Virus record (IMG/VR): IMGVR_UViG_3300032050_000011
Direction: 5' to 3' (one strand)
Origin: a virus
Length of the DNA stretch: 64,000 bases
Shown here piece by piece: positions 1 through 64,000 of this stretch (positions are counted from its first letter, which is position 1; every line of letters starts with the position of its first letter). The translations under genes and the position numbers were made by a program. A model generated the notes under the pieces. The model was not told where the DNA came from, ran no database searches, and was given only the letters and a program-made list of their open reading frames with translations.

Positions 1-1910
1 TAAACGATACTATTAAACCCAGAAGTTGTGGCTTTTACTCCAGATACTACGTCTAGATTATCACTAAACGCTGTATCAAATACGCCTGATGTGCTTAATT
101 TAGCTATGCGATTAGCATTATTAGCGGTATTTTTAAATTGAGTGAATTGTCCGCCTACATATAGACTAGTTCCATCAATGGCTATTGCCCCAACATAATT
201 ATTAAAACCAGAAGTTGTGGCTTTTGTTCCAGACACTACATCTAGGTTGTTGCTAAAAGCTGTATCAAATACGCCTGATGTGCTTAATTTAGCTATGTAT
301 CTTGCGTTATTAGCAGTATTACCAAATTGAGTGAATTGTCCGCCTACATATAGGCTAGTTCCGTCAATGACTATTGTGAGAACCCTGCCATTAAATCCTA
401 TGCCTATATTATTTTGAAATGCAGTATCTAAGGTGCCGTTTGGTAAAATTTTACATATTGATTGAGTTCTAGTTCCGTTGTAAGTAACAGTTCCTATATA
501 GATATTACCATTAGCGTCTACGGCACATGAATCTGCATTACCGGATCCGTATTTATTTTGTATAAGATTTTGAAATACGCCAGAAGTGTTTAACTTTGCA
601 AAACCTAAGCACGCAGAATTTTTAAATGCAAGCATATCTCCACCTACATATAGGTCTGTTCCTTTTATAGCCACACATCTTACAGTGCAAGAACCAACAG
701 TTCCTGTTAGTGAAGTAGGGCTAAAACCAGAAGTTGTGGCTTTTACTCCAGACACTACATCTAGGTTATTGCTAAAAGCTGTATCAAATACGCCTGATGT
801 GCTTAATTTAGCTACACCTCTAGCGTTATTGGTAGCATTAAAGTCGTATATACGTCCACCTACATATAGGCTAGTTCCATCAATGACTATTGCATAGACA
901 TCGCCATTCCCAAAAGAGGAGCTGGTTACATTATTACCGAAAACCGTATCAAATACGCCTGATGTGCTTAATTTAGCTATCTTTCTAGCATTAGCAATAT
1001 TTTTAAATTGAGTAAACTCTCCGCCCACATATAGGCTAGTTACATCAATGGCTATTGTGTAAACCCTATTATTAAAACCAGAAGTTGTGGCTTTTGTTCC
1101 AGGTACTACATCTAGGTTGTCGCTAAATGCTGTATCAAATACGCCTGATGTGCTTAATTTAGCTATGCGATTAGCATTATTGGCAGTATTACCAAATTGA
1201 GTAAAACCTCCACCTACATATAGGCTAGTTACATCAATGGCTATTGTGTTAACAGCACTGTTAAAACCAGAAGTTGTGGCTTTTGTTCCAGGTACTACAT
1301 CTAGGTTGTCGCTAAATGCTGTATCAAATACGCCTGATGTGCTTAATTTAGCTATGCGATTAGCATTATTGGCAGTATTTTTAAATTGAGTGAATTGTCC
1401 GCCTACATATAGGCTAGTTACATCAATGGCTATTGTGTTAACAGCACTGTTAAAACCAGAAGTTGCAAATGATTTAGTTCCAGATACTAAATCTAGGTTG
1501 TCGCTAAACGCTGTATCAAATACACCTGATGTGCTTAATTTAGCTATATATTTGGCATTATTAGCAGTATTACCAAATTGAGTAAAACCTCCACCTACAT
1601 ATAGGCTAGTTCCGTCAGTAGCTATTGTATTAGTATTACCATTAAATCCTAAACCTGCGTTATTTTGAAATGTAGTGTCTATGCTACCATCCGCTAAAAA
1701 TTTGACAATATTACCACAATAATAATTAATACCGTTAGGATCAACGAAGCCGATAAATGAGCCAACAACAATAATTGAATCATCTGGTAAAATCAATATG
1801 TCTTGTATTTCTAGTGTAGGTCCGTATAGTCCCCTATATTCTGCATTTTGTAATTTGTTTAAAATGGTAGTTGTTCTTTTTTTTAAAAAAGAAAAAGGTT
1901 TGGACGACAT
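1..1910 (-). CDS. Delta-60/DUF5122-like repeat beta-propeller protein, probable fibre-tip adhesin (3' end runs off window; absent from ORF track)
   Basis: Manual translation from ATG 1910 (SD GGAGAG): MSSKPFSFLKKRTTT...IVKFLADGSIDTTFQNNAGLGFNG...TSLYVGGGFTQF...IAKLSTSGVFDTAF, repeated about every 62 aa; no stop seen before window edge. Confidence 0.85.
   Translation of the reverse strand, partial: MSSKPFSFLKKRTTTILNKLQNAEYRGLYGPTLEIQDILILPDDSIIVVGSFIGFVDPNGINYYCGNIVKFLADGSIDTTFQNNAGLGFNGNTNTIATDGTSLYVGGGFTQFGNTANNAKYIAKLSTSGVFDTAFSDNLDLVSGTKSFATSGFNSAVNTIAIDVTSLYVGGQFTQFKNTANNANRIAKLSTSGVFDTAFSDNLDVVPGTKATTSGFNSAVNTIAIDVTSLYVGGGFTQFGNTANNANRIAKLSTSGVFDTAFSDNLDVVPGTKATTSGFNNRVYTIAIDVTSLYVGGEFTQFKNIANARKIAKLSTSGVFDTVFGNNVTSSSFGNGDVYAIVIDGTSLYVGGRIYDFNATNNARGVAKLSTSGVFDTAFSNNLDVVSGVKATTSGFSPTSLTGTVGSCTVRCVAIKGTDLYVGGDMLAFKNSACLGFAKLNTSGVFQNLIQNKYGSGNADSCAVDANGNIYIGTVTYNGTRTQSICKILPNGTLDTAFQNNIGIGFNGRVLTIVIDGTSLYVGGQFTQFGNTANNARYIAKLSTSGVFDTAFSNNLDVVSGTKATTSGFNNYVGAIAIDGTSLYVGGQFTQFKNTANNANRIAKLSTSGVFDTAFSDNLDVVSGVKATTSGFNSIV
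10..1620. repeat. Intragenic ~186-bp tandem repeats (propeller blades)
   Basis: Block gctgtatcaaatacgcctgatgtgcttaatttagcta recurs at ~70, 259, 778, 945, 1129, 1318, 1510. Confidence 0.95.
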
Positions 1911-1924
1911 CTAGCTCTCCATAA

Positions 1925-4087
1925 TTAAACGTTAGAAAGACCAGTTACTGATGACAAATAAGTTTTACTATTTGCCCTAATAAAAGTATACACTGCAGCA
2001 GAATTTGCTGCAATTTGTAATGTGCCGGCTTCTTTGTATATACCAGAAGGAAAAGATACCGTAAGGGTCAAACCAGAAGTATTTGTTAAAATTATAGAGA
2101 TACACTTTCCTTCAACTAAATTAGAGAAAGTGAAAGTGGAACTTAGTGAGATGTCTCTATAGAATATCTCTGATAAACTCCAGTCAATGTCCAGGGCAGA
2201 AATTAAAGAAGCAGAGTAGGCTGATCCAACAACTAAATTACCTGATCCTAGTATAGAAGAACCATTTATGGTCTTTATGTTTGTCGCAGAAACGAGAGTG
2301 GCTTGCTTTTCCGTATTTAATTCATTAATTGCAGCTTGTACTGTTGTAGACGATATAGTACCAGAAGGTGTGTTAGTGACTGCTGTAGCGTTTAGCGTTT
2401 GAAAAGTTTTATCGCCGCGCCAATATTGAGAAGTCGTGCCAGCCGTTATGGTAGCTTGTTTTGTATCCAGTTGAGTCTGAATTGCTGAAGTTACCCCATT
2501 AAGATAATCAAATTCTGCATTTGATACTAGGCCTGAGCCAATTTTTGAAGCGTCTATTGTTACTGCTTGAACTGCAGTCGTAAAATCAGATATAGTAGAA
2601 GCTAGCTGCGCACCAGTATGAGTTGCCCTATCTCTTAGATTTGCTGCGCTTACATTATCTACATCTGATAAGCCTATATCTGACTTAGTTAATACTACGT
2701 CTCCAGTTTGTGTATTTACAGAGGTTACAGCTCCACCACCTCCACTAATAACTAGATCACCTGATCCTAGGATAGAAGATCCGTTTATAGTCTTTATGTT
2801 GGTCGCAGAAACTAGTAGGTCTTGTTTTAAAGCTAGCGCAGAGCTATCTGCCTTTAAATCTAGCGCTGTCTGGGTAGCTGTACTAACTGGCTTATCTGCA
2901 TCACTAGTATTATCTACATCTGATAAGCCTATATCTGACTTAGTTAATACTACGTCTCCAGTTTGTGTATTTACAGAGGTTACAGCCCCACCACCTCCAC
3001 TAATAACTAGATCACCTGATCCTAGGATAGAAGATCCGTTTATAGTCTTTATGTTGGTCGCAGAAACTAGTAGGTCTTGTTTTAAGGCTATATCTGATTC
3101 AAGCACGACTAACTCAGATTGAAGTGTAGCTAATCCTGGCACACTAGGCGAATCTGCGGTTCCGCTTAAATCACCGCTTAATTGTATGATACCTTTTGTA
3201 GTAGTTGTAGCGTCAGCCCCACCACCTCCACTAATAACTAGATCACCTGATCCTAGGATAGAAGATCCGTTTATAGTCTTTATGTTGGTCGCAGAAACTA
3301 GTAGGTCTTGTTTTTGAGATAGCTGAGAAACAGTGACTGCATCTTGTGCACTTGTACCGTTTATTAAGTTTGTTATTTTACCTAATGTCTGAAAGTTCAT
3401 TTCAGTATTAGTTAAAACACTACCCCTAGTTCCTGTAGCAGTACCTGTATATAATAGGATGTTGCCAGAGTTGCCAGCAGACGCGTTACCTGAAACAAGC
3501 TCAATAGGGCCAGTGCTTTGTGCGGCTCCAGTACGTACAATCGCAGCTCCAGAGCTTGAACCTCCGGTTCCAGATAGCAATCTAGCAGCTCCGGAAACTC
3601 CTCCAGTAGCAGGGCCAGAAAAAATATCCACCATTCCAGAGTTTCCACTTACTTGCGCGTCGCCTGAACCAACCTGTACTAGTCCAGAATTAGCTCCAGA
3701 TGTAAAACCTGAAGCAAGAACGACTCTTTTAGAAGCGGTTCCAGCAAAGGCTCCTAGTTGATCTCCTGATCCTGCATAGAATTGCTTTGGACTACCGTCT
3801 TCCATCACGACAGCAAGGTAATTAGGACCCCAAGAAGGAACTCCTATATTTAAGTCAAGAAATTCCGCTGCATTTCCTGAAACAGGATTTACGGTAAGTG
3901 TACCTGACATCGTATCGCCAGTCTTACTAACTTTATTGTCTAAGGCATCTTTGATAGGACCATTAGCTGCCAAACTGCTAACTTTTATCTTTTTTGTTTG
4001 TGTATTTGCTATGTCTACTACGGGCAGAATGTCATTTGCGCCGATAGATGTGGTCTCTGTTAGTTCACTTATTTTTACGTTAGCCAT
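1925..4087 (-). CDS. Tail fibre protein with repeated shaft modules
   Basis: N-term KISEL motif; Gly/Ser-rich segment; DATTTTKGIIQL; AVTSVNTQTGDVVL; 4x KQxxLVSATNIKTINGSSILGSG; C-terminal beta domain. Confidence 0.8.
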   Translation of the reverse strand: MANVKISELTETTSIGANDILPVVDIANTQTKKIKVSSLAANGPIKDALDNKVSKTGDTMSGTLTVNPVSGNAAEFLDLNIGVPSWGPNYLAVVMEDGSPKQFYAGSGDQLGAFAGTASKRVVLASGFTSGANSGLVQVGSGDAQVSGNSGMVDIFSGPATGGVSGAARLLSGTGGSSSGAAIVRTGAAQSTGPIELVSGNASAGNSGNILLYTGTATGTRGSVLTNTEMNFQTLGKITNLINGTSAQDAVTVSQLSQKQDLLVSATNIKTINGSSILGSGDLVISGGGGADATTTTKGIIQLSGDLSGTADSPSVPGLATLQSELVVLESDIALKQDLLVSATNIKTINGSSILGSGDLVISGGGGAVTSVNTQTGDVVLTKSDIGLSDVDNTSDADKPVSTATQTALDLKADSSALALKQDLLVSATNIKTINGSSILGSGDLVISGGGGAVTSVNTQTGDVVLTKSDIGLSDVDNVSAANLRDRATHTGAQLASTISDFTTAVQAVTIDASKIGSGLVSNAEFDYLNGVTSAIQTQLDTKQATITAGTTSQYWRGDKTFQTLNATAVTNTPSGTISSTTVQAAINELNTEKQATLVSATNIKTINGSSILGSGNLVVGSAYSASLISALDIDWSLSEIFYRDISLSSTFTFSNLVEGKCISIILTNTSGLTLTVSFPSGIYKEAGTLQIAANSAAVYTFIRANSKTYLSSVTGLSNV
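2655..3313. repeat. Near-identical internal duplications in fibre gene
   Basis: 2655-2830 ~ 2910-3085; the KQDLLVSATNIKT...GGGG block recurs at ~3220-3313. Confidence 0.9.
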
Positions 4088-4098
4088 GTTTCTCCTGT

Positions 4099-4121
4099 AA
4101 AGAAAGAGGTCCTAGGACCTC
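4099..4121 (-). terminator. Intrinsic terminator-like hairpin
   Basis: Minus strand GAGGTC-CTAG-GACCTC then TTTCTTT, just after stop of 4128..4319. Confidence 0.6.
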
Positions 4122-4127
4122 ATTCCC

Positions 4128-4319
4128 TTATAGTCTCTTTTTAATTTTCTTCTTCTTGACTACTTTTTCCGTGACATCATGCTCATCGCTTTCTGCATCA
4201 TCTCTTTGATTTTCATCATTAGTTTCTGCATCATCGACTGCTTTGGCGCCATTTTCTTTTTGCGTGCCATTTAACAACCTCTCTAGTAAATTAGACATAT
4301 TTAAAAACTTTATACTCAT
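4128..4319 (-). CDS. Small charged hypothetical protein
   Basis: ORF fills gap, co-oriented; acidic middle, basic tail. Confidence 0.55.
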   Translation of the reverse strand: MSIKFLNMSNLLERLLNGTQKENGAKAVDDAETNDENQRDDAESDEHDVTEKVVKKKKIKKRL

Positions 4320-4327
4320 AAGTTGCC

Positions 4328-4789
4328 CTATGACTCAAGGATAGCCTTGATTGCAACAAGGTCTGCGTCTAGCGGATATGCTGCGATTAGTAAATCGATA
4401 GCTTGTTCAGCTTTGCTCACCATATCAGCTACTTGCTTACCAAGTGACTTAGAAGCCATACCCTGACGACATACAGCTAGCAGTCCTTGCTTATGCTGAC
4501 CTACTAAAGACTTATCTTCAGCTTCGACACTGAGTGAGTCAGCTTCGATGATAGCATCGATAGTAGTAATAGCGTCTGCTAATCGCTTGCCAAAAGCTTT
4601 GTGCGAGACTGCAGCTCTGCATCTACCTAGCGCTTTCTTGTCTGAGTTTTCTACCATTTCATTCTGTGAGATAGTAGTGAGAACCATAGCTTCGATAGCT
4701 AAGATAGCAGTCGCCACCTCAGTTCCGGCTCTCTTGTGTTTGAGTGATGCTCTCATCACTCTTTCTAAACTTGCTTTATGTTGTGCCAT
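4328..4789 (-). CDS. Hypothetical helical protein with threefold internal repeat
   Basis: SD AAGGAG; ASLKHKRAGTEVA / AAVSHKAFGKRLA / QGMASKSLGKQVA. Confidence 0.75.
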   Translation of the reverse strand: MAQHKASLERVMRASLKHKRAGTEVATAILAIEAMVLTTISQNEMVENSDKKALGRCRAAVSHKAFGKRLADAITTIDAIIEADSLSVEAEDKSLVGQHKQGLLAVCRQGMASKSLGKQVADMVSKAEQAIDLLIAAYPLDADLVAIKAILES

Positions 4790-4857
4790 ATCGTCTCCTT
4801 TTGATAAGTCGCTGCTATTAGATCAGCGTCACAACGTTAATAAAACTATATAAATAC

Positions 4858-5670
4858 CTAGACTGGATAAATTTCAATTTTACTTATTTTAACACTATAA
4901 GAGCCATTCCAACTTAAAGCAGATATTGTTAAATCTTTATATGATCCAAAGCGTCCCATCGCTGGCATTAGTATTTCTGAAAATCCACCAGATAGAGTTG
5001 ATCCCCAATGTCCTCCTATAGGATGGCTGGCTCCGCCGTACGGGTTCAATATATCTATTCTAACATCATCTTGAAAAGAACCAGATAGCACTTCCATATA
5101 AACTCTAACAGTAAAACTTGCACTAGAGTTTATAGGCATCTCTGGGAATAGTGTGTTGAATTCTACAGAGCCACTTGCACTCGTAGATTGATTATAGACT
5201 AGGCTTACTCCATCTGGTAATTCTTGACCAGTTCCGGAAAGTGCAAATCCACTTAGTGTTGCATTATTGACTGGTGTAAAAATATGTTGCCAAAGATACG
5301 CAGCGCCTGGTGTCATATCAACATCGTAATCAGGATCAAACTCGGCTGCCGTTAATTCGCTTCTAATTACTTGAAAATAACCGCCATCAAAGTCTCTAAT
5401 GATTATTTTTTTCACTTTAAATATATCTCTAGCCTTATCAGAGACCAAGAAGTTAGTAGTTGGAGAGGCTAGCGCAGCATCAAATTTTAGTATTTCTTTT
5501 TGACCGTCAATTGTTGACTGGTAGTATATAAGCACTTCTTTCCAGTTGACGCTGTCTGAAAAGTAAAGGTCAGCTAGCACTGAAGTGACTGCTGCTAGTG
5601 CTGACTTATCTAAGGTAAAACTGGCCGATTGGGCTTTTTCTATCGTGGCTGGTTTAGTTATTATAGGCAT
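4858..5670 (-). CDS. Paralog array member A: conserved N-module + domain X
   Basis: MPIITKP...YFSDSVNWK...DFDGG...DVDM module; ends VKISKIEIYPV. Confidence 0.85.
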   Translation of the reverse strand: MPIITKPATIEKAQSASFTLDKSALAAVTSVLADLYFSDSVNWKEVLIYYQSTIDGQKEILKFDAALASPTTNFLVSDKARDIFKVKKIIIRDFDGGYFQVIRSELTAAEFDPDYDVDMTPGAAYLWQHIFTPVNNATLSGFALSGTGQELPDGVSLVYNQSTSASGSVEFNTLFPEMPINSSASFTVRVYMEVLSGSFQDDVRIDILNPYGGASHPIGGHWGSTLSGGFSEILMPAMGRFGSYKDLTISALSWNGSYSVKISKIEIYPV

Positions 5671-5679
5671 ACGCTATCC

Positions 5680-6483
5680 TTAAGCTTCAAAAATTTCTAT
5701 TTTTGTTATTTCAATTTGACCTGCACCCAGAGATAAGTTCTGAACTACAATTTTAAACCAATTTTGTGGAGCACTTTGTCCCCAAAAAAATCCGCTTTGG
5801 AAATTAAATTCCACGTAACCACCTGCATTTAATTGTAAGTCCTTATTTGCATCATACGCTCCATAGAAAAATGGAGGAATTTCAAAGATTACGTTTGTGC
5901 CGTACCCATATAGGCTCTGTAAGTATAGGATAGGAAATCCAGAGGTTTTATTTGCACTCTTTATGTATATTCTTGCTTTATAGTTAGAATACGGAGCAAA
6001 CACAGATTCTGTTACAAAAAGTTCTCCACTTTCTAGAAATTTAGCACTAGCGTTAGATAAAATCGGTGCTACACCAGATATAAGAGATACGTTAGCGGGT
6101 AAAACACCTTGAGTAAAATCTAGGGTTTGATAGGGAAGAGGTCCTCCCATATCAATATCAAATTCAGCTACTATTAGTTCGCCTCTAAGAATCGTAAACT
6201 TTCCGCCGTCAAAATCGTTAATGACTATTTTTTTTATCTCAAATACGTCTCTGGCTTTAGCTGACGCGTAGAAACTAGCTAGTGGACTAAGCTGAGCTGC
6301 GTCAAACTTAATTACTTTTCGCTGATTTCCTGGGTTACTTACAAAAACCATATCTACCGATTTCCAGTTATCTGAATCTTGAAAATATAGATTAGAAACT
6401 ATTGCAGCTAGAGCTGATTTATCTAGTTCAAATTCTGCTTTTTGACCTTTAGCAGGTGTTTGATTTTTAGTTAAAATAGGCAT
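5680..6483 (-). CDS. Paralog array member B: N-module + domain X
   Basis: Same N-module; ends IEITKIEIFEA. Confidence 0.85.
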   Translation of the reverse strand: MPILTKNQTPAKGQKAEFELDKSALAAIVSNLYFQDSDNWKSVDMVFVSNPGNQRKVIKFDAAQLSPLASFYASAKARDVFEIKKIVINDFDGGKFTILRGELIVAEFDIDMGGPLPYQTLDFTQGVLPANVSLISGVAPILSNASAKFLESGELFVTESVFAPYSNYKARIYIKSANKTSGFPILYLQSLYGYGTNVIFEIPPFFYGAYDANKDLQLNAGGYVEFNFQSGFFWGQSAPQNWFKIVVQNLSLGAGQIEITKIEIFEA

Positions 6484-9125
6484 ACATTATTCCTTATATT
6501 AAATTATAACACTTGAAGATATTAATGTTCCACCAGATGTAGCTAGTGATGCAATTGGTTTAATATTTGGAGCAGTGGCAACGGATGTGGTATAAATCAC
6601 ATCGCTATCGATATACATCGTTACAACTCCAGCTATTCTTGTAATTCTAAAAGCTTTATTGCTAGGATCACCCGCTGATGATACCCATATATTATTTATG
6701 TGAGGTCTAGAACCTCCACCACCCGCAACAATTCCACAAAAAGTAGGCGTGGATGTATTTGGACCGCTTTCAGAAGCATCAAAAAATCCAAATGCCGTGT
6801 CAGTTGGAAAGCTTCCAATATTGAAAGTTATATCAATATCTCCACCTGCTGTTGCAGTTTGAGTGTTAGAAAAAGCATTGTAATATGTGCTTCCACCTCT
6901 TCCGGCTCCATTTGTTAAACCGCCATCCGCTTCAGCATTATAGCTATTAGAAATTGGTTCCCATATAATAGCATTACCTGAAAGCGTAGTAGCTAAGCAG
7001 GTAACATCCGTACTGTTGGATCTGATAAATGGTTTATATGCATTTAGAGTGTATTGGATTGATTCTGTCCAAATAAGTGTTGAGTTATAATAGTATCTAT
7101 ATTGAGTGCTTGTTTGTTCTATTCTAAATGTTAAAGATGAACCTATACTTGAACTTAAAATTACTTGCTGATTGCTAGCTACATCAAATCTTACAATATT
7201 AGAATCTAGAATCAAAATATAGAATCTTGTATAGCTTGCTGGACCGCTATCCTCAGTAATCCCATCAACACCCTCAGTTAAACCAATTCTTATATTTTTA
7301 CCACTAGACATGTTCGATAGATTAAATGTTATGTCAAGTAGAGCAGCTCCACTACCTAATGAATTTTCATCTAATCCATAGGACATTGATTGTGAGGATG
7401 GAAGATTAATACTATTTCCGCTTCTTGTTACTCCAGTAGAAATAGTTTCAAAATAGAGTTCATTTAATGCAGGAGCCGCACTTGTATCAATATCAAACTC
7501 AGATGTAGTAAGCTGAGATCTAGGAATAGTAATACTACCTGCATCAAAATCTACGATTACAATTTTCTGAACTTCGAATATATCGAGAGCTTTATCAGAT
7601 ACTAAAAAGTCAGCTGTTGGAGAAGAAACTGTAGCGTTGAATTTTAAGATCTCTCTTTGATTCCCTGTACTAGATCTATAATAAATAAGTACTTCTTTCC
7701 AGTTATCGGAGTCTGAGAAGTAATCGTCAGCAACAACAGAAGATACAGCAGCTAAAGCTGCTTTGTCTAGCGAGATTTCTGCTGGGGAATTTTTATCTAT
7801 TGTGGAAGGCTTAGTTATTATAGGCATATGTTATTCCTTTTAGGTTATTAAACCTCTCCGCCAATTTGAATTTTTGTTATTCTTAAAAGCTTGCCCGGTG
7901 TAGGGGTATTCTGAAACCATATAGTAGGTAGGTAACTTGTTCCAATAGTATATCCACTGGCAAACTCTGTATCAAAATATCCATTTTGAATTTCAGTTAA
8001 AGTAAGCGTTCTACTTGAATAAGCAAATGATGACTGATTTCCATTTCCTGTTTTAAAATTCAATCCTACCTCAGCAGTTGTCGTATCAAAAAATACTCTT
8101 GCTGCTCTCATTTGAAAAGCAGGGGAACTTGGAGATTGTGGGTAGCTAAATTGATAAATGTAACTACCAAGTTGAAGTGCATTATCTATTATTGGGTTGC
8201 CATTAAATATCTCACCCCACCCAGAAGGTTCAGTTGTAGAGAAATCTCTCTGGATAAAGATATTTGGCAAGTCATTATCAATGACAGCAACAGCACTTGT
8301 TAATGTATGCTGGAAAGAACTTCTAAGGAATGGATAGGCATACGGTTTACTTGTGTTCGCTATTGTAATCGTATTAATAAGGTTGCCATCTTGATAAATC
8401 TTTAATTGGTTATCACCTTCTTGAAGGAGTCTTATAGATTTTGTTGTACCAGAAACACCCGTGCTTGAGGCATATCCTGCTGTTCCAATTGTAACAGTTC
8501 CCATGCTTGAATTTGTATCGACAACTAATCCATAAGTAGATGTTTCATAATTGGTAGAGACTTCACTCATACTTATACTGCCTGAATCAGAGTCAGAAAA
8601 TAAAATCCCAATCCATGTACCATATCCTGAGGTATTAGATAGATTATCAAGATTGAATGTTACATCGAAATTACCAACACCAGAAGATAATGCCCCTAGT
8701 GATTGATTACTTAGGGCAATTGAAATAGGAGTATAAATACTATTAAAAGTTCTGGTGAGAGTTGTAGGGTCAACAGAAGGTGAGAACGTTGGATAGTTCT
8801 GGAACAATTCAAACGTTACTGGATCTATAGTTGGTCCTCCCATATCAATATCAAATTCAGTTGTAGCATTTGGTATATCAACTCTAAGAATCGTAAACTT
8901 TCCGCCGTCAAAATCGTTAATCACTATTTTTTTTATCTCAAATATATTTTCAGCTTTAGCTGACGCATAGAAACTAGCTAGTGGACTAAGCTGAGCTGCG
9001 TCAAACTTAATTACTTTTCGCTGATTTCCTGGGTTACTTACAAAAACCATATCTACTGATTTCCAGTTATCTGAATCTTGAAAATATAGATTAGAAACTA
9101 TTGCAGCTAGAGCTGATTTGTCTAG
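6183..9125. repeat. ~244-bp near-identical direct repeat (6183-6426 and 8882-9125) in N-modules of members B and D
   Basis: Visual alignment shows only about ten mismatches. Confidence 0.9.
6499..7827 (-). CDS. Paralog array member C: N-module + two ConA/LamG-like domains (Y+Y)
   Basis: N-module; FRIEQTSTQYRYYYNSTLIWT and FRITRIAGVVTMYIDSDVIYT. Confidence 0.85.
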   Translation of the reverse strand: MPIITKPSTIDKNSPAEISLDKAALAAVSSVVADDYFSDSDNWKEVLIYYRSSTGNQREILKFNATVSSPTADFLVSDKALDIFEVQKIVIVDFDAGSITIPRSQLTTSEFDIDTSAAPALNELYFETISTGVTRSGNSINLPSSQSMSYGLDENSLGSGAALLDITFNLSNMSSGKNIRIGLTEGVDGITEDSGPASYTRFYILILDSNIVRFDVASNQQVILSSSIGSSLTFRIEQTSTQYRYYYNSTLIWTESIQYTLNAYKPFIRSNSTDVTCLATTLSGNAIIWEPISNSYNAEADGGLTNGAGRGGSTYYNAFSNTQTATAGGDIDITFNIGSFPTDTAFGFFDASESGPNTSTPTFCGIVAGGGGSRPHINNIWVSSAGDPSNKAFRITRIAGVVTMYIDSDVIYTTSVATAPNIKPIASLATSGGTLISSSVII

Positions 9126-9182
9126 AGATATTTCGGCAAGAGAATTTTTTTCAATACTAGCTGGTTTAGTTATAATTGGCAT
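7848..9182 (-). CDS. Paralog array member D: N-module + Y + X
   Basis: N-module; IRLLQEGDNQLKIYQDGNLI; FIQRDFS...LRITKIQI. Confidence 0.85.
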   Translation of the reverse strand: MPIITKPASIEKNSLAEISLDKSALAAIVSNLYFQDSDNWKSVDMVFVSNPGNQRKVIKFDAAQLSPLASFYASAKAENIFEIKKIVINDFDGGKFTILRVDIPNATTEFDIDMGGPTIDPVTFELFQNYPTFSPSVDPTTLTRTFNSIYTPISIALSNQSLGALSSGVGNFDVTFNLDNLSNTSGYGTWIGILFSDSDSGSISMSEVSTNYETSTYGLVVDTNSSMGTVTIGTAGYASSTGVSGTTKSIRLLQEGDNQLKIYQDGNLINTITIANTSKPYAYPFLRSSFQHTLTSAVAVIDNDLPNIFIQRDFSTTEPSGWGEIFNGNPIIDNALQLGSYIYQFSYPQSPSSPAFQMRAARVFFDTTTAEVGLNFKTGNGNQSSFAYSSRTLTLTEIQNGYFDTEFASGYTIGTSYLPTIWFQNTPTPGKLLRITKIQIGGEV

Positions 9183-9214
9183 TTAACACTCTCTCTTTTT
9201 ATAGTTCTATTTAA

Positions 9215-10534
9215 TTATACGTACGGTTTTATAAGTTCAATTTTAGAAATTGTAACCAAACCCCCGTCATTTGGATTTTCGGCATCATCATAGGATGCTA
9301 TACGGTTCTGTTGGGGAAAGCTTAAGTTTGGATCACTCGCACTCATAATTTTTTCAATAAATCCTTGTTGAACTTCTTGACTAGTTATCGTATGTACATC
9401 TAGCGAAGGTCCATCTTTTAGCCATATTGTATTTCCAACACTCCCGGTAACTAAGTGAAGTCTATATTTAATAGCAGTGTATGGAATATTAAAATCATCG
9501 GGATTTGGAAATATTGCAGCATAATATAAAGGAGTGCTTTCTGGAGTAGTACTGTTTAATATTAAGTTGCCACCACTTATAGTTCCTCCAAATTCATACC
9601 ATCCTTGAGTGGAGTATACACCCCCAACAGGAGGTGGATTTTCGTGGGGTTGAGAAAAGTCTCTGGTATATATTAAATTCGCAGGAGGAGGTGCAGACGC
9701 AGTAAAGAAAGATTTTGTTATTGTTCCCCCCAACCTAGTTTCAGGATACAGAGTCGAGTTAACACTCGGAGTAAAACTAGCTATTTGATTATTATTTATG
9801 TAAAAACTCAATACACCGCTCACTCTTTTAACTTTAAAAGTATTTATCCCTGAAAGAATAGAGCTGCTAAGATTTGAAGCTAAAACTTGTCCTTCAGCAT
9901 AAATACGGAATTCAGGGGTTGGATTTGGATTAATAACGTCATTATAAAATATGTATTGATTTTCTCCGCTTTCTGGATCTTGAAGAGACTTGGACACCCC
10001 TGCTTGCCAGTATGGCCCTATATCTGTATTTAATGCTTCAAATGTTATTTCAAAATCATCATTAAATCCTTGAGTTGATCTTGGCATCAAGTTAGTTAAT
10101 TCTCCTGTTCTAGATATTCCGCCTTCAGATCCTAATGTATAACCACTAGTGTAAATATTCCAATCTACATAGTTAACAGAACCTGAACTCATATCAACTT
10201 CAAATTCTGAACTATTTAACTCGGAGGCATTGACAACCGTAGATCCACCATCAAAATCTTGAATAATAATTTTTTGTACTTGGAATATGTCTCTTGCCTT
10301 ATCTGAAACTAGAAAACTAGCAGTTGGCGATGACAAAGTTGCATCAAATCGCAATAATTCTTTTTGGTTACCAATGCTTGATTTATAATAAATTGTAACA
10401 TTTTTCCAGTTAGTTTGAATTGAAAAATACGGATCATTTAGAACACTGGTAATTTGCGCTAAATCTGATTTATTTAATGTAAAAATAGCAGGAGAATTTT
10501 TTTCAATGGTCGATGGTTTAGTTATTATGGGCAT
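9215..10534 (-). CDS. Paralog array member E: N-module + Y + X
   Basis: N-module; FKVKRVSGVLSFYINNNQI; IYTRDFS...VTISKIEL. Confidence 0.85.
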   Translation of the reverse strand: MPIITKPSTIEKNSPAIFTLNKSDLAQITSVLNDPYFSIQTNWKNVTIYYKSSIGNQKELLRFDATLSSPTASFLVSDKARDIFQVQKIIIQDFDGGSTVVNASELNSSEFEVDMSSGSVNYVDWNIYTSGYTLGSEGGISRTGELTNLMPRSTQGFNDDFEITFEALNTDIGPYWQAGVSKSLQDPESGENQYIFYNDVINPNPTPEFRIYAEGQVLASNLSSSILSGINTFKVKRVSGVLSFYINNNQIASFTPSVNSTLYPETRLGGTITKSFFTASAPPPANLIYTRDFSQPHENPPPVGGVYSTQGWYEFGGTISGGNLILNSTTPESTPLYYAAIFPNPDDFNIPYTAIKYRLHLVTGSVGNTIWLKDGPSLDVHTITSQEVQQGFIEKIMSASDPNLSFPQQNRIASYDDAENPNDGGLVTISKIELIKPYV

Positions 10535-10537
10535 ATA

Positions 10538-10903
10538 CTATCCTTTTAATAAACTTATTAATCCGTATAATGCTCCAGCGATAGCTGATATCCAACCAGC
10601 CCACACAGCTATAGTAGTTAGAGTACGAGCGGGAACCTCTAGATTCTCTATCCGCTTCTCATTGTCTTTATGCAGTTGTTCTAGTAGCTCTGTGCGACGT
10701 ATATGGTCTGCAAGCTGCTGATTCTGAATTTCATCTAGAGATTCTATCTTAGACAAGCGCTCACTTGTCTCTATCTCTATCTTTGTTAGCTTTTCTTGTA
10801 GTTTTGAATTAGCCTCTCTAACTTCTTTTCTGAACTCAGCTGACTCTTCTTTTTCTTCTTTAATTATATCATAGATAAGATCTATTTTATCGCTCACACA
10901 CAT
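10538..10903 (-). CDS. Coiled-coil protein with C-terminal transmembrane helix (XhlA/holin-like)
   Basis: Heptad-rich body; TIAVWAGWISAIAGALYGLISLL. Confidence 0.65.
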   Translation of the reverse strand: MCVSDKIDLIYDIIKEEKEESAEFRKEVREANSKLQEKLTKIEIETSERLSKIESLDEIQNQQLADHIRRTELLEQLHKDNEKRIENLEVPARTLTTIAVWAGWISAIAGALYGLISLLKG

Positions 10904-10966
10904 CCCCTTAAAACGTGAAACTATACATGAAAGTACAATTGATAAGCGGTATAATTATATCAGAAA

Positions 10967-11158
10967 ATGAGGTTAGATATGCAAGACAAGATAGTCTCTA
11001 GAATAGAAGATATATCTAATAAAATCAGCAGTCTTCTGGCTGATAGAGAGAGATGCTTACGCGAGTTAAATTCAATAAGTCTAGAGATAGATAAGCATTC
11101 TGCTATAATATTTGAACTAAAGTCTCTACTAGATTCAGCCGAGCCTAAATTAGACTAG
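10967..11158 (+). CDS. Small coiled-coil protein, divergently transcribed
   Basis: GTATAAT at 10949-10955 upstream; fills gap between minus-strand genes. Confidence 0.6.
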   Translation: MRLDMQDKIVSRIEDISNKISSLLADRERCLRELNSISLEIDKHSAIIFELKSLLDSAEPKLD

Positions 11159-13254
11159 TAGATCTCTCTCCACTGCAATCCGCACACAACCTGAGCTTGA
11201 ACGTTATTTCCAGGTTCTACAGTACTAACTAATATGACGTAAACCTCTGAATCTGTGCTATCTATATTCTGAGATATTATGTTTTTCTTTGCCGAAGTAA
11301 GTGTACCTGACACAGCCGCAGCAAGACTGTTCTGGCTTGAACCAGAGGATACAAAACCCGTTGCAAAACGATCTGCGTCTGCACTCACAAAATCAGTAGC
11401 GTTGACGCAGTATTCTACGCCGCTAGACATATCTGCAGGTGTCCAGACAAGCACCCCGGCATTTAAAGTGGTAGATAGACTAGATACGGAAGATAGTTTA
11501 ACTACTTCGTACATTACACTTTCGCCTGTGCAATATATTGACAGCTGATTAGGCCTGACGCTTAAACGATTAGGATACCCGTTAAATGAGTTTTTTAATC
11601 TTATTGCCATAAGTGGAAGCCTAGTCTGACCTATGGCTGGAGTTGTTCTCTTGGGACTTGTTACTGCAAAATCAATGCCACTCTCGACATAACCACCTTC
11701 GCTAGCAACAGTAGAACAGATCTGATCCATGGATCCGCCAGTGGTTATTCCGGTATTGAATATCTCACATCTTACTGGCAGATTTGGGTTGCTTATATAG
11801 ACTTCAGGTAGCACGTTTGAATGATAATACTCATGAGCAATTACGAATGCGCCATCGTGCACAAATCCACATCTGACTCTACCTACTCCAAGCCATTGAA
11901 AGTCCATCCAGGCTAGCTGCGTTTTTGAAGTATCTAGATTAAAACCGGACGCACCAGTGCCATCGCACTTATCTATGTTCCATTGACTCTGAGGAACCCT
12001 TCTTATATACGAGCCAACAGCTGCCTCTGACGCAGTTCCACTAGTGTAACTTCTTATTACCCAGTTAAGTTGACCATTGCTTGTGCCATCAGCATCGTTG
12101 TTCCCGACTTGTTCAAAATATATGCCATCACGATCGTCATAGTAGCCAGTTCTCTTTGTGACATTTTTTTGTGCATACCCAAGGCAAGAAGACGTTAAGA
12201 TCAACTGACTTTTACCTGGCTGATAGTGATGATACATTTTTGTCTGATGCACTGCACTAGATAATGTATTGCTAGTGGTAGATAATGTAGCACAAGCCTT
12301 ATCTTGATTATAGGTTACGCTACCGCCATTTAATTTTCTATCAAGAAAATTTGGATCAATCGCATAAACATGTTTATAGTCACCTAGTGTAAACGGCTCG
12401 CTCATGCGAGTTCTTCCAAACGCATCAGGGTTAATTCCTGGAAGGGTGCCCGTTATAGTAGCGCTTACATTACCATTAACTGTCCACGGATTAGTGCCTT
12501 GATTAGCAGTTACTGTGCCATTTACTGGAACTGGGTTGCCACTATCGTTCTTAATCTCTAGCTCAACCGATGAAACTATGGCAACATTCTGCGTCGCCGG
12601 AAAATTTCCTATGTTTACAGTTCCATCTACCGTAAGTGATCCACCATTATCGGTCACATTTATTGAGCCATCTGAGTTGATTTCTAGTGTATGAGTGCCG
12701 TCACCTATGCGTACAGAATCGTGAACGTCACCGACATCGGGTACATTGTCTTGATGCGATAGCTGAACCTCTAGCTCAGCATTAACGGTTCCTATTGATA
12801 TGGATCCGTCTGATAGCTCAACAGGAACAGGGTTGGACTTGCTATAGCTTCTACCAAGCCAGTCAACTGCATGAGTACGCATTGCAACTGTTGGCTCTTC
12901 TTCATATGTTTGTCGCTGTATCTCTAGCAATTCTATTACAGGGCGCTTGTCTTGGGCTAACTCCACCGTAGCAGTGTCAGCTGTCAATAGATCAGACATG
13001 TCTAGCTTGTTTAGTGTTGCAACTGAATCTTTAGGATCTATCACTATGAACTGACTAGTTGATATTACACGCTTTACTTTAGCCAGTCTTATAGCTACAG
13101 AAGATGACTTAAACTTAAGTGTTTGGCCAACTTTAATTCTATATGTAGATGCTACTGTTATGGTGCCATCTGAACTACCATTTGCTGTCAGCAGCATTGG
13201 TGCGAGTGCTAGATAGCGCTTTTCCGTAATATGCGGTAGTCCAAAATCTGCCAC
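11155..13254 (-). CDS. Virion structural / fibre-like protein
   Basis: VTDNGGSLTVDGTV and PVNGTVTANQGT shaft motifs; DAFGRTRMSEP...YQPGK...FQWLGVGRVRCG C-terminal domain common in phage structural genes. Confidence 0.7.
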   Translation of the reverse strand: MADFGLPHITEKRYLALAPMLLTANGSSDGTITVASTYRIKVGQTLKFKSSSVAIRLAKVKRVISTSQFIVIDPKDSVATLNKLDMSDLLTADTATVELAQDKRPVIELLEIQRQTYEEEPTVAMRTHAVDWLGRSYSKSNPVPVELSDGSISIGTVNAELEVQLSHQDNVPDVGDVHDSVRIGDGTHTLEINSDGSINVTDNGGSLTVDGTVNIGNFPATQNVAIVSSVELEIKNDSGNPVPVNGTVTANQGTNPWTVNGNVSATITGTLPGINPDAFGRTRMSEPFTLGDYKHVYAIDPNFLDRKLNGGSVTYNQDKACATLSTTSNTLSSAVHQTKMYHHYQPGKSQLILTSSCLGYAQKNVTKRTGYYDDRDGIYFEQVGNNDADGTSNGQLNWVIRSYTSGTASEAAVGSYIRRVPQSQWNIDKCDGTGASGFNLDTSKTQLAWMDFQWLGVGRVRCGFVHDGAFVIAHEYYHSNVLPEVYISNPNLPVRCEIFNTGITTGGSMDQICSTVASEGGYVESGIDFAVTSPKRTTPAIGQTRLPLMAIRLKNSFNGYPNRLSVRPNQLSIYCTGESVMYEVVKLSSVSSLSTTLNAGVLVWTPADMSSGVEYCVNATDFVSADADRFATGFVSSGSSQNSLAAAVSGTLTSAKKNIISQNIDSTDSEVYVILVSTVEPGNNVQAQVVCGLQWREIY

Positions 13255-13311
13255 AACCTCTCCTAAGACTCTAACCCATGCTAGAGAATTTTAATCGTAT
13301 CGGAATCTTTG

Positions 13312-13608
13312 TTAAAAATCGCCATCGTTACCAATATGCATGTTTCTTCTTAATCGCTCTTCTTCTGTAAGTGTGCTGTTAAACGACTTTCCATCGCCCC
13401 AGTCTTCTTCTTTATTGTCAACAAATTTATTAGCTTCAGAATACCACTTATTTAACTTATCTTGATACTCAGCTTCTGCCTTCTTTATCTGCTCTTCAGT
13501 CCTAACAAGATGACCAAATAGCTCTTCATCAGAAGCTTGCAGCTTTACGCGAGCGCTCTTCTTTAGTTGCTCTTCTTCTTTACTCCAGTCTGGCCACTGC
13601 TTGCTCAT
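13312..13608 (-). CDS. Hypothetical charged protein (possible head cargo)
   Basis: ORF; likely start MSKQW in TGATG overlap; LKKS and IKKA motifs. Confidence 0.65.
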   Translation of the reverse strand: MSKQWPDWSKEEEQLKKSARVKLQASDEELFGHLVRTEEQIKKAEAEYQDKLNKWYSEANKFVDNKEEDWGDGKSFNSTLTEEERLRRNMHIGNDGDF

Positions 13609-14054
13609 CAGCACTTCCATCTTCTGCGAGCTTTACAGGCACGCTTCTCTGGTGTTTTCTTGCAGTTTATATTATGCATGCGTATTTGGCCGCCATTTCT
13701 AGCACAGAAACTTCTTTTACGAGGTCCGCCACCTGGCTGCGGAGCTTTGAGGTTTCCGCCTGTAGCTTTATTGTATGAGGCTCTACCTGCGGCAGTAAGG
13801 CCACCTTTATCAGATTTGTGTTTTGCTTTTGGTGACCACTCTTTTTTCTCTAAGACTTCTTCATAGCCTTTGGCTAGTATAGATTTAACCAGAATATCTT
13901 CTGTTTTATCAGACACGTTTTCGCCTAACATAAGATCGATATCTTTGTTGTCAAATATCTCTACTTGTATGTGTGATTTTTCGAATTCTTCTAGATATGT
14001 TTTTCTATTTTTAGAATTCTTAGGCGCAACCTTGATCTTGCTGTCCTTATTCAT
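13608..14054 (-). CDS. DUF6321-like domain protein
   Basis: [23 protein letters not shown]...RKRSFCAR...ARRRWKC; probable start MNKDSK. Confidence 0.75.
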
Positions 14055-15468
14055 TTGAAGATTCCTTTTTGGACTTTTTCTCTTTAATTTTATTCTTAGC
14101 ATCTACTACCATCTGCTCTGCCTTTAGCGCTGCCTGATGTTGCTTTATTTGTAGATCTAACGCCATTTCTTTTTTAGCTCGCTCATACTCAAGATCTAGC
14201 ATACGCTTTTGATGTTCTGAATCATCTAGCTTAGAGGCTGGAATATCTTTTTTGGCTTTTTCTTGCTCTATTTCTCTTAATTTTCTTTTATGTTCTGAAT
14301 CATCTTCTGATTCTAGTTTTCTGCGCTCTTTTTCGTACTCAAGTTCAAGCATACGTTTCTTATGCTCTTGCTCTAGTTTCATTAGGGAGACTTTGTGATC
14401 GAGCTCTGCATTATTTAGCTTTTCATGGTGACCACTTTTTAAAGCATGATCTTTTTGCTTAATCTGCATCTCCATATCTTGTAGAGATAATTCACCCTGT
14501 CTTCTTGCTTGTTCAGTTTTTGCTTTCTCATCTGAGACTTGATCAATGTCTGGAAAATGATGCCCGTGCATTATAAACGCTATTTCAGCATCTGAGTGTC
14601 CAGATTGTTTTAGCATTTCTGCTATATCTTCAGGTGAAGGCTGTTGTTCACCATCGGCTTGTTGAGCCTGCATCATGGCTTGCTCTTCAGGTGAAGGCTG
14701 TTGTTCACCATCGGCTTGTTGAGCCTGCATCATGGCTTGCTCTTCAGGTGAAGGCTGTTGTTCACCATCGGCTTGTTGAGCCTGCATCATGGCTTGCTCT
14801 TCAGGTGAAGGCTGTTGTTCGCCATCGGCTTGTTGAGCCTGTATCATGGCTTGCTCTTCAGGTGAAGGCTGTTGTTCGCCATCGGCTTGTTGAGCCTGCT
14901 CCTCATCTTCATCTTGCATAGAATCTTCTATATCTAAGAATGCGTCGTCCGCCATTGCCTTCTTAAGCTTTATCCATTTGTCTTTAAGCTGCTTTAATGA
15001 AAAGTCGTAGTCCTGCTGTGAATCTTGATAATTAGATTGAGCAGCTCTTGCGCCAAATTTATCCAATTCTTCTTTGCCATAATCTAGCTCTTGCTTGCCA
15101 TCTGACTCTTTATCTATTCTTAACTTATCTTTTTTCTTTATCGACTTTTTGCTATTTTTTTCTATTTGTTTAAGCTTAATATAATAATCTTTATCCTCGC
15201 TAAGATGATCCATAGCTATTTCTTTGGCAATTTTTTTATTCTTAGTATGCTCGCGCTCCACTTTTGTACCTTGTCTTATAGCTCTGCTACTAAAATCTTT
15301 TTCTGTTTTTTTGTCTGCTAGTCCACCCTTAAGTTCATCTTTCTTGAGAGATTTTCCTGCTTTAGAATAAGCTATAGCAACTGCCTGTTTTTGTGGCTTA
15401 CCAGCTTCAACTTCTGTTTTTATATTTTCAGCAATAACTTCTTTGCTTGATCCTTGCTTAAGCGGCAT
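14047..15468 (-). CDS. Multi-module protein with DUF5661-like domain, Gln-rich repeat and coiled coil
   Basis: [16 protein letters not shown]...[10 protein letters not shown]; LKGGLAD...GTKVEREHT...[17 protein letters not shown]. Confidence 0.75.
14627..14899. repeat. 57-bp tandem repeat, ~4.8 copies ([19 protein letters not shown])
   Basis: Unit tcttcaggtgaaggctgttgttcaccatcggcttgttgagcctgcatcatggcttgc. Confidence 0.95.
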
Positions 15469-15477
15469 ACTTGTCCT

Positions 15478-16314
15478 CTAAAAGAAATCGATATTCCATC
15501 TTTTCTGATAATAACCTTTAATTGCGTCTTTTTGCATTTGTATAAGATCACCAAGATCTTTTATTCTTGCAGCTAAAAATTGAGGTCCTGGAGTGCCTAC
15601 TGACTGGCTTACTCCATCGATACTTACACCCACTGAGGTGTGCGGAAATATAAGCGGGCCGATAAAAGTTAGTATCTTATAAGCTGCTAAATTCTCTATT
15701 AGTTCAATTATAGCTGCGGGAACCTTGTCTTTCTCAAATCCTGCCTGATATTTTACCCTCACAGCTCCTGGAAAGTTATCTAGGCCGATAGCTCTTAGTG
15801 CATGAAACTGTGTACCAGAAAAAGCAGATAGTAAAAAACCAGATAAGCTAGTTCCAAATGCTGGAACAAGTTGCATGACGCCTTCTTGTGGCATAAGATG
15901 AACATGCTCCATTGGAAACTGAACAAAGCCTAGATTTGTTTGATCATTAGAGAAGCTTAGCTGTACTTCCTCTATTGATATAACATTCGGATGATTTAAC
16001 TTAAGATAATTATAGTTCCAATTAAACTCATGCCTATTGTAGTCATGTTTCTCTTCGAATGTTACCGGCGTTATGTATAAGTCCAGTTCATGTTCTATCT
16101 GAGATATCGCACTATCTATATAGTGCTTTATGGTGTCGTCTGAGATTGATTCATTAGTGAGCGCAGAGGTTAGCGGTATTCCAAATAGTGCTCGCTTCCT
16201 GAGATTTTCTGGAGTTGGAAGCGGCATATATCTTTCAAATGTTCCACTAGTATCTTGACCGTCTTTTGCCCATAACGGATAAAGTCCTACTCGTGGTGTT
16301 CTTGACATTGGCAT
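15478..16314 (-). CDS. Head-tail adaptor / neck protein
   Basis: IKHYIDSAISQIEHEL...VKYQAGF...VPAAI...SVGVSIDGVSQS pattern of myovirus neck proteins. Confidence 0.7.
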   Translation of the reverse strand: MPMSRTPRVGLYPLWAKDGQDTSGTFERYMPLPTPENLRKRALFGIPLTSALTNESISDDTIKHYIDSAISQIEHELDLYITPVTFEEKHDYNRHEFNWNYNYLKLNHPNVISIEEVQLSFSNDQTNLGFVQFPMEHVHLMPQEGVMQLVPAFGTSLSGFLLSAFSGTQFHALRAIGLDNFPGAVRVKYQAGFEKDKVPAAIIELIENLAAYKILTFIGPLIFPHTSVGVSIDGVSQSVGTPGPQFLAARIKDLGDLIQMQKDAIKGYYQKRWNIDFF

Positions 16315-17624
16315 TAATTACCACCGTTTTTTTTGATGCCCTGTACATGCTTTAATCTAGAAAGCTGCTCAGGTGCAAGTCTCTCTACTATTTTTTGCTG
16401 CAACTCTTTCACAAATTCTGGATTGGCTTGGCTTATCTTTAAGGCTGGATCTACTTTAGTGTTAACGTTAGTGCCTCTTCCTTCATCCTCTTTTATTCCG
16501 CCAGCGGACTGTGCAGCGCCTTCTTTTATAGACTTGGTTCCCTGTACAGAAGAAGCGTCGTCGTGTCCTTGAAAACTAAATAAATCATCTGCGCTTTCGC
16601 CAGAACTCATGCCTGCCGTTGCTACTTGTGCTTCGGCCTCTTGCCTTTTTTCATTTCTTAGTTTATTATTTTCTTTCGCTATCTGACTTACGCGATCTAC
16701 TGCTTCAATTTTTTTCTGACTATGTTGAGGATTATTTCTAGCAAAATCATGCTTAAACTTAATTATTAATTTTGTTTTTTCTTTTGGGTCGGTTATGTGT
16801 GCTATACTTTTATTATATTCTTCTAGTGCTTGATCTAGGTCTCCTCCTACCTCAGACATTATTTTATTTTTATTTGAGCTTAAGTGGAGTACAGGATTTT
16901 CTGACGGATCTGATAACAGGCCCGTTTTATGCTGATGATTAGATAGCCAACCAGTGGCGGCCTCTTTAAGATTTTGCAACATAGCAGAAGATGGCTCGCT
17001 AGGCTTTATTCCTCTTGAAATTATTTGATCATGTGTTAATATATCGTGAGCTCCAGCAAGTCTTTCTGCTTCTCTTGGACTATAGCCCTGACTTATAAAT
17101 TTCTTTATAGCTTCTACATGATGAGGTGCGTAACTACTTTTAGCTGACCATTCTGATCTACTTCCAGATGCAGCGGCAGTAGGCTTTTCAGCTACTGGCT
17201 GTTGAGTAGTGGGGTCAGCTTGCACTTTTTCCTGCTTAGGAGGAGCTTTCTGCTGTTGCTGTTGCTGTGATTGCCACTCACGAATAGCGCGCTCTTGCGC
17301 TGTGTCTTCTTCATCTGATTGCGAATAAGAAGGCTCTTCTTCATCATATTGCTCAGTGTTATCTTCATCTTCTGGATCTCTATCATAGGACTGCGGCGCA
17401 TCTTCATCTGAGAACTCATCGTCATATTGCTCTGGATTATCCAGACCGCCGCCTATTTGTCGCTCCCATAAACTTTGACCGTAATCTGAATCTTCATCGT
17501 CATCATACACTGCTTTAACAAAACGTTCTTCTATAGCATGAAAAAGTTCTGGATTGTTCTTAAATAGCTCGCTATTGTCTTTAATTTTTTTTGAAATTGA
17601 TCTTAATAGTTGCTCTATATTCAT
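16314..17624 (-). CDS. Hypothetical low-complexity protein, candidate internal head protein
   Basis: 436 aa; acidic and Gln tracts following FVKA. Confidence 0.7.
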   Translation of the reverse strand: MNIEQLLRSISKKIKDNSELFKNNPELFHAIEERFVKAVYDDDEDSDYGQSLWERQIGGGLDNPEQYDDEFSDEDAPQSYDRDPEDEDNTEQYDEEEPSYSQSDEEDTAQERAIREWQSQQQQQQKAPPKQEKVQADPTTQQPVAEKPTAAASGSRSEWSAKSSYAPHHVEAIKKFISQGYSPREAERLAGAHDILTHDQIISRGIKPSEPSSAMLQNLKEAATGWLSNHQHKTGLLSDPSENPVLHLSSNKNKIMSEVGGDLDQALEEYNKSIAHITDPKEKTKLIIKFKHDFARNNPQHSQKKIEAVDRVSQIAKENNKLRNEKRQEAEAQVATAGMSSGESADDLFSFQGHDDASSVQGTKSIKEGAAQSAGGIKEDEGRGTNVNTKVDPALKISQANPEFVKELQQKIVERLAPEQLSRLKHVQGIKKNGGN

Positions 17625-17625
17625 G

Positions 17626-18747
17626 TTATGGCTTTTTGGCTTTTATTTCTGCAAGCCTTCGCATTGCATCTTCTTTTCCAAGTTTTTTATCAGCTGAACT
17701 GGACGTTATCACCGGCGGTTTTTCCATCCTGTCCCAGTCACTGCGATTGCTGTCTTTACCTATTACCGGGGGTATCTCTGCGTTGAACTTTACATTACTT
17801 AAATCCTGTGATGCCGCAGTTTGAGTTGATTGCTGTGGTCTAGAAGTAACACCCATTCTTGCCAGGTGACTGTCTGTATCTAGCGGAGACACTTGTGCAT
17901 GTGCTGGACTAGACTTGCCTTTTCCAGCAGGTCTTTCTTGGTATGAATCAAGGAAGTCCATCATTTGATTTGCCTCAAAATCACGCATTGAGTTTTCATA
18001 GTTAGCATGATGCGCCCCAGATAGGTCAGCGTTTGACATTCCGTAATATGAGAATATCGGCGCGCTATCAAACGGATGCGGCTCGTAGTAGCCTTTTGAT
18101 TTATGATCGTGATCTATATCGATATGCTTTCCATTTATGTGTGTCTCTTCAAGAGGCCAAGCGCCTTTATGTCCGTGACCATGAACTTCCTCAGCATAAC
18201 TAAAATGAGGCGCTTGAGATAAGTAGTCGTATGTAGAATGTTCTCTCGCTAAACCTTTTGTAGCAGTGGAGTAGTGCTCTTGCTTGTATGGGTTATCTAT
18301 GCTTGATATTCCGCTCTTGTTCTGAAACTGATTTCTTTCCCAGGGCTTTGGATCAACCCAGTCTGCCTTTAGTGCTCCATTAGTGTGGTCTATGCTGCCG
18401 TCATTTATCATCTTATCTGTTAGATGAAGCATTTTCATAATTTGACGCATGTGCTGACCGGCAAGTTTTTTATTACCAGATTTTAATGCAGCAGAATATC
18501 TAGTAGCATGATGAGATAGAGCACCATGCATCATATCTGCAAGTATTGGCGTTTGTCTTATATTTTTAGCAAAATCTAAAACTGCAGTATTGGGTTTTTT
18601 TGTGCCTTTTTGCTTTGCCATTTTTTGCAGAGACTCAACTACATAGTCATATAGTTTTTGATCTGCCAATGACTCTATAAAGGAATTCAGCCCGTTATTA
18701 GCTGCTGTTTTTCTCAATAAGATTTGTTTAAAATTAGCTATTCTCAT
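17626..18747 (-). CDS. Hypothetical His-rich protein, candidate internal head protein
   Basis: 373 aa, SD GGAG, tightly packed. Confidence 0.7.
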   Translation of the reverse strand: MRIANFKQILLRKTAANNGLNSFIESLADQKLYDYVVESLQKMAKQKGTKKPNTAVLDFAKNIRQTPILADMMHGALSHHATRYSAALKSGNKKLAGQHMRQIMKMLHLTDKMINDGSIDHTNGALKADWVDPKPWERNQFQNKSGISSIDNPYKQEHYSTATKGLAREHSTYDYLSQAPHFSYAEEVHGHGHKGAWPLEETHINGKHIDIDHDHKSKGYYEPHPFDSAPIFSYYGMSNADLSGAHHANYENSMRDFEANQMMDFLDSYQERPAGKGKSSPAHAQVSPLDTDSHLARMGVTSRPQQSTQTAASQDLSNVKFNAEIPPVIGKDSNRSDWDRMEKPPVITSSSADKKLGKEDAMRRLAEIKAKKP

Positions 18748-18755
18748 GACATCTC

Positions 18756-19082
18756 CTAGATCTCAAGAAGCTCAGCTCTCACGGGGTTTGCACTTGCTCT
18801 GATATATTTAGCTTGACATAGAACGTAGTGATCTCCAGCAAGAACTTTCACAGCAGGAGACGTGGTTGCTGTAACTGCCGCGCCAGATGTGTCATCGCTA
18901 AACGCTACATAAGTATCAGCGGAAACCTGGATCCTCAGGATATTTCCTTGACCTACTTCTACCCAGCTAGAGGACAGATTTGCAGAAATAACTTTACCTG
19001 GAATTAGAAGAGCCTGAAGTGCTTGTGCTACATCGACTGTACTTAGGGTAACTAGTTTTCTTACTTTGCTTAGAGATGACAT
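18756..19082 (-). CDS. Small beta-rich structural protein
   Basis: SD AGGAG; GTATAAT at 19115-19121; Ala/Val/Ser-rich. Confidence 0.7.
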   Translation of the reverse strand: MSSLSKVRKLVTLSTVDVAQALQALLIPGKVISANLSSSWVEVGQGNILRIQVSADTYVAFSDDTSGAAVTATTSPAVKVLAGDHYVLCQAKYIRASANPVRAELLEI

Positions 19083-19140
19083 CGTGACTCCTATATGGCC
19101 AATAATACTAGATTATTATACCAGAATAAAGAGCCAGAGA

Positions 19141-20769
19141 CTAGAGTCTATATTTGCCATTTATAGCATTTATAAGCTGACGTTGGCCATTAGAATAGAC
19201 TAGGCATGATGAGTTGAGCCAAGAACTCGGACCTATATTGTAGCCTAATTTTAATTTTGAACTTGTACCAACCTGCCAAGCACCGCGAAGTATCTCAGGT
19301 GAGTGGCTGTGCCCTGTGACCGAATTTCCATAAGCAAATTCCATAGACTGAAGCCCACCCCTGGCGCCATTGGCCCCCTTGTCTCCATGGGCACCTAGCT
19401 GTATTTCTGCTATGCGTAAATCTTGATCTCGCTTTAACCACTTGATTTTATTGATGCATTTAGGATCTAAATTGGCCATTACTTCTATGCCATAGCGCAA
19501 TGGATCTTCGCTTGTAGTAACGTAATGCAGCGCAAGCTCTAGAAAAGACTTATAGTTATACGGATCATTTTTAAAATCGCCACGCTGAAGAAATCTGTCT
19601 AGAAATTCATCATGATTAGATTTTACGACAACCACCTCATCTGCAAGCATAGTTAGATACTCTAGATCACGTGCTACAATATTCAATTCTTCGCGCAGAT
19701 TAAGTTGACCTAGTTCAGCACGTTTTGCCTTAGTGTCAATATTGTGAGCCTCATGGTGATTAATTGACTTGCCATCAAAAAGATCATGCATAACTAGTCG
19801 CTTTGGCTTAAGCGTTCTGCAGACGTCATCCCATACAATTTTAGTCATAGGACATGTGCTGCCTGAGTGCCAGTCGCCTAGAACAAAAGCCTCTGGTCTA
19901 ACTTTTTTTGTTGCGCCAGATGGCGAATACTCTACTCCAAGATCGATAAGTTTGCCATTATTGTCACATTGAAATTGCCTAAAATGATACTCATCTGAGT
20001 CGCCTATCTCTACTATTAGACCACCCATCACATGATCATAGGCGGCAATATATGCAGTACGATTAGACATATAGTTTGCAGATGTATAGTCAGGCACAGT
20101 TACAGCGCCTGTCGTCATGAGAAAGTGAGGCAATTTAGTATTAGATACAGGGCTAGACTTTAGTCGCTGCTTGGGCGATGCATATACAAAACTGCCCTCA
20201 CGCTGCCCTATTCGACCTAGACCGATTATAGGATCAATGTGCTTGGCAGCTAGCTTAATTGTAGAAAGAAATATATTTGAGTTTAACTCTGTATCTTCTA
20301 AAACAATAGCTTCATTAGTTAATCGCTTATCTACTCTGCCAAGCGATCCTCTGTCTAGATTAGAAGCAGGATCAGAGGCTATGAGTATTAGCAATGCTGC
20401 ATCATTTTTTTTACAATAAGACTTAACAGATTTATACATCTTATTATCAAGCTCACAGCCTGTAACAGCTGTTGTGATAACAAATTTTTTGTTGTTTGCT
20501 ACAGTTGATCGTAATTTATCTAGCTGTTGCTCGGTCATTAAATCTTCAATGTAAACATCTAGAAAACACCTAGGATACTTCCTACGAGCCTCTTCATCAA
20601 GATTAGACAGAGATCCGTAATGATGCTTGAGCATGTCTTTTGTATATTCTGTATTAGAAGTAAAGTCTTCTACACTAAGATCACAGCGCATCTTCTTACG
20701 AAGAGTCGCATAATCTCGCAGCATAGTCTTCTTCTTATCTGAGACGTTGTTTTGCTTATTAGTTGTCAT
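19141..20769 (-). CDS. A1: T5 A1-like metallophosphoesterase-fold nuclease
   Basis: KKFVITTA, TTGAVT..DY, GDWH, HDLFDG.SINHH, SNHD, HGDKGANGARG, GHSH, GYNIGPSSW, YSNGQRQLI match the T5 A1 motif order and length as I recall it. Confidence 0.8.
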   Translation of the reverse strand: MTTNKQNNVSDKKKTMLRDYATLRKKMRCDLSVEDFTSNTEYTKDMLKHHYGSLSNLDEEARRKYPRCFLDVYIEDLMTEQQLDKLRSTVANNKKFVITTAVTGCELDNKMYKSVKSYCKKNDAALLILIASDPASNLDRGSLGRVDKRLTNEAIVLEDTELNSNIFLSTIKLAAKHIDPIIGLGRIGQREGSFVYASPKQRLKSSPVSNTKLPHFLMTTGAVTVPDYTSANYMSNRTAYIAAYDHVMGGLIVEIGDSDEYHFRQFQCDNNGKLIDLGVEYSPSGATKKVRPEAFVLGDWHSGSTCPMTKIVWDDVCRTLKPKRLVMHDLFDGKSINHHEAHNIDTKAKRAELGQLNLREELNIVARDLEYLTMLADEVVVVKSNHDEFLDRFLQRGDFKNDPYNYKSFLELALHYVTTSEDPLRYGIEVMANLDPKCINKIKWLKRDQDLRIAEIQLGAHGDKGANGARGGLQSMEFAYGNSVTGHSHSPEILRGAWQVGTSSKLKLGYNIGPSSWLNSSCLVYSNGQRQLINAINGKYRL

Positions 20770-21151
20770 TAAGGCATTCCTTTAATATATATCTATTTAT
20801 GTACCAGATTGCTTTTTGCAAATCTTCTTTTGTTCTTGTCGGATCTTTTTTACCTGCACGTGAAATATACTTTAGAGCATTAGCGAGCCTAAAGTCTAAT
20901 TGCCAGTCTTCAATAACGTCAATTGGCTCTATGGTTGCAAAATTGTAGTGCTTAGGCTTATTGATTACATCTTCTTTTTTGGCAGTGCTGCTAGTCTGTC
21001 TGAGTTTAGCAAATCTAGTTGAATCCTCTTCAAGATAGGTTTCTTGTGGAAGATTTCTTATGATCGCGCAATTACTGCACATACTGTCATTTTTAGAATA
21101 TATATCTATGTGTGTATTCATGCCACATTTAGTGCAAGGCCAAACGCTCAT
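20759..21151 (-). CDS. Zn-finger + DUF3310 (T7 gp1.7-like nucleotide kinase) protein
   Basis: CTKC/CSNC; VINKPKHYN...EPIDVIE...NALKYISRAGKK...EDLQKAIWY. Confidence 0.85.
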   Translation of the reverse strand: MSVWPCTKCGMNTHIDIYSKNDSMCSNCAIIRNLPQETYLEEDSTRFAKLRQTSSTAKKEDVINKPKHYNFATIEPIDVIEDWQLDFRLANALKYISRAGKKDPTRTKEDLQKAIWYINRYILKECLNDN

Positions 21152-21594
21152 CGATCCTCCCAGAGTTTCTTATATATCTTATCGCTTCTAGGCTGTCTTT
21201 TACCGCTGAATGTTTCCAACGGTTCTTTTACTACGAATATAGCACTCTCTAATTCTTCAGAGTCTTTAGTAGAAGACTGCAACGCCAAATAAACATTTAG
21301 ATAATGTGCACCCATAGCTTCATTGCCATAAACTACACCTTTATCTGCAGTTATAGCAAAGCATGGTCCTACAATAACATTCGACACAATTTTAGTTATA
21401 TCATGAGATACCTGAGCGACTATGCTTGGTGTTAAATCTGATCTAAAATTTAAATGTAGTACTGTTTTTTCGTACTCAGCAAGAACTACTGGCCTTGCAT
21501 CATCTAAGTAATATATTTCGGCAAGATTATCTACCATCTCGGCATAATATCTTCCGTCTATTGCTAGTTGTTTTAGAATTTTTTTAAGTGACAA
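21148..21594 (-). CDS. Hypothetical protein
   Basis: 148 aa; GTATAAT at 21620-21626. Confidence 0.65.
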   Translation of the reverse strand: MSLKKILKQLAIDGRYYAEMVDNLAEIYYLDDARPVVLAEYEKTVLHLNFRSDLTPSIVAQVSHDITKIVSNVIVGPCFAITADKGVVYGNEAMGAHYLNVYLALQSSTKDSEELESAIFVVKEPLETFSGKRQPRSDKIYKKLWEDR

Positions 21595-21645
21595 TTTTAA
21601 TCCTATTTTTTATAATAGGATTATACGATGATTTATATTAATGAG

Positions 21646-22506
21646 TTATGGTACTTTAGGGAGTTTTGTCTGAATAGTATCTGGTGTAGTTGGTACACTT
21701 GGAGATTCAGTTAATTTACTTTTTTTTCTTTTTGGCGTTTCTTCTCCGTGATTATTTTCGCCGTCAGTAAAGCTATTGAGTGTAAACGTATGAGATATCC
21801 AGGGTTTTCCATCTACATGATAGATATCTTGATCATTTGGGTCAACTTGTCCATGTGGAGAGTGGTGTATAGTTACTTTGTCTGGGTGCGAGAAGTCTAC
21901 CTGATAATCTTCACTTATGCCCTCTTTTATATACCTATTTAAACTATCTAATTTATTTTGCCTGTCATTAATCTGTGATGGATCTAGTAGTGAGCGTGAT
22001 TTCGGACTCAGACTTTCTTCAAGTAGCTCTTTATGATAATTGTTTGTAAATTTTTTCTGTAGATTAACTATATGTCGAGCTCTAAGAACGTGCTTCCTGG
22101 TTTCTTTATCATCGCGCTTAATTTTTTTAGTATTTGAGGTTAAGAAAAAACGTTCAGGGTCTTTATTTACTGCGTTTATAAGATTTGCATATATTTTACG
22201 CTGATTTGGAGTTACTTCCCTTCCTCCTCTTTTTTTAATTGTGTTATTTACACCTAAAAAAAATGTACCAAGTGTTTCTTTAATTTCTTGACTTATTCTT
22301 TCTTGATCTGCTTTGTTAGAGTGCCAATCGTACGCGCCTAAGCTATGATTCCATATTGGTGTGTATGGGCCGTTCGGATGCTTATCGTTCTTACTTACTG
22401 GAGGTTTAGCTTTTATTAAAAAATCTATGTAGTCTTCTCTAGAGATATGTAGTTTCTCAAGAGTTGAGTCTATATTTTTATGAAGGATCCAGTTGTTCCA
22501 ATTCAT
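21646..22506 (-). CDS. Hypothetical protein with WNNWILxKN leader
   Basis: Probable start MNWNNWILHKN (ATGA overlap); leader shared with neighbour. Confidence 0.7.
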   Translation of the reverse strand: MNWNNWILHKNIDSTLEKLHISREDYIDFLIKAKPPVSKNDKHPNGPYTPIWNHSLGAYDWHSNKADQERISQEIKETLGTFFLGVNNTIKKRGGREVTPNQRKIYANLINAVNKDPERFFLTSNTKKIKRDDKETRKHVLRARHIVNLQKKFTNNYHKELLEESLSPKSRSLLDPSQINDRQNKLDSLNRYIKEGISEDYQVDFSHPDKVTIHHSPHGQVDPNDQDIYHVDGKPWISHTFTLNSFTDGENNHGEETPKRKKSKLTESPSVPTTPDTIQTKLPKVP

Positions 22507-23027
22507 GGCTGAGTTGTCTTTGCTGCTATTGGCTGCCAATTATTGTTACTTAGCGAGTGAGTTGGTTCAGGCATCTTGCTGCCATAAGGAATCACGTGGG
22601 CCTTTATTGTTTTTTGACCACTGTTAAGTGCTTTCCACGCTCTATGCGAACCATCAGCTATATGATAACCACCATCTGCTTGACCCATTACTACGATAGG
22701 ATACTTTAGATCTGACGCTTCAGACCTTGTGTTAAACGCTGGTGAGTTTATGGGTTCATCTGCTTTAAATCCAGTGTGATTCTGAAACAAATGACTTAAA
22801 TGAGATAAATCAAAATCTTGCGCTGGATGATTCGACTGCGCGTGAGACACTAGCTGACCAACGTTCCAGCCTTTACCAGATTCATTATCTCCGTATACTT
22901 GATTTTTCCAGTCTATTTTGGCTAACTGATTAACTGTTTTAATATAGTCATTTTTAGATAAGCCTAGTTTATCTAGGGTAAATTCAGCATTTTTTTGAAG
23001 TATCCAGTTGTTCCAGTCGGTGCGCAT
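22503..23027 (-). CDS. WNNWILxKN leader + ParB/Srx-like domain
   Basis: YPIVV...YHIADGSHRAWKA...TIKAHVI. Confidence 0.75.
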   Translation of the reverse strand: MRTDWNNWILQKNAEFTLDKLGLSKNDYIKTVNQLAKIDWKNQVYGDNESGKGWNVGQLVSHAQSNHPAQDFDLSHLSHLFQNHTGFKADEPINSPAFNTRSEASDLKYPIVVMGQADGGYHIADGSHRAWKALNSGQKTIKAHVIPYGSKMPEPTHSLSNNNWQPIAAKTTQP

Positions 23028-23041
23028 ACTTTTTCTTCAAT

Positions 23042-23068
23042 AAAAAGGCGACCGAAGTCGCCTTTTTT
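23042..23068 (-). terminator. Intrinsic terminator after major capsid gene
   Basis: Minus strand AAAAAAGGCGAC-TTCG-GTCGCCTTTTT (cUUCGg loop); could act bidirectionally. Confidence 0.92.
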
Positions 23069-23090
23069 AAATTAAGCTTTTAGTCTAAAA

Positions 23091-24539
23091 CTATTTGCCT
23101 ACGTTTCTGAACAAGCAGTTGAATCGTGGAGTGTACACGAAAAGTGCTCCGTAAAGAACAATCGCGAACTCAAGTGCAGTCGTAACGATCGCAAAGTTGA
23201 TTTTAGAAAGAGGAGCAAGTTGCTTGAAGCGCATACATTCAGAAGACATGTCAAGTAGGAAAGCTTCGCCAAGACCAGCGCCTTTAGCACCAGAATCAGT
23301 TATGACTCCAGCGGACTTGTAATTTCCGATGAAAGCTTCAGAACCAGCAGCAGCACCAGCAGCACGACGATAAACTTTATAGAATTTAGCGCCCGATACA
23401 ACAGCTACATCAATCTGAGCAGATCCATTAGATTGAACAGTGATAGTGCCAGAAGTTGCTGGAGATCCTTCTCCGTGATCATTAACTGCAGTCACTGAGT
23501 AAACAAAATCTTCACCGCTAGTTAAAGATCCAACTGGGTTTGATGGAGCAACAGGGGCTGCTACAGAAGTTGGAGCAGCTGGAGCACCAGCGATACCTAC
23601 TGAACGAACTCGTCCACGCGGACGTAGGAAAAGATTCGGTTTGAACTCGATGCTACCAGCAGAAGTAGTCATCTTGCTTACATCGTAACCTACTGTTTGA
23701 TTGCTCAAACCTGGGTTAGATCTAAATTGAGGATAGAATTGTTTAATAAAAGAACTTAGAGCAAGTGGCTCAATATGAAGATCGCTTGGAGATCCAAAGT
23801 TCTCAAGAGCAATAACTGCTAGATCTTCTAGATCGTCCTGAGTAAGAACTGCACCAGCAAGATCTTTAGCGATAGAACGAGATTCGCCCCATCCTTCGAA
23901 TTCTTTTGATTTTTGTTGAGTATCTTCGTCACCTTTTAAAAGCTGCTGAAGAAGACCGTTCATGGCAATTGAATTTGCTGGAAGATCTGAAAGCGCACCG
24001 TCTTGAGCACCTGTAGCTGCATTAGCAAAGTGAGCATGACCCCAGTACATTTCGCGCTCAACACTCTTAAGAAGGTGCATTGTTCCTTCTTTTGCTTGTT
24101 GCGCAACAACATCACCAACAGTTGAACGAACCAATGTCATCTGGTGACTTACCTTACGGCGAGTACCAAAGAACACGATCCTTTGACCATCTCTGATGTA
24201 TGTTGAATCTTCTTCACGTGGTGCTCCACCTTCTCCGATATATGGAGATGAGTCAGAGCCGACGCCGATTAAACGGTTATATTGCTCGAATAGGTTATAA
24301 GCTTTGTCTACTGAAATAGCTGGCCACATTTTCAAGTTCTTCATGTCGAAAGTAACACTCTTAAGAGTACTTTCTAATGACTCAGCCTGAAGCACACCGC
24401 CATAAACTAGGTCAGTTGGTTTACCCGCACCGCCGTATCCAGCAGTGAGAGCCTTGTTAAGAGCCTCGATTTCTTCAGAAGATACAATCCCCTGCTCTAG
24501 CCCCTGATTGATTTGGTCTACAGTTTCGTTTCTGTACAT
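23091..24539 (-). CDS. Major capsid protein (Herelleviridae-like) with Ig/FN3-like insertion
   Basis: LNKALTAGYG...GGVLQAESLE, F.GEGG.P, EREMYWG, LAPLSKIN..YGAL; YSVTAVNDHGE...YKVYRR insertion; strong SD and terminator. Confidence 0.92.
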   Translation of the reverse strand: MYRNETVDQINQGLEQGIVSSEEIEALNKALTAGYGGAGKPTDLVYGGVLQAESLESTLKSVTFDMKNLKMWPAISVDKAYNLFEQYNRLIGVGSDSSPYIGEGGAPREEDSTYIRDGQRIVFFGTRRKVSHQMTLVRSTVGDVVAQQAKEGTMHLLKSVEREMYWGHAHFANAATGAQDGALSDLPANSIAMNGLLQQLLKGDEDTQQKSKEFEGWGESRSIAKDLAGAVLTQDDLEDLAVIALENFGSPSDLHIEPLALSSFIKQFYPQFRSNPGLSNQTVGYDVSKMTTSAGSIEFKPNLFLRPRGRVRSVGIAGAPAAPTSVAAPVAPSNPVGSLTSGEDFVYSVTAVNDHGEGSPATSGTITVQSNGSAQIDVAVVSGAKFYKVYRRAAGAAAGSEAFIGNYKSAGVITDSGAKGAGLGEAFLLDMSSECMRFKQLAPLSKINFAIVTTALEFAIVLYGALFVYTPRFNCLFRNVGK

Positions 24540-24555
24540 TGTCTATCTCCTTAAA

Positions 24556-25236
24556 TTATCTCAGCCCGTATTTACTGGCAATTTCTACAACTGTTAAATC
24601 ATTACCTGTTTCAACTTTAAAAATGTCGGCAGAATCTACTTGTGTACCAGACTTTTTAAGTTCAAACAATTTATTAGCTACCTGCGACTTTGAAAGAGGC
24701 GCAATTTCCTCTTGTGACTTATGAAGAGGCGATACTCCTGCTGGAACTCCACGACGTTGAACTGGAGCATCAGCTATTGCCTCTACGATATTTACTAATC
24801 TAGAAATAGTTTTTTCTAGATCACCAATTTTCGAGTCAACATATGACTTCATGAGATCTTGAGTATCTCTGAGAGACTTTTTCATGTCCTCTTTTTTACT
24901 CATTTTTTTCTTATCCTCATCTTCGTCCTCATCTTCGTCTTCATCTTCGTCTTCATCTTCAGCTTTATCCATGCAGTCAGCCTTATCCATATCGTCTTCG
25001 GCCTTGTCCATGTCATCATCTCTTTCATCTTCTTCGTCTTCTTCTTCATCTTCGTCTTCGGCTTTTTTGGCTTCTAGTTTGCCATTTTTAGACTTGTCGG
25101 AAATTCCGCTCTTGTCATCGCCTAGAGAAATTTCTGAAGCTGCGAATTTAGATTTCTTAATCTCTTCAATTTCTTCAAGTGTTTCATCAATTAAAGAAGT
25201 GAGAGATTTTACCATTTCTTCGTTAGTGAATTCCAT
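24556..25236 (-). CDS. Capsid scaffolding protein
   Basis: Directly upstream of MCP; poly-ED tracts, repeated MDKA/MKKS, coiled coil. Confidence 0.7.
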   Translation of the reverse strand: MEFTNEEMVKSLTSLIDETLEEIEEIKKSKFAASEISLGDDKSGISDKSKNGKLEAKKAEDEDEEEDEEDERDDDMDKAEDDMDKADCMDKAEDEDEDEDEDEDEDEDKKKMSKKEDMKKSLRDTQDLMKSYVDSKIGDLEKTISRLVNIVEAIADAPVQRRGVPAGVSPLHKSQEEIAPLSKSQVANKLFELKKSGTQVDSADIFKVETGNDLTVVEIASKYGLR

Positions 25237-25267
25237 AGTAGCTTCTCCTTAAATAAACTTCTTTATA

Positions 25268-25618
25268 TTATTGGCCCATTCCGTTAAGATCAGCATGACC
25301 AGGCAATTCGCCAGCAGGAATAACTACTGTATTGGCATGGCCGCATACGATACGTAGAACCTGAAATTCAGCAATAGAAGCTGGATCTGTATCGAGCACG
25401 ATTTTTCCAGGATTGGCTACGCCGATCCCTAAAAAAGGAGACGCTGATGAATCAATTCCCATCATTGGGGATGTTGCTGGACTTAGCACAGCTGCATCTT
25501 CATAAGAAATTTCTATTCCTTCAGCAATAAGAAGATCAGCGCTAGGTCTAGATACTGAAAGACCTCTCTGCTGACAGTTTCTCTGGATTTTATCCAAAAT
25601 TTGTACGCTCATAGCCAT
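25268..25618 (-). CDS. Hypothetical head-operon protein
   Basis: SD AAGGAG; first gene of the scaffold/MCP unit. Confidence 0.7.
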   Translation of the reverse strand: MAMSVQILDKIQRNCQQRGLSVSRPSADLLIAEGIEISYEDAAVLSPATSPMMGIDSSASPFLGIGVANPGKIVLDTDPASIAEFQVLRIVCGHANTVVIPAGELPGHADLNGMGQ

Positions 25619-25654
25619 TGTTTGTCTCCTTTACGAGTTCATTAAAAAACTTAC

Positions 25655-25721
25655 ATATTACAATGTATCAGATGTTTAAGCTTAAACAGTCTAAATAGCT
25701 GATACTGTTATAGGATTATAC
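25655..25721 (-). promoter_or_regulatory. Capsid operon promoter and structured 5' leader
   Basis: GTATAAT (25715-25721); leader with GTATCAG/CTGATAC stem around palindrome TGTTTAAGCTTAAACA. Confidence 0.6.
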
Positions 25722-25745
25722 TTAAATATACTAAGTTATTGATTT

Positions 25746-27311
25746 TTATGACTTTAATGAATTTATTCTATATAAACTAAAATTCTGCTTGCATTCTCTG
25801 CACTTTACCTGATGCGGCATAAAAACTTGCTCATGCCCGCAATTATCGCAAGAGATATAGTCTAAAGATTTACTCATGAGTTTATTTTTTAGTTTTTTTT
25901 TACGCTTAACGTCTAGACTCTGAGTTTGAATGACTCCGCCGCCAACCATATCTGTGGGTGCACCAGCTCCGCCGTAGCCTGCAAGTAGTGCTTTTTTAAG
26001 TTTTTTCTTGATCTTATTTCTTTTAACTTCTATATCCGCGGTAGCAGGGTTTTTTTCATCAAAACCATATTCTTTATTTGATAGTTTTATATTGTTGTCA
26101 CCCAGTCTAGAATTATGCTCTCTTGTTGTGTTATTTTTTTGAGATTCTAATTCTTTATGAATTTTTGTGGCATGATCTTTAACTTCAACCGGAGGTTGCG
26201 CAATATAGTGAGCCGCATGACCCATTGCTAAAGAAACTGCCAAGCCTTTTGCTGCTCTAGATACATCGCTCTTGTCCATGTCATCAGATTTAGCTATATG
26301 CGCATCATATAGTCTTCTTGCCTCGTTTACGTTTATCGATAAACCCTGAGGATGCGGAGTGTTTTTAAGCTTATTAATATAGTCTACCATCTGTTGGCGT
26401 TGTGGATGATCTTCTGGAATCTTGCCTTTGCTGTGCCATTGTGTCACAAAATCTGGATGCTGGAAACTTTGAGCGGTATTGACTGGGGTACTAAGTTTGC
26501 TAACGCCAGCAGCTCCGCCTATTAAGCCCATATGATTTATCTTCAATAGTTTGCTAAGTTCATTTATCTTGCGAATATTATTTTCAATTTTATTGAAAAC
26601 TGCATTCTTCATTATTACTTCTGGTTCTGGCAAATCTATGTCTACCTGTATACCAATTTTTGCTGAAAGTTCTTTTATTTTTATAATATTGTCGTGTATT
26701 GAGTTTGCGGAGGCATGGCGCTGTATATGCCTAAAAGAAGGCACATTAGTTTGTGCAAGATGCATAACTGACTTTATAAGTTGCTTGTCTGCTTCCCAGT
26801 CTATATTGCTCTTATTTATCTCTAGTGGCTCTACTAGAGTTGCATTGTTTGCTGGTGTAAAAGTAAGTGCTACTGAATGTATTTTTGTTCTAGCTAGTCT
26901 GGATGGATCACTGACTCCGCGAGCCATTACACCGCCCTCTACAGATGCCTTCATCACTAATGGCGCGTCTTCTCTATGTATATTTCTTAATATAGCTGCT
27001 GCAGCTTTTGCGTTAGGGTGATCTTCGTTGTTAAAGAGATAGCCCTTGGCATATATAAAAGGAGCCTTTATCTTATCCCAGTAATATCTATGTCTATCGT
27101 TGTCGCAGTCTTCTGACTTTAAAATTTTTTTAGCTTCAGTTACACGGCCAAGAGAATTAAAGAAGCCTTTACCATGATTATCGTTGAATCTGCCTCTGCC
27201 TTCTAGTAGATCTGCTATATCTGCGCCATCTACGCTAAGAGTTTCGCCCTGAGTATCTTTAAGCTCAGAACCAGCGCACATGTCAATCCACATCTTATTA
27301 TCTTTAGCCAT
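25746..27311 (-). CDS. Prohead protease with long C-terminal extension and Zn ribbon
   Basis: KDTQGETL, FNDNHG, ASVEGG, VALTFTPANNAT; C-term CDNC...CREC. Confidence 0.85.
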   Translation of the reverse strand: MAKDNKMWIDMCAGSELKDTQGETLSVDGADIADLLEGRGRFNDNHGKGFFNSLGRVTEAKKILKSEDCDNDRHRYYWDKIKAPFIYAKGYLFNNEDHPNAKAAAAILRNIHREDAPLVMKASVEGGVMARGVSDPSRLARTKIHSVALTFTPANNATLVEPLEINKSNIDWEADKQLIKSVMHLAQTNVPSFRHIQRHASANSIHDNIIKIKELSAKIGIQVDIDLPEPEVIMKNAVFNKIENNIRKINELSKLLKINHMGLIGGAAGVSKLSTPVNTAQSFQHPDFVTQWHSKGKIPEDHPQRQQMVDYINKLKNTPHPQGLSINVNEARRLYDAHIAKSDDMDKSDVSRAAKGLAVSLAMGHAAHYIAQPPVEVKDHATKIHKELESQKNNTTREHNSRLGDNNIKLSNKEYGFDEKNPATADIEVKRNKIKKKLKKALLAGYGGAGAPTDMVGGGVIQTQSLDVKRKKKLKNKLMSKSLDYISCDNCGHEQVFMPHQVKCRECKQNFSLYRINSLKS

Positions 27312-27344
27312 ATAGACTATATTATACTATATTAAGTAGTTAGA

Positions 27345-27695
27345 TTATTCGTCTTCTAGATCTTTTATTATCTTCATTTGTCGAATTTTTTCAATAGCTT
27401 GCTCAGTCATATCTTTAACTGTTTCTATGGAGAGATTGTTCATGTGTGCTATTTCTTTATCTGAAGGTGGCTCATGCAGGTAGTCCGCTACATAATTAAA
27501 AAAACAATAATTAGACATTTGATGATTTATTGACCAAGGACAACCTGGCAGTTTAGATTCTTCATCTTCAGATAATTCTTTATCACTATTTCTAAGTGCT
27601 TTTAATCTTAATACGGCTAGAGGACAAAACTCGCAAGGTAAATTTTCTAGACGTCTTGGGCATCTGGCATCCATTTTTCTTTTTTTACTCTTCAT
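27345..27695 (-). CDS. Cys-rich protein with sigma-70 region 4-like HTH
   Basis: SDKEIAHMNNLSIETVKDMTEQAIEKIR; five Cys in N-terminal half. Confidence 0.6.
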   Translation of the reverse strand: MKSKKRKMDARCPRRLENLPCEFCPLAVLRLKALRNSDKELSEDEESKLPGCPWSINHQMSNYCFFNYVADYLHEPPSDKEIAHMNNLSIETVKDMTEQAIEKIRQMKIIKDLEDE

Positions 27696-27718
27696 GCAGT
27701 TATTAGACTTTTGTAAAA

Positions 27719-28255
27719 TTAATTACTTAAAATCCTCTCCATTATTTTAGAGACGCGCTCTTCCTCTGGTCCATCTATAGTGCTATATTTTATACCATAT
27801 TTATCTAAAAATTGTCTTGTCATGCTATCTACTACTTTTGCTTCATCTTCTGACTGATATCTGCCTCTAGAGTCATATTCTTTACCTCTCTCAAGCAGAA
27901 AATTAAGATGTGTTACTCCGCGCTCTTTAGCTTTTGCCATAAATTTAAGAGCAGCCTCTTCCATAAAAGAGTCATTGTTATAGAAATATTCGTATATAGG
28001 TGCTAGTATAATAGGAGAATCTGTAACTATATAGTTAACCTTCCCATAGAGTGTGTGCTCAAGCTTGCATTGCTCACCAAATATGTTTATCTGATCAAAC
28101 TGAGTTATATGAGCGCCTTGCCAGGCTAGAATTTTAACATATTCTCTAACAAGCTCGACATCCATGTGTCTTAATTTCATATTATAATAGAGACCAGCTG
28201 CGATAGTGGATTTACCTATGCCACTACCGCCTAACATATTGATGACTACCGTCAT
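27719..28255 (-). CDS. P-loop nucleotide kinase (NadR/AAA_28-like)
   Basis: GGSGIGKST; ELVREYVK; IVTDSP; GRYQSEDEA. Confidence 0.8.
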   Translation of the reverse strand: MTVVINMLGGSGIGKSTIAAGLYYNMKLRHMDVELVREYVKILAWQGAHITQFDQINIFGEQCKLEHTLYGKVNYIVTDSPIILAPIYEYFYNNDSFMEEAALKFMAKAKERGVTHLNFLLERGKEYDSRGRYQSEDEAKVVDSMTRQFLDKYGIKYSTIDGPEEERVSKIMERILSN

Positions 28256-28256
28256 C

Positions 28257-28832
28257 TTAACCCTCTTGCTCTGATTTTTCTTCAGTTACTAGTTGCTTCT
28301 TAATAGATAGAACAGTAATATTATGCTTTGCTCCATTAAAATCTGCCTCTACTGTATCATTAATACGTAGCCCTAGCAATTTTTGACGCAAAACAGGGTT
28401 TAGGCATTCACTCATAGGAAACTTAGAACGAAAGATGCCTTGATCTTCTGCTAACTCAGGGGTATGCGATGTAATAGTAATAACGCTATTTTCTGTAACT
28501 AGACCCTCATTATCTATCACGTATCCTTTAATAGTATCTTCTTTGGCGGATGCATTATCAAAATCTACTAGTTTAAGTTGTTCTGCTTTTTTATCTATCG
28601 CATTGCGGTCAAAATTACCAACTTCTAGCATGGCAAGGGTACGATATTGAAAATCATTTAGCATTCCCATAGTAGACGACAGATCACCCTGGGTAACTTT
28701 AAATTGATCTAGGATATGCTTAATCATTGTCTGAGAAACCTGTAGTGCCATCTGCGTATTCTGAAGTGCAACCTCTAGTTCTTTAATTTTAGTCTTAACT
28801 GAATCCTGTTTATTCAACTTTACACCTTTCAT
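28257..28832 (-). CDS. Hypothetical protein (coiled coil + beta C-domain)
   Basis: SD GGAGG; 191 aa. Confidence 0.7.
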   Translation of the reverse strand: MKGVKLNKQDSVKTKIKELEVALQNTQMALQVSQTMIKHILDQFKVTQGDLSSTMGMLNDFQYRTLAMLEVGNFDRNAIDKKAEQLKLVDFDNASAKEDTIKGYVIDNEGLVTENSVITITSHTPELAEDQGIFRSKFPMSECLNPVLRQKLLGLRINDTVEADFNGAKHNITVLSIKKQLVTEEKSEQEG

Positions 28833-28842
28833 AATTCCTCCA

Positions 28843-29289
28843 TTATTTTGTAAAAATAGCTTTTTCTAACATATTTGCCGCTATATTGTCTAAATCAACT
28901 AGATCTTTTTTTCTATTATATTTTTGCTTCCATGCTATGATATCGTCAACGTCTTGGCAGATAATATTCCCATAGTTTGATTCTACTGCTCTCAAATTAA
29001 ACTCTTTATTTTTCTTAAATAATAATATATTAACCTTAACGTTGGAATACTTAGTAAATCCTGAGTATGATACATACTCGTCGTCTCTTTCGATATCTGA
29101 GTAAATATCTGGCCACAGACCTAGCTCTTTAATAATGTTAACATTAGAAGATACAAAATCTATATCGTGTATAGGTCTATTTGGCAATACACCTTTAAGA
29201 ATTAGCGCCGCTGATCCGCATAAAAAAATATCTTTATGATTAGCTTGAAGTTGCGTTATCATAAAAGATATGTCTTTTACATCTTCCAT
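28843..29289 (-). CDS. Nucleotidyltransferase-fold protein
   Basis: LCGSAALILKG...RPIHDIDF; WK...RKKDLVDL. Confidence 0.75.
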   Translation of the reverse strand: MEDVKDISFMITQLQANHKDIFLCGSAALILKGVLPNRPIHDIDFVSSNVNIIKELGLWPDIYSDIERDDEYVSYSGFTKYSNVKVNILLFKKNKEFNLRAVESNYGNIICQDVDDIIAWKQKYNRKKDLVDLDNIAANMLEKAIFTK

Positions 29290-29290
29290 G

Positions 29291-30151
29291 TTAGCCTAGC
29301 TTTTCTTTAATACGTTTAGCATATATCTTTAGTATCTGAATCTCTTCGTCTGTGAAATCATTAGTCTTTGGTTCATGAAAAATACTCTCTAGTTGCTGCT
29401 CTAGGAAAGATCTAATGTCTTTTTCAAGGATGTTAAAAGCATCGCCTTTCTTCTTGATGATCGGACCTCCGAGTAGATCTCGGATAGCATTTGCTCGTTC
29501 GAGCTTTTTATCCAGTTGAGTGTGTACCACACGTCGAAGCTCGGGATCTTCTGCACCGCCATCTGATCCTGAATTACCTGATCGTAGAGACCCAGACAAG
29601 CCAGAGTCTCTGAGATTCTCGCTCTTATTGAGAGATTTGCTGTCTGTGTCTTTAGTTCTTGAATCATTTTGTTGGACTTTCTTAAAATCTGTAAGTTGTC
29701 TTTTTTCGAATTCATAGGTTTTTGACATATTTTCGTATAGCCTTGTTGCGTGAAAAAACTGTGATTTAGTTAGTGGTTCATTGTTTGCGACGCATCGCTG
29801 CCAGTGTGCATCTTCGTCTTCATCATGCATTAGAATTCTTATAGATTCATTATTAAACTCAATTTGCCTAAGGTACTCGAAGTCCTCATCGTCTAAGAGT
29901 GCTTGTCTGCCAAATATCTCTGGCCAAACTAGTTCGCCATATGGCGAACGATCAAACACAACATCTTTGCCCGCATACTTGCTGTACATCTCTAGTATTT
30001 CTTCAAGATATGAAGCACCGGCATAACCTGGTTTAAAGTATCTTTTATTAGGCGCTTCCATGTGTACTATCTGGAAACCTTGATTTTTATATATTTCAGC
30101 AAGTGTAGATTTACCAGATCTGTCAAGACCTTCTAGAATTATCCATGCCAC
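29291..30151 (-). CDS. Thymidylate/dNMP kinase-like protein with C-terminal extension
   Basis: IILEGLDRSGKSTLA; VVFDRSPYGELVW. Confidence 0.8.
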   Translation of the reverse strand: MAWIILEGLDRSGKSTLAEIYKNQGFQIVHMEAPNKRYFKPGYAGASYLEEILEMYSKYAGKDVVFDRSPYGELVWPEIFGRQALLDDEDFEYLRQIEFNNESIRILMHDEDEDAHWQRCVANNEPLTKSQFFHATRLYENMSKTYEFEKRQLTDFKKVQQNDSRTKDTDSKSLNKSENLRDSGLSGSLRSGNSGSDGGAEDPELRRVVHTQLDKKLERANAIRDLLGGPIIKKKGDAFNILEKDIRSFLEQQLESIFHEPKTNDFTDEEIQILKIYAKRIKEKLG

Positions 30152-30314
30152 CGTATATTCCTTTTTTAAATTTATTTACATATCGTTCAGCTTTAGTTAG
30201 GGCAAAATATGGGCCATCATCTTCTTCTACGTGACTGACAATATTATTAGGGATTTCCAGCTTGGAAATGACGAACATAAGCCTATATAATATTTCGTAA
30301 TCCTGTACAATCAC
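30123..30314 (-). CDS. Small hypothetical protein, probably leaderless
   Basis: GTATAAT 6 nt before GTG. Confidence 0.55.
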   Translation of the reverse strand: MIVQDYEILYRLMFVISKLEIPNNIVSHVEEDDGPYFALTKAERYVNKFKKGIYGGMDNSRRS

Positions 30315-30354
30315 AAAAATATTATACTTAATATAAAATGACTAAAGATGAAGT

Positions 30355-32196
30355 TTACTTTTCTCTTTGGCCATGCTGTATAGCGTTATAAGCCGCTTTA
30401 CCTTTTATTTCAGCCATGTCAGCGTCATGTTTTTCTTTATCTCTAGAGTGTTTTTGCTGTTCTAATTCTGCTTTCTGCTGTTCCTGCTGCTGTTGAGCTG
30501 CTAACTGCTGCTGCTGAGCAGCTGCTTGCTCTTTTTGAGCTTTCTGTTGCATTTTGCCTTGCTCAATCTGCATAAGCATCTGCTGCCAGCCCATAAATGA
30601 AGGATCGCCGGGAATATACTGGAGTTCTTGTTTTTTTGAAGCGCCTTTATCTCCAAGAAATAGCTCTCGTATTTCGCCTCTTGTCATGTTCTTTTCCACT
30701 ACGCCCCAAAATGCAGCGTTCATTGGTAGATCAGCTATCGGATGTTTTATGTGCTTCTTTCTAGCTGCAGATAGAAGATCGTTCATAGATTTATGAACAG
30801 CCATTTCTGCTTGCAACAATGCTACTTCTGTCTGTGGAGTTTCATCAGTGTAGCCTTCAAATTGAAATTTATATTTTTTAGGATAGTCTGGGTCTATAGC
30901 TGGCAGTATGCTAGAGTTTATAAAATCTTCTAGAAACATAAGCAGCGGATATAGACCTTTTTCTCTAGAGAATTCAATCTTAGTTTCATGACCTTGCTGA
31001 TTTACTGCACGACCGCCAGTAACGAGCAGATCAAGACCTAGTTCCATAGGATCTATCTGGAACTGCGAGCACACGGCACGCATAAGATGTGTATTGTAGT
31101 TTAAGTACTCCATCTCTTTTGAGCCACCAGCCATGGGAACCCACTGTACGTCTTCTAGGCCAGAGACTATAGGAGTTCGCCATGCATTTTGTGCGCCGTT
31201 TATAAGACTATAGAATTGCCTACGAAATGCAGTCATCTGTGCTTGCGTGACTGTTCCTTTTAGATGTAGTATTCCTTTTGCTGCTTGACCATGAGTAAAG
31301 AAGTTGGAGTTATAGTGCTCCGTATTCATATGGTTAGTTATATTTATTATGGCCATCTCTGTTGGAGAATAGCAGTAGCCATTGCCGTCTGCAAAATTCT
31401 GTGGGCTATAGAGTTTAAATATTAGATCTTCATCTCCAAATACTGCAAGGGGTCTGTTATCATAAGATACTTGTATATATTTATAGTAGTCTAGAGGCAG
31501 CTCGTTTACCACATAATTTTTTTTAGGGTCATTATCTGACTGCGATTTAAACGTATTCTTAACAGCCTTTATATGATCTTCGACTTGTGCTCTTGGTGCA
31601 TTTGTATTTATGTGATAAATGCTTTCTGCAGGAACTGGTCTGAACCTGTGTAGTGCACCTCTACGTGTTCTTATTTTCTCAACGGTTACATTTCCAAATG
31701 TAAGAGCATCTCTAACGATCATCTTTATGAAATCATTAAATAGCAATCTGTCATCGTCCGGCGTATTTGATATTCTGCCGCAATTATAGATAAAATCTTC
31801 TAAGTTGCTTATTTCTTTTTTTTCATCTGATGAATATTCTTCGGCATGATCTCGTTTAACTATGCGGTAACCAAGATCAAATTTTCTTGTTTGAGGCCTA
31901 GCAAATCTAGATAGAGTATCTACCCTATTCTGCACAATAGTGGATACTAGCCAGTCTCTCATAGAGACATCTTTTAGTGTCTTATTGGACAATCTTGAAA
32001 GTCTATATCTAAAGATAGTTTGCTGACTTTGTTGGGTAAAAAATGGATCAGCAACTATTGCTTTACGGCCTATCTCTGGATTATCATCGTCTGAAACTTC
32101 ATCGCGTTTTTCTGGTACTTGGTCTGCGTCGCCTTTATTTAACAGTTCAATTTCTCTGCGAACGCCATCTCGTATCCAATTATCCCAAAAGGCCAT
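30355..32196 (-). CDS. Portal protein
   Basis: IVRDALTFG, GYCYSPTE, NFFTHG...GILH, NAWRTPI, KEMEY, FQIDPMELG; adjacent to terminase. Confidence 0.9.
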   Translation of the reverse strand: MAFWDNWIRDGVRREIELLNKGDADQVPEKRDEVSDDDNPEIGRKAIVADPFFTQQSQQTIFRYRLSRLSNKTLKDVSMRDWLVSTIVQNRVDTLSRFARPQTRKFDLGYRIVKRDHAEEYSSDEKKEISNLEDFIYNCGRISNTPDDDRLLFNDFIKMIVRDALTFGNVTVEKIRTRRGALHRFRPVPAESIYHINTNAPRAQVEDHIKAVKNTFKSQSDNDPKKNYVVNELPLDYYKYIQVSYDNRPLAVFGDEDLIFKLYSPQNFADGNGYCYSPTEMAIINITNHMNTEHYNSNFFTHGQAAKGILHLKGTVTQAQMTAFRRQFYSLINGAQNAWRTPIVSGLEDVQWVPMAGGSKEMEYLNYNTHLMRAVCSQFQIDPMELGLDLLVTGGRAVNQQGHETKIEFSREKGLYPLLMFLEDFINSSILPAIDPDYPKKYKFQFEGYTDETPQTEVALLQAEMAVHKSMNDLLSAARKKHIKHPIADLPMNAAFWGVVEKNMTRGEIRELFLGDKGASKKQELQYIPGDPSFMGWQQMLMQIEQGKMQQKAQKEQAAAQQQQLAAQQQQEQQKAELEQQKHSRDKEKHDADMAEIKGKAAYNAIQHGQREK

Positions 32197-32245
32197 ATAG
32201 TACTCCGTTTATTGATATATTATACTTTGGAATGGGCTCTGACAG

Positions 32246-34171
32246 TCAAAAACCCCATAAAAATCCACCACTTGATCCAGTCCCGTCATCATCTTCCATG
32301 TCATTTAGGCGACCTATTTTGCCTAATTTAGTAGGGTCTGGCTCTTCTGTATTTAGTCTTAAGTTATTTACTGCACAAAATTCTTCAGCTGAAGGTGTTT
32401 TAAAATAAGAACCCTGAGAGTCTACTGTGCTACCCCTATCAGTCTCTATCATGTGCCCCATCACTAGAGTGCCTTTACCTAGTAGCATAGTCAATGGATA
32501 TCGAAGAGCATCTAGCCAATGATCATACTCTGTGTCTGGCATTTCAGTTATAGAACCATCTGCTGAAGTTTTAAAGTGATAGGTTAAAAACTCATTTATT
32601 AGTGGCTCGTTAGTTTCTTTTGCTACGTGAATTTTTGTATCATTAGAGCCAGGTACACGTAGAAGTCTCTTTATTACCTGTATTCCAGTATTTATTGATT
32701 TATCATTTTCTGAAGAAACCGGTAGTCCAGCTTTCTTCATCTCTGTTACTGCGCCTTGATCTGCGACATCTGGGAAATATAGCTGACATCTGTACATAAA
32801 GTTATATTTAGTCTTTATGTAATGGATCCATTCAGGCTGAGACACAAAAGTCATGCCGTCAGATCTAACGACATATACATTGTCTTTTTTATCTATGAAA
32901 AAATATACAACTGTATTTGGGTTAGACCATCCCCAGTCAACGCCTGCATAGCAGGGCAAATTCATTGAATGACATTTTTTAACGAATATATCATGTGTAC
33001 ATTCACCAGGAAACTCTATACCGGTGAGTGTTTTCCACATGCCATTCCAGTCTTTGACATGCAGCTTCTCATCAAATTCCTTATATATAATTCCTTCTAC
33101 TGAAGGCTTAAGATTCATAAGCTGAGCCAGTGCCCAATCAGTGCCTTCAGATCGTACTTTTTTTATAAGTTCGCCCACTGGCTTAAGCATCCAGGACTTA
33201 GAACTTTGTTTTTTAGCATCACCTAGACATATAGCCGCGGCTGGACACTGTAGGCATTTCTCGCCCGGCATAACATGCATCGTGTATTCGCGCTGTTTTT
33301 TAGGATCTTTTATCTTGAAGGTGTCTTCACTTACAACCTCCATATTGTCTTGTATATGATATGAAGGTGTAGGTTTTGTACCAGATCTTTCGTCTGGGCA
33401 TCGTTCGGTAAACTCCCAAGCAGTCCAGCGCCTAACGTGTCGACCAGCAGAATCCGCGTCTTCCATCATTCTGTTCATCAATCCATATCTAGACTTTCTG
33501 GTTGATATCCCTACTCTTAGTGCTTTCTTCTCACCTTTAGTATCTAGCATACCGCTAATTTCTTTAAATGCCTTTAAACCTTCACCTGATACGGTGTCGA
33601 TCTCATCAGTTACTACTAATGGTACGTGAGGACCGTTACATGCCTTAAGAGTGCAGGGCAGAACTTCTAGTGTAACAGTTTTTCCACTAAGTAAAAATGC
33701 AGATTTCTCCATGTTAAGTTTCTGCAAAACTCGTTCTTCTTGCGGTAAATGCTTATCTTCTAATATAGGGCGTATTTTGCTACTTAACATAAAATTAGTT
33801 TGATACTCATAGCATCGTTTTGCCTGTGCAATAACAGCGCCAACATGACAAACGTCTCGCTCATCATGAAGCATTACTAAAAGCTCTGCTATGGCCATTC
33901 CAAGTGTTTTACCTGATCCTCGACCAGCAACATATAGCAGCTCCTCTATCTCCAGAGGATTATTCTTATTTACACATATATCGTAAACTTCCCATATGAT
34001 ATCTAGTGGATTTGTATCTGCATATCTCGATACTGTGACGTCGGGTAAATATAGACCAAAAAATACTTGTATAAATTTAGCCAACTCTTCTTTAGTCTTG
34101 CATTTATTAAAGAAAAGCTTTTTCCTAGTTTTTAACGGAATTTTCTCTAAATTTATATCTTTTTTAGTCAC
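32246..34171 (-). CDS. terL: Terminase large subunit
   Basis: Walker A AGRGSGKT, Walker B VVTDEID, IST motif III, nuclease GVDWGW and DHWLDALRY. Confidence 0.92.
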   Translation of the reverse strand: MTKKDINLEKIPLKTRKKLFFNKCKTKEELAKFIQVFFGLYLPDVTVSRYADTNPLDIIWEVYDICVNKNNPLEIEELLYVAGRGSGKTLGMAIAELLVMLHDERDVCHVGAVIAQAKRCYEYQTNFMLSSKIRPILEDKHLPQEERVLQKLNMEKSAFLLSGKTVTLEVLPCTLKACNGPHVPLVVTDEIDTVSGEGLKAFKEISGMLDTKGEKKALRVGISTRKSRYGLMNRMMEDADSAGRHVRRWTAWEFTERCPDERSGTKPTPSYHIQDNMEVVSEDTFKIKDPKKQREYTMHVMPGEKCLQCPAAAICLGDAKKQSSKSWMLKPVGELIKKVRSEGTDWALAQLMNLKPSVEGIIYKEFDEKLHVKDWNGMWKTLTGIEFPGECTHDIFVKKCHSMNLPCYAGVDWGWSNPNTVVYFFIDKKDNVYVVRSDGMTFVSQPEWIHYIKTKYNFMYRCQLYFPDVADQGAVTEMKKAGLPVSSENDKSINTGIQVIKRLLRVPGSNDTKIHVAKETNEPLINEFLTYHFKTSADGSITEMPDTEYDHWLDALRYPLTMLLGKGTLVMGHMIETDRGSTVDSQGSYFKTPSAEEFCAVNNLRLNTEEPDPTKLGKIGRLNDMEDDDGTGSSGGFLWGF

Positions 34172-34782
34172 TGATCATCGCCCTTATTAAGCAGTGAATC
34201 TAGATCTATATCGTCGTCATCTTTCTTTTTATCTAGGGTTTTTGGATTATTCGGAGCAAGGGCATCAAACATAGGAGACATTGAGTTGGATTTAGCACTC
34301 GGCGTTGCTCCTTGCACTATTTTTCCAAGCGTTTCTGCAACCTCTTTGTATTCTTTTATAGAACTTATTCTAAGAGATGGCTTTGGATTATTAGCATCTA
34401 GTATGTAGCGTCTCATATCGTCCATGTGTTCTACGCCAGCTACACTTAGCATCGAGGTAAGAAAGTCTACTTGTTCTATAACTGATTTTACGACTTTAGC
34501 TCGCACTCTATCTCTAAGTGTTCCCTGCATTTTTTCTCTGTCTAGGCCCCATTTTTTAAGTGCAGCAGTTAAAACTATTTGACCTACCTCATATTGAGGA
34601 AACTGCTGTTGTATCTCGTGGAAAGAGCTGCCTATAAGAAACATCTCATATAGTTTAAGCGCCTCTATATCATCAATGGCACCAGCTGTCTTATGTTTAC
34701 GAAGATACTTTTCTCCCAACTCTATTTCTCTTTGAGTTAAGCCTATTTTTTCATCGTCATTAAAATCACGTTTTAATGCCAT
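34168..34782 (-). CDS. Hypothetical protein, candidate terminase small subunit
   Basis: Overlaps terL start; helical N-terminus. Function inferred from position only. Confidence 0.45.
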   Translation of the reverse strand: MALKRDFNDDEKIGLTQREIELGEKYLRKHKTAGAIDDIEALKLYEMFLIGSSFHEIQQQFPQYEVGQIVLTAALKKWGLDREKMQGTLRDRVRAKVVKSVIEQVDFLTSMLSVAGVEHMDDMRRYILDANNPKPSLRISSIKEYKEVAETLGKIVQGATPSAKSNSMSPMFDALAPNNPKTLDKKKDDDDIDLDSLLNKGDDQ

Positions 34783-35207
34783 TACTCTGCTCCGTCTTTC
34801 CAGAAGTCTTTAGCTTGATCACCAGAATCTTTAAATAGACTTATTTTAACCGACCAATCTTTTGTAAGATAGTTCTTAATAAAACGATTACCTATTTCTT
34901 CTAGATTATAGCCTAGACCAATCTCGTCGCTTTCTTTTTTATTTTTTATAAATTTCTTAAGTCTAAATGATTCAAACAGGCCTATATTTTCGCCACTATT
35001 GAATCTATTCAGTAATTCAATATTTTCATATAGTTTATCTGGAATAAGTAGGCTGTAGGTAACTATCTTGTCATTAAAGTCAATAGATGTCTTAACGTCT
35101 TTAACTTCTTCTAAAAGACAATAGCCACCCATAGCGATAGTATCTTTAACATGATCGGTTAATATGTTATTATTAACTAACCACTTATGATGATCTACAT
35201 AATCCAT
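34782..35207 (-). CDS. Hypothetical protein
   Basis: SD GAGG; GTATAAT at 35225-35231. Confidence 0.7.
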   Translation of the reverse strand: MDYVDHHKWLVNNNILTDHVKDTIAMGGYCLLEEVKDVKTSIDFNDKIVTYSLLIPDKLYENIELLNRFNSGENIGLFESFRLKKFIKNKKESDEIGLGYNLEEIGNRFIKNYLTKDWSVKISLFKDSGDQAKDFWKDGAE

Positions 35208-35236
35208 ATCTTCCTCATCTTATGATTATACCAAAA

Positions 35237-36244
35237 TTAATGTAAGTTGTTGATTATCTCTTGAGCCTTACGAATTATTAACTGCTTATCTAGACTGCCG
35301 CTATATATCTTATCTACATATTCTGACACTATTAATGACGGCGAAGATGCCTGTATCTTTATCCTATTTTGCTTCTCCGCATCTATTAAGTCTAGTTTTA
35401 TAACAGTATTTTTGCCTTCTATAGATTTAAGGTGTTTTTTAGATTTAAGATACTGAGTAAGTTCAGCCCTAGGACCAGTAATTTTCAATAGCCATCTGTT
35501 TACAGTGTCTAGCGACTCTACTCCTAGGTAAAGATCTTCTAAATTAAATGTCTCGTCTATTTTAAAAGATACACTTTTCCATGCGGGAAACGGAGACGGG
35601 ATGAACTGCTGCTCTAGCGTATTAATATCGAAAAGCAGTAGCCCCTTAACCTCATCCACATCCGTGGCGTTATGCGCAACTGGTGTTCCAGGGTACACGA
35701 CTTTTCCAAAGATTTGCCGCTTATGTATATGTCCAGATATGATAATGTCTGCAGAAACTTTGTCAGCGTCGATACCGCAGTCTTCACGTCTAAATCCATA
35801 ATCTGCTCCAATAAATGTATTGTGAGTTATGCAGATTTTATTGGTATTTAGCGGAAAATCTGCGAAGTTCTGAACATAAGGTACTATCGTTATATTCATT
35901 GAGTTTAAGTCAACTCTTGGCTGATCAAACACGATAAAGCGCCCATTACGATTACTAAATGATTGCAGCGCATGATATTTGCTGTCTTTCGGCTTATACT
36001 GATCGTGATTGCCCAAAACATACCAATACTGACAGGATCCTGTTATCGTGTCTATATGATCATTGAATTCTTTCATGATCTCAGATCTAAGAACTGCATG
36101 ATTATGAAACGTATCTCCAAGATTACATACTATGTCTGGTTTATATTCTATCGCAACAGATTCAATCCATCTTAATAGCGCGATAGATTGTTCAAAATCA
36201 TTTATTCTAAGATGTGGATCACCGATGAATAGAATTTTAGTCAT
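35237..36244 (-). CDS. sbcD: SbcD/Mre11 (gp47-like) nuclease
   Basis: GDPH, LGDTF, GNHD, TH, SGHIH, YPGT; start MTKILF with SD GGAG. Confidence 0.88.
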   Translation of the reverse strand: MTKILFIGDPHLRINDFEQSIALLRWIESVAIEYKPDIVCNLGDTFHNHAVLRSEIMKEFNDHIDTITGSCQYWYVLGNHDQYKPKDSKYHALQSFSNRNGRFIVFDQPRVDLNSMNITIVPYVQNFADFPLNTNKICITHNTFIGADYGFRREDCGIDADKVSADIIISGHIHKRQIFGKVVYPGTPVAHNATDVDEVKGLLLFDINTLEQQFIPSPFPAWKSVSFKIDETFNLEDLYLGVESLDTVNRWLLKITGPRAELTQYLKSKKHLKSIEGKNTVIKLDLIDAEKQNRIKIQASSPSLIVSEYVDKIYSGSLDKQLIIRKAQEIINNLH

Positions 36245-36245
36245 G

Positions 36246-36491
36246 CTACTCCAAATATTTATCAAAAAAACAAGATGACCATATTAGGGACACATAGGCT
36301 TCTGCATGAGGTAGAGTGTTTGGTAATGCGCCATGTCCGTAATAATCCTGTATATCTCTTTTACCTAGTCTAGATATTGTGGCGTTTACGCAGTCTTCGA
36401 CTAGGTTTATAGTTTTAAATTTTTGATAATTTTTACCAAGCGTAAAAGACGTGAATGCTAATATGGCAAGCAGTAGTATTCTTAATATAAT
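36246..36491 (-). CDS. Unannotated ~81-aa membrane-anchored ORF lacking an ATG/GTG/TTG start
   Basis: IILRILLLAILAFTSFTLGKNYQK...CFFDKYLE*; fills the gap exactly; only ATC/ATT/ATA near its 5' end. Confidence 0.5.
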   Translation of the reverse strand: MILRILLLAILAFTSFTLGKNYQKFKTINLVEDCVNATISRLGKRDIQDYYGHGALPNTLPHAEAYVSLIWSSCFFDKYLE

Positions 36492-36775
36492 GTTGATCTC
36501 TCTAAATCTAGCTTATATAGTATATCCAATATAATATTATAGTTGCTGGAAAGTACGACGTCGTCATCTGATAAACTTGTCATAGCAAAAACAGTCATTT
36601 TGCCAAATTGAGTGTACATAGTACAATAATTAAAGCCTGATTCTTTTCTAGATGGATAGTAGATCGTGAACATAGACTGCATAGATCTTATGCTTATGTA
36701 AGCAAAGCAGGGCAATTCTAGCCCTGCTTCTGCAATTTTAGCAATCTTTTCTTCAATCTTTTCAATACTAATCAT
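36482..36775 (-). CDS. Hypothetical protein
   Basis: Probable start MISIEK overlapping recA stop. Confidence 0.6.
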   Translation of the reverse strand: MISIEKIEEKIAKIAEAGLELPCFAYISIRSMQSMFTIYYPSRKESGFNYCTMYTQFGKMTVFAMTSLSDDDVVLSSNYNIILDILYKLDLERSTLY

Positions 36776-37880
36776 CCAGCCCTGCAAGATTAACATCTAC
36801 AGTTTGTAGCTGCTTATTTCTAGATTCTAGCGCGCTATCATCGGCAACTAGGCATGCTTTGTACACCTCGTCTAGAATTTTCTTATTAGAGGTAACAAAG
36901 AACTTCATATTCGTTTCGCCTTTAACATTTGGATAGTTGGCAAACGCCCAAGACATGTTATTGGCCTTACCTGTCTCAGCAGAAATCGGATGATAGATTA
37001 CACCCAAAGACTTACCTAGTTCGTAAATCTCTTCTTCTGTGTTTACTATTCCGCTATCGTAGCGAAGGGTAAATTCCGCAACGCGGTAGGGGGCCCCTAC
37101 TCTGTTTTTCTTGCCTTTGACTCGCACTTTGTGACCAACCTGCATTGCTCCGCCTGCGATTGTTGTGCCTTCTTCAAGACGTCCTGCCTTAGTATCTACT
37201 CGTTCTACCTGCAACATATAGTCACAGAAGTGTTTAAGAGAACGACCATCTGGAATAACCCAGGGATTATTCATCTTTTTGTAGGCGTCCATTTCTTCAT
37301 AGACCTGCTGAATAAGTAGAGTAGTAATACTGTAAGTGCGAATAATAGGAAGCAGTCCTTTAAGAGCAGAGCCTAGATATTTTGCGCCAGATCCGCCCAT
37401 AGATACATCCGTGGTCTTAGCCTTGATATCTCCTGGATACCTAATTGACTTTACAGAGTCAACCATTAGTCCATTTATAGGAGCACCTTCTTGTAGCATT
37501 TCAAGAACATCTTTCTCGATCCAGTCAAAGATCTCGACTGGGTCATTGGTCTGCTTAACGAGTAGTCTGTCGAGATCACCACCCAGTTTTTGAAACCAGA
37601 TCGGATTGAAGCTGAACTCAGCATCAACTAGGATCTGGATCGATTCAGGATACTTCTCCTGAAGTTTAATCAATACTAACTGGGAAAGTAATGATTTGCC
37701 TGATGATTCAGGACCGAAGAAGCACACAGCTTTACCTTCTGCAATACCGCCATTGCCTACAGCCCAGTTAAAACTGGGCGAAGCAAGTTCAATAACTTTA
37801 TCAGAAGGCTTGTCCATACCGGAGGCAACTTTGGCAAAGTCGCCCTCAAGCCTCTTCATCCATTTATTAACAGATGACAT
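36768..37880 (-). CDS. recA: RecA/UvsX recombinase
   Basis: GPESSGKS, VDAEFS, MVDSV, KKNRVGAPYR. Confidence 0.92.
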   Translation of the reverse strand: MSSVNKWMKRLEGDFAKVASGMDKPSDKVIELASPSFNWAVGNGGIAEGKAVCFFGPESSGKSLLSQLVLIKLQEKYPESIQILVDAEFSFNPIWFQKLGGDLDRLLVKQTNDPVEIFDWIEKDVLEMLQEGAPINGLMVDSVKSIRYPGDIKAKTTDVSMGGSGAKYLGSALKGLLPIIRTYSITTLLIQQVYEEMDAYKKMNNPWVIPDGRSLKHFCDYMLQVERVDTKAGRLEEGTTIAGGAMQVGHKVRVKGKKNRVGAPYRVAEFTLRYDSGIVNTEEEIYELGKSLGVIYHPISAETGKANNMSWAFANYPNVKGETNMKFFVTSNKKILDEVYKACLVADDSALESRNKQLQTVDVNLAGLDD

Positions 37881-37889
37881 TGTAGCTCC

Positions 37890-38150
37890 TTAAGAAATTT
37901 TACGTAGAGATTTAATGCTACGAGTAACGGGATTTCCTACTTTTGCTAGTTTAAGACCATGCGGAAGACTATCATTGGATAGGGCTAGACTTCTAGCATC
38001 TTTGCGATTAACCACTGCTAGAGCAGAGTCCCCATTCTCAAAGAAAACACGATACTTTTCGCCGTAGCGAAATTGTCTGCCTTCAAATTGAGAAGTGTAG
38101 ATCGTCTGTACTTTGTCATTAATACTTGTACTTGTAAACTTAATCTTCAT
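37890..38150 (-). CDS. Hypothetical protein
   Basis: SD AGGAGG; within recombination operon. Confidence 0.7.
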   Translation of the reverse strand: MKIKFTSTSINDKVQTIYTSQFEGRQFRYGEKYRVFFENGDSALAVVNRKDARSLALSNDSLPHGLKLAKVGNPVTRSIKSLRKIS

Positions 38151-38161
38151 ATATCCTCCTA

Positions 38162-38608
38162 TTAAAAACCTTCGAATGCAGTTCCCTGCACTTCATTGAA
38201 TGAAATTTTCTTGACATCGTCGTGAGCACATCTAAATGCCTGATATTTATTCTTAAGAAAAAGAACCATGGCCTCTGTAGCTGCTAGTTTATCTTTTGCT
38301 CTTATGACATCTTCATCTAGATCTACAAACGCTTCACGTATACCATTCGACATCTTTATGCCTTTAGATTTACAATAATCTTCTGATTTGTCTAGGTATG
38401 CTATGGCTCTGACTTTGTCAAGTTCTGTCTTAGCATCAAGATTTGCTTTTACGGCCTTAGATAACATAGAACTTGTAACGTCCATGGCATTAATAAAGTC
38501 ACGCAGATAATTTGGAGCCATCATCTTATTTAGAGTAGCGATATCTGCTATTTTCTTTGTGTATTCTGCTAGTCTAGATACATCTATAGTCTGCAACTCG
38601 TTAGACAT
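38162..38608 (-). CDS. UvsY-like recombination mediator
   Basis: Helical 148 aa between SSB and RecA; IREAFVDLDEDVIRAK. Confidence 0.6.
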   Translation of the reverse strand: MSNELQTIDVSRLAEYTKKIADIATLNKMMAPNYLRDFINAMDVTSSMLSKAVKANLDAKTELDKVRAIAYLDKSEDYCKSKGIKMSNGIREAFVDLDEDVIRAKDKLAATEAMVLFLKNKYQAFRCAHDDVKKISFNEVQGTAFEGF

Positions 38609-38617
38609 AAAACCTCC

Positions 38618-39541
38618 TTAAGAATTAAAGAGGTCATCTGCCATTGCGAGAATATCATCTGTATCGTCGACGTCATCTGCCTTATCGAGATTTAGTTTTA
38701 CACCTGAACCTTGAGGTTTAGGTGTATTTGCTTGAGTTGCGCTACTGGTAGCTTCTGCCAAACCAAATCCTTCTACTAGGAGTTCTGGCATATCTTTAGC
38801 CGCGTTAACGACATTAGCTATAAGAATTTCTTTAAGCTCTTCATAGGTAAGTTTCTGATAGAGACTGTTAAGATCATAGCCTAGAGAATCATAATTGTGG
38901 ACAATGCTTTCAGCTAGCGGAGAACGATCGTCTTCATAAACTAAAACACCATGCGCGTTCTTGCCTTTCATCTGATTCTTAGCTGCATCATAGGTGGTAT
39001 CAAAACCTTTTCCAGTCTTAGTGATATTAAACCATATACCAGAATCATTAACTTCTGCGTTTAGAGAAGTGGGATCTTGGTTATAGTCTTTGATGTATTT
39101 TTCCATAAGTGAGATAATCTTCTTGTGAGCAGTAGGTTTAAGCTCAAGAACTCCCACTTGACCAGTTTTATCTGCTGCATTATATGTATAGACTGTCTTA
39201 GGTCGCAGATCAGAGATAAACTTATTTAACGCTTCAATTTTAGTCTCATCACAGCCTGGTACATTAAGGGCTACAACTTTATTCTTTAGCAACTCAAGGT
39301 AATCATAGACTGGACATCGGCCTTCATACGTAGAAGACGAAGCGAATGGTCTGGCTCTTCCAGAAGCAGGATCCACAAGGCCCCATACCACATTCCATTT
39401 ACGATAAGGATAGCCATCGGACTCTTTACCAAAAGGAGGCAAGAATCTAAAGATGTTTCCGCCATCTTGGACTTTGTGTCTAACAGTTTTTTTGAACGAT
39501 TTTGGATTCAGTGAGTCTAGGTTAATTTTGATATTTGACAT
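38618..39541 (-). CDS. Single-stranded DNA-binding protein (gp32-like)
   Basis: IFRFLPP, CPV, ITKTGKGFDTTY, acidic C-tail. Confidence 0.8.
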   Translation of the reverse strand: MSNIKINLDSLNPKSFKKTVRHKVQDGGNIFRFLPPFGKESDGYPYRKWNVVWGLVDPASGRARPFASSSTYEGRCPVYDYLELLKNKVVALNVPGCDETKIEALNKFISDLRPKTVYTYNAADKTGQVGVLELKPTAHKKIISLMEKYIKDYNQDPTSLNAEVNDSGIWFNITKTGKGFDTTYDAAKNQMKGKNAHGVLVYEDDRSPLAESIVHNYDSLGYDLNSLYQKLTYEELKEILIANVVNAAKDMPELLVEGFGLAEATSSATQANTPKPQGSGVKLNLDKADDVDDTDDILAMADDLFNS

Positions 39542-39601
39542 GATTTCTCCTTACTAGCACTAGTGCCATAGTTATTAACTGCCATTGTTGGCATGAATAT
39601 A

Positions 39602-40066
39602 TTATACCACGATATCTTTATTAGATGCAATTTTCTTAGAATTTTTGCCGTCTTTCATGTTAAATCCAAATCTTATAAGCGTCGATGTGCCGCTTAAATC
39701 ATCGCTAACATAGTAGATAGTATCTATTCCAGTGCGACGAGTTTGAATTTGCTGTTCAATGGCTTTTTCTACAAAAGAAAGATTGTTTTCTACGATTACT
39801 CGCATAATTAAATCAGCAAACTCTTTATCTGTAGAATATGGCAGGTTATCATATTTTGTAAGATTTACCCTGAAAGGGTTAAGAGTGTTGTCATACTTAG
39901 CAGCAAGAATAGCAACCATATCTCTGATCGATCTAATAGAGGCAATCTTGTCAACTCCGCGTTTTTGTCTTGTAGCAATAACCTCTTCTAAAAAAGTAGG
40001 TTTGTGAATAACCATCTCATTTGATTTTAAATTTTCTGGTGCCTCACCAACTAAAATATAATGCAT
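39602..40066 (-). CDS. Hypothetical protein
   Basis: SD AGGAG; follows dnaE. Confidence 0.7.
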   Translation of the reverse strand: MHYILVGEAPENLKSNEMVIHKPTFLEEVIATRQKRGVDKIASIRSIRDMVAILAAKYDNTLNPFRVNLTKYDNLPYSTDKEFADLIMRVIVENNLSFVEKAIEQQIQTRRTGIDTIYYVSDDLSGTSTLIRFGFNMKDGKNSKKIASNKDIVV

Positions 40067-40074
40067 GTTTTCTC

Positions 40075-43000
40075 CTATTTTATTATTTCTATTTCTTTGA
40101 GATTTATACTGACAGATTCTTTGAACCCTTCTTTTAGAGTTCCTCTAATGTAGACTACACTATTTTCTGGATAGCGAAGTGGCTTAGTCTTATTCCAGTC
40201 TATACACTCAACATGTGAGTAGCCATCCGATAACACGACATTAAGCATACAGTATTCTTTGCCGCTTTTCTTTGAAATGCCTTTTTTTATATGTGAACCT
40301 TCATAAAGCATAATCATACCTATATCTTTCTTGTGATCTTTCAATATAAGACCTTCGGCTATCTTTATGTTATTTATAATAGGTATGGGATTATTATCTT
40401 TATCATGAATTATAAATGGCGCACCTTTTTTGCCAGTGTCTACAAGAGCTGGCCATTTTGTCTTTAAGAAATTTCTAACATCCGGATCAGAGAGTAGGTG
40501 TTTATTAAATGTAGTGTTAGATTCTTTTTCCATAAAATATATAGAAAGCGGATTAGTGTCTTTTAGTTCTGGCTTCCAGGCCACTTTGCCTCCACGCAGA
40601 TTGTTATATCTACTTAATAAATCAAGTCTTTTATCTGCATACGACAGTAATTCTTTATTCATAAGAGAATCTGCCGCTCTGGCTTTTATAAGAGCCTCAA
40701 CAACTCCCTTATTTACTTTGCTATGATCTACACGCTTGACGTAGTCTTCTAAGTCAATAAACGGACCTTTACTAACTAGTTCTTTTACTGCAGATGGACC
40801 AACGCCTTTGATTGCAGACATTGGAGCAACTATGTAATTATCTTCAACCTTAAATTGCTGAGAAGGATTTTTCATAGACGGTGGCTTAATAGTGTCACCC
40901 AAAAGGGAAATAAAGCCGCGCACTTTATCTTCTTTGTCTTCATTGTTTAATACAGATGTCCACCACTCTAGAGGATGGTTGTGCTTGAGATACATGGTGA
41001 TATAGCCAAGTTCTGCATAGCAATGTGAGTGAGATCTATTAAATGAATAGCGCGAAAAAGCCTGAATAGTACTACATAGCGTATCTGACTGATGCTTATT
41101 CCAGCCTCTTTTGTGTGTTGCTGATCTAATTCTGTCAAACGCTGCCATCATAACATCTTGCTTTTTCTTAGAAATCGCATCACGTATGCGATCAGTTTCT
41201 TCAAGTGTATAACCGCATATGTCTACAAGTACCTTCATCACCTGCTCTTGATATACCATGATGCCATAGGTTTCTTCTAATATAGGTTTTAGATCCGAGT
41301 GTATGTATGTTGGCTCTCGCTTGCCCATCCTTACATCCATGTACCACTGAGTAGCAGAAACTCCATCCTCTAGTATTGCATCCATTGCACCTGGTCTAAG
41401 AAGAGCTGTCATAATGCTTAGATGCTCTCGTTTAGTAGGCAAGAACTGCGGTGCAGCATTTTTAACGGTATTAGTGTTAAATTGAAAAGATGAATCTGTT
41501 TTCTTATTGTAAAAATCAACGTAGACACCTTCTAATTCAGGCAATCTATATATTAGGGCAACACCATTACTATCTGTCTCTAGGTAATTTATATTATCTT
41601 TTAGCATGTTAACACAATCAGTTACCATGGCCATAGTATTTAGACCAAGAATATCTGCTTTTACAAGATTGCTTTTCTCTACCATCTTGGCGTTGTATTG
41701 TGTAACATTTATGTAGTCTTCCATGCCGTTATCATACATGCGCATAGTTGGAACTCTGCCATCCTGCAGATTTAGTGTAGATATAGCAAATGCAGAAGCA
41801 TGTCTTGACCAGCCTCGCACTACGCCAAGTAATTTATCTACCAGCTGCCTAACGTCCGGATACGAGCTAAAGAAGTTGCGAAGCATTTCGTTTTCATCAT
41901 AGTGACCAATATGTTCATCGCCCTCTTTATCTGTGTATCCGTATAGAAAATCCTTCTCCTCAACACCCTGTGGCGAATCTGGGATTGTCTTGCATACAGC
42001 TTCTATCTCGAAGTCTTTACGATTTCGGCCGTATATAGCCATCATAGCGTCTTTGATAGCATTTTTAGTTTTCATAGTAGAGAACGTAGATATCTGAGCA
42101 AAACCTAAACCATATTTATCTTTAAGATATTTCATAACACGTGGTCTAGCTGTACGAGATATATCCATATCAATATCTGGCCAAGATCCGGCTCTAATAC
42201 GAGCATGAGACAGAAAGCGCTCAAAAGGCAGATCACTTTTAACTGGATCCACGTGAATTATTTGCAGATAATAAGATATTAGACAGCCACCTGCAGAACC
42301 GCGACCTATAGACTGCAAGAAACCTACATCTCTTGAAAATTGGGAAACATCTTCGTACACTAAGAAATAGGGTATGAAATTCATTACCTCATTTCGCATT
42401 ATAACATCTAATTCTTTCTTAAAGCGCTGTATATATATAGGATCATTTACCCAGCGACCATGCTTGTTTATGCGCTCCATCATTACATAGTATGTCTGCA
42501 TATTGTAATCATCAGTTTTAGCCTTAATATGATCAGGCACCTCAATCTGAGGCAAGTGGTAGTCTAGCGATATATTGACCTCAGAAGCAAGACGTGTTAT
42601 ATCAAGTGTGTGACCAACCCATTCTCTGAATATATCTTCAGATAATTCATCTCCAAGATGTACACTTAGCTCGCGATATACTTGCTCTGTTTTCTTTATG
42701 TGATATGACTCATAATAATATGCTTGATTCTTGTGGGCGTTCTTAGATAAACAGTCTTGAACTAGCTTATCCTCTTGATCTATGAAGCATGCACCAGTTA
42801 CAGGTATGCATCTGGCTTTATATTTCTTATAAAGATATAGTAGAAATTGATTGTAGGCTTTACTTAAATTGCCCTCTAATACAAGAGGATTTTTTGGTAT
42901 GCTTCTAAAGCCAACCTTGCCATCATAAATTTTAGTTATGTCAATAGGATTTAGTTCTAGTGTTATGTCTAGTTTATCTTTAAGATCTATGTATCGTTTT

Positions 43001-44055
43001 TCAGCAAGATCTTTGTCGCCTGCAGCTATAGCGTGACCAAGTGGGCCTCTAAGATCTGCAGCACCAAAAACTAAGCCCTCTCGATACTCTACAATAGTAT
43101 CTAGTGATACTACCGGAGTTGATATGCCGTTTACGTCTCTAGCATTATCAAATCCTAGGGACGCTAAGCGGACTAGATTTTTATAGCCTTGATTAGATAT
43201 AGCCCAAGCATTTAATGAATATACACTTTCAGTTCGTGTATCAGGTTCATAAGTAAAGTTTATTCCCAGACCTGACACTGCTACGGTTTTTTCTTTGTTT
43301 CTTATAGAATTAAATAATGATATTCCCGAGCCCTGATCTACAATTGAAATGCCTGGTATGTTATTTTCTGCTGCCCACTTATACCAGTCCTCTGGAACAA
43401 GCACTCCGTCGATCATGTTATATTGAGAATGAACATGCAGCTGTGCCATCTCATCAAAGGCTGATTGAATTACTATATCTTTTGCATTTAGCGAAGGTAT
43501 ATAGACGGTTGTATCTTCATCCATTAGACCAGACACTATCTTATCTAATTTAATAGTGGCAGATATATCCGATAACGCGTCGTGAGCGTTTATCTCTATG
43601 TTGTAGAGATTGGCTAAAGCTTCTAGCTTAAGAGATTTAGAAGCAATTTTGTGTTTAACGTCCGATGCCCTCTTGTAAACGCAATGTATGTCTATTGAAA
43701 ATAGTTTAGAAAATTCTTGATTTTTATTCAGCTTAGAAAAAGATGAAGACAAAAAACGTCTATCGAAAGATACGTTAAATCCGGCGATAGTAAACTTAAG
43801 ATTAAAGCTAGATATGTACTCTATAAATTTAGAAAACATATCTTCTGATGATTGAAATGTCTTAAGCATGTCTCTAGAGATACCATGAATATTAAGTGCT
43901 TCTTGCTCGACAGTTTCCCAATTTAGTGGCTGGCAAAATTCATTAAATGGTTTCTGGGGTACATTGTTGATGATGGGTATACAGGCTAATTGTATGATGT
44001 CGTTTTTTTTCTCATTAAGACCTGTAGTCTCAACGTCGATCCATAGATAATTCAT
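40075..44055 (-). CDS. dnaE: DNA polymerase III alpha fused to N-terminal DnaQ-type 3'-5' exonuclease
   Basis: IDVETTG, GFNVSFD, HDALSD; PHP LHVHSQY; GRGSAGG, PDIDMD, KADILGL, YQEQVM, YSFNRSH; start MNYLWID with SD AAGGAG. Confidence 0.93.
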   Translation of the reverse strand: MNYLWIDVETTGLNEKKNDIIQLACIPIINNVPQKPFNEFCQPLNWETVEQEALNIHGISRDMLKTFQSSEDMFSKFIEYISSFNLKFTIAGFNVSFDRRFLSSSFSKLNKNQEFSKLFSIDIHCVYKRASDVKHKIASKSLKLEALANLYNIEINAHDALSDISATIKLDKIVSGLMDEDTTVYIPSLNAKDIVIQSAFDEMAQLHVHSQYNMIDGVLVPEDWYKWAAENNIPGISIVDQGSGISLFNSIRNKEKTVAVSGLGINFTYEPDTRTESVYSLNAWAISNQGYKNLVRLASLGFDNARDVNGISTPVVSLDTIVEYREGLVFGAADLRGPLGHAIAAGDKDLAEKRYIDLKDKLDITLELNPIDITKIYDGKVGFRSIPKNPLVLEGNLSKAYNQFLLYLYKKYKARCIPVTGACFIDQEDKLVQDCLSKNAHKNQAYYYESYHIKKTEQVYRELSVHLGDELSEDIFREWVGHTLDITRLASEVNISLDYHLPQIEVPDHIKAKTDDYNMQTYYVMMERINKHGRWVNDPIYIQRFKKELDVIMRNEVMNFIPYFLVYEDVSQFSRDVGFLQSIGRGSAGGCLISYYLQIIHVDPVKSDLPFERFLSHARIRAGSWPDIDMDISRTARPRVMKYLKDKYGLGFAQISTFSTMKTKNAIKDAMMAIYGRNRKDFEIEAVCKTIPDSPQGVEEKDFLYGYTDKEGDEHIGHYDENEMLRNFFSSYPDVRQLVDKLLGVVRGWSRHASAFAISTLNLQDGRVPTMRMYDNGMEDYINVTQYNAKMVEKSNLVKADILGLNTMAMVTDCVNMLKDNINYLETDSNGVALIYRLPELEGVYVDFYNKKTDSSFQFNTNTVKNAAPQFLPTKREHLSIMTALLRPGAMDAILEDGVSATQWYMDVRMGKREPTYIHSDLKPILEETYGIMVYQEQVMKVLVDICGYTLEETDRIRDAISKKKQDVMMAAFDRIRSATHKRGWNKHQSDTLCSTIQAFSRYSFNRSHSHCYAELGYITMYLKHNHPLEWWTSVLNNEDKEDKVRGFISLLGDTIKPPSMKNPSQQFKVEDNYIVAPMSAIKGVGPSAVKELVSKGPFIDLEDYVKRVDHSKVNKGVVEALIKARAADSLMNKELLSYADKRLDLLSRYNNLRGGKVAWKPELKDTNPLSIYFMEKESNTTFNKHLLSDPDVRNFLKTKWPALVDTGKKGAPFIIHDKDNNPIPIINNIKIAEGLILKDHKKDIGMIMLYEGSHIKKGISKKSGKEYCMLNVVLSDGYSHVECIDWNKTKPLRYPENSVVYIRGTLKEGFKESVSINLKEIEIIK

Positions 44056-44067
44056 AAGCTCCTTAGG

Positions 44068-44129
44068 CCTCAAAAAATAATGAGGGGATTGAGGAATATT
44101 CCTGCGATATTTATACACATCGCAGGAAT
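44068..44129 (-). promoter_or_regulatory. Structured element upstream of dnaE
   Basis: 11-bp inverted repeat 44098-44108/44119-44129 enclosing GTATAAAT; second stem CCTCA/TGAGG next to SD. Confidence 0.55.
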
Positions 44130-44142
44130 TGCAGCGGTCTTT

Positions 44143-44481
44143 TTAAAAAGAGAAGCTAAAGTCGATACTTGTAGTAGTAGTAAGAGATGTATTTAAAGAT
44201 AGAGAAACTTCGTACTCATATATGTCTTCTGATGCAAGAGCAGCGCGAATACCAGCTAAGTAAGTCTGTAGATGTAGTCCATTAAGTCTAAGATTTGCGG
44301 GCTCAAACGTAGTCTCAATTGTTACTGAGAATTTTTTTTGCCCCTTAGAGGCAGCCGTTTGAAGCGAATTAGTTAATGTAGTTAAATTGGCAGCTACAAA
44401 GGCTTCACCTTGAGCAAACACATCTGCCATTTGCTGGGTAAAGCCATTTGAACCATCAAGATAATCAGTTTTCAAGCTCAT
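44143..44481 (-). CDS. Hypothetical protein
   Basis: SD GAGG; 112 aa. Confidence 0.7.
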   Translation of the reverse strand: MSLKTDYLDGSNGFTQQMADVFAQGEAFVAANLTTLTNSLQTAASKGQKKFSVTIETTFEPANLRLNGLHLQTYLAGIRAALASEDIYEYEVSLSLNTSLTTTTSIDFSFSF

Positions 44482-44626
44482 GTGAAACCTCGTTTGGTGT
44501 ATTTATTTCGTTGAGAACATTATTAATTAGGCTTTTTAGTTTCATAGAAATCTCTGGATCCATGGTTCTAGCGTGAAGATCGACAAGATTTACTACTACG
44601 TAAAGCTGTTCTTGTGATATATTCAT
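44465..44626 (-). CDS. Small hypothetical protein (53 aa, not in ORF track)
   Basis: MNISQEQLYVVVNLVDLH...HELEN*; TAATG coupling. Confidence 0.55.
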   Translation of the reverse strand: MNISQEQLYVVVNLVDLHARTMDPEISMKLKSLINNVLNEINTPNEVSHELEN

Positions 44627-44916
44627 TATTGCACCTTTGTTTTAGTTTTTACTCTAATATTCTCAATATGTTCTAGCAGAAACTCAATCTTTGCTTTTTC
44701 GTATTTAAGTGCACAACTAAAGCCAGCGTTAAGATCTTTTAGTATTTCTTTAGCAGCTTTTAATTCTTGATTTTCTTCTTTATCATGTAGAATCTGCTTA
44801 ATTTCAAATTCAATGCCTACAATCTGCTTCTCTGCGTCTTCTTCAGTTAGAGTTCTTGAATTAGCAACCCATGATTCAGTTAAAACCTTATCCCAACTAT
44901 TCTTTTTCTTAGCCAT
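44626..44916 (-). CDS. Hypothetical coiled-coil protein
   Basis: Start MAKKKN with SD GGAGG. Confidence 0.7.
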   Translation of the reverse strand: MAKKKNSWDKVLTESWVANSRTLTEEDAEKQIVGIEFEIKQILHDKEENQELKAAKEILKDLNAGFSCALKYEKAKIEFLLEHIENIRVKTKTKVQ

Positions 44917-45553
44917 CCTGACCTCCGTATTCGTATGTACCTTTTGGTATCTTATTCCATTTAATATCATTCACAGGAGTACTATACTCGATCGTCTTTG
45001 CATTAGAGTATATTGAGGCGTGAAATATGGCCATGGCAACGGCATCAACTATATCATATCTAAATTTAATAGGCTTTCCAGTATTTGAAGAGATAGAATG
45101 ATTTGGAAACCTGATGTTCCATCTTTTGTGGAGAGATTCTTGAGTCATTAACTTTTTAGCAGGCTCATTGCCCCACTTATCTTTTTGCTCTTTTGTCGGT
45201 CTAACCCTATGGTTTATAAAATTTTTCCAAAGTGATATATTTATGATATCGTACGCTAGTCCTAATTGCCTGCACTTAAGATGTATCATTGCTCTATACG
45301 CACAGTTTAAGTTAGCCCCCTGAGAAGATCTTGAGCTAAAAAAATAATCCTCTACACCAACATGAGATATGCTATTGTTTTTTATAAGATCTTCTATTTT
45401 TGTAAGTAAATCTATGTATTGATCACCAGCATAAGTATGTTGATCTATGTCTATAAATCCCCAACTTATAATTTTCGCAGAGTTGCTAGATTCATCGTAG
45501 TTATATATACAATAGCCAGTTGAATTAGCTGGATCTACTATTAGCACATTCAT
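44909..45553 (-). CDS. ruvC: RuvC-like Holliday junction resolvase
   Basis: LIVDPANSTGY, VGVEDYF, DIVDAVAMA. Confidence 0.8.
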   Translation of the reverse strand: MNVLIVDPANSTGYCIYNYDESSNSAKIISWGFIDIDQHTYAGDQYIDLLTKIEDLIKNNSISHVGVEDYFFSSRSSQGANLNCAYRAMIHLKCRQLGLAYDIINISLWKNFINHRVRPTKEQKDKWGNEPAKKLMTQESLHKRWNIRFPNHSISSNTGKPIKFRYDIVDAVAMAIFHASIYSNAKTIEYSTPVNDIKWNKIPKGTYEYGGQDG

Positions 45554-45565
45554 CTAGTTATTATA

Positions 45566-45697
45566 CTAGTTAAATATGTTCTTAAAACTTAACTTATCGT
45601 AGTCCATAGTTATAGTTTTTCGCTGCATCTCATTTAATATCATAAGTACACAGACTAACCTAACAAATGTCACATATCTTTCATCTGACCCGCTCAT
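45566..45697 (-). CDS. Small hypothetical protein (43 aa, not in ORF track)
   Basis: MSGSDERYVTFVRLVCVLM...NIFN*; SD GAGG; fills gap. Confidence 0.45.
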   Translation of the reverse strand: MSGSDERYVTFVRLVCVLMILNEMQRKTITMDYDKLSFKNIFN

Positions 45698-45698
45698 G

Positions 45699-46553
45699 TC
45701 AGTCCTCACTATTTACCCTAGGAGTGTTTTTAGTTTTACTTTTTTTTGTAGATTTTTTATATTTTATCTCTCTAATTATTTTTTTTCGTTGAGCATGCTG
45801 CTTTGGAGTAAGATCTGGAACCGCGTCCTTTCCAAACTGCTTTTGAGCTTCATTTCTGCCAAGAGTTACTTGCATCTGTTGAGCAACAGCTGGCGATGAA
45901 AATGGCTTATGTTTTAGTGGTTGCCCTATGCCGTTGTCACTAGAGGTTACTATATTGTCTTTTTTACTTTTTTTTACACTATTACATTCGCAATCAGAAC
46001 AATCACAATCTTTTTTCTTTATTGGTTGACAAGAGTCTTTTGCATATGCTTTTTTACCAGGCGTTGGCTCGTAGCCCTCCCAGCATCTTTTCTCTAAAAC
46101 TTCAATAGCTTTCTCTAGATTTTGCCTTAAGTTACTAGACTTATCTGCTTGCTGATTAGGTAATGATTTAGCTACTCCAACTAATTGTTGCTGCGCCTCT
46201 TTCATTCGTATATCTTTAATATCTTTATTTTTTGTCTGCTCAGCAGATTTAAGTGGATTTTTAGTAGATTTTGGCTTTATAGACGGTATTTTTATTTTAG
46301 AAGCAAAGGAGTTGTTGCCGGGTTTAGGCAGATAGTTTATAGTTGGCAAAACTGCGCCTCGTACTCTAACGCTTCCTGCGCCACCTAGTCCACTGTTGAG
46401 CATTGACTTATTCAGCGTCTCGTCTAATCTAGATATTTTTTCATCGTAATCTATTGAAATTGTAGATTTTTCCAGAGACAGCTCGTCATCAAGCAAGTTC
46501 TTCTCTAAAAGTTCTATTCTTTCTATTAGCGATAGTCTCATGGTATTCTCCAC
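45699..46553 (-). CDS. Lys-rich polyprotein-like candidate head cargo with CWEGY peptide
   Basis: LEKN, LEKS, LNKS, VAKS, LEKA motifs; RCWEGYEPTPGKKAYAKDSC. Confidence 0.7.
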   Translation of the reverse strand: MENTMRLSLIERIELLEKNLLDDELSLEKSTISIDYDEKISRLDETLNKSMLNSGLGGAGSVRVRGAVLPTINYLPKPGNNSFASKIKIPSIKPKSTKNPLKSAEQTKNKDIKDIRMKEAQQQLVGVAKSLPNQQADKSSNLRQNLEKAIEVLEKRCWEGYEPTPGKKAYAKDSCQPIKKKDCDCSDCECNSVKKSKKDNIVTSSDNGIGQPLKHKPFSSPAVAQQMQVTLGRNEAQKQFGKDAVPDLTPKQHAQRKKIIREIKYKKSTKKSKTKNTPRVNSED

Positions 46554-46583
46554 ACTACTGAAATTATACCATATTATAGGGCC

Positions 46584-48353
46584 TTATTGACTATTTAAAC
46601 TAGAAATTCCGCCTCTTTTCTCTACTCTAATTACTTGATTAAATAGACTTTTTGACTCTGATGCGTGATCAATGACCCATATTTGCCTATTTACTGATAA
46701 TTTCGCCAATATATCTATTATAAGCTCTCTACCTAAAAGGTCTAGGCCATCAAAAGGCTCATCTAGAACTACAGGATTTACATCTATGCTATAATGAGAA
46801 CTAAGCACTTGAATTATTGCAAAATCTACTATTAAAGATAGGGCCCTAAATTCTCCACCAGAAAGTGAGCCTATAGATCGCTCTGATCCATCAACAGTAA
46901 ATGTTTCTGATATCTTTGCTTTGAGACTTTTGTCTTTATTTTCTTTAAAGGTCTTAATTGAATAGCTTGCATTTGGCCAAACATCAATAATATCTGAGGA
47001 TATGATCTCATTTATAAGATCCACTATACAATCTATAATGTAGGCAGGTGCACCTGTAGAATCAAAGATGTGCTCAACTGCTCCAAGAACTAGTTCTTCG
47101 GTGTGCAATTCCTCTAGTTTTACATTGAGAGCAGATACTTTTTTAACTATATCTGTTATCTTGTCATTAATGTCTTCATTTTTTTCAATCTGAGACTTTA
47201 AATTTGATGTTTCTAACCTTTTCAACGCTATAGAATTCTTATATTCTGCAATTGAATTTTGTGCATCTCTATAATCTTTATATTCTTCTTGCTTTTTAAG
47301 CTTTAACTTCTCTACTAATAGGCGGATTTCTTCTTTCTTAGAAAGAGTTCTATCATGTTTATCTATATTTGATTTTATCTCTTCTAGCTGTATCTTAATT
47401 TCAGTTTGATGAAGTTCCCATTGTGCTTTAAGTGCTTCAATATCATCAGCTTTAGCAAGTGTTTTGCCTTGTATGTTTAGTTCTGCGCTACAGGCTGGAC
47501 ATATGGCGTCTGGCTGCTTTGGATTAAACGGTCTAAGTGAAGTCTGCAGTTGATTATAGCGCTTCATATCTTCATTTCTAGTAGCATTTGCCGCAGCTAG
47601 AATTGATAACTTTTCTTGTATTTTATTTTCTGTTTCCGCATACTTAGACAAGTCTGGCTCTTTTACTAGCTCTAATTGCTTAATCTCTTTAACATAAGCC
47701 TGTATATCTTTGTCTAATTGAAGTATGCTTGAATTTATTGAGTCAATGCTAACTAGTGATTGACTATATATATCTAAATTAGAATTATAACTATCTATTT
47801 TAGATTTTATTATATTCTTATTTTGCTCTAGTTCTTTTAATTTTGACGAAACTGTCTCTTTTGCATCGTTAAATTTGTTAAGATTCATTATCTTAAGTAA
47901 GAAATTTTTTTTATCTGCATCGTTAAGCGTAAGAAAGCGTTCAGCAGAATCTTGTGGATTGTACATTGTGAGGATGAACTGTTCGTAGTTAAGTTTTATG
48001 TTTATTTCAAACTCTTCCTGAGTCATGTCTACTTTTATATCATCTATATAAAACTCTACGGCTGCTGGTCTAGCTCTTTTAACCTTAAAGCTTCTATCAT
48101 TAACACCCACTGTAACACAACAATATCCTTCTTTTGCTCCTTTTCGCAATATTTCAGACTTACTAATTCTTCGTGGAATTTTGTCGTATAAAGCAAACGA
48201 AATAGCATTAAATATAGCAGACTTTCCTGCTCCATTTGCGCGACTTGTATCATGGTCGTATCCTTCAACTAGGACTAGTCCCGTTTCGCCAAAAGAAATT
48301 TCGGCATTCTGAATAGATAATATATTTTCTATTTCTACTTTTAATAATCTCAT
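46584..48353 (-). CDS. sbcC: SbcC/Rad50 (gp46-like) ATPase
   Basis: NGAGKS, CPAC hook, LSGGE, VLDEPF, IDH. Confidence 0.92.
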   Translation of the reverse strand: MRLLKVEIENILSIQNAEISFGETGLVLVEGYDHDTSRANGAGKSAIFNAISFALYDKIPRRISKSEILRKGAKEGYCCVTVGVNDRSFKVKRARPAAVEFYIDDIKVDMTQEEFEINIKLNYEQFILTMYNPQDSAERFLTLNDADKKNFLLKIMNLNKFNDAKETVSSKLKELEQNKNIIKSKIDSYNSNLDIYSQSLVSIDSINSSILQLDKDIQAYVKEIKQLELVKEPDLSKYAETENKIQEKLSILAAANATRNEDMKRYNQLQTSLRPFNPKQPDAICPACSAELNIQGKTLAKADDIEALKAQWELHQTEIKIQLEEIKSNIDKHDRTLSKKEEIRLLVEKLKLKKQEEYKDYRDAQNSIAEYKNSIALKRLETSNLKSQIEKNEDINDKITDIVKKVSALNVKLEELHTEELVLGAVEHIFDSTGAPAYIIDCIVDLINEIISSDIIDVWPNASYSIKTFKENKDKSLKAKISETFTVDGSERSIGSLSGGEFRALSLIVDFAIIQVLSSHYSIDVNPVVLDEPFDGLDLLGRELIIDILAKLSVNRQIWVIDHASESKSLFNQVIRVEKRGGISSLNSQ

Positions 48354-48775
48354 TCTCTGCAAATCCTGTCAACTACTGCCTTAAGCTTTAGCGTTTTACC
48401 ATTTCTTCTTACAATTAAATCTACAGTTTCGCCAAATTTTAAATCCATATCCCAGACGCGAGTTACAAACTCATCTCCAGGTCTTAGTCCAGCTTTCCAT
48501 GCAGGTCCATCGTATGCTACATGAGTAACTATTCCAGTTAATCCCATAAACTGAACGCCTATACCCACATAGTAATCACATGGAATAGGACCTCTGTTGA
48601 ACCAAATTTTAACTTTTTCTCCGCCGTCACTATCTTCAGATTTTGAACTTTTACCTTCTTGCCTCTGTTCCTGTTTTGGTGGCTGAACATTCTTATAGCG
48701 AGATAAGACTAGTACTATGTGTAACGTTAGACTTATAGCTAGTGCAACAATAAAAGCTGATATTTTTGTATTCAT
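48350..48775 (-). CDS. Membrane-anchored PDZ-domain protein
   Basis: N-terminal TM; YVGIGV...VAYDGPAWKAGLRPGD...VDLIVRRNGK. Confidence 0.8.
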   Translation of the reverse strand: MNTKISAFIVALAISLTLHIVLVLSRYKNVQPPKQEQRQEGKSSKSEDSDGGEKVKIWFNRGPIPCDYYVGIGVQFMGLTGIVTHVAYDGPAWKAGLRPGDEFVTRVWDMDLKFGETVDLIVRRNGKTLKLKAVVDRICRE

Positions 48776-48787
48776 TGGGGATTTATA

Positions 48788-49144
48788 CTAAGATTTCTGC
48801 GGCGGTCTAGTTCTAGTTGTAAGTTCACCTTTTTCATTATAGAAAACCCAGCCTTGCTCAAGCATAGTTTCTAGTGAATAAGTGCCAGAATCTACCATTT
48901 TAGGAACCTCTATCTCCCAGTAGTAGTCTAATTTTCTTTCTTTTAGCACAAGTGAATGATCAGCTAGATGTTTACGATTTAATAGCTTATCTACTGTTTC
49001 TGTAGTTTTAGCACTTGCAAGAGAAGGCATCTGCCTGTCTGCTCTAGCAAAACACTCGTCGCAAACCACATTATCTGTAGATTTAGACACATAGCGCTGC
49101 GATGATTTGCTGCAAGAGCAGCAGGTGAACGTGTATTTAGGCAT
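48788..49144 (-). CDS. FmdB-like zinc-ribbon protein
   Basis: MPKYTFTCCSC...CDEC. Confidence 0.75.
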   Translation of the reverse strand: MPKYTFTCCSCSKSSQRYVSKSTDNVVCDECFARADRQMPSLASAKTTETVDKLLNRKHLADHSLVLKERKLDYYWEIEVPKMVDSGTYSLETMLEQGWVFYNEKGELTTRTRPPQKS

Positions 49145-49608
49145 TAGAACTCTAAACCGACGGTTAATCCAATTTGACTTTTTTCAGTGGCAATTACGCC
49201 AATACTTATATTACCGAGTACTCTTTTTGATACGGCAATTCCAAACTCATATTCATTAATTTTAGCGTCTTGTGCTAGAACAAGTGCACTGATGTGTAAG
49301 CCAGATGTTCTGGTTGTTGTAGTTTTGCTGGATGTTTCTCTGCTAGACGAACCCTCACTAGAAGTATCAGTTATTGATCTATCTGTTGTAGTCTCTTCTT
49401 CTGTTGTAGTACCATCTGGACTAGTGACTTTGCGTTTAGTTGTAGTCACATTCTTGCGTTCTTCTTTTTTTTCTTTATAAACTATAACTTCTTTATCTTT
49501 ATATTCTGCTATTATCTCTGCGGGCTTAGAAAAACGTCCGGCCATAAATGATATAGCGAATGCTATGACTCCTAATAGAGCAAATTTTACTCGCTTATCT
49601 TTAATCAT
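49144..49608 (-). CDS. Membrane/exported protein (possible lysis accessory)
   Basis: N-terminal TM, Thr/Ser linker, amphipathic beta strands ending in Phe (GLTVGLEF). Confidence 0.6.
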   Translation of the reverse strand: MIKDKRVKFALLGVIAFAISFMAGRFSKPAEIIAEYKDKEVIVYKEKKEERKNVTTTKRKVTSPDGTTTEEETTTDRSITDTSSEGSSSRETSSKTTTTRTSGLHISALVLAQDAKINEYEFGIAVSKRVLGNISIGVIATEKSQIGLTVGLEF

Positions 49609-49609
49609 A

Positions 49610-51283
49610 CTACTCTCCTGCAGTGCTCATCATATCTCTAAAGGCCTGCTTAGACATTGCTAATTGATTTTCAAGCTGAGAATCGCGAGGAACACAGACT
49701 ATGCCTCCGCATGTTATTAGTAGCGACGCTACGGACAATGCATTACCTATTGCTACACGAGCTACTTTAGCGGGTTCAATAATTCCTGCCTCAAAAGGAT
49801 CAACCACTTCATGTTTGTTAGCATCAAATACTTTACCATTAGAAAGAATTTTTGCTATGTCTTCATGATTTTCTCCACAATTTGTCAGCAGTAATTTAAA
49901 AGGTTCTCTTAATGCGTTAGACATAATAGACCAAGATGGCCTTGCATCTGATAAAGAATCATCTATGATTTTAGCTAGCTCTAGCTGAACAAGGCATCCG
50001 CCAGGAATTACGCCTTCTGCTATGGCAGATCTTACTGCCTCTACGGCATCTTCTACTCTTGCTTTACGTTCACGCACCTTTAAATCAGATACACCGCCTA
50101 CAAATATTGTAGATATACCGCCTGTAAGTTTGGCTATGTTAGCTCTAACATGCATTTTATCTACCTCTGAAAAACAGCTTTCTTCTAGTGCCTTAAGCTC
50201 AAGGATACGCTGCTCTAGTTGTTCAGAGTCTGGCTGAGCCATAATAAATGTCTCATATGTGTTAGATTTAGCGAAACTAAATTGACCAAAATCATCGCTA
50301 GTGATATCTTCTACTGTAGATGGATCAAATAGTCTAGCACCAGTATATGCAGCCATGTCTTCTAAGAAGACTGTTCTAGAGTTCGGTAAGCCAGAGCGAG
50401 GAGTCTTAATTGGACAGATGGTTATTCCACCTTTGATATTTTTCACTATTTTATCTAAGACTAGATCAGAAAAATCATGTGCTATTATCATGAGCGGCGA
50501 TCCATAAAGATCAGTGCCTTCAATTGCTTCCTGAACAAATGCAAGTGATTTAAGATCATTTATAGTGCCATTATAAAGAAAAACATAACCGTTATCCATC
50601 TTGCACTGCTGATTGGTTCTGTCATTGATAAACATAGGGCCAAGTTGACCTAAATCTTTTAGGCCAGAAGTTACTACATAACCGTCTATTGTCTCAACTC
50701 GCATCTCATCGCCTTGAGCTTCTTCAATTATGATATGCCCATCATCGCCTGCAGACATAACTGCGTCCACAACAACATTAGCAATACGAGTATCACCATT
50801 AGCTGATATTGTAGCTACACTTCTAAGATTATCTTCGCCTTGAACTGGAACAGCTCTTGTCTTAATATAGGGAACTATAACTTCATCGTATAGCTCTTCT
50901 AGATCATTAACAATTCGCTGTGGATTATATTTCTTATTGCTTAAGACAAAATCTTGACCATATTGAGTTATAGCGTTAGCCAGCACAATAGCAGTAGTAG
51001 TTCCATCTCCTGCGTCTTTTGCAGTATTGATGCAAATTTCTTTAGCTGCTTCTACAATAATATTATGTTCAGCTTTATCAACTCCGAGTGATTTAGCCAC
51101 AGTAACGCCATCTTTAGTGGCTAACGGTGGTTGGCCATCTCGCTCAATTAATACAGCTCGTCCTCCTGGTCCAAGGGTTGAGCCGACGATAGTAGCCATG
51201 TCTTTAATCGATGATGCAACGATCTTGTTTAATCGTTCTTTGTCTGCAATTATGTCTTTGGCTTTAGATTTTTCATAGAGCAT
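49610..51283 (-). CDS. groEL: Phage-encoded GroEL-like chaperonin
   Basis: TLGPGGR, TKDGVTVAK, GDGTTTA, ISANGD, EDAV, GIIEP; start MLYEKS. Confidence 0.95.
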   Translation of the reverse strand: MLYEKSKAKDIIADKERLNKIVASSIKDMATIVGSTLGPGGRAVLIERDGQPPLATKDGVTVAKSLGVDKAEHNIIVEAAKEICINTAKDAGDGTTTAIVLANAITQYGQDFVLSNKKYNPQRIVNDLEELYDEVIVPYIKTRAVPVQGEDNLRSVATISANGDTRIANVVVDAVMSAGDDGHIIIEEAQGDEMRVETIDGYVVTSGLKDLGQLGPMFINDRTNQQCKMDNGYVFLYNGTINDLKSLAFVQEAIEGTDLYGSPLMIIAHDFSDLVLDKIVKNIKGGITICPIKTPRSGLPNSRTVFLEDMAAYTGARLFDPSTVEDITSDDFGQFSFAKSNTYETFIMAQPDSEQLEQRILELKALEESCFSEVDKMHVRANIAKLTGGISTIFVGGVSDLKVRERKARVEDAVEAVRSAIAEGVIPGGCLVQLELAKIIDDSLSDARPSWSIMSNALREPFKLLLTNCGENHEDIAKILSNGKVFDANKHEVVDPFEAGIIEPAKVARVAIGNALSVASLLITCGGIVCVPRDSQLENQLAMSKQAFRDMMSTAGE

Positions 51284-51284
51284 A

Positions 51285-51977
51285 CTATTTTCCACCTTCA
51301 AATTCTTTAACTATTTTTTTATACTTATTTAGCTTACGTGAATCAATTTCAAAACCATAAAAAGAATGACCTAATTTAAGACAAGACTGAAGCGCTGCTG
51401 CAGTGCCCATGTATGGATCAAAGACTACAGATCCAGGAAGTATATCCGTCATACGTATTAGCAATTCAGCTAAATCTACAGGATACGAATCTTCTAGAGA
51501 GCCAGTTTCTATCGTCCAAGAATTACCAGGGCAACTCTGGTCATCGTCTATCTTAAGATATTCCCTAATAGGTAATCTATCTAGTTTCCAGACTTTACCA
51601 TTACAGAAATAAAGAACATATTCATGAGAATTTACTAGATTTGATTCGCTACGCTTACCAGGCAACCAGGACTTATTGAGTATGATATTGTCAATATGTT
51701 CAAAGCCAGCATCAGTCATTATATTAGCAAGTTCAAATGGTCGACTTTTACACTCATTAGGAGCGTAGCATATGAGGAACACTATTCCATTTTTTACAGT
51801 GTTTGCCTTAAGTCTGTCAGCAAATTGACGCATTATGCTAGCAGAATAACCATCTCGCTTTCGTATAGGCACACGACATATAGTTACCTCTATATTGTTT
51901 GGCCATATAGCGTTAGCATCTAGAGGTCCTAGATTAGAAATGCGAATATTCGTAGCAAATAGGCTGTTTATGTCCAT
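51285..51977 (-). CDS. N6/N4 DNA methyltransferase-like protein with degenerate motifs
   Basis: HEYVLYF, YPVDLAELLI, GSVVFDPYMGT...GFEI; no DPPY/SPPY. Confidence 0.7.
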   Translation of the reverse strand: MDINSLFATNIRISNLGPLDANAIWPNNIEVTICRVPIRKRDGYSASIMRQFADRLKANTVKNGIVFLICYAPNECKSRPFELANIMTDAGFEHIDNIILNKSWLPGKRSESNLVNSHEYVLYFCNGKVWKLDRLPIREYLKIDDDQSCPGNSWTIETGSLEDSYPVDLAELLIRMTDILPGSVVFDPYMGTAAALQSCLKLGHSFYGFEIDSRKLNKYKKIVKEFEGGK

Positions 51978-51998
51978 TGTCAGATTATTATACTTATA

Positions 51999-52430
51999 TT
52001 AATAGCCTCTAGCTTGACGATCAAAATTTTCTTTGTTCTTTGTAACATAGAGTTTTTCAAATATATCACCATCTATACCTAGAGCTAGGCCAATATTCAT
52101 AAAGAAGTGAAACACATCAATATATTCGTAGTAGGTCTCAAGCATTTCTTCTTGTGATCTAAAGCCTTCCAGGGCATTCTCAGGATATGTCTTCCATTCT
52201 TTAAATGGGAGACGCTCCAGTAGTTCAGCCATCTCTAGATTCATATTGCGCCATTGTCTAGATATGTCGTCAACTCGTTCTTTGAATGAAGCGCTATCGT
52301 AGTCTAAAGCTCTGTCCTTAGAGGCTAAATGCTTTTGTAATAACGCTTGCATTTTAAACATATCTACTATTGGATTTGATAGTCTAGGGCAGTCTGTGAA
52401 TAAATCGGCACATTTATTTTCTGGATTCAT
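51999..52430 (-). CDS. Dimeric all-alpha dUTPase/dCTPase
   Basis: EMAELLE.LPFKEWK, EYIDVFHF, KNKENFDRQARGY. Confidence 0.88.
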   Translation of the reverse strand: MNPENKCADLFTDCPRLSNPIVDMFKMQALLQKHLASKDRALDYDSASFKERVDDISRQWRNMNLEMAELLERLPFKEWKTYPENALEGFRSQEEMLETYYEYIDVFHFFMNIGLALGIDGDIFEKLYVTKNKENFDRQARGY

Positions 52431-52570
52431 GCTTACTCCTATTATGAGGAGATTATACAGCAGCTAAAAAAATAGTCTAGTTAAGATACTAATACAGTAC
52501 TAGACTAGTATGGTGGGCAGTCTAGTGTATTTTACCTAAGACATTAAAAAAAAATTAAAAAAATGAATAA

Positions 52571-52828
52571 TTACAAATCTTTAGCTGCTATATCAAACAG
52601 TCTCATCATGGTAAGCCAAAGAATCATAGTGTAATAGACATTTGCCTCTATGAAAAGATGTGACTGATAGGATCTTGTTTCACCAGTGTCGTCCTGAATT
52701 GTTATCCAGTCGTCTCCATTTAACGATAATACAACATACTGCTTGTCCTCAGTTATATAAGGAACTAGCGATGATGGGCTAACTACTATCATCCCTACTT
52801 CTATATCAGGTATAGTTAGACTAAACAT
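52571..52828 (-). CDS. Hypothetical SH3-like protein
   Basis: YITEDKQYVV...ITIQDDTG. Confidence 0.6.
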   Translation of the reverse strand: MFSLTIPDIEVGMIVVSPSSLVPYITEDKQYVVLSLNGDDWITIQDDTGETRSYQSHLFIEANVYYTMILWLTMMRLFDIAAKDL

Positions 52829-52829
52829 A

Positions 52830-53285
52830 CTATTCTTTCTCTATGTCTTCTAGAGAAACTTTGATGTCTTTTTTAGAAGGAGTTTTTGTTGTTTTTTTAG
52901 AGCGAAGATCCCATCTGGCTTTTTTACCTCTAGAGTCTACATGTGTGAAGGTATCGTATCTGCCTAGACCATCAAATAGCTTTTCAGCACAGTCAGCCAC
53001 CTCATCCGGCGACATACCCTTAACTGCTATATCCGTAGCAGTGCCTTTCATGTGCTGCGAGTTCTTTTCGCCGCCTATGGCAGTATTGTGATCTAGGCAT
53101 CTGTAGGCTGAATTTATAGATATTGAGCGGCCTATATAGTCTCTAAGTTGTTGTAATCGTTCAATATGATCAAGATCTATGAGCGTTTCCTGGCACTTGC
53201 CACATTTACAATCAAACTCTTTAGCTGAAAAATTAGTAGAGAGTTTACTAGAATCGCCTCTTTTAAATTTTTTTATGTTGGCCAT
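52830..53285 (-). CDS. Peptidase M15A endolysin
   Basis: NFSAKEFDCKCG, SAYRC..HN, SQHMKGTATD, GRYDTFTHVD. Confidence 0.9.
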   Translation of the reverse strand: MANIKKFKRGDSSKLSTNFSAKEFDCKCGKCQETLIDLDHIERLQQLRDYIGRSISINSAYRCLDHNTAIGGEKNSQHMKGTATDIAVKGMSPDEVADCAEKLFDGLGRYDTFTHVDSRGKKARWDLRSKKTTKTPSKKDIKVSLEDIEKE

Positions 53286-53316
53286 AGAATACCTCTAGGC
53301 CATATTCTATCATTTA

Positions 53317-54075
53317 CTAGAGCTTATGATATCTCTTAAAAGCGTCCATTGCTCTATTGAAAACACTTTGAGCATGCTCTTCTTCTTTTTCAATAGTGTC
53401 ATCTTCATCTTCGAGATCCTGCGCTTTCTCGTAAGCATCCCAGGTATGGTCAACATGCTTATCTAAAACGGGATCTGTATGCTGTCTATAATCAACCGTG
53501 TCTTTTTCATCCACATCTTCCATAGCACCTTTACCAGGATTGACTAAGTCCATCGCTTCAGCATGAACTTTTTTGTTGTGCTTTCCAAAATTTAAGCCAG
53601 TATATTCACTAGGCGTGCCACCTCTTCCATGATAATTTCTTAATATACCTTCAACTGCATCTAGACCACCATGATGGTCATGTATATCTTTAAGATCTCT
53701 AACACCATCTAGATGATGGCCTATCATATCATCAAAATCGCTGCTGGATCTAGGTGTGACATTAAACGCATGACCTATATCTATAGATCCCTTGGGAGCT
53801 TTTTTTAAAAAGTCAAGAATATCTTCTTGTGGTTGATTGTTAGCTAGCATACTATCTAGTGTTGCTCTATTCTTAGCTTGTAAATGTTTATTGGGATTAG
53901 TGTAGGCTTGCAATCCATCGCACCAGTCATAGTGCATATGAGGAGCTGCTGTATGATGAGCTCCGCAGTTGCAAGCGCCTTTAGGGACTTGCTTATTTAC
54001 AAAAGCTTTTCTTAGCAGCTGCCATTGGCCATTGTCTGAGGTTTTAAGTAGTTCTCTGATTATTTTAAAACTCAT
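53317..54075 (-). CDS. Paralog trio member 1 (leader + CxC..H..HxxWC motif + shared core)
   Basis: MSFKIIRELLKT..NGQW.L.KA leader; KAPKGSID, HLDGVRDLKDIHDHHGG. Confidence 0.85.
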   Translation of the reverse strand: MSFKIIRELLKTSDNGQWQLLRKAFVNKQVPKGACNCGAHHTAAPHMHYDWCDGLQAYTNPNKHLQAKNRATLDSMLANNQPQEDILDFLKKAPKGSIDIGHAFNVTPRSSSDFDDMIGHHLDGVRDLKDIHDHHGGLDAVEGILRNYHGRGGTPSEYTGLNFGKHNKKVHAEAMDLVNPGKGAMEDVDEKDTVDYRQHTDPVLDKHVDHTWDAYEKAQDLEDEDDTIEKEEEHAQSVFNRAMDAFKRYHKL

Positions 54076-54089
54076 GTTAAATCATCTTT

Positions 54090-54902
54090 TTATAGTCTAT
54101 GATACTTCTTAAAAGTATCCATTGCTCTGTGAATAACTTTGTCTTGATGAGCATCAAATCCTGGATGTCCGGATTTAAAATCTGGACCAACTTCTTCCAT
54201 AACATTTGACCAACTATCTGCAACTTCTTTATTTAGACCCTGATCAAAGTGCGGTTCATACTGTATTCTTTTAGATGGATCGAGTTCTGTACCGTCGTCT
54301 TCTTTTATGCTGAATCTCGGATCATGCATCCATTTACCTTTTCCAGGATACATTATATCATTGGATTCTGCAATAATCTTCTGATTGTGCTTTCCTAAAT
54401 GTAAAGGAATATACGTGCTTTCTCCTCCGTGCCCATGATAATTTCTTAATATACCTTCAACTGCATCTAGACCACCATGATGGTCATGTATATCTTTAAG
54501 ATCTCTAACGCCATCTAGATGATGATTTAGGCTATCTAAAAAGTCACTTTGATCTGTAATATGTTTTAGGCTAGGATTTTTTTTAATTTTATCAAATACG
54601 TGACCAAAGTCTATTGAACCTTTAGGGGCTTTTTTAATGAAATCTGTTACATTAGAACTAGGAGCTCCGCCTTTACTCGCTAAGTCCATCATGTCATCTA
54701 GTGCTATTTTATTTTTAGTTTGCAATACTTTATTAGGATTTTTATAGCTATCAGGGTGAAATGCACTACCCATTGTAGGATAGGCTGATCTTAGATTTTT
54801 AGCTGGAGTTGATTGATCTTCATCTTTAACCCATGCTTTTTCTAGAGACCATTGACCATTAGGTGCAGTTTTAAGTAGTTCTCTTATTATTTTAAAACTC
54901 AT
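54090..54902 (-). CDS. Paralog trio member 2 (lacks Cys/His motif)
   Basis: Same leader and core. Confidence 0.85.
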   Translation of the reverse strand: MSFKIIRELLKTAPNGQWSLEKAWVKDEDQSTPAKNLRSAYPTMGSAFHPDSYKNPNKVLQTKNKIALDDMMDLASKGGAPSSNVTDFIKKAPKGSIDFGHVFDKIKKNPSLKHITDQSDFLDSLNHHLDGVRDLKDIHDHHGGLDAVEGILRNYHGHGGESTYIPLHLGKHNQKIIAESNDIMYPGKGKWMHDPRFSIKEDDGTELDPSKRIQYEPHFDQGLNKEVADSWSNVMEEVGPDFKSGHPGFDAHQDKVIHRAMDTFKKYHRL

Positions 54903-54918
54903 GTTAAATCATCTTTTT

Positions 54919-55704
54919 TTATAGTTTATGATATTTCCTAAAAGCATCCATTGCTCTTTTGATAGCGGCTCTTCCATGAGCTTTGAAAGCCTGCTCATCA
55001 AAATTATCACCGCCAGTAGCTTTATTATGTGCGTCTATCACTTCATCATTAATTGCAGGATCTATGTGCCCGCCATAGTTAGGTCGATCCCGCGGATCAG
55101 GATTTTGGTCGTCGTATTCGAAAGTACCTTTACCCGGCCAAACTAGATCCATCGCTTCAGCATGAATTTTCTTGTTGTTCTTTCCAAAATTTAAACCACT
55201 ATATTCACTAGGAATGCCGTTTGCTCCATGATAATGCTTTAGTATACCCTCAACTGCGTCTAGTCCACCATGATTGTCATGAATATCTTTCATATCTTTA
55301 ACACCATCTAGATGGCGATTTAGATGATCCATAAAATCACTACTTCTAACTAGTTTTTTAATTTTTTCAGAAGGATCATTTTTAGCTCTGCGAAAAATAT
55401 CGCCAAAATCTACTGAACCTTTAGGTGCTTTACTTAGAATATCATGAAGATCACCGCTGTCACCTGCTTGCACGTACTTGTCCAGCGCATTACTGATATC
55501 TTTTTTACTTTTCTCTCTAGCAAGTTTAAGAGGATCTTGTAGTCCATCACACCAGTCATAGTGCATATTAGGCGCGGCTGTATGCTGAGCCCCGCAGTTA
55601 CAGGCATGTTTAGGGATCGATTGGTTTACAAAGGCTTTTCTTAGCAACTGCCATTGACCATTATTTGAAGTTTTAAGTAGTTCTTTGATTATTTTAAAAC
55701 TCAT
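54919..55704 (-). CDS. Paralog trio member 3
   Basis: Same leader, Cys/His motif and core; ends RAMDAFRKYHKL. Confidence 0.85.
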   Translation of the reverse strand: MSFKIIKELLKTSNNGQWQLLRKAFVNQSIPKHACNCGAQHTAAPNMHYDWCDGLQDPLKLAREKSKKDISNALDKYVQAGDSGDLHDILSKAPKGSVDFGDIFRRAKNDPSEKIKKLVRSSDFMDHLNRHLDGVKDMKDIHDNHGGLDAVEGILKHYHGANGIPSEYSGLNFGKNNKKIHAEAMDLVWPGKGTFEYDDQNPDPRDRPNYGGHIDPAINDEVIDAHNKATGGDNFDEQAFKAHGRAAIKRAMDAFRKYHKL

Positions 55705-55707
55705 TTG

Positions 55708-56241
55708 TCAACCTTTTCTCTTGCTAGGTTTAATCCACTTTAAACCTAAAAAATTCATCGCTGTTTTCTCACAGTCAAAAGATATTTTTTCATCTGTTTC
55801 TAGATTTTTAAAATATCTGGGATTGGTCCATGAGTATCCTATGCCCTTAATATTATAACGTATATCATCGTTAAACTCCTTAGGCCCAGTGGTAAATAAT
55901 AAAGTATTGCCCATGTGGCCTGGATACGATAAGAATATGTCTAATATCAAGTATTTATCTAATATTTTTTTTCTAAATTGATTGGTAAAAATAGAACTTG
56001 TCTCAGATGACCTGTAGGTACAAGTCCAGCCTAATTGCTCAAATCTAGTTAATATGCCATTTGCTTGCCAATCAGATTTGACTGGAACTACTAGATCTAT
56101 ATCATTGCAGAACCATTTACCTCTGCGATATGATCCAGATATGGTGTAGTCTTTAATACCTGCTTCTCTGCATAATTTCCATATAAATAACCTGATTATC
56201 CATCTATGCAGCACCAGTTGATTTTTATATTTTAAACCCAT
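55708..56241 (-). CDS. polX: Minimal family X DNA polymerase
   Basis: GSYRRGK..CNDIDLVV, LDIF, LLFTTGPKEFN, LGLKWIKP; 177 aa. Confidence 0.85.
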   Translation of the reverse strand: MGLKYKNQLVLHRWIIRLFIWKLCREAGIKDYTISGSYRRGKWFCNDIDLVVPVKSDWQANGILTRFEQLGWTCTYRSSETSSIFTNQFRKKILDKYLILDIFLSYPGHMGNTLLFTTGPKEFNDDIRYNIKGIGYSWTNPRYFKNLETDEKISFDCEKTAMNFLGLKWIKPSKRKG

Positions 56242-56242
56242 G

Positions 56243-57622
56243 CTACTTCTCCAAAGTTATGTCATCTGTTATAGCTCTATAAAGTACAAGTCTCGCTTTT
56301 GCGTGACGGGACAACATAGTCGAACCCGCAGGTATGTAGTCCTGAACGATACATTCAGTTTTATTTCCATAGAGTCGCAGACCTCTTCCAATTGACTGAA
56401 TGACAGGACCTTTAGATGCCATAAAGTTAGCAAGAATAAGAACATCAACCCGCCTGGTGTCTGTACCTTCGCCAACTTTTCCACCTGTACCGATGAGCCC
56501 TTTAATCTCTCCTGAGTTAAGACTATCGACATAGTGTTGTGATAGTCTATCTTTTCCTTGCGCAAAAGGAATTCCCAGATCTTTGGATAGTTCTTCTCCA
56601 TGTGCAACCTCGCCTACCAAGCACAAGACCGATTTGCCTTCAGCCATATATCTCTGAATATCAGACTTTATTTGTTCTTTCATATTTTTATCGTTTAGAA
56701 CATGCGCTTTATAGTTTTTAAGTTTATCATTTTGGTAGTCTGCACCCTCAGTCTTTACTTCTTTAACTATAAATCTAGGTTTAGCTAAAAAGCCATTTTC
56801 TATGCCCCACTTAATATCTCTCTTTACTATAACTGGACCACAGCCAGCATATATCATAATGTCTTTGCCGTCTGATCTAAAATCAGTAGCAGTCATGCCA
56901 TATATTCTGCCAACATCGCCTAGTGCAATAGATATATCATAAAATGTGTCTGCTGCTATATGGTGAACTTCATCGAATATAATAACGCCTAGATTTTCTT
57001 TCTTAAAAGACTCTAGACTATTAAAAACAGAAGCAGCTATACCAACTGTTATAAATTTAATTTTTTTCTTACCACCACCATAGTAACCAACTATATTTTC
57101 GCCAAATGCACTAGTTAATTCACTATAAAATTGTTTAGCTATGCTTTCAGATGGAACAACTATTAGTGTTTTTCTTTTTAATTGTTTAACTAAGTGAAGT
57201 GCAGTCAGCGTTTTGCCTAGTCCAGTTGCGAAGTTTATTACGCCACGCCAACTAGAGGCCGCAATATCTATTGCCTCTTTTTGATAGTCTCTAGGGTCAT
57301 GCGGTCGTTTTTTCCAAGGCAAAGACATCGTGTCGCCAGTCTCAGAGCGCTTATCGATAACTGTAATATCTGAAAGGAGATAATTTAGGCCAGAATTAAA
57401 TACTAGATGACCACCCTCTAGTTTTTTTAAAAGTGTACAGTTTATTTCTTTGCGTAACTTATTTAATATAGGTGAGTTACGCTGAAATGGATTTTTTTCC
57501 ATCCGTTTTACTTGATATTCTTTTTGTTTGTCAGTGTAGGAACATGCTTTTTCAAGCATGCGTAGAATCTCGTCTGAGGGATTTTGGACTACAACTAGTT
57601 TATTAGTTAAAATTGCCTTCAT
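56243..57622 (-). CDS. uvsW: SF2 helicase (UvsW-like)
   Basis: RDYQ, ATGLGKT, DEVHH, GMTAT, QSIGRGLR. Confidence 0.9.
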   Translation of the reverse strand: MKAILTNKLVVVQNPSDEILRMLEKACSYTDKQKEYQVKRMEKNPFQRNSPILNKLRKEINCTLLKKLEGGHLVFNSGLNYLLSDITVIDKRSETGDTMSLPWKKRPHDPRDYQKEAIDIAASSWRGVINFATGLGKTLTALHLVKQLKRKTLIVVPSESIAKQFYSELTSAFGENIVGYYGGGKKKIKFITVGIAASVFNSLESFKKENLGVIIFDEVHHIAADTFYDISIALGDVGRIYGMTATDFRSDGKDIMIYAGCGPVIVKRDIKWGIENGFLAKPRFIVKEVKTEGADYQNDKLKNYKAHVLNDKNMKEQIKSDIQRYMAEGKSVLCLVGEVAHGEELSKDLGIPFAQGKDRLSQHYVDSLNSGEIKGLIGTGGKVGEGTDTRRVDVLILANFMASKGPVIQSIGRGLRLYGNKTECIVQDYIPAGSTMLSRHAKARLVLYRAITDDITLEK

Positions 57623-57704
57623 TTGCTTATTATACTTATTGCATGATACGATATGATCGTATAATAAAAATACGATTTTATATTAAACGTTTTTTAGGAG
57701 TTCT
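57623..57704. promoter_or_regulatory. Divergent promoter region
   Basis: GTATAAT on minus (57629-57635) and plus (57659-57665); palindrome TACGAT-atg-ATCGTA. Confidence 0.7.
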
Positions 57705-57911
57705 ATGGAAAATCTGTCTAAATTCAAGGACAAGCTGCATAACACTCTTACTTGGTGGCTTGGTAAGCGTAAACCGTTCATAATAAATGACGAATACGAA
57801 ATCAAGTTATTATTTATTGATAAGATAAATAATAGTGCCAAGATAGAGATCACTAACTTAAAGAGTAAGAATTCTAGCATAGTTGAGGTAGGCAATGAAC
57901 AACAATGCTGA
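57705..57911 (+). CDS. Small hypothetical protein
   Basis: SD AGGAG; first gene of plus-strand operon. Confidence 0.7.
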   Translation: MENLSKFKDKLHNTLTWWLGKRKPFIINDEYEIKLLFIDKINNSAKIEITNLKSKNSSIVEVGNEQQC

Positions 57912-58419
57912 ACTCATATTTATGAAATGGAAGGCTGATCTTGCAGATATGGATAGGTCTAGTGCAGCTATGGAAGGTAATTTTGATATTCTATTTTTTA
58001 ATCTTAGTAGATCTAGAGTATCGATGGAAGCAGCTTTGCCATATCTAGATAGGGCAATTAAAGCTCACTCGCCTTCTGAGTATGTATTAAAATCTGTATT
58101 TAAGCAGATGAAGAAAAATGGCAACACATCCAACAGTCTTCAGGAATTCGAAACTTCCTGGAAAGAGCATATTGCTTCTGCAGCTAAAAGAGTTTTCTTT
58201 TCTATATACACACTTGAAGAAGCAGAAACAAAAACTACAAAATATGGTAACATGAGCGCGTCTGAATATAGAAAACAACAGAAGTATGCAGACTCGCATC
58301 CTACACTTGACTGGGAAGCACTTATAAAAGAACAAGAGCAAGAGGCTGAAGCAGATAGCAAAAGCCCTGACGTAGATCCTGGCAAAGTAAACCTAGACAT
58401 AAATCTAGGAGATCTATAA
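57895..58419 (+). CDS. Hypothetical protein upstream of helicase
   Basis: SD GAGG; TAATG coupling to dnaB. Confidence 0.7.
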   Translation: MNNNAELIFMKWKADLADMDRSSAAMEGNFDILFFNLSRSRVSMEAALPYLDRAIKAHSPSEYVLKSVFKQMKKNGNTSNSLQEFETSWKEHIASAAKRVFFSIYTLEEAETKTTKYGNMSASEYRKQQKYADSHPTLDWEALIKEQEQEAEADSKSPDVDPGKVNLDINLGDL

Positions 58420-59432
58420 TGGCTAAATTATCAGAGCAAGATATCGCCAGAGCACTGCAGGCAAACAGCAAAAGAGCTCCTACCCCTATAAGTGATATTA
58501 ATATAGAAGTCTCTTTGGATGAACTTGATTCATTTGGCGATAAAGAGTCAATCAAAGAGATGTATGAGAGCGTTGCCTCTTATAATCGCATGCTTGGCGA
58601 AAAGATTACCTTTATCAATAAGGCATTAACCGCAGCTGTGCCTTTTACCCGAGAAAATCTCTATCTAATGTGCGGTTATTCCGGTAACGGTAAATCTACT
58701 ATTGCAGCTAATATTTCGCATCCGCTCTGGAAAGAGGGCAAAAAGACGCTTGTTATATCAAACGAAGAACCAAAGCAGGATATCATCTATCGAATTGCCT
58801 GCCTAGAACTAGGCTATAACTTTAACGACTACAAAAAGGGCATGATGCCTAAGTCTCAGCAGCTAGAATGCATGAAGCTCTATCCGGAGATCTGTAAGTA
58901 TGTTAAAGTAGTAGATGTGGTTTATAATAATGGAATAACTTCTACACTTGAAGGCGTCAAAAATATTCTTACACAGGTTAAGAGCGCAGACTATTCAGCG
59001 GTAATGATAGACTATTTTCAGCAGATCAAGACATCAGTAAATAACCCTGCAAGAAGTAGTTTTGAAGTGCTTACCGATCTGCGCATGTGGCTTGGTAAGT
59101 ATATCAGAGAATCCAACATACCAGTAGTTCTATTTGCTCAGCTTCACTCACTAGGTAAGCGCAATAATCAAGAACTAGATTCTCGTATTAAAGATTGCCC
59201 TAGTGTTTATGAGCCATCTACTGTAGTAGTTGAGATCATACCAGACTTTGACAATAGAACAACTAAATTTCTTATCAAGAAAGATCGATTTGGCTATCAG
59301 GGTATGAAGATAGAGTGTGCCTTCGATAAAGGCAGATATATAGAAATATCTGCAGCACATATGGAAAAAATGAAACAAGAGAAGATTCATAATCTTCTTA
59401 ATACTGTAGGCTACGACAAGGAAGAAGAATGA
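58419..59432 (+). CDS. dnaB: DnaB-like replicative helicase (compact)
   Basis: GYSGNGKST, ISNE, MIDYFQ, LFAQL, KKDRFG. Confidence 0.85.
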   Translation: MAKLSEQDIARALQANSKRAPTPISDINIEVSLDELDSFGDKESIKEMYESVASYNRMLGEKITFINKALTAAVPFTRENLYLMCGYSGNGKSTIAANISHPLWKEGKKTLVISNEEPKQDIIYRIACLELGYNFNDYKKGMMPKSQQLECMKLYPEICKYVKVVDVVYNNGITSTLEGVKNILTQVKSADYSAVMIDYFQQIKTSVNNPARSSFEVLTDLRMWLGKYIRESNIPVVLFAQLHSLGKRNNQELDSRIKDCPSVYEPSTVVVEIIPDFDNRTTKFLIKKDRFGYQGMKIECAFDKGRYIEISAAHMEKMKQEKIHNLLNTVGYDKEEE

Positions 59433-59812
59433 TTACACGAGAAGAGGCGCTAAGAAGACTATCAGAAATTATAGCAAAGGGTGGCAATGAGAAAAATGAA
59501 GGGAATAGTGCATCCGAACATACTGAGGCTAACACACATGAAACTATTCAAGATGATGGTGCTGCTGGATATAGTGAAAGAGAAAGATCTCAAGATAGCC
59601 GTCTCCTAGAATATTATGGTCAATTTGGCGGCAGAATAGTAAATGACTATCTACTAGATAGTCGTCAACTTACTAGAAAAGAATATCTGGCAATGACTAA
59701 AGGTTTAACACAATCACAGCTGCTAGAACATCCGCTGCTCTATGCTTTCTTTAGGTCTGAAGATCAGAGCGAGTTTAATTTTTTTGAATGGCTAGGAAAA
59801 TTTAAGCGATGA
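59429..59812 (+). CDS. Hypothetical protein
   Basis: ATGA coupling to helicase. Confidence 0.65.
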   Translation: MITREEALRRLSEIIAKGGNEKNEGNSASEHTEANTHETIQDDGAAGYSERERSQDSRLLEYYGQFGGRIVNDYLLDSRQLTRKEYLAMTKGLTQSQLLEHPLLYAFFRSEDQSEFNFFEWLGKFKR

Positions 59813-59913
59813 ATGATGTTTTTAATGATATTTTACAAGATATCGCTAGGCGAGTAGATATGCATTTATTTCTTATTAAACTTGACTTAAGAGGTCTTTA
59901 CGATGAATACTAA
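59809..59913 (+). CDS. Small hypothetical protein (34 aa, not in ORF track)
   Basis: MNDVFNDILQDIARRVDMH...DEY*; ATGA coupling. Confidence 0.4.
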   Translation: MNDVFNDILQDIARRVDMHLFLIKLDLRGLYDEY

Positions 59914-60763
59914 GAAGTGTTTAATCTGTAAGCGATCAAATGACACTATATATTGGCACAGCGATGAAGATACTGGCGCTATCTGGTGCTGGTGCAGCGG
60001 CAAATGTCAGCGAGGCTATTCTCTAAGAGAGTACTGTCATCAAGCAGGTATTGAGCTGAATGAGTTCCTTAAAGGCGACTTTGAGATGACACAGGCTAAG
60101 CCAAATGAGATAAGTAGACTAGACTGGCAACCGCAGTTTCTTCCATTGTCTGATCCTAGAGCAACCAAAGGCGTTGACTATATTAGGGCACGCGGCCTTG
60201 ATCCTAAAGGCGATATGTATTATGACAGTGAACGCGAGGGCATAGTGTTTCCCTACTACTATGAATCAGTGTATGTAGGCTCGCAAACTAGACTGATAGA
60301 ACCCTGGACTAGAGAGGGCGACACGGTAAAGATGCTTACTCAGCCAGGCACCAGACTTGGACTAGTATTCTATAACTGGAACCAAAGCCCATTTGTAACT
60401 GATATTAAGGGTGTAGTGGTTTGTGAGGGCGCACTTAATTCAATATCACTGCAGCAGTCACTAGATAAGATCTATGGCGGTGTTCTTAAAAATCCCTGGA
60501 AATGTATAGCAAGCAGCGGCTGCGGAACTACTCAGCATCAGCTAGATAAATTAAATCAGCTAAAAGAAGCTGGCATTAAAGTCGTATGTGCGTTTGACTC
60601 AGATGAGCCAGGCTTAAAAGGTCTTAGTAAATTAAATAAAGCCGGAGTGCTTACGCATTATGCTCTTACTGGCGATAGCGAGTTTGATTGGAACGATTAC
60701 CTGCGAGATAACGGTCATCGTGACACTGCTACGTTTTTCTTAAAATCTATAAAATTTATTTGA
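59903..60763 (+). CDS. dnaG: DNA primase (Zn finger + TOPRIM)
   Basis: CLIC...CWCSGKC; YIRARGL; VVVCEG; FDSDEPG; DWND. Confidence 0.88.
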   Translation: MNTKKCLICKRSNDTIYWHSDEDTGAIWCWCSGKCQRGYSLREYCHQAGIELNEFLKGDFEMTQAKPNEISRLDWQPQFLPLSDPRATKGVDYIRARGLDPKGDMYYDSEREGIVFPYYYESVYVGSQTRLIEPWTREGDTVKMLTQPGTRLGLVFYNWNQSPFVTDIKGVVVCEGALNSISLQQSLDKIYGGVLKNPWKCIASSGCGTTQHQLDKLNQLKEAGIKVVCAFDSDEPGLKGLSKLNKAGVLTHYALTGDSEFDWNDYLRDNGHRDTATFFLKSIKFI

Positions 60764-61067
60764 TAGGTCTTCTAGGTCTTCTTTTTTCTTCTTGATCTTC
60801 AAGATCTGAGTCCATTGATATATCGCCTTCTTTCTTAAAAGATCTTCCAAAATAAAGAGCAAGGCACATGCCATGCCAGTAGAGCGCATTTACTATGTCG
60901 ACGCCTTTAAAGAATTGAGCGAAAGTATTTAAGAGTGCTAGCTGAACATAAATGCTAGATAAGAATACCAGAGTAAGAGATACTGAGCCAAGACCAGTCT
61001 TGGGATCACGTATCATTGGCAGCGGTATGCCATATTTATTTAGTTTAGCAATTACGTTTTTAATCAT
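60756..61067 (-). CDS. Two-TM membrane protein, holin candidate
   Basis: SVSLTLVFLSSIYVQLALL; LALYFGR; charged tail. Confidence 0.55.
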   Translation of the reverse strand: MIKNVIAKLNKYGIPLPMIRDPKTGLGSVSLTLVFLSSIYVQLALLNTFAQFFKGVDIVNALYWHGMCLALYFGRSFKKEGDISMDSDLEDQEEKRRPRRPIK

Positions 61068-62569
61068 ACGTTTATTTTAATAAATTTTCTAGATTCAACA
61101 GGGAGATTATCAGCTATATAAGGGTACGTGTTTTTAAGATCGCTTCCAATTATACTTCTACCATCTAGTGGCACCCACTTACTTCCGTCACCATATGGCC
61201 TGGATGCCTGGAAGCCTGCATATGTTAATGCAGACTCTACTATATCGCCTAATTTATAATAATTAACTTTAGCTAAAATTATTGAATTATCGTCACTGCT
61301 ATACTTAGTAAAAAAATCAGTACTTGCAGTAAGTGACTTAAACTCAAAATTAACACCTGTTTTTTGTTTAAATATGCCAACACCTGTACCTACATTTGAA
61401 GCAGTATTATTTTCACCAGAAACTGTTGCACTTAGCACTATTGAACTAGTAGATGGAGTAACCGTCACTCCTGTTCCAGCAACTAGTGATTTAAACTGCA
61501 GATCAGTTCCATTTTTTTGTTTGAATAAGCCTGTCCCTGTACCCACATTAGATGCAGTGTTTATTTCTTTATTTATTGAATTTAAGGTTATAGTATTAGA
61601 GCCGGTAACAAAATTAAAGTTTGTTCCAGCAACTAGTGATTTAAACTGCAGATCAGTTCCATTTTTTTGTTTGAATAAGCCTGTCCCTGTACCCACATTA
61701 GATGCAGTGTTTGTCTCACCAAAAGGTGTAGATATTGTTATATAATCACTGCTTGATACTACAGATGTGTTAGATCCGGCTATTAATGACTTAAACTCAA
61801 AATTAACACCTAATTTTTGTTTAAAAATTTCTTCGCCGGTTCCAATATTAGATGCAGTATTAGCCTCACCCGTATCTCCTATACTAGATTGTGCTCTACA
61901 GTCAAATCTAAATATATTGGAATTCTCTATTATGTTAGATGCTGAGCCAGCAGTTTTAAATTTACCGCTAGAATCAGTACATTGTAATTTAATATAACCT
62001 ATTGGAGAACTAAATGCGGAAAATAAAAAACCTGGATTAAAAGTTGCTGTAACATTTTCTATTAATAGTATATCTTCAGATTCTGTTGTTAGAACATCAT
62101 CAGATTCTGTTGTTAAATATACCTCTGATACAGCTGGAGATTCATCGGGAAAATATTCTAATTCATCTGAAAAATCTACCAGTATAGACCCTGTATCTGA
62201 TAATTTAAAAGCTGCTACTCTATAATAGCCAACAGTATTACTAATAGGCCATGTTATTTCAAAATCTGAGGGGTTAGAAACGGTCTGAGCCTGAAAATCT
62301 ATCCATAAGGAAGATAGGTCTGTAAATATTTGACTTTGAACGGGTGGACCTATTTTATTTGCACCACTTGGAGCTATAGTAGAAGAATTTGAAAAATTTA
62401 TTTTTGAATCTGGAGTGGGAAATGACGCTGATATTTTTAGTGGAAAATCTAGGTCTATATTTATATTGTCTATGATCTGGCCAAGATGGTGACCACTAAT
62501 TAACCCTAATTGCTTAAAATTTTGTGTTTTAGCTTCAATCTGAAAAGTATCTTGTTTAGTTATTGACAT
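61064..62569 (-). CDS. Tail fibre protein with NTASNVGTG...FKSLVAG repeats and collar-like end
   Basis: Four repeats (two near-identical at DNA level, ~61480-61710); LGDIVES...WVPLDGRSI.GSDL...FIKIN. Confidence 0.8.
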   Translation of the reverse strand: MSITKQDTFQIEAKTQNFKQLGLISGHHLGQIIDNINIDLDFPLKISASFPTPDSKINFSNSSTIAPSGANKIGPPVQSQIFTDLSSLWIDFQAQTVSNPSDFEITWPISNTVGYYRVAAFKLSDTGSILVDFSDELEYFPDESPAVSEVYLTTESDDVLTTESEDILLIENVTATFNPGFLFSAFSSPIGYIKLQCTDSSGKFKTAGSASNIIENSNIFRFDCRAQSSIGDTGEANTASNIGTGEEIFKQKLGVNFEFKSLIAGSNTSVVSSSDYITISTPFGETNTASNVGTGTGLFKQKNGTDLQFKSLVAGTNFNFVTGSNTITLNSINKEINTASNVGTGTGLFKQKNGTDLQFKSLVAGTGVTVTPSTSSIVLSATVSGENNTASNVGTGVGIFKQKTGVNFEFKSLTASTDFFTKYSSDDNSIILAKVNYYKLGDIVESALTYAGFQASRPYGDGSKWVPLDGRSIIGSDLKNTYPYIADNLPVESRKFIKINV

Positions 62570-62573
62570 ATTT

Positions 62574-64000
62574 TTAATTATTAATTTTAATATATTTACC
62601 AGATTCTTCTGGTAATGTTAATGATATTGGTTGAAAATTTGTATCGAATACATATACCTCACCAGAATATGTAGGACTAGAAAAATTACCGCCATCTTTA
62701 TATGCCCCTACAATAACGCTGTCTCCATTTATGGCAACTGACCAACCAAAAGAATCTTCTCCACTCTCATTGTCATCAGGGGAACTGGGTGAACTAAGCT
62801 GCCTTATAAGATCCCAACTCTCAATTCCAGTTGTATTTTTTTTATAAAGATAAGCTTTACCATGAGTCGCACCATCAGAAATATCACTGTATGCACCTAC
62901 TATTATATAGTCACCACTAATACTAACTGAATTACCAAAATAAAAAAATACATCTTCACTATTAGAGTTAAGTGTTTGAGCAAAACCCCAGTTGTCAACT
63001 CCGCCACTATCTTTCTTAAATACATAGGCTTCACCAGCGTTATTTAAAGTTTCAGTAGAGCCGTCATCTTGAGGTGCTCCTACTACTATATAGTCGCTAT
63101 TAATTGCAACTGAAGAACCAAATTTGTCACTTGCATCTGGATTATTAGAGTTTAGTGTTTTAATTAAGCCCCAGTTGTCAGGTCCACCGCTGTCTTTCTT
63201 AAATACATAGGCTTCACCAGCATCACCGATGGTATCGGTAAGCCCAGTTCCGTCATCTTGAGGTGCTCCTACTACTATATAGTCGCTATTAATTGCAACT
63301 GAAGAACCAAATTTGTCACTTGCATCTGGATTATTAGAGTTTAGTGTTTTAATTAAGCCCCAGTTGTCGACTCCACCACTGTCTTTCTTAAATACATAGG
63401 CTTCACCGGCATCATTTAAAGTTTCAGTAGAGCCGTCATCTTGAGGTGCTCCTACTACTATATAGTCGCCGCTAATAGCTACTGACCAGCCAAAATAATC
63501 ACTTGCATCTGGATTATTAGAATTTAGTGTTTTAATTAAGCCCCAGTTGTCAACTCCACCACTATCTTTCTTAAATACATATGCTTGACCAGCATTAGGA
63601 AGGTTTACACCTGGAGTACCACTGCCTAGTGGTCCCCCTACCACTATATAGTCGCCGCTAATAGCTACTGACCAACCAAATTGAGGTTGTTCATAAATTG
63701 AAGAGGTATGAGTCAGTGTCTTAATAGATGTCCAGTCGTTAAATCCAGTTGTATTTTTTTTAAAAATAAAAGCTCTACCTTGAATATTACTTTGATTTGG
63801 CGCACCGATAACGATGTAACCACCATCTACACTAACGCTATGCCCAAAAAGACCACCAACCACAACATCAATAATTGGTGAATTTAATATTTCATAAGTT
63901 TTAGTTAATGTTAAAAAATTACTAGAAAGTAACGCACTATTTGATAAATCACTGTCGGTAACATCTCTACCATCTAGAGGTACCCATGTACTTCCATCTG
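62574..64000 (-). CDS. FG-GAP beta-propeller fibre/adhesin (5' end outside window)
   Basis: Repeats of FGxSVAIxGDYIVVGA...GEAYVF; frame stays open upstream of 63863 (DGSTWVPLDGRDVTDSDL). Confidence 0.88.
   Translation of the reverse strand, partial: DGSTWVPLDGRDVTDSDLSNSALLSSNFLTLTKTYEILNSPIIDVVVGGLFGHSVSVDGGYIVIGAPNQSNIQGRAFIFKKNTTGFNDWTSIKTLTHTSSIYEQPQFGWSVAISGDYIVVGGPLGSGTPGVNLPNAGQAYVFKKDSGGVDNWGLIKTLNSNNPDASDYFGWSVAISGDYIVVGAPQDDGSTETLNDAGEAYVFKKDSGGVDNWGLIKTLNSNNPDASDKFGSSVAINSDYIVVGAPQDDGTGLTDTIGDAGEAYVFKKDSGGPDNWGLIKTLNSNNPDASDKFGSSVAINSDYIVVGAPQDDGSTETLNNAGEAYVFKKDSGGVDNWGFAQTLNSNSEDVFFYFGNSVSISGDYIIVGAYSDISDGATHGKAYLYKKNTTGIESWDLIRQLSSPSSPDDNESGEDSFGWSVAINGDSVIVGAYKDGGNFSSPTYSGEVYVFDTNFQPISLTLPEESGKYIKINN
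62985..63680. repeat. Near-identical ~180-bp FG-GAP blade repeats
   Basis: ccccagttgtc...tctttcttaaatacata block recurs at ~62986, 63169, 63358, 63541. Confidence 0.9.

Follow-up and report, generated by a model that had tools for sequence, protein, structure and literature searches.

Five consecutive open reading frames lie in tandem on the minus strand at positions 4858-10534 of the window, by which we mean the whole 64,000-nt stretch of viral DNA analysed here (IMG/VR record IMGVR_UViG_3300032050_000011), and they are separated by gaps of only 9-32 nt. Each encodes a common N-terminal module (N), followed by one or two domains of two kinds, X and Y. In the order of transcription, gene 1 (P0001; 9215-10534; 439 aa) is N-Y-X, with N at aa 1-116 (10187-10534), Y at aa 117-283 (9686-10186) and X at aa 284-439 (9215-9685). 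Gene 2 (P0002; 7848-9182; 444 aa) has the same architecture, with N at 8835-9182, Y at aa 117-300 (8283-8834) and X at aa 301-444 (7848-8282), and gene 3 (P0003; 6499-7827; 442 aa) is N-Y-Y, with N at 7480-7827, Y1 at aa 117-283 (6979-7479) and Y2 at aa 284-442 (6499-6978). The last two genes are N-X: in gene 4 (P0004; 5680-6483; 267 aa) N covers aa 1-113 (6145-6483) and X 5680-6144, and in gene 5 (P0005; 4858-5670; 270 aa) N covers aa 1-120 (5311-5670) and X 4858-5310. The first-pass annotation had read the same architectures in coordinate order, as X, X, YY, YX and YX, and the domain calls by iterative HMMs agree with it. A scan for promoters and terminators gave counts not above those of shuffled sequences; the only intergenic terminator-like hairpin (4106-4121, minus strand) is located 3' of the block.

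The N-module family

All five proteins start with MPI[IL]TK, and their alignment from residue 1 to ~116 contains 39 invariant columns with a mean column identity of 71%. Each copy matches the N-module profile at E values of 1e-43 to 1e-53, a repeat far beyond chance. The ORF listing and the alignment thus confirm five tandem genes with a common N-module. A short junction (...EFDIDM) leads from the module to the cargo, and the C-terminal parts of the five proteins are 20-28% identical at best, in keeping with their earlier description as highly divergent.

Searches of the five proteins against Pfam (E ≤ 1), PHROGs (E ≤ 0.01) and NCBIfam (E ≤ 0.01) returned a single sub-threshold match, to DUF2846, and the N-terminal region did not match the curated phage tail and fibre families (T7 gp17 N-terminus, T4 gp10-like, BppU_N). 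Against PDB sequences, the best hits of the N-module profile (E 3.9, a beta-1,3-glucanase) and of an N+Y profile (E 0.88, frutalin) were both at chance level, so the statement that the anchor has no family name holds for Pfam, PHROGs, NCBIfam and PDB sequences alike. Among deposited phage genomes, the whole array found no match by megablast and three different N-modules found none by tblastn even at E 0.1; no cultured phage with the module was detected. A literature search for an equivalent of the array turned up only general work on the modularity of receptor-binding proteins.

In metagenomic data, at least 882 protein clusters contain the module at E ≤ 1e-3, and 203 at E ≤ 1e-30. Judged by these profile searches, the N-module defines a large, so far unnamed phage protein family, which is present in both small (~34 kb) and large (~160 kb) phages. 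In the best 150 of the 882 clusters, the module begins at residue 1 with two exceptions, which look like one N-terminal extension and one truncation. The single match in bacterial and archaeal genomes lies on a contig of 2.5 kb that was assigned to a Bacteriovoracaceae MAG; the contig is too short to serve as a host clue. Protein lengths range from 114 to 1118 aa among the matches listed. The longest member (P0148, 1118 aa) sits on a contig of only 3.8 kb. Profile hits identified He_PIG Ig domains, Laminin_G_3 and propellers of the DUF5122, FG-GAP and RCC1 types among the cargo of relatives. Among 148 representatives, a census counted 8 N-only, 40 N-Y, 20 N-X and 9 N-Y-Y proteins, with a maximum of four Y domains; the module therefore also exists in a stand-alone, cargo-less form of ~115 aa.

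Predicted folds and self-association

In the AF2 model of P0001, confidence was high for N (pLDDT >90) and Y (~88) and poor for X (30-60); the low confidence of this X arises because it was folded almost without an alignment, and a word-based search for homologues of the P0001 cargo found only one copy, 99% identical. In the P0004 model, N matched the N-terminal β-barrel of Cwp6 (Z 10.8, rmsd 2.5 over 99 residues). N is accordingly predicted to be an Ig/Runt-like β-sandwich of ~115 aa, an assignment drawn from this one strong match together with two-domain matches, all of them made with models in which N is joined to cargo.

The four Y segments (one in P0001, one in P0002 and two in P0003) formed one large domain family when 153 family members were compared by iterative HMMs. 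The predicted model of Y from P0001 has the shape of the concanavalin A-like superfamily, a curved two-sheet β-sandwich of ~160-180 aa. It matched TRIM25/TRIM14 PRYSPRY at Z 14.7 (rmsd 2.7-2.8 over 143-146 residues) and CBM66, GH16, galectins and thrombospondin LamG at Z 11-13, and Foldseek gave E values down to 3.7e-5 for SPRY/ConA-like folds, in line with the earlier reading of Y as ConA/LamG-like. At the sequence level, Pfam models, including SPRY and Laminin_G_3, gave no match in the five array proteins at E ≤ 1, and Laminin_G_3 matched only 1 of 37 long relatives.

In the same comparison of 153 members, the X domains of P0001 and P0002 formed one group and that of P0004 a second, and the X of P0005 had a single near-identical partner. 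A combined profile picks up all four X domains (E 1e-34 to 1.6e-17), so that X forms a looser class than Y. Many X domains of the wider family likewise close with I[ST]KI[EQ][IL], the ending by which X had been recognised. The X of P0004 (residues 113-267) was modelled with moderate confidence (pLDDT 60-80, one loop <50) as a jelly roll of ~130-150 aa with the shape of CBM/galactose-binding-like domains; it matched CBM61, CBM16, CBM22, CBM6, CBM35 and MAM at Z 9-10.8, with rmsd 2.5-3.5 over 110-130 residues. X and Y are thus predicted to be carbohydrate-binding-type domains, and they may bind glycans.

When three N-modules were co-folded, the score was 0.67 (runs 0.72, 0.28 and 0.67) versus 0.05 for the best control, with a partner pLDDT of at least 91 and agreement between runs in at least 96% of contacts. 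In the calibration, made with two copies whereas three were used here, the mark was reached by 20/30 solved pairs and 1/23 single chains. One copy in the model makes contact via face A only, one via face B only and one via both, which indicates an open chain and not a closed trimer. The two faces consist of the most conserved polar loops, Y36/N42/D93-F-D-G-G97 on one side and S52/G55-N-Q57/S77-x-K-A-R81 on the other. The interface includes 8 of the conserved polar or small residues (3.08 vs 2.69 bits), a marginal enrichment (permutation p = 0.05), and the contact residues are kept in all five paralogues. The N-module is thus predicted to bind its own kind head-to-tail, at a model confidence that fell to 0.28 in one run. 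Taken together with the cargo-less forms, this predicted binding suggests that the N-module may serve as a structural element that assembles by itself, and not simply as a plug.

The closest solved analogue of the array proteins is gp23, the baseplate upper protein (BppU) of mycobacteriophage Douge (PDB 8ZDO chain a). It is composed of a ring domain (residues 1-100), a linker and a CBM (116-311), surrounds the distal tail protein in twelve copies, and attaches to host glycans through both domains (PMC13033339). Residues 10-279 of the P0001 AF2 model aligned with residues 13-309 of 8zdo_a (VIA) at Z 11.4, covering 231 of 311 residues, and Foldseek gave an E value of 1.3e-4; the rmsd of the two-domain superposition was 20 Å. 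The proteins are similar in size and both consist of an N-terminal β domain of ~100 aa, a linker and a C-terminal ConA/CBM-like domain, which faces outward in BppU, but the likeness is in fold only: the probability of profile homology between the family and Douge gp23, with a single-sequence template, was 0.1-0.2% (hhalign, A6 and A8). The Douge ring domain self-assembles, and for the array N-modules a head-to-tail contact is predicted, one that leaves three copies open. In Douge, the gp23 gene closes the series of tail genes and the lysins follow; the N genes of loci L001-L004 take the same place, adjoining the lysis genes as the last before them. Unlike the single Douge gene, the N-module family has up to five paralogues, cargo-less forms and cargo up to 12-bladed propellers, and it is found both in small phages and in large ones with contractile tails (in L007, the N genes adjoin a sheath gene).

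Variation and recombination among relatives

At the site of the array, a syntenic 164-kb relative carries a single cargo-less N gene, and other relatives have two to four N genes; the array thus varies from one cargo-less gene to five genes. A homologue of gene 3 in L093 is 90% identical in N and 85% in Y-Y, and two further Y domains have been inserted where its N meets Y. P0016, a relative of P0002 with 62% identity, is N-Y only. Within the array, genes 2 and 4 are 52% identical over their first 56 nt and 93.7% identical over nt 57-310 (254 nt), with 97.1% identity over nt 57-231 and a longest exact run of 89 nt, while all other gene pairs are 53-65% identical. This tract, located in the N-modules of gene 2 (8873-9126, minus strand) and gene 4 (6174-6427, minus strand), results from gene conversion or recombination. 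The Y insertions in L093, the different cargo of P0016 and the gene 2/4 tract bear out the domain shuffling put forward in the first-pass annotation. Two of the three tests set out there, whether X and Y are β-sandwiches (judged from the predicted models) and whether arrays differ among relatives, were run, and both came out in its favour.

Gene context

The neighbouring genes are all on the minus strand. Encoded 3 nt upstream of the array (10538-10903) is a coiled-coil protein of 121 aa whose C-terminus forms a membrane helix; it has no family match in the curated libraries searched, and in L111, the syntenic relative, a 72% identical protein also adjoins the N gene. Directly downstream is a 153-aa helical-repeat protein (4328-4789), which is 80% identical in L111. 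A 720-aa tail-fibre-like protein (1925-4087) with PHROG tail fibre and minor tail matches belongs to the same variable block as the array, and its repeats are common to fibres adjoining N genes in 15 loci. It is followed by a DUF5122 β-propeller protein (3-1910), whose C-terminus extends beyond the window; it does not contain the N-module, and a propeller of the same type is fused to the N-module in L007. Upstream, a 699-aa virion structural protein (11155-13254; phrog_1645) serves as a synteny marker. The array is therefore flanked by a virion structural gene on one side and fibre and propeller genes on the other, with no endolysin nearby.

The array shares its late block with the portal, protease and major capsid genes and lies ~12 kb downstream of the capsid gene, a position that would suit capsid decoration. 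The N-module would then sit on a repeated head site in the manner of T5 pb10, T4 Hoc/Soc or lambda gpD, the paralogues would compete for it and form a mixed lectin coat, and the cargo-less form, at ~115 aa a typical size for such proteins, would be a plain cement or decoration protein. Fibres neighbouring N genes also match phrog_2647 ('head decoration'), and the predicted self-association suits a lattice as well as a ring. We nevertheless consider this explanation unlikely, because N genes were found beside capsid genes in 0 of ~25 loci. They lie distally in fibre clusters, after the sheath gene (in the complete 157-kb relative G001, between that gene and one that is weakly tube-like) or, as in the window and L099, beside fibre and propeller genes. 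Moreover, within the stretches compared, no related capsid proteins were detected among the phages with the module, and the best structural match over two domains, Douge BppU, belongs to the baseplate. Overall, the gene context favours the tail/fibre region over the capsid.

Within that region, a connection with a particular fibre was apparent in 11 loci, where an N gene follows within 60 nt after a coiled-coil fibre gene with a conserved C-terminal domain of ~85 aa (A12); several N genes follow one fibre in L001, L087, L090 and L112. In T2, T6 and S16, the small gp38 protein is likewise encoded right after the long fibre; its N-terminal part serves for attachment and is conserved, and the part that recognises the receptor varies. 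By analogy, the N-module could cap the C-terminal domain of the upstream fibre, with the paralogues as alternative tips. This seems quite unlikely, since neither the 64-kb window nor G001, which has three N genes, contains the fibre domain, and the fibre of G003 is 25 kb away from the N genes; in addition, cargo-less proteins would be pointless as caps and the predicted N-N contact would be superfluous. The fold of gp38 is also unrelated, with no counterpart of its glycine-rich-motif sandwich in the array proteins. The A12 domain was rejected as a universal partner of N because it is missing from the window and G001. In an all-against-all BLAST comparison made to look for a conserved docking partner, the window shared nothing with the small phages except N proteins and short fibre repeats.

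This lack of a conserved virion partner would also fit if the proteins were not virion parts but soluble late factors, lectin- or SPRY-like, which mask receptors on debris or bind intracellular host or defence proteins. The proteins are placed on the virion by their gene context, and SPRY-type domains are frequent, indeed classic, protein-binding modules rather than sugar binders. The adjoining lysis genes in L001-L004 and the membrane-anchored coiled-coil gene beside N genes in the window and L111 are consistent with this idea as well. We regard it as very unlikely: the array proteins have no signal peptides, the N genes are consistently inside fibre/tail gene clusters, and the He_PIG Ig, CBM-/ConA-like and large propeller cargo is typical of phage fibres and baseplates, with the same propeller types encoded by neighbouring genes of the structural block in the window.

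Discussion

The combination of a conserved attachment part with an exchangeable host-binding part is textbook phage biology, and the array proteins are most likely host-surface adhesins on the virus particle, as read from their gene context, which also suggests the docking site. We propose that the N-module is a structural part that contacts its own kind head-to-tail, and that such modules would together make up a multi-subunit collar or row on the virus particle, with the tail/fibre apparatus as its probable site, pictured after the Douge BppU ring domain that circles the distal tail protein. Because the contact residues are kept in the five paralogues, these could co-assemble or compete for the same positions. 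A single particle may then display several different lectin-like heads, which would widen or strengthen reversible binding to glycans on the host surface. The conserved N-module DNA would provide homology for recombination, by which cargo may be swapped, added or deleted and the array expanded or contracted. As a whole, this explanation of adhesins on an N-module collar or row with recombining cargo appears to us somewhat probable. A stronger form of it, in which the N-module is a head-to-tail polymer that makes a mixed tail collar of paralogues and cargo-less 'spacers', a combinatorial display dealt by recombination and independent of a partner across morphotypes, is an idea that we find rather doubtful.

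The array resembles multi-tailspike systems such as CBA120 TSP1-4, G7C gp63.1/gp66 and Klebsiella phage PhiK64-1, in which tandem genes encode proteins with a common N-terminal attachment part and different C-terminal recognition parts, with modules exchanged horizontally at the junction. Those proteins are long trimeric β-helix enzymes with gp10-like, XD or T7 gp17-like N-termini. In contrast, the array proteins are small and non-fibrous, have no β-helix, coiled-coil shaft or enzyme domain, and carry an unrelated anchor.

Accessory lectin or Ig modules that look non-essential and bind glycans weakly and multivalently are also known on virions, as in T4 Hoc and T5 pb10, the latter anchored by its N-terminal domain and displaying its C-terminal one. 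The CBM insertions of 'evolved' Dit/Tal proteins in phages of lactic acid bacteria (PMC7533335, PMC9692632) are a further case. None of these is related to the array proteins by sequence or profile, and they are single genes or insertions into core proteins, unlike the paralogue array with one autonomous anchor observed here.

The anchor is new in the sense that none of Pfam, PHROGs, NCBIfam, the PDB and the deposited phage genomes searched contains it, and yet it heads at least 882 metagenomic clusters. Naming it would annotate many 'hypothetical' phage genes as candidate adhesins, and the module would mark host-range islands in uncultured phages. With its cargo-less forms, the expansion from one to five genes at a syntenic site, and the conversion tracts and insertions, the family offers a compact model of how an adhesin repertoire evolves. 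If the collar reading is true, the N-module would be a small autonomous scaffold that naturally displays Ig domains, lectins and 900-residue propellers, and it would be of practical interest for the engineering of phage display or for retargeting in laboratory phage-host systems.

A five-gene array with a common N-terminal module

The window comes from an uncultured phage. Nearly all of its genes lie on the minus strand, and ORF calling placed five of them consecutively, 9–32 nt apart, at 4858-10534 (−). In transcription order, these are gene 1 (9215-10534, −; P0001, 439 aa), gene 2 (7848-9182, −; P0002, 444 aa), gene 3 (6499-7827, −; P0003, 442 aa), gene 4 (5680-6483, −; P0004, 267 aa) and gene 5 (4858-5670, −; P0005, 270 aa). 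When the five products were aligned, residues 1 to ~116 (hereafter the N-module) had a mean column identity of 71% with 39 invariant columns, whereas identity in the parts after the module was at most 20–28%. The tandem genes with a common N-module and divergent C-terminal domains described in the first-pass annotation are thus real, and its architectures were also right: N-Y-X, N-Y-X, N-Y-Y, N-X and N-X from gene 1 to gene 5, where Y and X are two kinds of variable domain, or cargo. When 153 family members were searched with iterated profiles, all four Y segments fell into one large domain family. X was looser than Y: the X domains of P0001 and P0002 formed one group, that of P0004 was grouped with nine other proteins, and that of P0005 had a near-identical twin as its only partner. 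All four X domains were recognised by one combined X profile.

Predicted folds of the N-module and its cargo

Curated sequence models (Pfam) gave no match for X or Y in any of the five proteins. We modelled P0001 and P0004 by AlphaFold2 with family alignments. The pLDDT of the N-module was above 90 in both models and that of Y was ~88; X reached 60–80 in P0004, and the thinly aligned X of P0001 was modelled poorly. The Y model superposed on SPRY/B30.2 domains (Z 14.7, rmsd 2.7, 143 residues) and also on CBM66, GH16 enzymes, galectins and LamG-type domains (Z 11–13, and by Foldseek), and the X model superposed on many carbohydrate-binding modules and MAM domains (Z 9–10.8, rmsd ~3, ~120 residues). 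Therefore, both variable kinds are predicted to be lectin/CBM-type beta-sandwiches, as had been proposed from the sequence. The N-module had one clear single-domain match (Z 10.8, rmsd 2.5, 99 residues), a seven-stranded barrel at the N-terminus of C. difficile Cwp6, which was described as a Runt-like, Ig-type fold of unknown role (PMC5842191).

A large family without a name

The anchor had not been recognised as a named family, and the searches bear this out. P0001–P0005 had no match in Pfam, PHROGs or NCBIfam, the N profile found no relative among PDB sequences, and three different N-modules had no counterpart in 50,697 deposited phage genomes. In a set of 1.84 billion representative proteins, the N profile found at least 882 clusters (E<=1e-3), 203 of them at E<=1e-30. 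Source annotations of family members all read "hypothetical protein", save one RCC1 label. All but two of the 150 best among the 882 clusters carry the module from residue 1 onward, and protein lengths span 114–1118 aa, most often 250–300 aa. He_PIG Ig domains occur in 10 of 37 long members, the other cargo of which comprises DUF5122, FG-GAP and RCC1 propellers and Laminin_G_3. Of 148 representatives classified by architecture, 8 were cargo-less, 40 N-Y, 20 N-X and 9 N-Y-Y, with up to four Y domains per chain; the cargo of 55 was left unclassed by the Y and X profiles.

The only match among 185,579 bacterial and archaeal genomes was a 2.5-kb contig (CAYOWH010000177.1) binned into a Bacteriovoracaceae MAG. 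Because it is short and bears a fibre end and an N-Y-Y gene, it is probably a phage fragment and not a host clue.

Variation of the array at a syntenic site

Array size varies across relatives, from one N-only gene (an N-module without cargo) through two to four genes to the five of the window. The single gene is found in L111, a 163.8-kb contig syntenic with the window, in which thirteen flanking proteins are 36–91% identical and the site of our five genes holds one 117-aa N-only protein. Two N genes each are present in L087, L091, L094 and L112, and in the small phage L001 (an N-only gene and an N-Ig-Y gene). Four in tandem are present in L093 (N-?, N-Y, N-YYYY, N-X), and three in the complete 157-kb relative L007 (IMGVR_UViG_3300043449_002191; N-only, N with a 12-blade propeller, N-only) and in the close relative L099 (N-only, N-Y, N-only). 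The L099 genes follow fibre and propeller genes and precede a minus-strand gene 78% identical to that of L111; therefore, the window's phage may have further N genes beyond coordinate 1.

The N genes of both the window and L111 stand in a conserved cassette between a ~120-aa (121-aa) coiled-coil protein with a C-terminal membrane helix (10538-10903, −; 72% identical in L111) and a 153-aa helical-repeat protein (4328-4789, −; 80% identical in L111), neither of which had a family match. Comparison of the window (1-4319) with L099 and L111 shows a hypervariable, putative "adhesin island" between the 120-aa gene and a conserved 264-aa gene on the minus strand. In L111 it contains only the N-only gene, the 153-aa gene and a 59-aa gene; the window has four more N genes plus a fibre and a propeller, and L099 has a fibre, a propeller and three N genes.

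Exchange of domains and of sequence tracts

The modular, domain-shuffling reading is well supported. A 757-aa protein of L093 is 90% identical to P0003 in the N-module and 85% in the Y-Y pair, and carries two added Y domains inserted exactly at the N/Y junction, while another relative, P0016, ends after Y and is 62% identical to P0002. Within the array, the non-adjacent genes 2 and 4 are 93.7% identical over nt 57–310 (97.1% over nt 57–231, with an exact run of 89 nt) and 52% identical over the first 56 nt; all other gene pairs are 53–65% identical over the same stretch. This is a conversion or recombination tract of recent date within the N-module. In addition, the window encodes two free-standing propellers without an N-module, an FG-GAP type of 429 aa (62574-63863, −) and a DUF5122 type of over 636 aa (3-1910, −). 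The former type is fused to the N-module in L089 (51% identical over 162 aa) and the latter in L007, and therefore cargo moves between anchors.

Gene context of the N genes

The gene context of the N genes is consistent across loci. In 11 loci an N gene begins within 60 nt after a coiled-coil fibre with a conserved ~85-aa end domain; in L007, the three N genes are flanked on one side by a sheath gene (phrog_279, E 9e-17) and on the other by a 158-aa gene, the only PDB matches of which, though weak (E 0.3–0.6), are three tail tube proteins; and in the window and L099 the N genes adjoin fibre and propeller genes. In none of about 25 loci were N genes found beside capsid genes. Virion display of the N-module proteins is probable from their gene neighbourhoods. 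BLAST between the small phages (~34 kb) and the window found no common partner; the matches were confined to the N proteins and to short repeats in fibres.

The ~85-aa C-terminal domain of the fibres is beta-rich (…VGRLNVFKNVDYT…GDKIFVTY; L004 9691-9945 and ten other loci) and looks like an undescribed fibre-end domain. We considered it as a universal dock for the N-module, but this was ruled out because both the window and the complete relative lack it.

Several other genes were noted. The fibre-like protein of the window (1925-4087, −; 720 aa) includes four near-identical segment copies (…LVSATNIKTINGSSILGSGDLVISGGGG…), pieces of which recur in fibres of many unrelated loci. Over its C-terminal 420 aa, a 699-aa virion structural protein (phrog_1645; 11155-13254, −) matches proteins of the T4-like cyanophage S-RIM32 (70% identity) and podovirus HMO-2011 (32% identity); this region is a structural domain common to very different aquatic phages. 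In the small phages, proteins of 599–728 aa encoded within the structural module have a signal-peptide-like hydrophobic N-terminus (L001 8-2194, L004 5043-6842), which is unusual for a virion gene block. A DnaE-type (Pol III alpha-like) polymerase of 1347 aa with an N-terminal exonuclease-subunit-like region (40075-44118, −) is only ~27% identical to its nearest phage relatives.

Likeness to known receptor-binding systems

The best solved two-domain analogue of the predicted P0001 model is gp23, the BppU of mycobacteriophage Douge. That protein has a ring domain (1–100), a flexible linker and a CBM (116–311); in Douge, twelve copies of the ring domain surround the distal tail protein, and mycobacterial glycans are bound by the ring domain and the CBM alike (PMC13033339). 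VIA aligned both domains (Z 11.4, 231 residues) with an rmsd of 20 A because the domain orientation differs, and Foldseek gave E 1.3e-4. Among the Douge tail genes, that of gp23 comes last, ahead of the lysins, and the N genes of L001–L004 occupy the same position. However, profile comparison found no sequence relation between the N family and gp23 (probability under 1%); therefore, we liken the array to BppU, as something that may work in the same way, and do not file it as a member. The array also resembles multi-tailspike arrays in gene logic, Hoc/pb10-type decorations as accessory lectin display and gp38 adhesins in gene position, but none of them has its fold, its anchor or its array of small paralogues. 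The principle of a conserved anchor with an exchangeable binding part is already known; none of the resources searched describes the N-module family, its cargo-less forms or its expandable arrays.

Predicted self-association of the N-module

Three copies of the N-module were co-folded alongside three controls. The score was 0.67 (runs 0.72, 0.28, 0.67) against 0.05 for the best control, with a partner pLDDT of at least 91 and at least 96% contact agreement between runs; in calibration with two copies and their own alignments, 20 of 30 solved pairs attained this mark, as did 1 of 23 single chains. This supports a module that would bind itself. The predicted contact is head-to-tail, with face A (36, 41–42, 93–99) against face B (52, 54–59, 76–77, 79–81). 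Because one copy uses only face A, one only face B and one both, we read the model as an open chain, closure of which would need more than three subunits or would never occur. The two faces hold Y36, N42, D93, D95, G96/G97, S52, G55, Q57, S77 and A80, the majority of the module's conserved residues that are polar or small. Enrichment of conservation at the interface was marginal (3.08 vs 2.69 bits, p = 0.05) because the entire module is well conserved.

Cargo-less N proteins occur in several lineages, and that of L111 stands alone at the syntenic site, which argues for an independent role of the N-module, beyond that of a plug for cargo. The single common docking site suggested at first is better broadened: the N-module is probably a self-associating structural module with a tail location.

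Follow-up and report, generated by a model that had tools for sequence, protein, structure and literature searches.

The herpesvirus protease-scaffold pair UL26 and UL26.5 has a common C-terminal tail, which attaches to the major capsid protein and is removed at the M-site. In T7, the internal core protein gp16 begins with a lytic transglycosylase domain. The HK97 protease gp4 reportedly enters the prohead by way of its C-terminal part, and we know of no segment resembling the major capsid protein (MCP) in its tail. The SPO1-type head module of the Herelleviridae comprises, in this order, the portal gp3.1, the protease gp3.2, the scaffold gp3.3 and the MCP gp6.1. In HK97, the capsid protein gp5 is cut at K103/S104 (PMC10275583), and in T4 the capsid-targeting sequences on IPI-III and Alt are removed by gp21 (PMC9026906).

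The window analyzed here is a stretch of 64,000 nucleotides that spans the region of head, replication and tail genes in an uncultured phage of about 165 kb; the genes and segments given below with coordinate ranges lie on its minus strand. Its head module has the gene order of the SPO1-type module: portal protein (30355..32196; Pfam Phage_portal, E 5.5e-19), prohead protease (25746..27311, 521 aa; a weak match to PHROG 1028, 'head maturation protease'), scaffolding protein (24556..25236, 226 aa, assigned by motif enrichment and ortholog alignment) and MCP (23091..24539, 482 aa; PHROG 752, E 4e-56). The MCP is homologous to those of SPO1-like Herelleviridae (28-30% identity, tblastn E 1e-47 to 1e-54), the density of the hydrophobic-x-K|S/A motif in scaffold and protease is equal, and both modules have an LNK|A boundary in the MCP and a copy of the MCP N-arm in the protease tail. 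By contrast, this phage has six extra genes between portal and protease, one Lys-poor gene of 116 aa between protease and scaffold, about 7 kb of extra genes between MCP and adaptor, and a protease twice as long (521 vs. about 256 aa) with a C-terminal zinc ribbon, while in most of its relatives a lytic transglycosylase is inserted in the protease tail. With HK97 gp4 the predicted protease would have in common the assemblin fold and a cut after Lys before Ser; however, the HK97 scaffold is a delta domain fused to the MCP, whereas here the scaffold is a protein of its own, predicted to be cut at several places, and the predicted MCP propeptide is short (29 aa). Hydrophobic-x-Lys|Ala/Ser/Gly probably marks the places at which a prohead serine protease of the herpesvirus-assemblin/HK97 fold, part of an SPO1-type head module, cuts its substrates.

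Lysine motif sites in the head core

A previous sequence-only reading had listed tetrapeptides of this type in the scaffold, protease, MCP and portal, in a trio of paralogs and in the proteins 21646, 16314 and 45699, and all of them are present at these places. With expected counts taken from composition-matched shuffles, the narrow motif [LMI]xK[AS] occurs 10 times in the scaffold (0.73 expected) and seven times in the protease (1.47 expected; P<0.001 in both cases), whereas the 67 non-head proteins of the window, when pooled, contain 49 sites vs. 37.3 expected, or 83 vs. 79.8 for the broad motif. Replication enzymes are at expectation, as seen for the DNA polymerase (3 vs. 2.9) and the SbcC-like protein (3 vs. 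2.0). Enrichment over composition is real only for the scaffold and the protease, and elsewhere in the window the tetrapeptide mostly turns up by chance. Among orthologs, 455 sites vs. 56 expected were counted over 59 scaffold ORFs, an eight-fold enrichment, and 195 vs. 53 over 37 protease ORFs. The context is specific for lysine: 23.5% of the Lys residues of 50 distinct scaffold orthologs (452 of 1921) stand within it, as compared to 2-7% for four other P1 residues, namely 14/212 Arg (6.6%), 41/1787 Glu, 33/1497 Asp and 5/205 Gln (about 2% each).

The scaffold tetrapeptides are MVKS, IKKS, MDKA (three times), MKKS, LMKS, LHKS, LSKS and LKKS, and seven sites (K10, K28, K120, K130, K173, K183 and K195) hold their position in nearly all of 30 aligned orthologs while the flanking variable acidic tracts diverge. 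In the MCP, the predicted propeptide comprises aa 1-29 (24453-24539) and ends at EALNK|ALTAGYG (K29); all 120 capsid proteins compared have L-x-K|A ahead of (I/L)TAGYG. The N-terminal 21 aa of the portal (32134-32196) end in LNK|G (K21); at this place 47 of 53 orthologs have L-x-K followed by a small residue, P2 being free and a hypervariable insert coming directly after it. The MCP has three further matches (K79, K158 and K202) that are presumably uncut, so that the tetrapeptide alone does not define a cut site. Conservation alone can mislead as well, since the perfectly conserved match VVK|SNHDEF in 19141 looks to us like part of a catalytic motif.

Moreover, the pattern is common to the five cultured Herelleviridae that were compared (SPO1, CP-51, EalM-132, Staphylococcus SA3 and Listeria LMSP-25) and the Lys-specific system is therefore not special to this phage. 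Spounavirinae scaffolds have 11-14 sites vs. about 1.3 expected and their proteases 8-9 vs. about 1.4; in SA3 the scaffold has seven (1.3 expected) and the protease six (1.5 expected), and in LMSP-25 the protease has four (1.2 expected) and the scaffold three (1.5 expected), a weak enrichment. The MCP boundary of SPO1 reads DALNK|ALEAGH and that of the LMSP-25 propeptide LK|SFTTGYG; K|S before FTTGYG is the maturation point that the sequence-only reading gives for Herelleviridae MCPs. Enrichment, Lys specificity and conservation together argue for the proposed Lys-keyed prohead protease, whose predicted targets are the capsid propeptide, the N-terminus of the portal, the scaffold and the protease's own tail.

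The prohead protease and its tail

Pfam protease families gave no match to the 25746..27311 protein at E<=0.01. The assemblin-fold domain was assigned to about aa 1-195, the N-terminal part of the protease, from a structure model of an ortholog with 59% identity, whose residues 1-195 match herpesvirus proteases with Z 5.5-6.8 and rmsd 3.4-5.1 over 112-137 residues; this match is moderate (Z<7) and belongs to the ortholog and not to the window's own protease. Behind this domain are the conserved sites of self-cleavage type, LxK|S, at K167 (INKS) and K180, and the long tail has IAKS (K341), MDKS (K347), LKKA (K440) and MSKS (K481). From the comparison of sequences and folds we infer that in the prohead the protease would release itself at the two invariant LxK|S sites, cut the scaffold at about seven conserved sites as well as at variable ones, trim the 29-residue propeptide off the capsid protein and remove about 21 residues from the portal.

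The tail contains a copy of the MCP N-arm at aa 436-470 (25902..26006), which reads LKK|ALLAGYGGAGAPTD...GGVIQTQSL. All 30 protease orthologs have K440 and A441, and the AGYGG...P...Q block behind them is nearly invariant. In SPO1, CP-51, EalM-132, SA3 and LMSP-25 the copy and the MCP N-arm vary together, and this co-variation is seen in four lineages; every protease tail read holds such a co-varying copy. A docking role for this segment can only be inferred: placed directly after a cleavage site, it would most likely let the tail dock where the capsid N-arm docks, with the scaffold or a neighboring subunit as candidate partners, and the protease, along with anything inserted in its tail, would thereby be built into the prohead. 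This would be similar to the herpesvirus system, in which a capsid-linked tail segment, flanked by a cleavage site, takes a protease of this fold into the procapsid. However, the herpesvirus tail is common to the scaffold and binds the MCP, whereas here it is the N-arm of the MCP itself that is copied in the tail, which would imply competition or mimicry rather than a common scaffold tail.

The protease ends in a CxxC...CxxC zinc ribbon (25782..25850) with four Cys invariant in 30 orthologs and weak profile matches to the S27e and RPABC4 zinc ribbons; it is absent from the five Herelleviridae proteases read. In most relatives, a lytic transglycosylase (Z 10-12, ortholog model) lies in the protease tail between two conserved sites, which are kept in 21/29 and 29/29 sequences, three of the 29 being orthologs that lack the domain. 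Its Glu is kept in 26/26 domain-bearing sequences and the following Ser in 25 or 26. The window's own protease is without this domain. Sequences and models indicate that the loading of an extra domain through the protease tail of relatives is real, with packaging as its presumed result. The domain would then resemble T7 gp16 as a capsid-borne lytic transglycosylase for use at infection, and the T7 ejectosome chain 7k5c_B aligns to it with Z 6.6; the difference is that it is an insert in the tail of a prohead protease between two sites and not a dedicated core protein.

Candidate substrates outside the head core

The motif had also been proposed to mark the leaders of cargo proteins. Single-site evidence supports this for 16314, the trio junction and 45699, more weakly for 14047, and not for 21646, 13312 and 13608. 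The best candidate for an additional protease substrate is 16314 (16314..17624), a 436-aa protein of the structural block with a leader of about 37 aa that ends in FVK|A (K37) and is followed by an acidic disordered tract. In a comparison of 20 orthologs with 21% mean identity the motif was kept in 15, with P2 fully variable; by conservation, K37 takes the 15th and A38 the 10th place among 436 columns, and no other column within the first 200 residues is conserved. This leader would probably also be removed by the protease. The 473-aa charged protein 14047 (14047..15468), which adjoins the head-tail adaptor, is a weaker candidate that may perhaps be cut too: Pfam and PHROG matches give the layout PHROG 2423 N-terminal module, DUF5661, WIKLKK|A (K170), acidic tract and five tandem 19-aa repeats, and 10 of 14 orthologs retain the motif, with W165 and K169 invariant and P1' varying (A6 G3 S1 T1 E2 R1). 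By contrast, LIK|A (K43) in 21646 is indistinguishable from chance (one site vs. 0.5 expected). It belongs to two accessory genes after the MCP (21646..23027; 297 and 174 aa; 21646 and 22503), for which only one full-length ortholog was present among the fetched loci. The motif matches in the two small accessory genes at 13312..14102 (102 aa, and 164 aa with DUF6321, E 3.6e-17) are poorly conserved, from 1/4 up to 6/8 orthologs.

The modular Lys-rich protein 45699 (45699..46553, 284 aa), compared within a family of 99 members, has the tetrapeptides LEKS, LNKS and LEKA, and a CWEGY module after VLEK|R. Its leader with LNK|SMLNSGLGGAGS...VLP (46314-46421) weakly resembles the capsid N-arm. G[YL]GG occurs in only three proteins of the window, including 45699, and is preceded by L-x-K-[AS] in all three; the GLGGAG block is conserved in at least 23/99 family members. 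The only hhalign match of 45699 to the MCP profile covers MCP 22-52 with 43% identity, E 0.011 and a probability of 3.9%. An extended -10 box, TGGTATAAT, is located 10 nt upstream of the gene.

The three paralogs of the trio (53317..55704; 252, 270 and 261 aa) align in an N-terminal tag ELLKTxxNGQWxLxK|A, with LRKA or LEKA at the tag end, followed by a helical domain for which a search with the structure model found no fold match. The tag is portable: in relatives it is found on unrelated proteins and ends in L-x-K. This is reminiscent of T4, where a short N-terminal address ending in the head protease motif is carried by unrelated capsid-borne proteins. T4, however, cuts after Glu (L/I-x-E), whereas the cut predicted here is after Lys, and the candidate tag, E-psi-psi-K-x-x-x-NGQW-x-L-x-K with about 17 aa and a helix and hairpin, exceeds the T4 address in length, has no sequence relation to it and often lies within the protein; packaging, here a prediction, has been shown for T4. 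It is plausible that the trio and 45699 are loaded proteins.

Alternative readings of the tagged proteins

It is possible, though we think it unlikely, that the trio, the 45699 family and the NGQW proteins are cytoplasmic and unpackaged, with the L-x-K junction as a structural part of a beta-hairpin tag; they might then be regulators, or decoys or competitors that show capsid pieces to host immune sensors or to the protease. This would fit with the internal position of the tag in many proteins, with the modeling of the trio tag region as helix and hairpin at low confidence, and with the location of the trio in a replication/lysis operon behind a nucleotidyltransferase and not among the late genes, co-transcribed with early or middle-type genes. 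The residue after the tag Lys can be read either way: S, A or G follows in only 41 of 84 instances of the tag logo (49%), which is nevertheless more than twice the background of about 19%, itself a rough estimate. Removal of the tag is in better accordance than a fixed structural element with the tag-less trio homolog P0231, which begins exactly at the tag junction, and with the insertion variant P0230, which regenerates LEK|A ahead of the body; a 29%-identical trio homolog in L035 keeps LGK|S. Furthermore, the protease N-arm copy, which alone among these cases stands in an obvious context of assembly, is conserved in Herelleviridae as well as in this clade.

More doubtful still is the full proposal of the sequence-only reading, namely that about ten dispersed genes (13312, 13608, 14047, 16314, 21646, 45699, the trio and others) encode prohead-loaded, Lys-released and injected effectors, a Lys-keyed analogue of the T4 internal proteins. 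The nine genes it had named contain 14 narrow sites vs. 6.2 expected, but they were selected for motif presence and six of the 14 sites come from three paralogs, whereas the remaining 58 non-head genes are at expectation (35 vs. 30.6). Similarly, 12 N-terminal sites vs. 5.7 expected were counted, eight of them from two paralog families, and with one member per family no enrichment was left (6 vs. 5.4). The motif, being at chance frequency outside the head core, does not mark such a set of cargo genes. Small modules had been thought to start right after an L-x-K, and all three have K, D or R at P1' and not A/S. Although the portable tag with its L-x-K end, the module boundary at the trio junction, the MCP-like leader and -10 box of 45699 and the transglycosylase predicted to be loaded by relatives would suit this proposal, as would an NGQW-tagged gene directly after a short protease in G004, L031 and L065, the operon context of the trio speaks against it. 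In addition, three complete relatives lack the accessory genes 21646, 22503, 13312 and 13608 as well as the trio, which is likewise accessory, and the GLGGAG block is missing from the syntenic 45699 ortholog in G001. Finally, it is most improbable that the motif density of the scaffold simply follows from the composition of a protein rich in Lys, Ser and Leu, or from its helix or coiled-coil periodicity: scaffolds are indeed Lys-rich (13-16%) and largely helical, and low-complexity proteins can repeat short words, as do the three MDKA copies within a short tandem repeat, yet this explanation is already largely refuted by the shuffle, residue and conservation controls, and the same tetrapeptide stands at the MCP propeptide boundary.

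Head module and prohead protease

Nearly all genes in the window lie on the minus strand, among them those for the large terminase (32246-34171), the portal (30355-32196; Pfam Phage_portal, E 5.5e-19), a prohead protease of 521 aa (25746-27311), the scaffold (24556-25236) and the major capsid protein (MCP; 23091-24539; PHROG 752, E 4e-56). Six small genes lie between portal and protease and a 116-aa gene (25268-25618) lies between protease and scaffold, and the protease gene holds its place in the order portal, protease, scaffold, MCP, all on the minus strand. With MCPs of SPO1-like Herelleviridae the MCP shares 28-30% identity over 96-98% of the query (tblastn, E 1e-47 to 1e-54), and hundreds of closer relatives (64-95% identity) come from uncultured contigs that reach 160-185 kb. 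The comparison set comprised 80 related loci plus G001, G003 and G004, three relatives that are complete, of which G001 is syntenic with the window; comparison with Herelleviridae was restricted to the head module, with an MCP identity of about 30%. The SPO1-type features of the window are this MCP homology, a propeptide boundary of the LNK|A type (the bar marks the predicted cut), a motif-dense scaffold and protease tail, and a copy of the MCP N-terminal arm (N-arm) within that tail.

The protease gave no match to Pfam protease families at E<=0.01 and only a weak one to PHROG 1028, 'head maturation protease' (E 9.6e-6, residues 87-159), and a PDB sequence search with the protease profile returned only weak zinc-ribbon matches. 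The fold was modelled for the ortholog from the related locus L048, which is 59% identical to the window protease over the domain. Residues 1-195 of this model aligned with the VZV, PRV, HSV, KSHV and HCMV proteases at Z 5.5-6.8, which is below 8, with an rmsd of 3.4-5.1 over 112-137 residues, and Foldseek matched the model to assemblin-type proteases with a probability of about 0.8 and E 0.02. The model is consistent in direction with an assemblin-like N-terminal domain of the kind found in MEROPS S78/U35-like prohead serine proteases, the Z values being moderate. As candidates for a catalytic His and Ser, residues H46, H98, H112, S15, S123, S181 and S192 are invariant in 30 orthologs.

A CxxC...CxxC zinc ribbon (25782-25850), unusual for a prohead protease, closes the protein in 30/30 aligned clade members and is absent from the five Herelleviridae proteases examined. 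In G004 (133546-135391) and at loci L031, L035, L037, L044, L046, L051 and L065, the protease gene runs opposite to the remaining head genes. The neighbouring 116-aa protein contains only 1.7% Lys, and the cleavage motif treated below is strongly depleted in its orthologs (n=79; 1 observed vs 14.5 expected); it may be a head protein that needs to survive the protease.

The Lys motif as a probable cleavage signature

The putative cutting site of the prohead protease reads hydrophobic-x-Lys|Ala/Ser(/Gly), with [LMI]xK[AS] as its narrow form. The tetrapeptides on which the sequence-only reading had built this motif are all present in the window. When the expectation for each protein was taken from 1000 shuffles of its own sequence, the narrow motif was found 10 times in the scaffold vs 0.73 expected and 7 times in the protease vs 1.47 expected, and among window proteins enrichment was confined to these two. 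The DNA polymerase (3 vs 2.9), the SbcC-like protein (3 vs 2.0) and the terminase (2 vs 1.1) were not enriched, and the rest stood at expectation. Orthologs behave in the same way, with 455 sites vs 56 expected in scaffolds and 195 vs 53 in proteases. The signal is specific for Lys: across 50 orthologs of the scaffold, a hydrophobic P3 and A/S/G at P1' accompany 23.5% of Lys residues, as compared to 6.6% of Arg and about 2% of Glu, Asp and Gln.

Furthermore, the sites are fixed in position. In 30 aligned scaffold orthologs, K10, K28, K120, K130, K173, K183 and K195 are conserved in position, and the acidic tracts between these seven sites vary freely. All of 120 MCP homologs show L-x-K-A ahead of (I/L)TAGYG at the boundary. 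Of the portal orthologs, 47/53 retain the site, with a variable P2 and a hypervariable insert directly after it, and the protease carries two invariant LxK|S sites behind its catalytic domain. HK97 is the model for this protease type. Its capsid protein is cut at K103/S104 (PMC10275583). Taken together, a Lys-specific head-maturation system, with cutting predicted at these sites, is very probably real. Site conservation was dropped as a criterion of its own, because K383 of the protein encoded at 19141 (VVK|SNHDEF) is kept in 20/22 sequences yet looks catalytic, SNHDEF resembling what we take to be part of a metallophosphatase motif. This 542-aa protein (19141-20769) matches PHROG 1745, 'DNA transfer protein' (E 5e-100), and its gene lies in the conserved structural block between capsid and adaptor genes.

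The scaffolds of SPO1, CP-51 and Exiguobacterium phage EalM-132 hold 11-14 sites vs about 1.3 expected and their proteases 8-9 vs about 1.4 expected, and their MCP boundary reads DALNK|AL(E/S)AG(H/Y), so that EALNK|ALTAGYG of the window stands against DALNK|ALEAGH of SPO1. In Staphylococcus phage SA3 the corresponding MCP sequence is VVK|SFQTGYG and in Listeria phage LMSP-25 it is ALK|SFTTGYG; the latter matches the K|S boundary before FTTGYG that the sequence-only reading gave for Herelleviridae MCPs. A511-type capsids mature at K|S, with which the LMSP-25 sequence agrees. Our literature search found no paper stating Herelleviridae cleavage sites or the mature N-terminus of the MCP. Judged by these sequences, the predicted Lys-keyed head system is not peculiar to the window phage. 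Hydrophobic-x-K|A/S/G is a usable rule for predicting the mature ends of head proteins in a large uncultured phage clade, and it apparently extends to Herelleviridae, including the Staphylococcus and Listeria phages of therapy and biocontrol.

Two modules of the protease tail

Directly after a cleavage motif, the protease tail contains a copy of about 30 residues of the MCP N-arm (25902-26006, aa 436-470): in the window, LKK|ALLAGYGGAGAPTD...GGVIQTQSL of the protease corresponds to LNK|ALTAGYGGAGKPTD...GGVLQAESL of the MCP. The copy is present in 30/30 aligned protease orthologs and in every tail examined individually (the window and loci L006, L115, L116, L121 and L122), and it co-varies with the MCP of its own phage in the window clade, Spounavirinae, Kayvirus and a Listeria phage. 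This co-variation across four lineages argues for a binding partner shared by the copy and the MCP N-arm. [quoted passage not shown] From both observations we infer that the copy would dock the protease at the site where the capsid N-arm docks. No description of an N-arm copy in protease tails was found in the literature; its co-variation suggests a concrete, testable mechanism of protease incorporation.

In 26/30 aligned orthologs a further domain is inserted into the tail, and its fold is that of a lytic transglycosylase. In the L048 model, residues 298-480 aligned with Cj0843, Slt, Slt70 and MltE (Z 10.2-11.8; rmsd 2.8-3.9 over 131-152 residues) and with a T7 ejectosome protein at Z 6.6. 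A catalytic-type Glu is present in 26/26 domain-bearing sequences and is followed by Ser in 25 or 26 of them; by the L048 model and the alignment, the insert thus has the SLT fold and the Glu-Ser pair that define family 1 lytic transglycosylases, and a domain-bearing ortholog had no Pfam match. The insert is bracketed by cleavage motifs kept in 21/29 and 29/29 sequences. The window protease is without this domain, and no copy was found elsewhere in the window. These results show that in this clade the protease tail holds an additional functional domain, which would be taken into the head with it. An Ala/Gly-rich hydrophobic segment precedes the insert (L048:6881-8560 and 25 other loci; alignments A3 and A4).

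Dispersed cargo candidates and the NGQW tag

The tail domain and the N-arm copy make the idea of protease-released head cargo reasonable in kind, not for the list of genes originally put forward. That reading held that about ten dispersed genes marked by the motif encode such cargo and that motif density would exceed composition-matched controls; the shuffle counts uphold the density claim for the head core but not for the dispersed genes, where counts are at chance. In 67 non-head proteins pooled, the narrow motif occurred 49 times vs 37.3 expected and the broad one 83 times vs 79.8. Within the first 40 residues, 12 sites were counted vs 5.7 expected before paralogs were collapsed, five of them from a tandem paralog array (4858-10534) and three from a trio of paralogs (53317-55704, minus strand); with one member per family, six remained vs 5.4 expected. 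The nine candidate genes hold 14 sites vs 6.2 expected, having been picked for the motif, and the other 58 non-head genes hold 35 vs 30.6. The three small modules said to start right after an L-x-K have K, D or R at P1' in place of A/S, and the genes at 21646, 22503, 13312 and 13608 are rarely conserved accessory genes with sites indistinguishable from chance. As cargo-related elements, the protease tail and the protein encoded at 16314 are plausible; the trio and the genes at 45699 and 14047 are candidates, and the other listed genes are unsupported. The paralog array consists of five tandem members with a shared N-terminal module, MPIITKP...LDK[SA]ALAA, and divergent C-terminal parts.

Among the dispersed candidates, 16314-17624 is the best case as judged from its alignment. 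The gene belongs to the conserved structural block and immediately precedes that of the head-tail adaptor (15478-16314; PHROG 772 and 442). In 20 orthologs of 21% mean identity K37 takes rank 15 and A38 rank 10 among 436 columns, and no other column of the N-terminal 200 residues is conserved. L or F stands at P3 in 17/20 orthologs and P2 is unconstrained; beyond the site comes an acidic disordered tract. In the protein of 14047-15468 a WIKLKK|A site before an acidic tract is kept in 10/14 orthologs; this charged protein, encoded beside the adaptor, includes five tandem copies of a 19-residue unit (14560-14850, aa ~190-280).

The protein of 45699-46553 is one of only three in the window with G[YL]GG, the others being the MCP and the protease tail, and in all three L-x-K-[AS] precedes it. 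A block LxK[SAGT]MxNxGLGGAGS...VLP is conserved in its family, and the sole match between the family and MCP profiles (hhalign) fell on MCP 22-52, with 43% identity, E 0.011 and a probability of 3.9%. The syntenic ortholog in G001 is without the Gly-rich block, and the likeness to the MCP N-arm is suggestive only. The gene has a TGGTATAAT box 10 nt upstream. Boxes of the form TGNTATAAT (12 vs 6.4 expected) stand just upstream of several minus-strand gene starts (46563-46571, 19115-19123, 35225-35233, 39601-39609 and 10954-10962, all on the minus strand), including those of 45699, of the structural block at 18756 and of packaging genes; the promoter element AACAGATTCGATAW had no match in the window with <=2 mismatches.

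The trio are full-length paralogs of 51-59% identity, each with an N-terminal NGQW tag. In 84 distinct instances from relatives the tag has the consensus E-psi-psi-K-x-x-x-N-G-Q-W-x-L-x-K and is followed by S, A or G in 41/84. Within the window the tag is limited to the trio; in relatives it is found at the front of, or joined to, proteins that are unrelated. Peptide patterns found no trio relatives in IMG/VR, and homologs were taken from the protein database. One of them, P0231, has no tag, its first residue being the one right behind the LxK|A junction; in another, P0230, an insert of 25 residues places a second LEK|A at its end, immediately ahead of the conserved body, and the homolog at L035, 29% identical to the trio, keeps LGK|S. 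These variants mark the junction as a genuine boundary between modules, one that bears the motif of the protease. Modelling gave the body (residues 60-252) as a confident helical domain without a recognisable fold, for which the best Foldseek match had E 0.8 and the best wide match in VIA-align, to generic helices, Z 6.1. An HD-type phosphohydrolase had been guessed from a DIHDHH motif; nothing supports it.

The comparison with T4-type packaging is mixed. The leader ends in the phage's own protease motif, the tag ending in L-x-K and the trio reading LxK|A. A Glu-keyed cleavage signature, as in T4, is not seen here: in scaffold orthologs 2.3% of Glu as compared to 23.5% of Lys stand in the context. 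A shared leader on unrelated proteins is found in relatives, whereas in the window only the trio paralogs share it. Tentatively, the clade with SPO1-type heads might run a Lys-keyed capsid-loading code with two addresses. The first would be the N-arm copy after a cleavage site: carried by the protease tail, and more weakly by the front of the 45699 family, it would dock its bearer into the prohead; the second would be the NGQW tag, a portable hairpin of about 17 residues ending in L-x-K|small. Domains behind or between these addresses would be packaged, released by protease cleavage and delivered along with the DNA, candidate loads being the tail lytic transglycosylase of relatives and the trio.

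The location of the trio behind a Pol-beta-type nucleotidyltransferase, in a run of replication and lysis genes, counts against packaging, and the trio is absent from G001, G003 and G004. The prediction of a complex of the trio tag (aa 1-60), the protease (1-260) and the scaffold, run with no controls, gave a score of 0.08 and a mark of 0.32 and speaks neither for nor against binding. A rival explanation sees in the tagged micro-proteins immune decoys. If the loading code is true, the N-arm copy would explain the prohead entry of Herelleviridae proteases in general, and if the NGQW tag is a loading signal, T4-style cargo packaging would extend to another capsid lineage and another cleavage specificity, and a tag would be at hand for putting foreign proteins into such capsids.

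An NGQW-tagged gene directly follows a short protease gene in G004, L031 and L065. The nucleotidyltransferase (55708-56241) and a trio-family gene travel as a cassette (53317-55704 in the window; 12815-14318 in L035), which in L035 and L037 lies just after the capsid gene, beside a GIY-YIG-like gene. Finally, a W-x-N-W-I motif is common to the N-termini of the portal (FWDNWI, 32134-32196) and of the proteins encoded at 21646 (NWNNWIL, 22470-22539) and 22503 (DWNNWIL, 22990-23027), with an L-x-K about 10 residues downstream.
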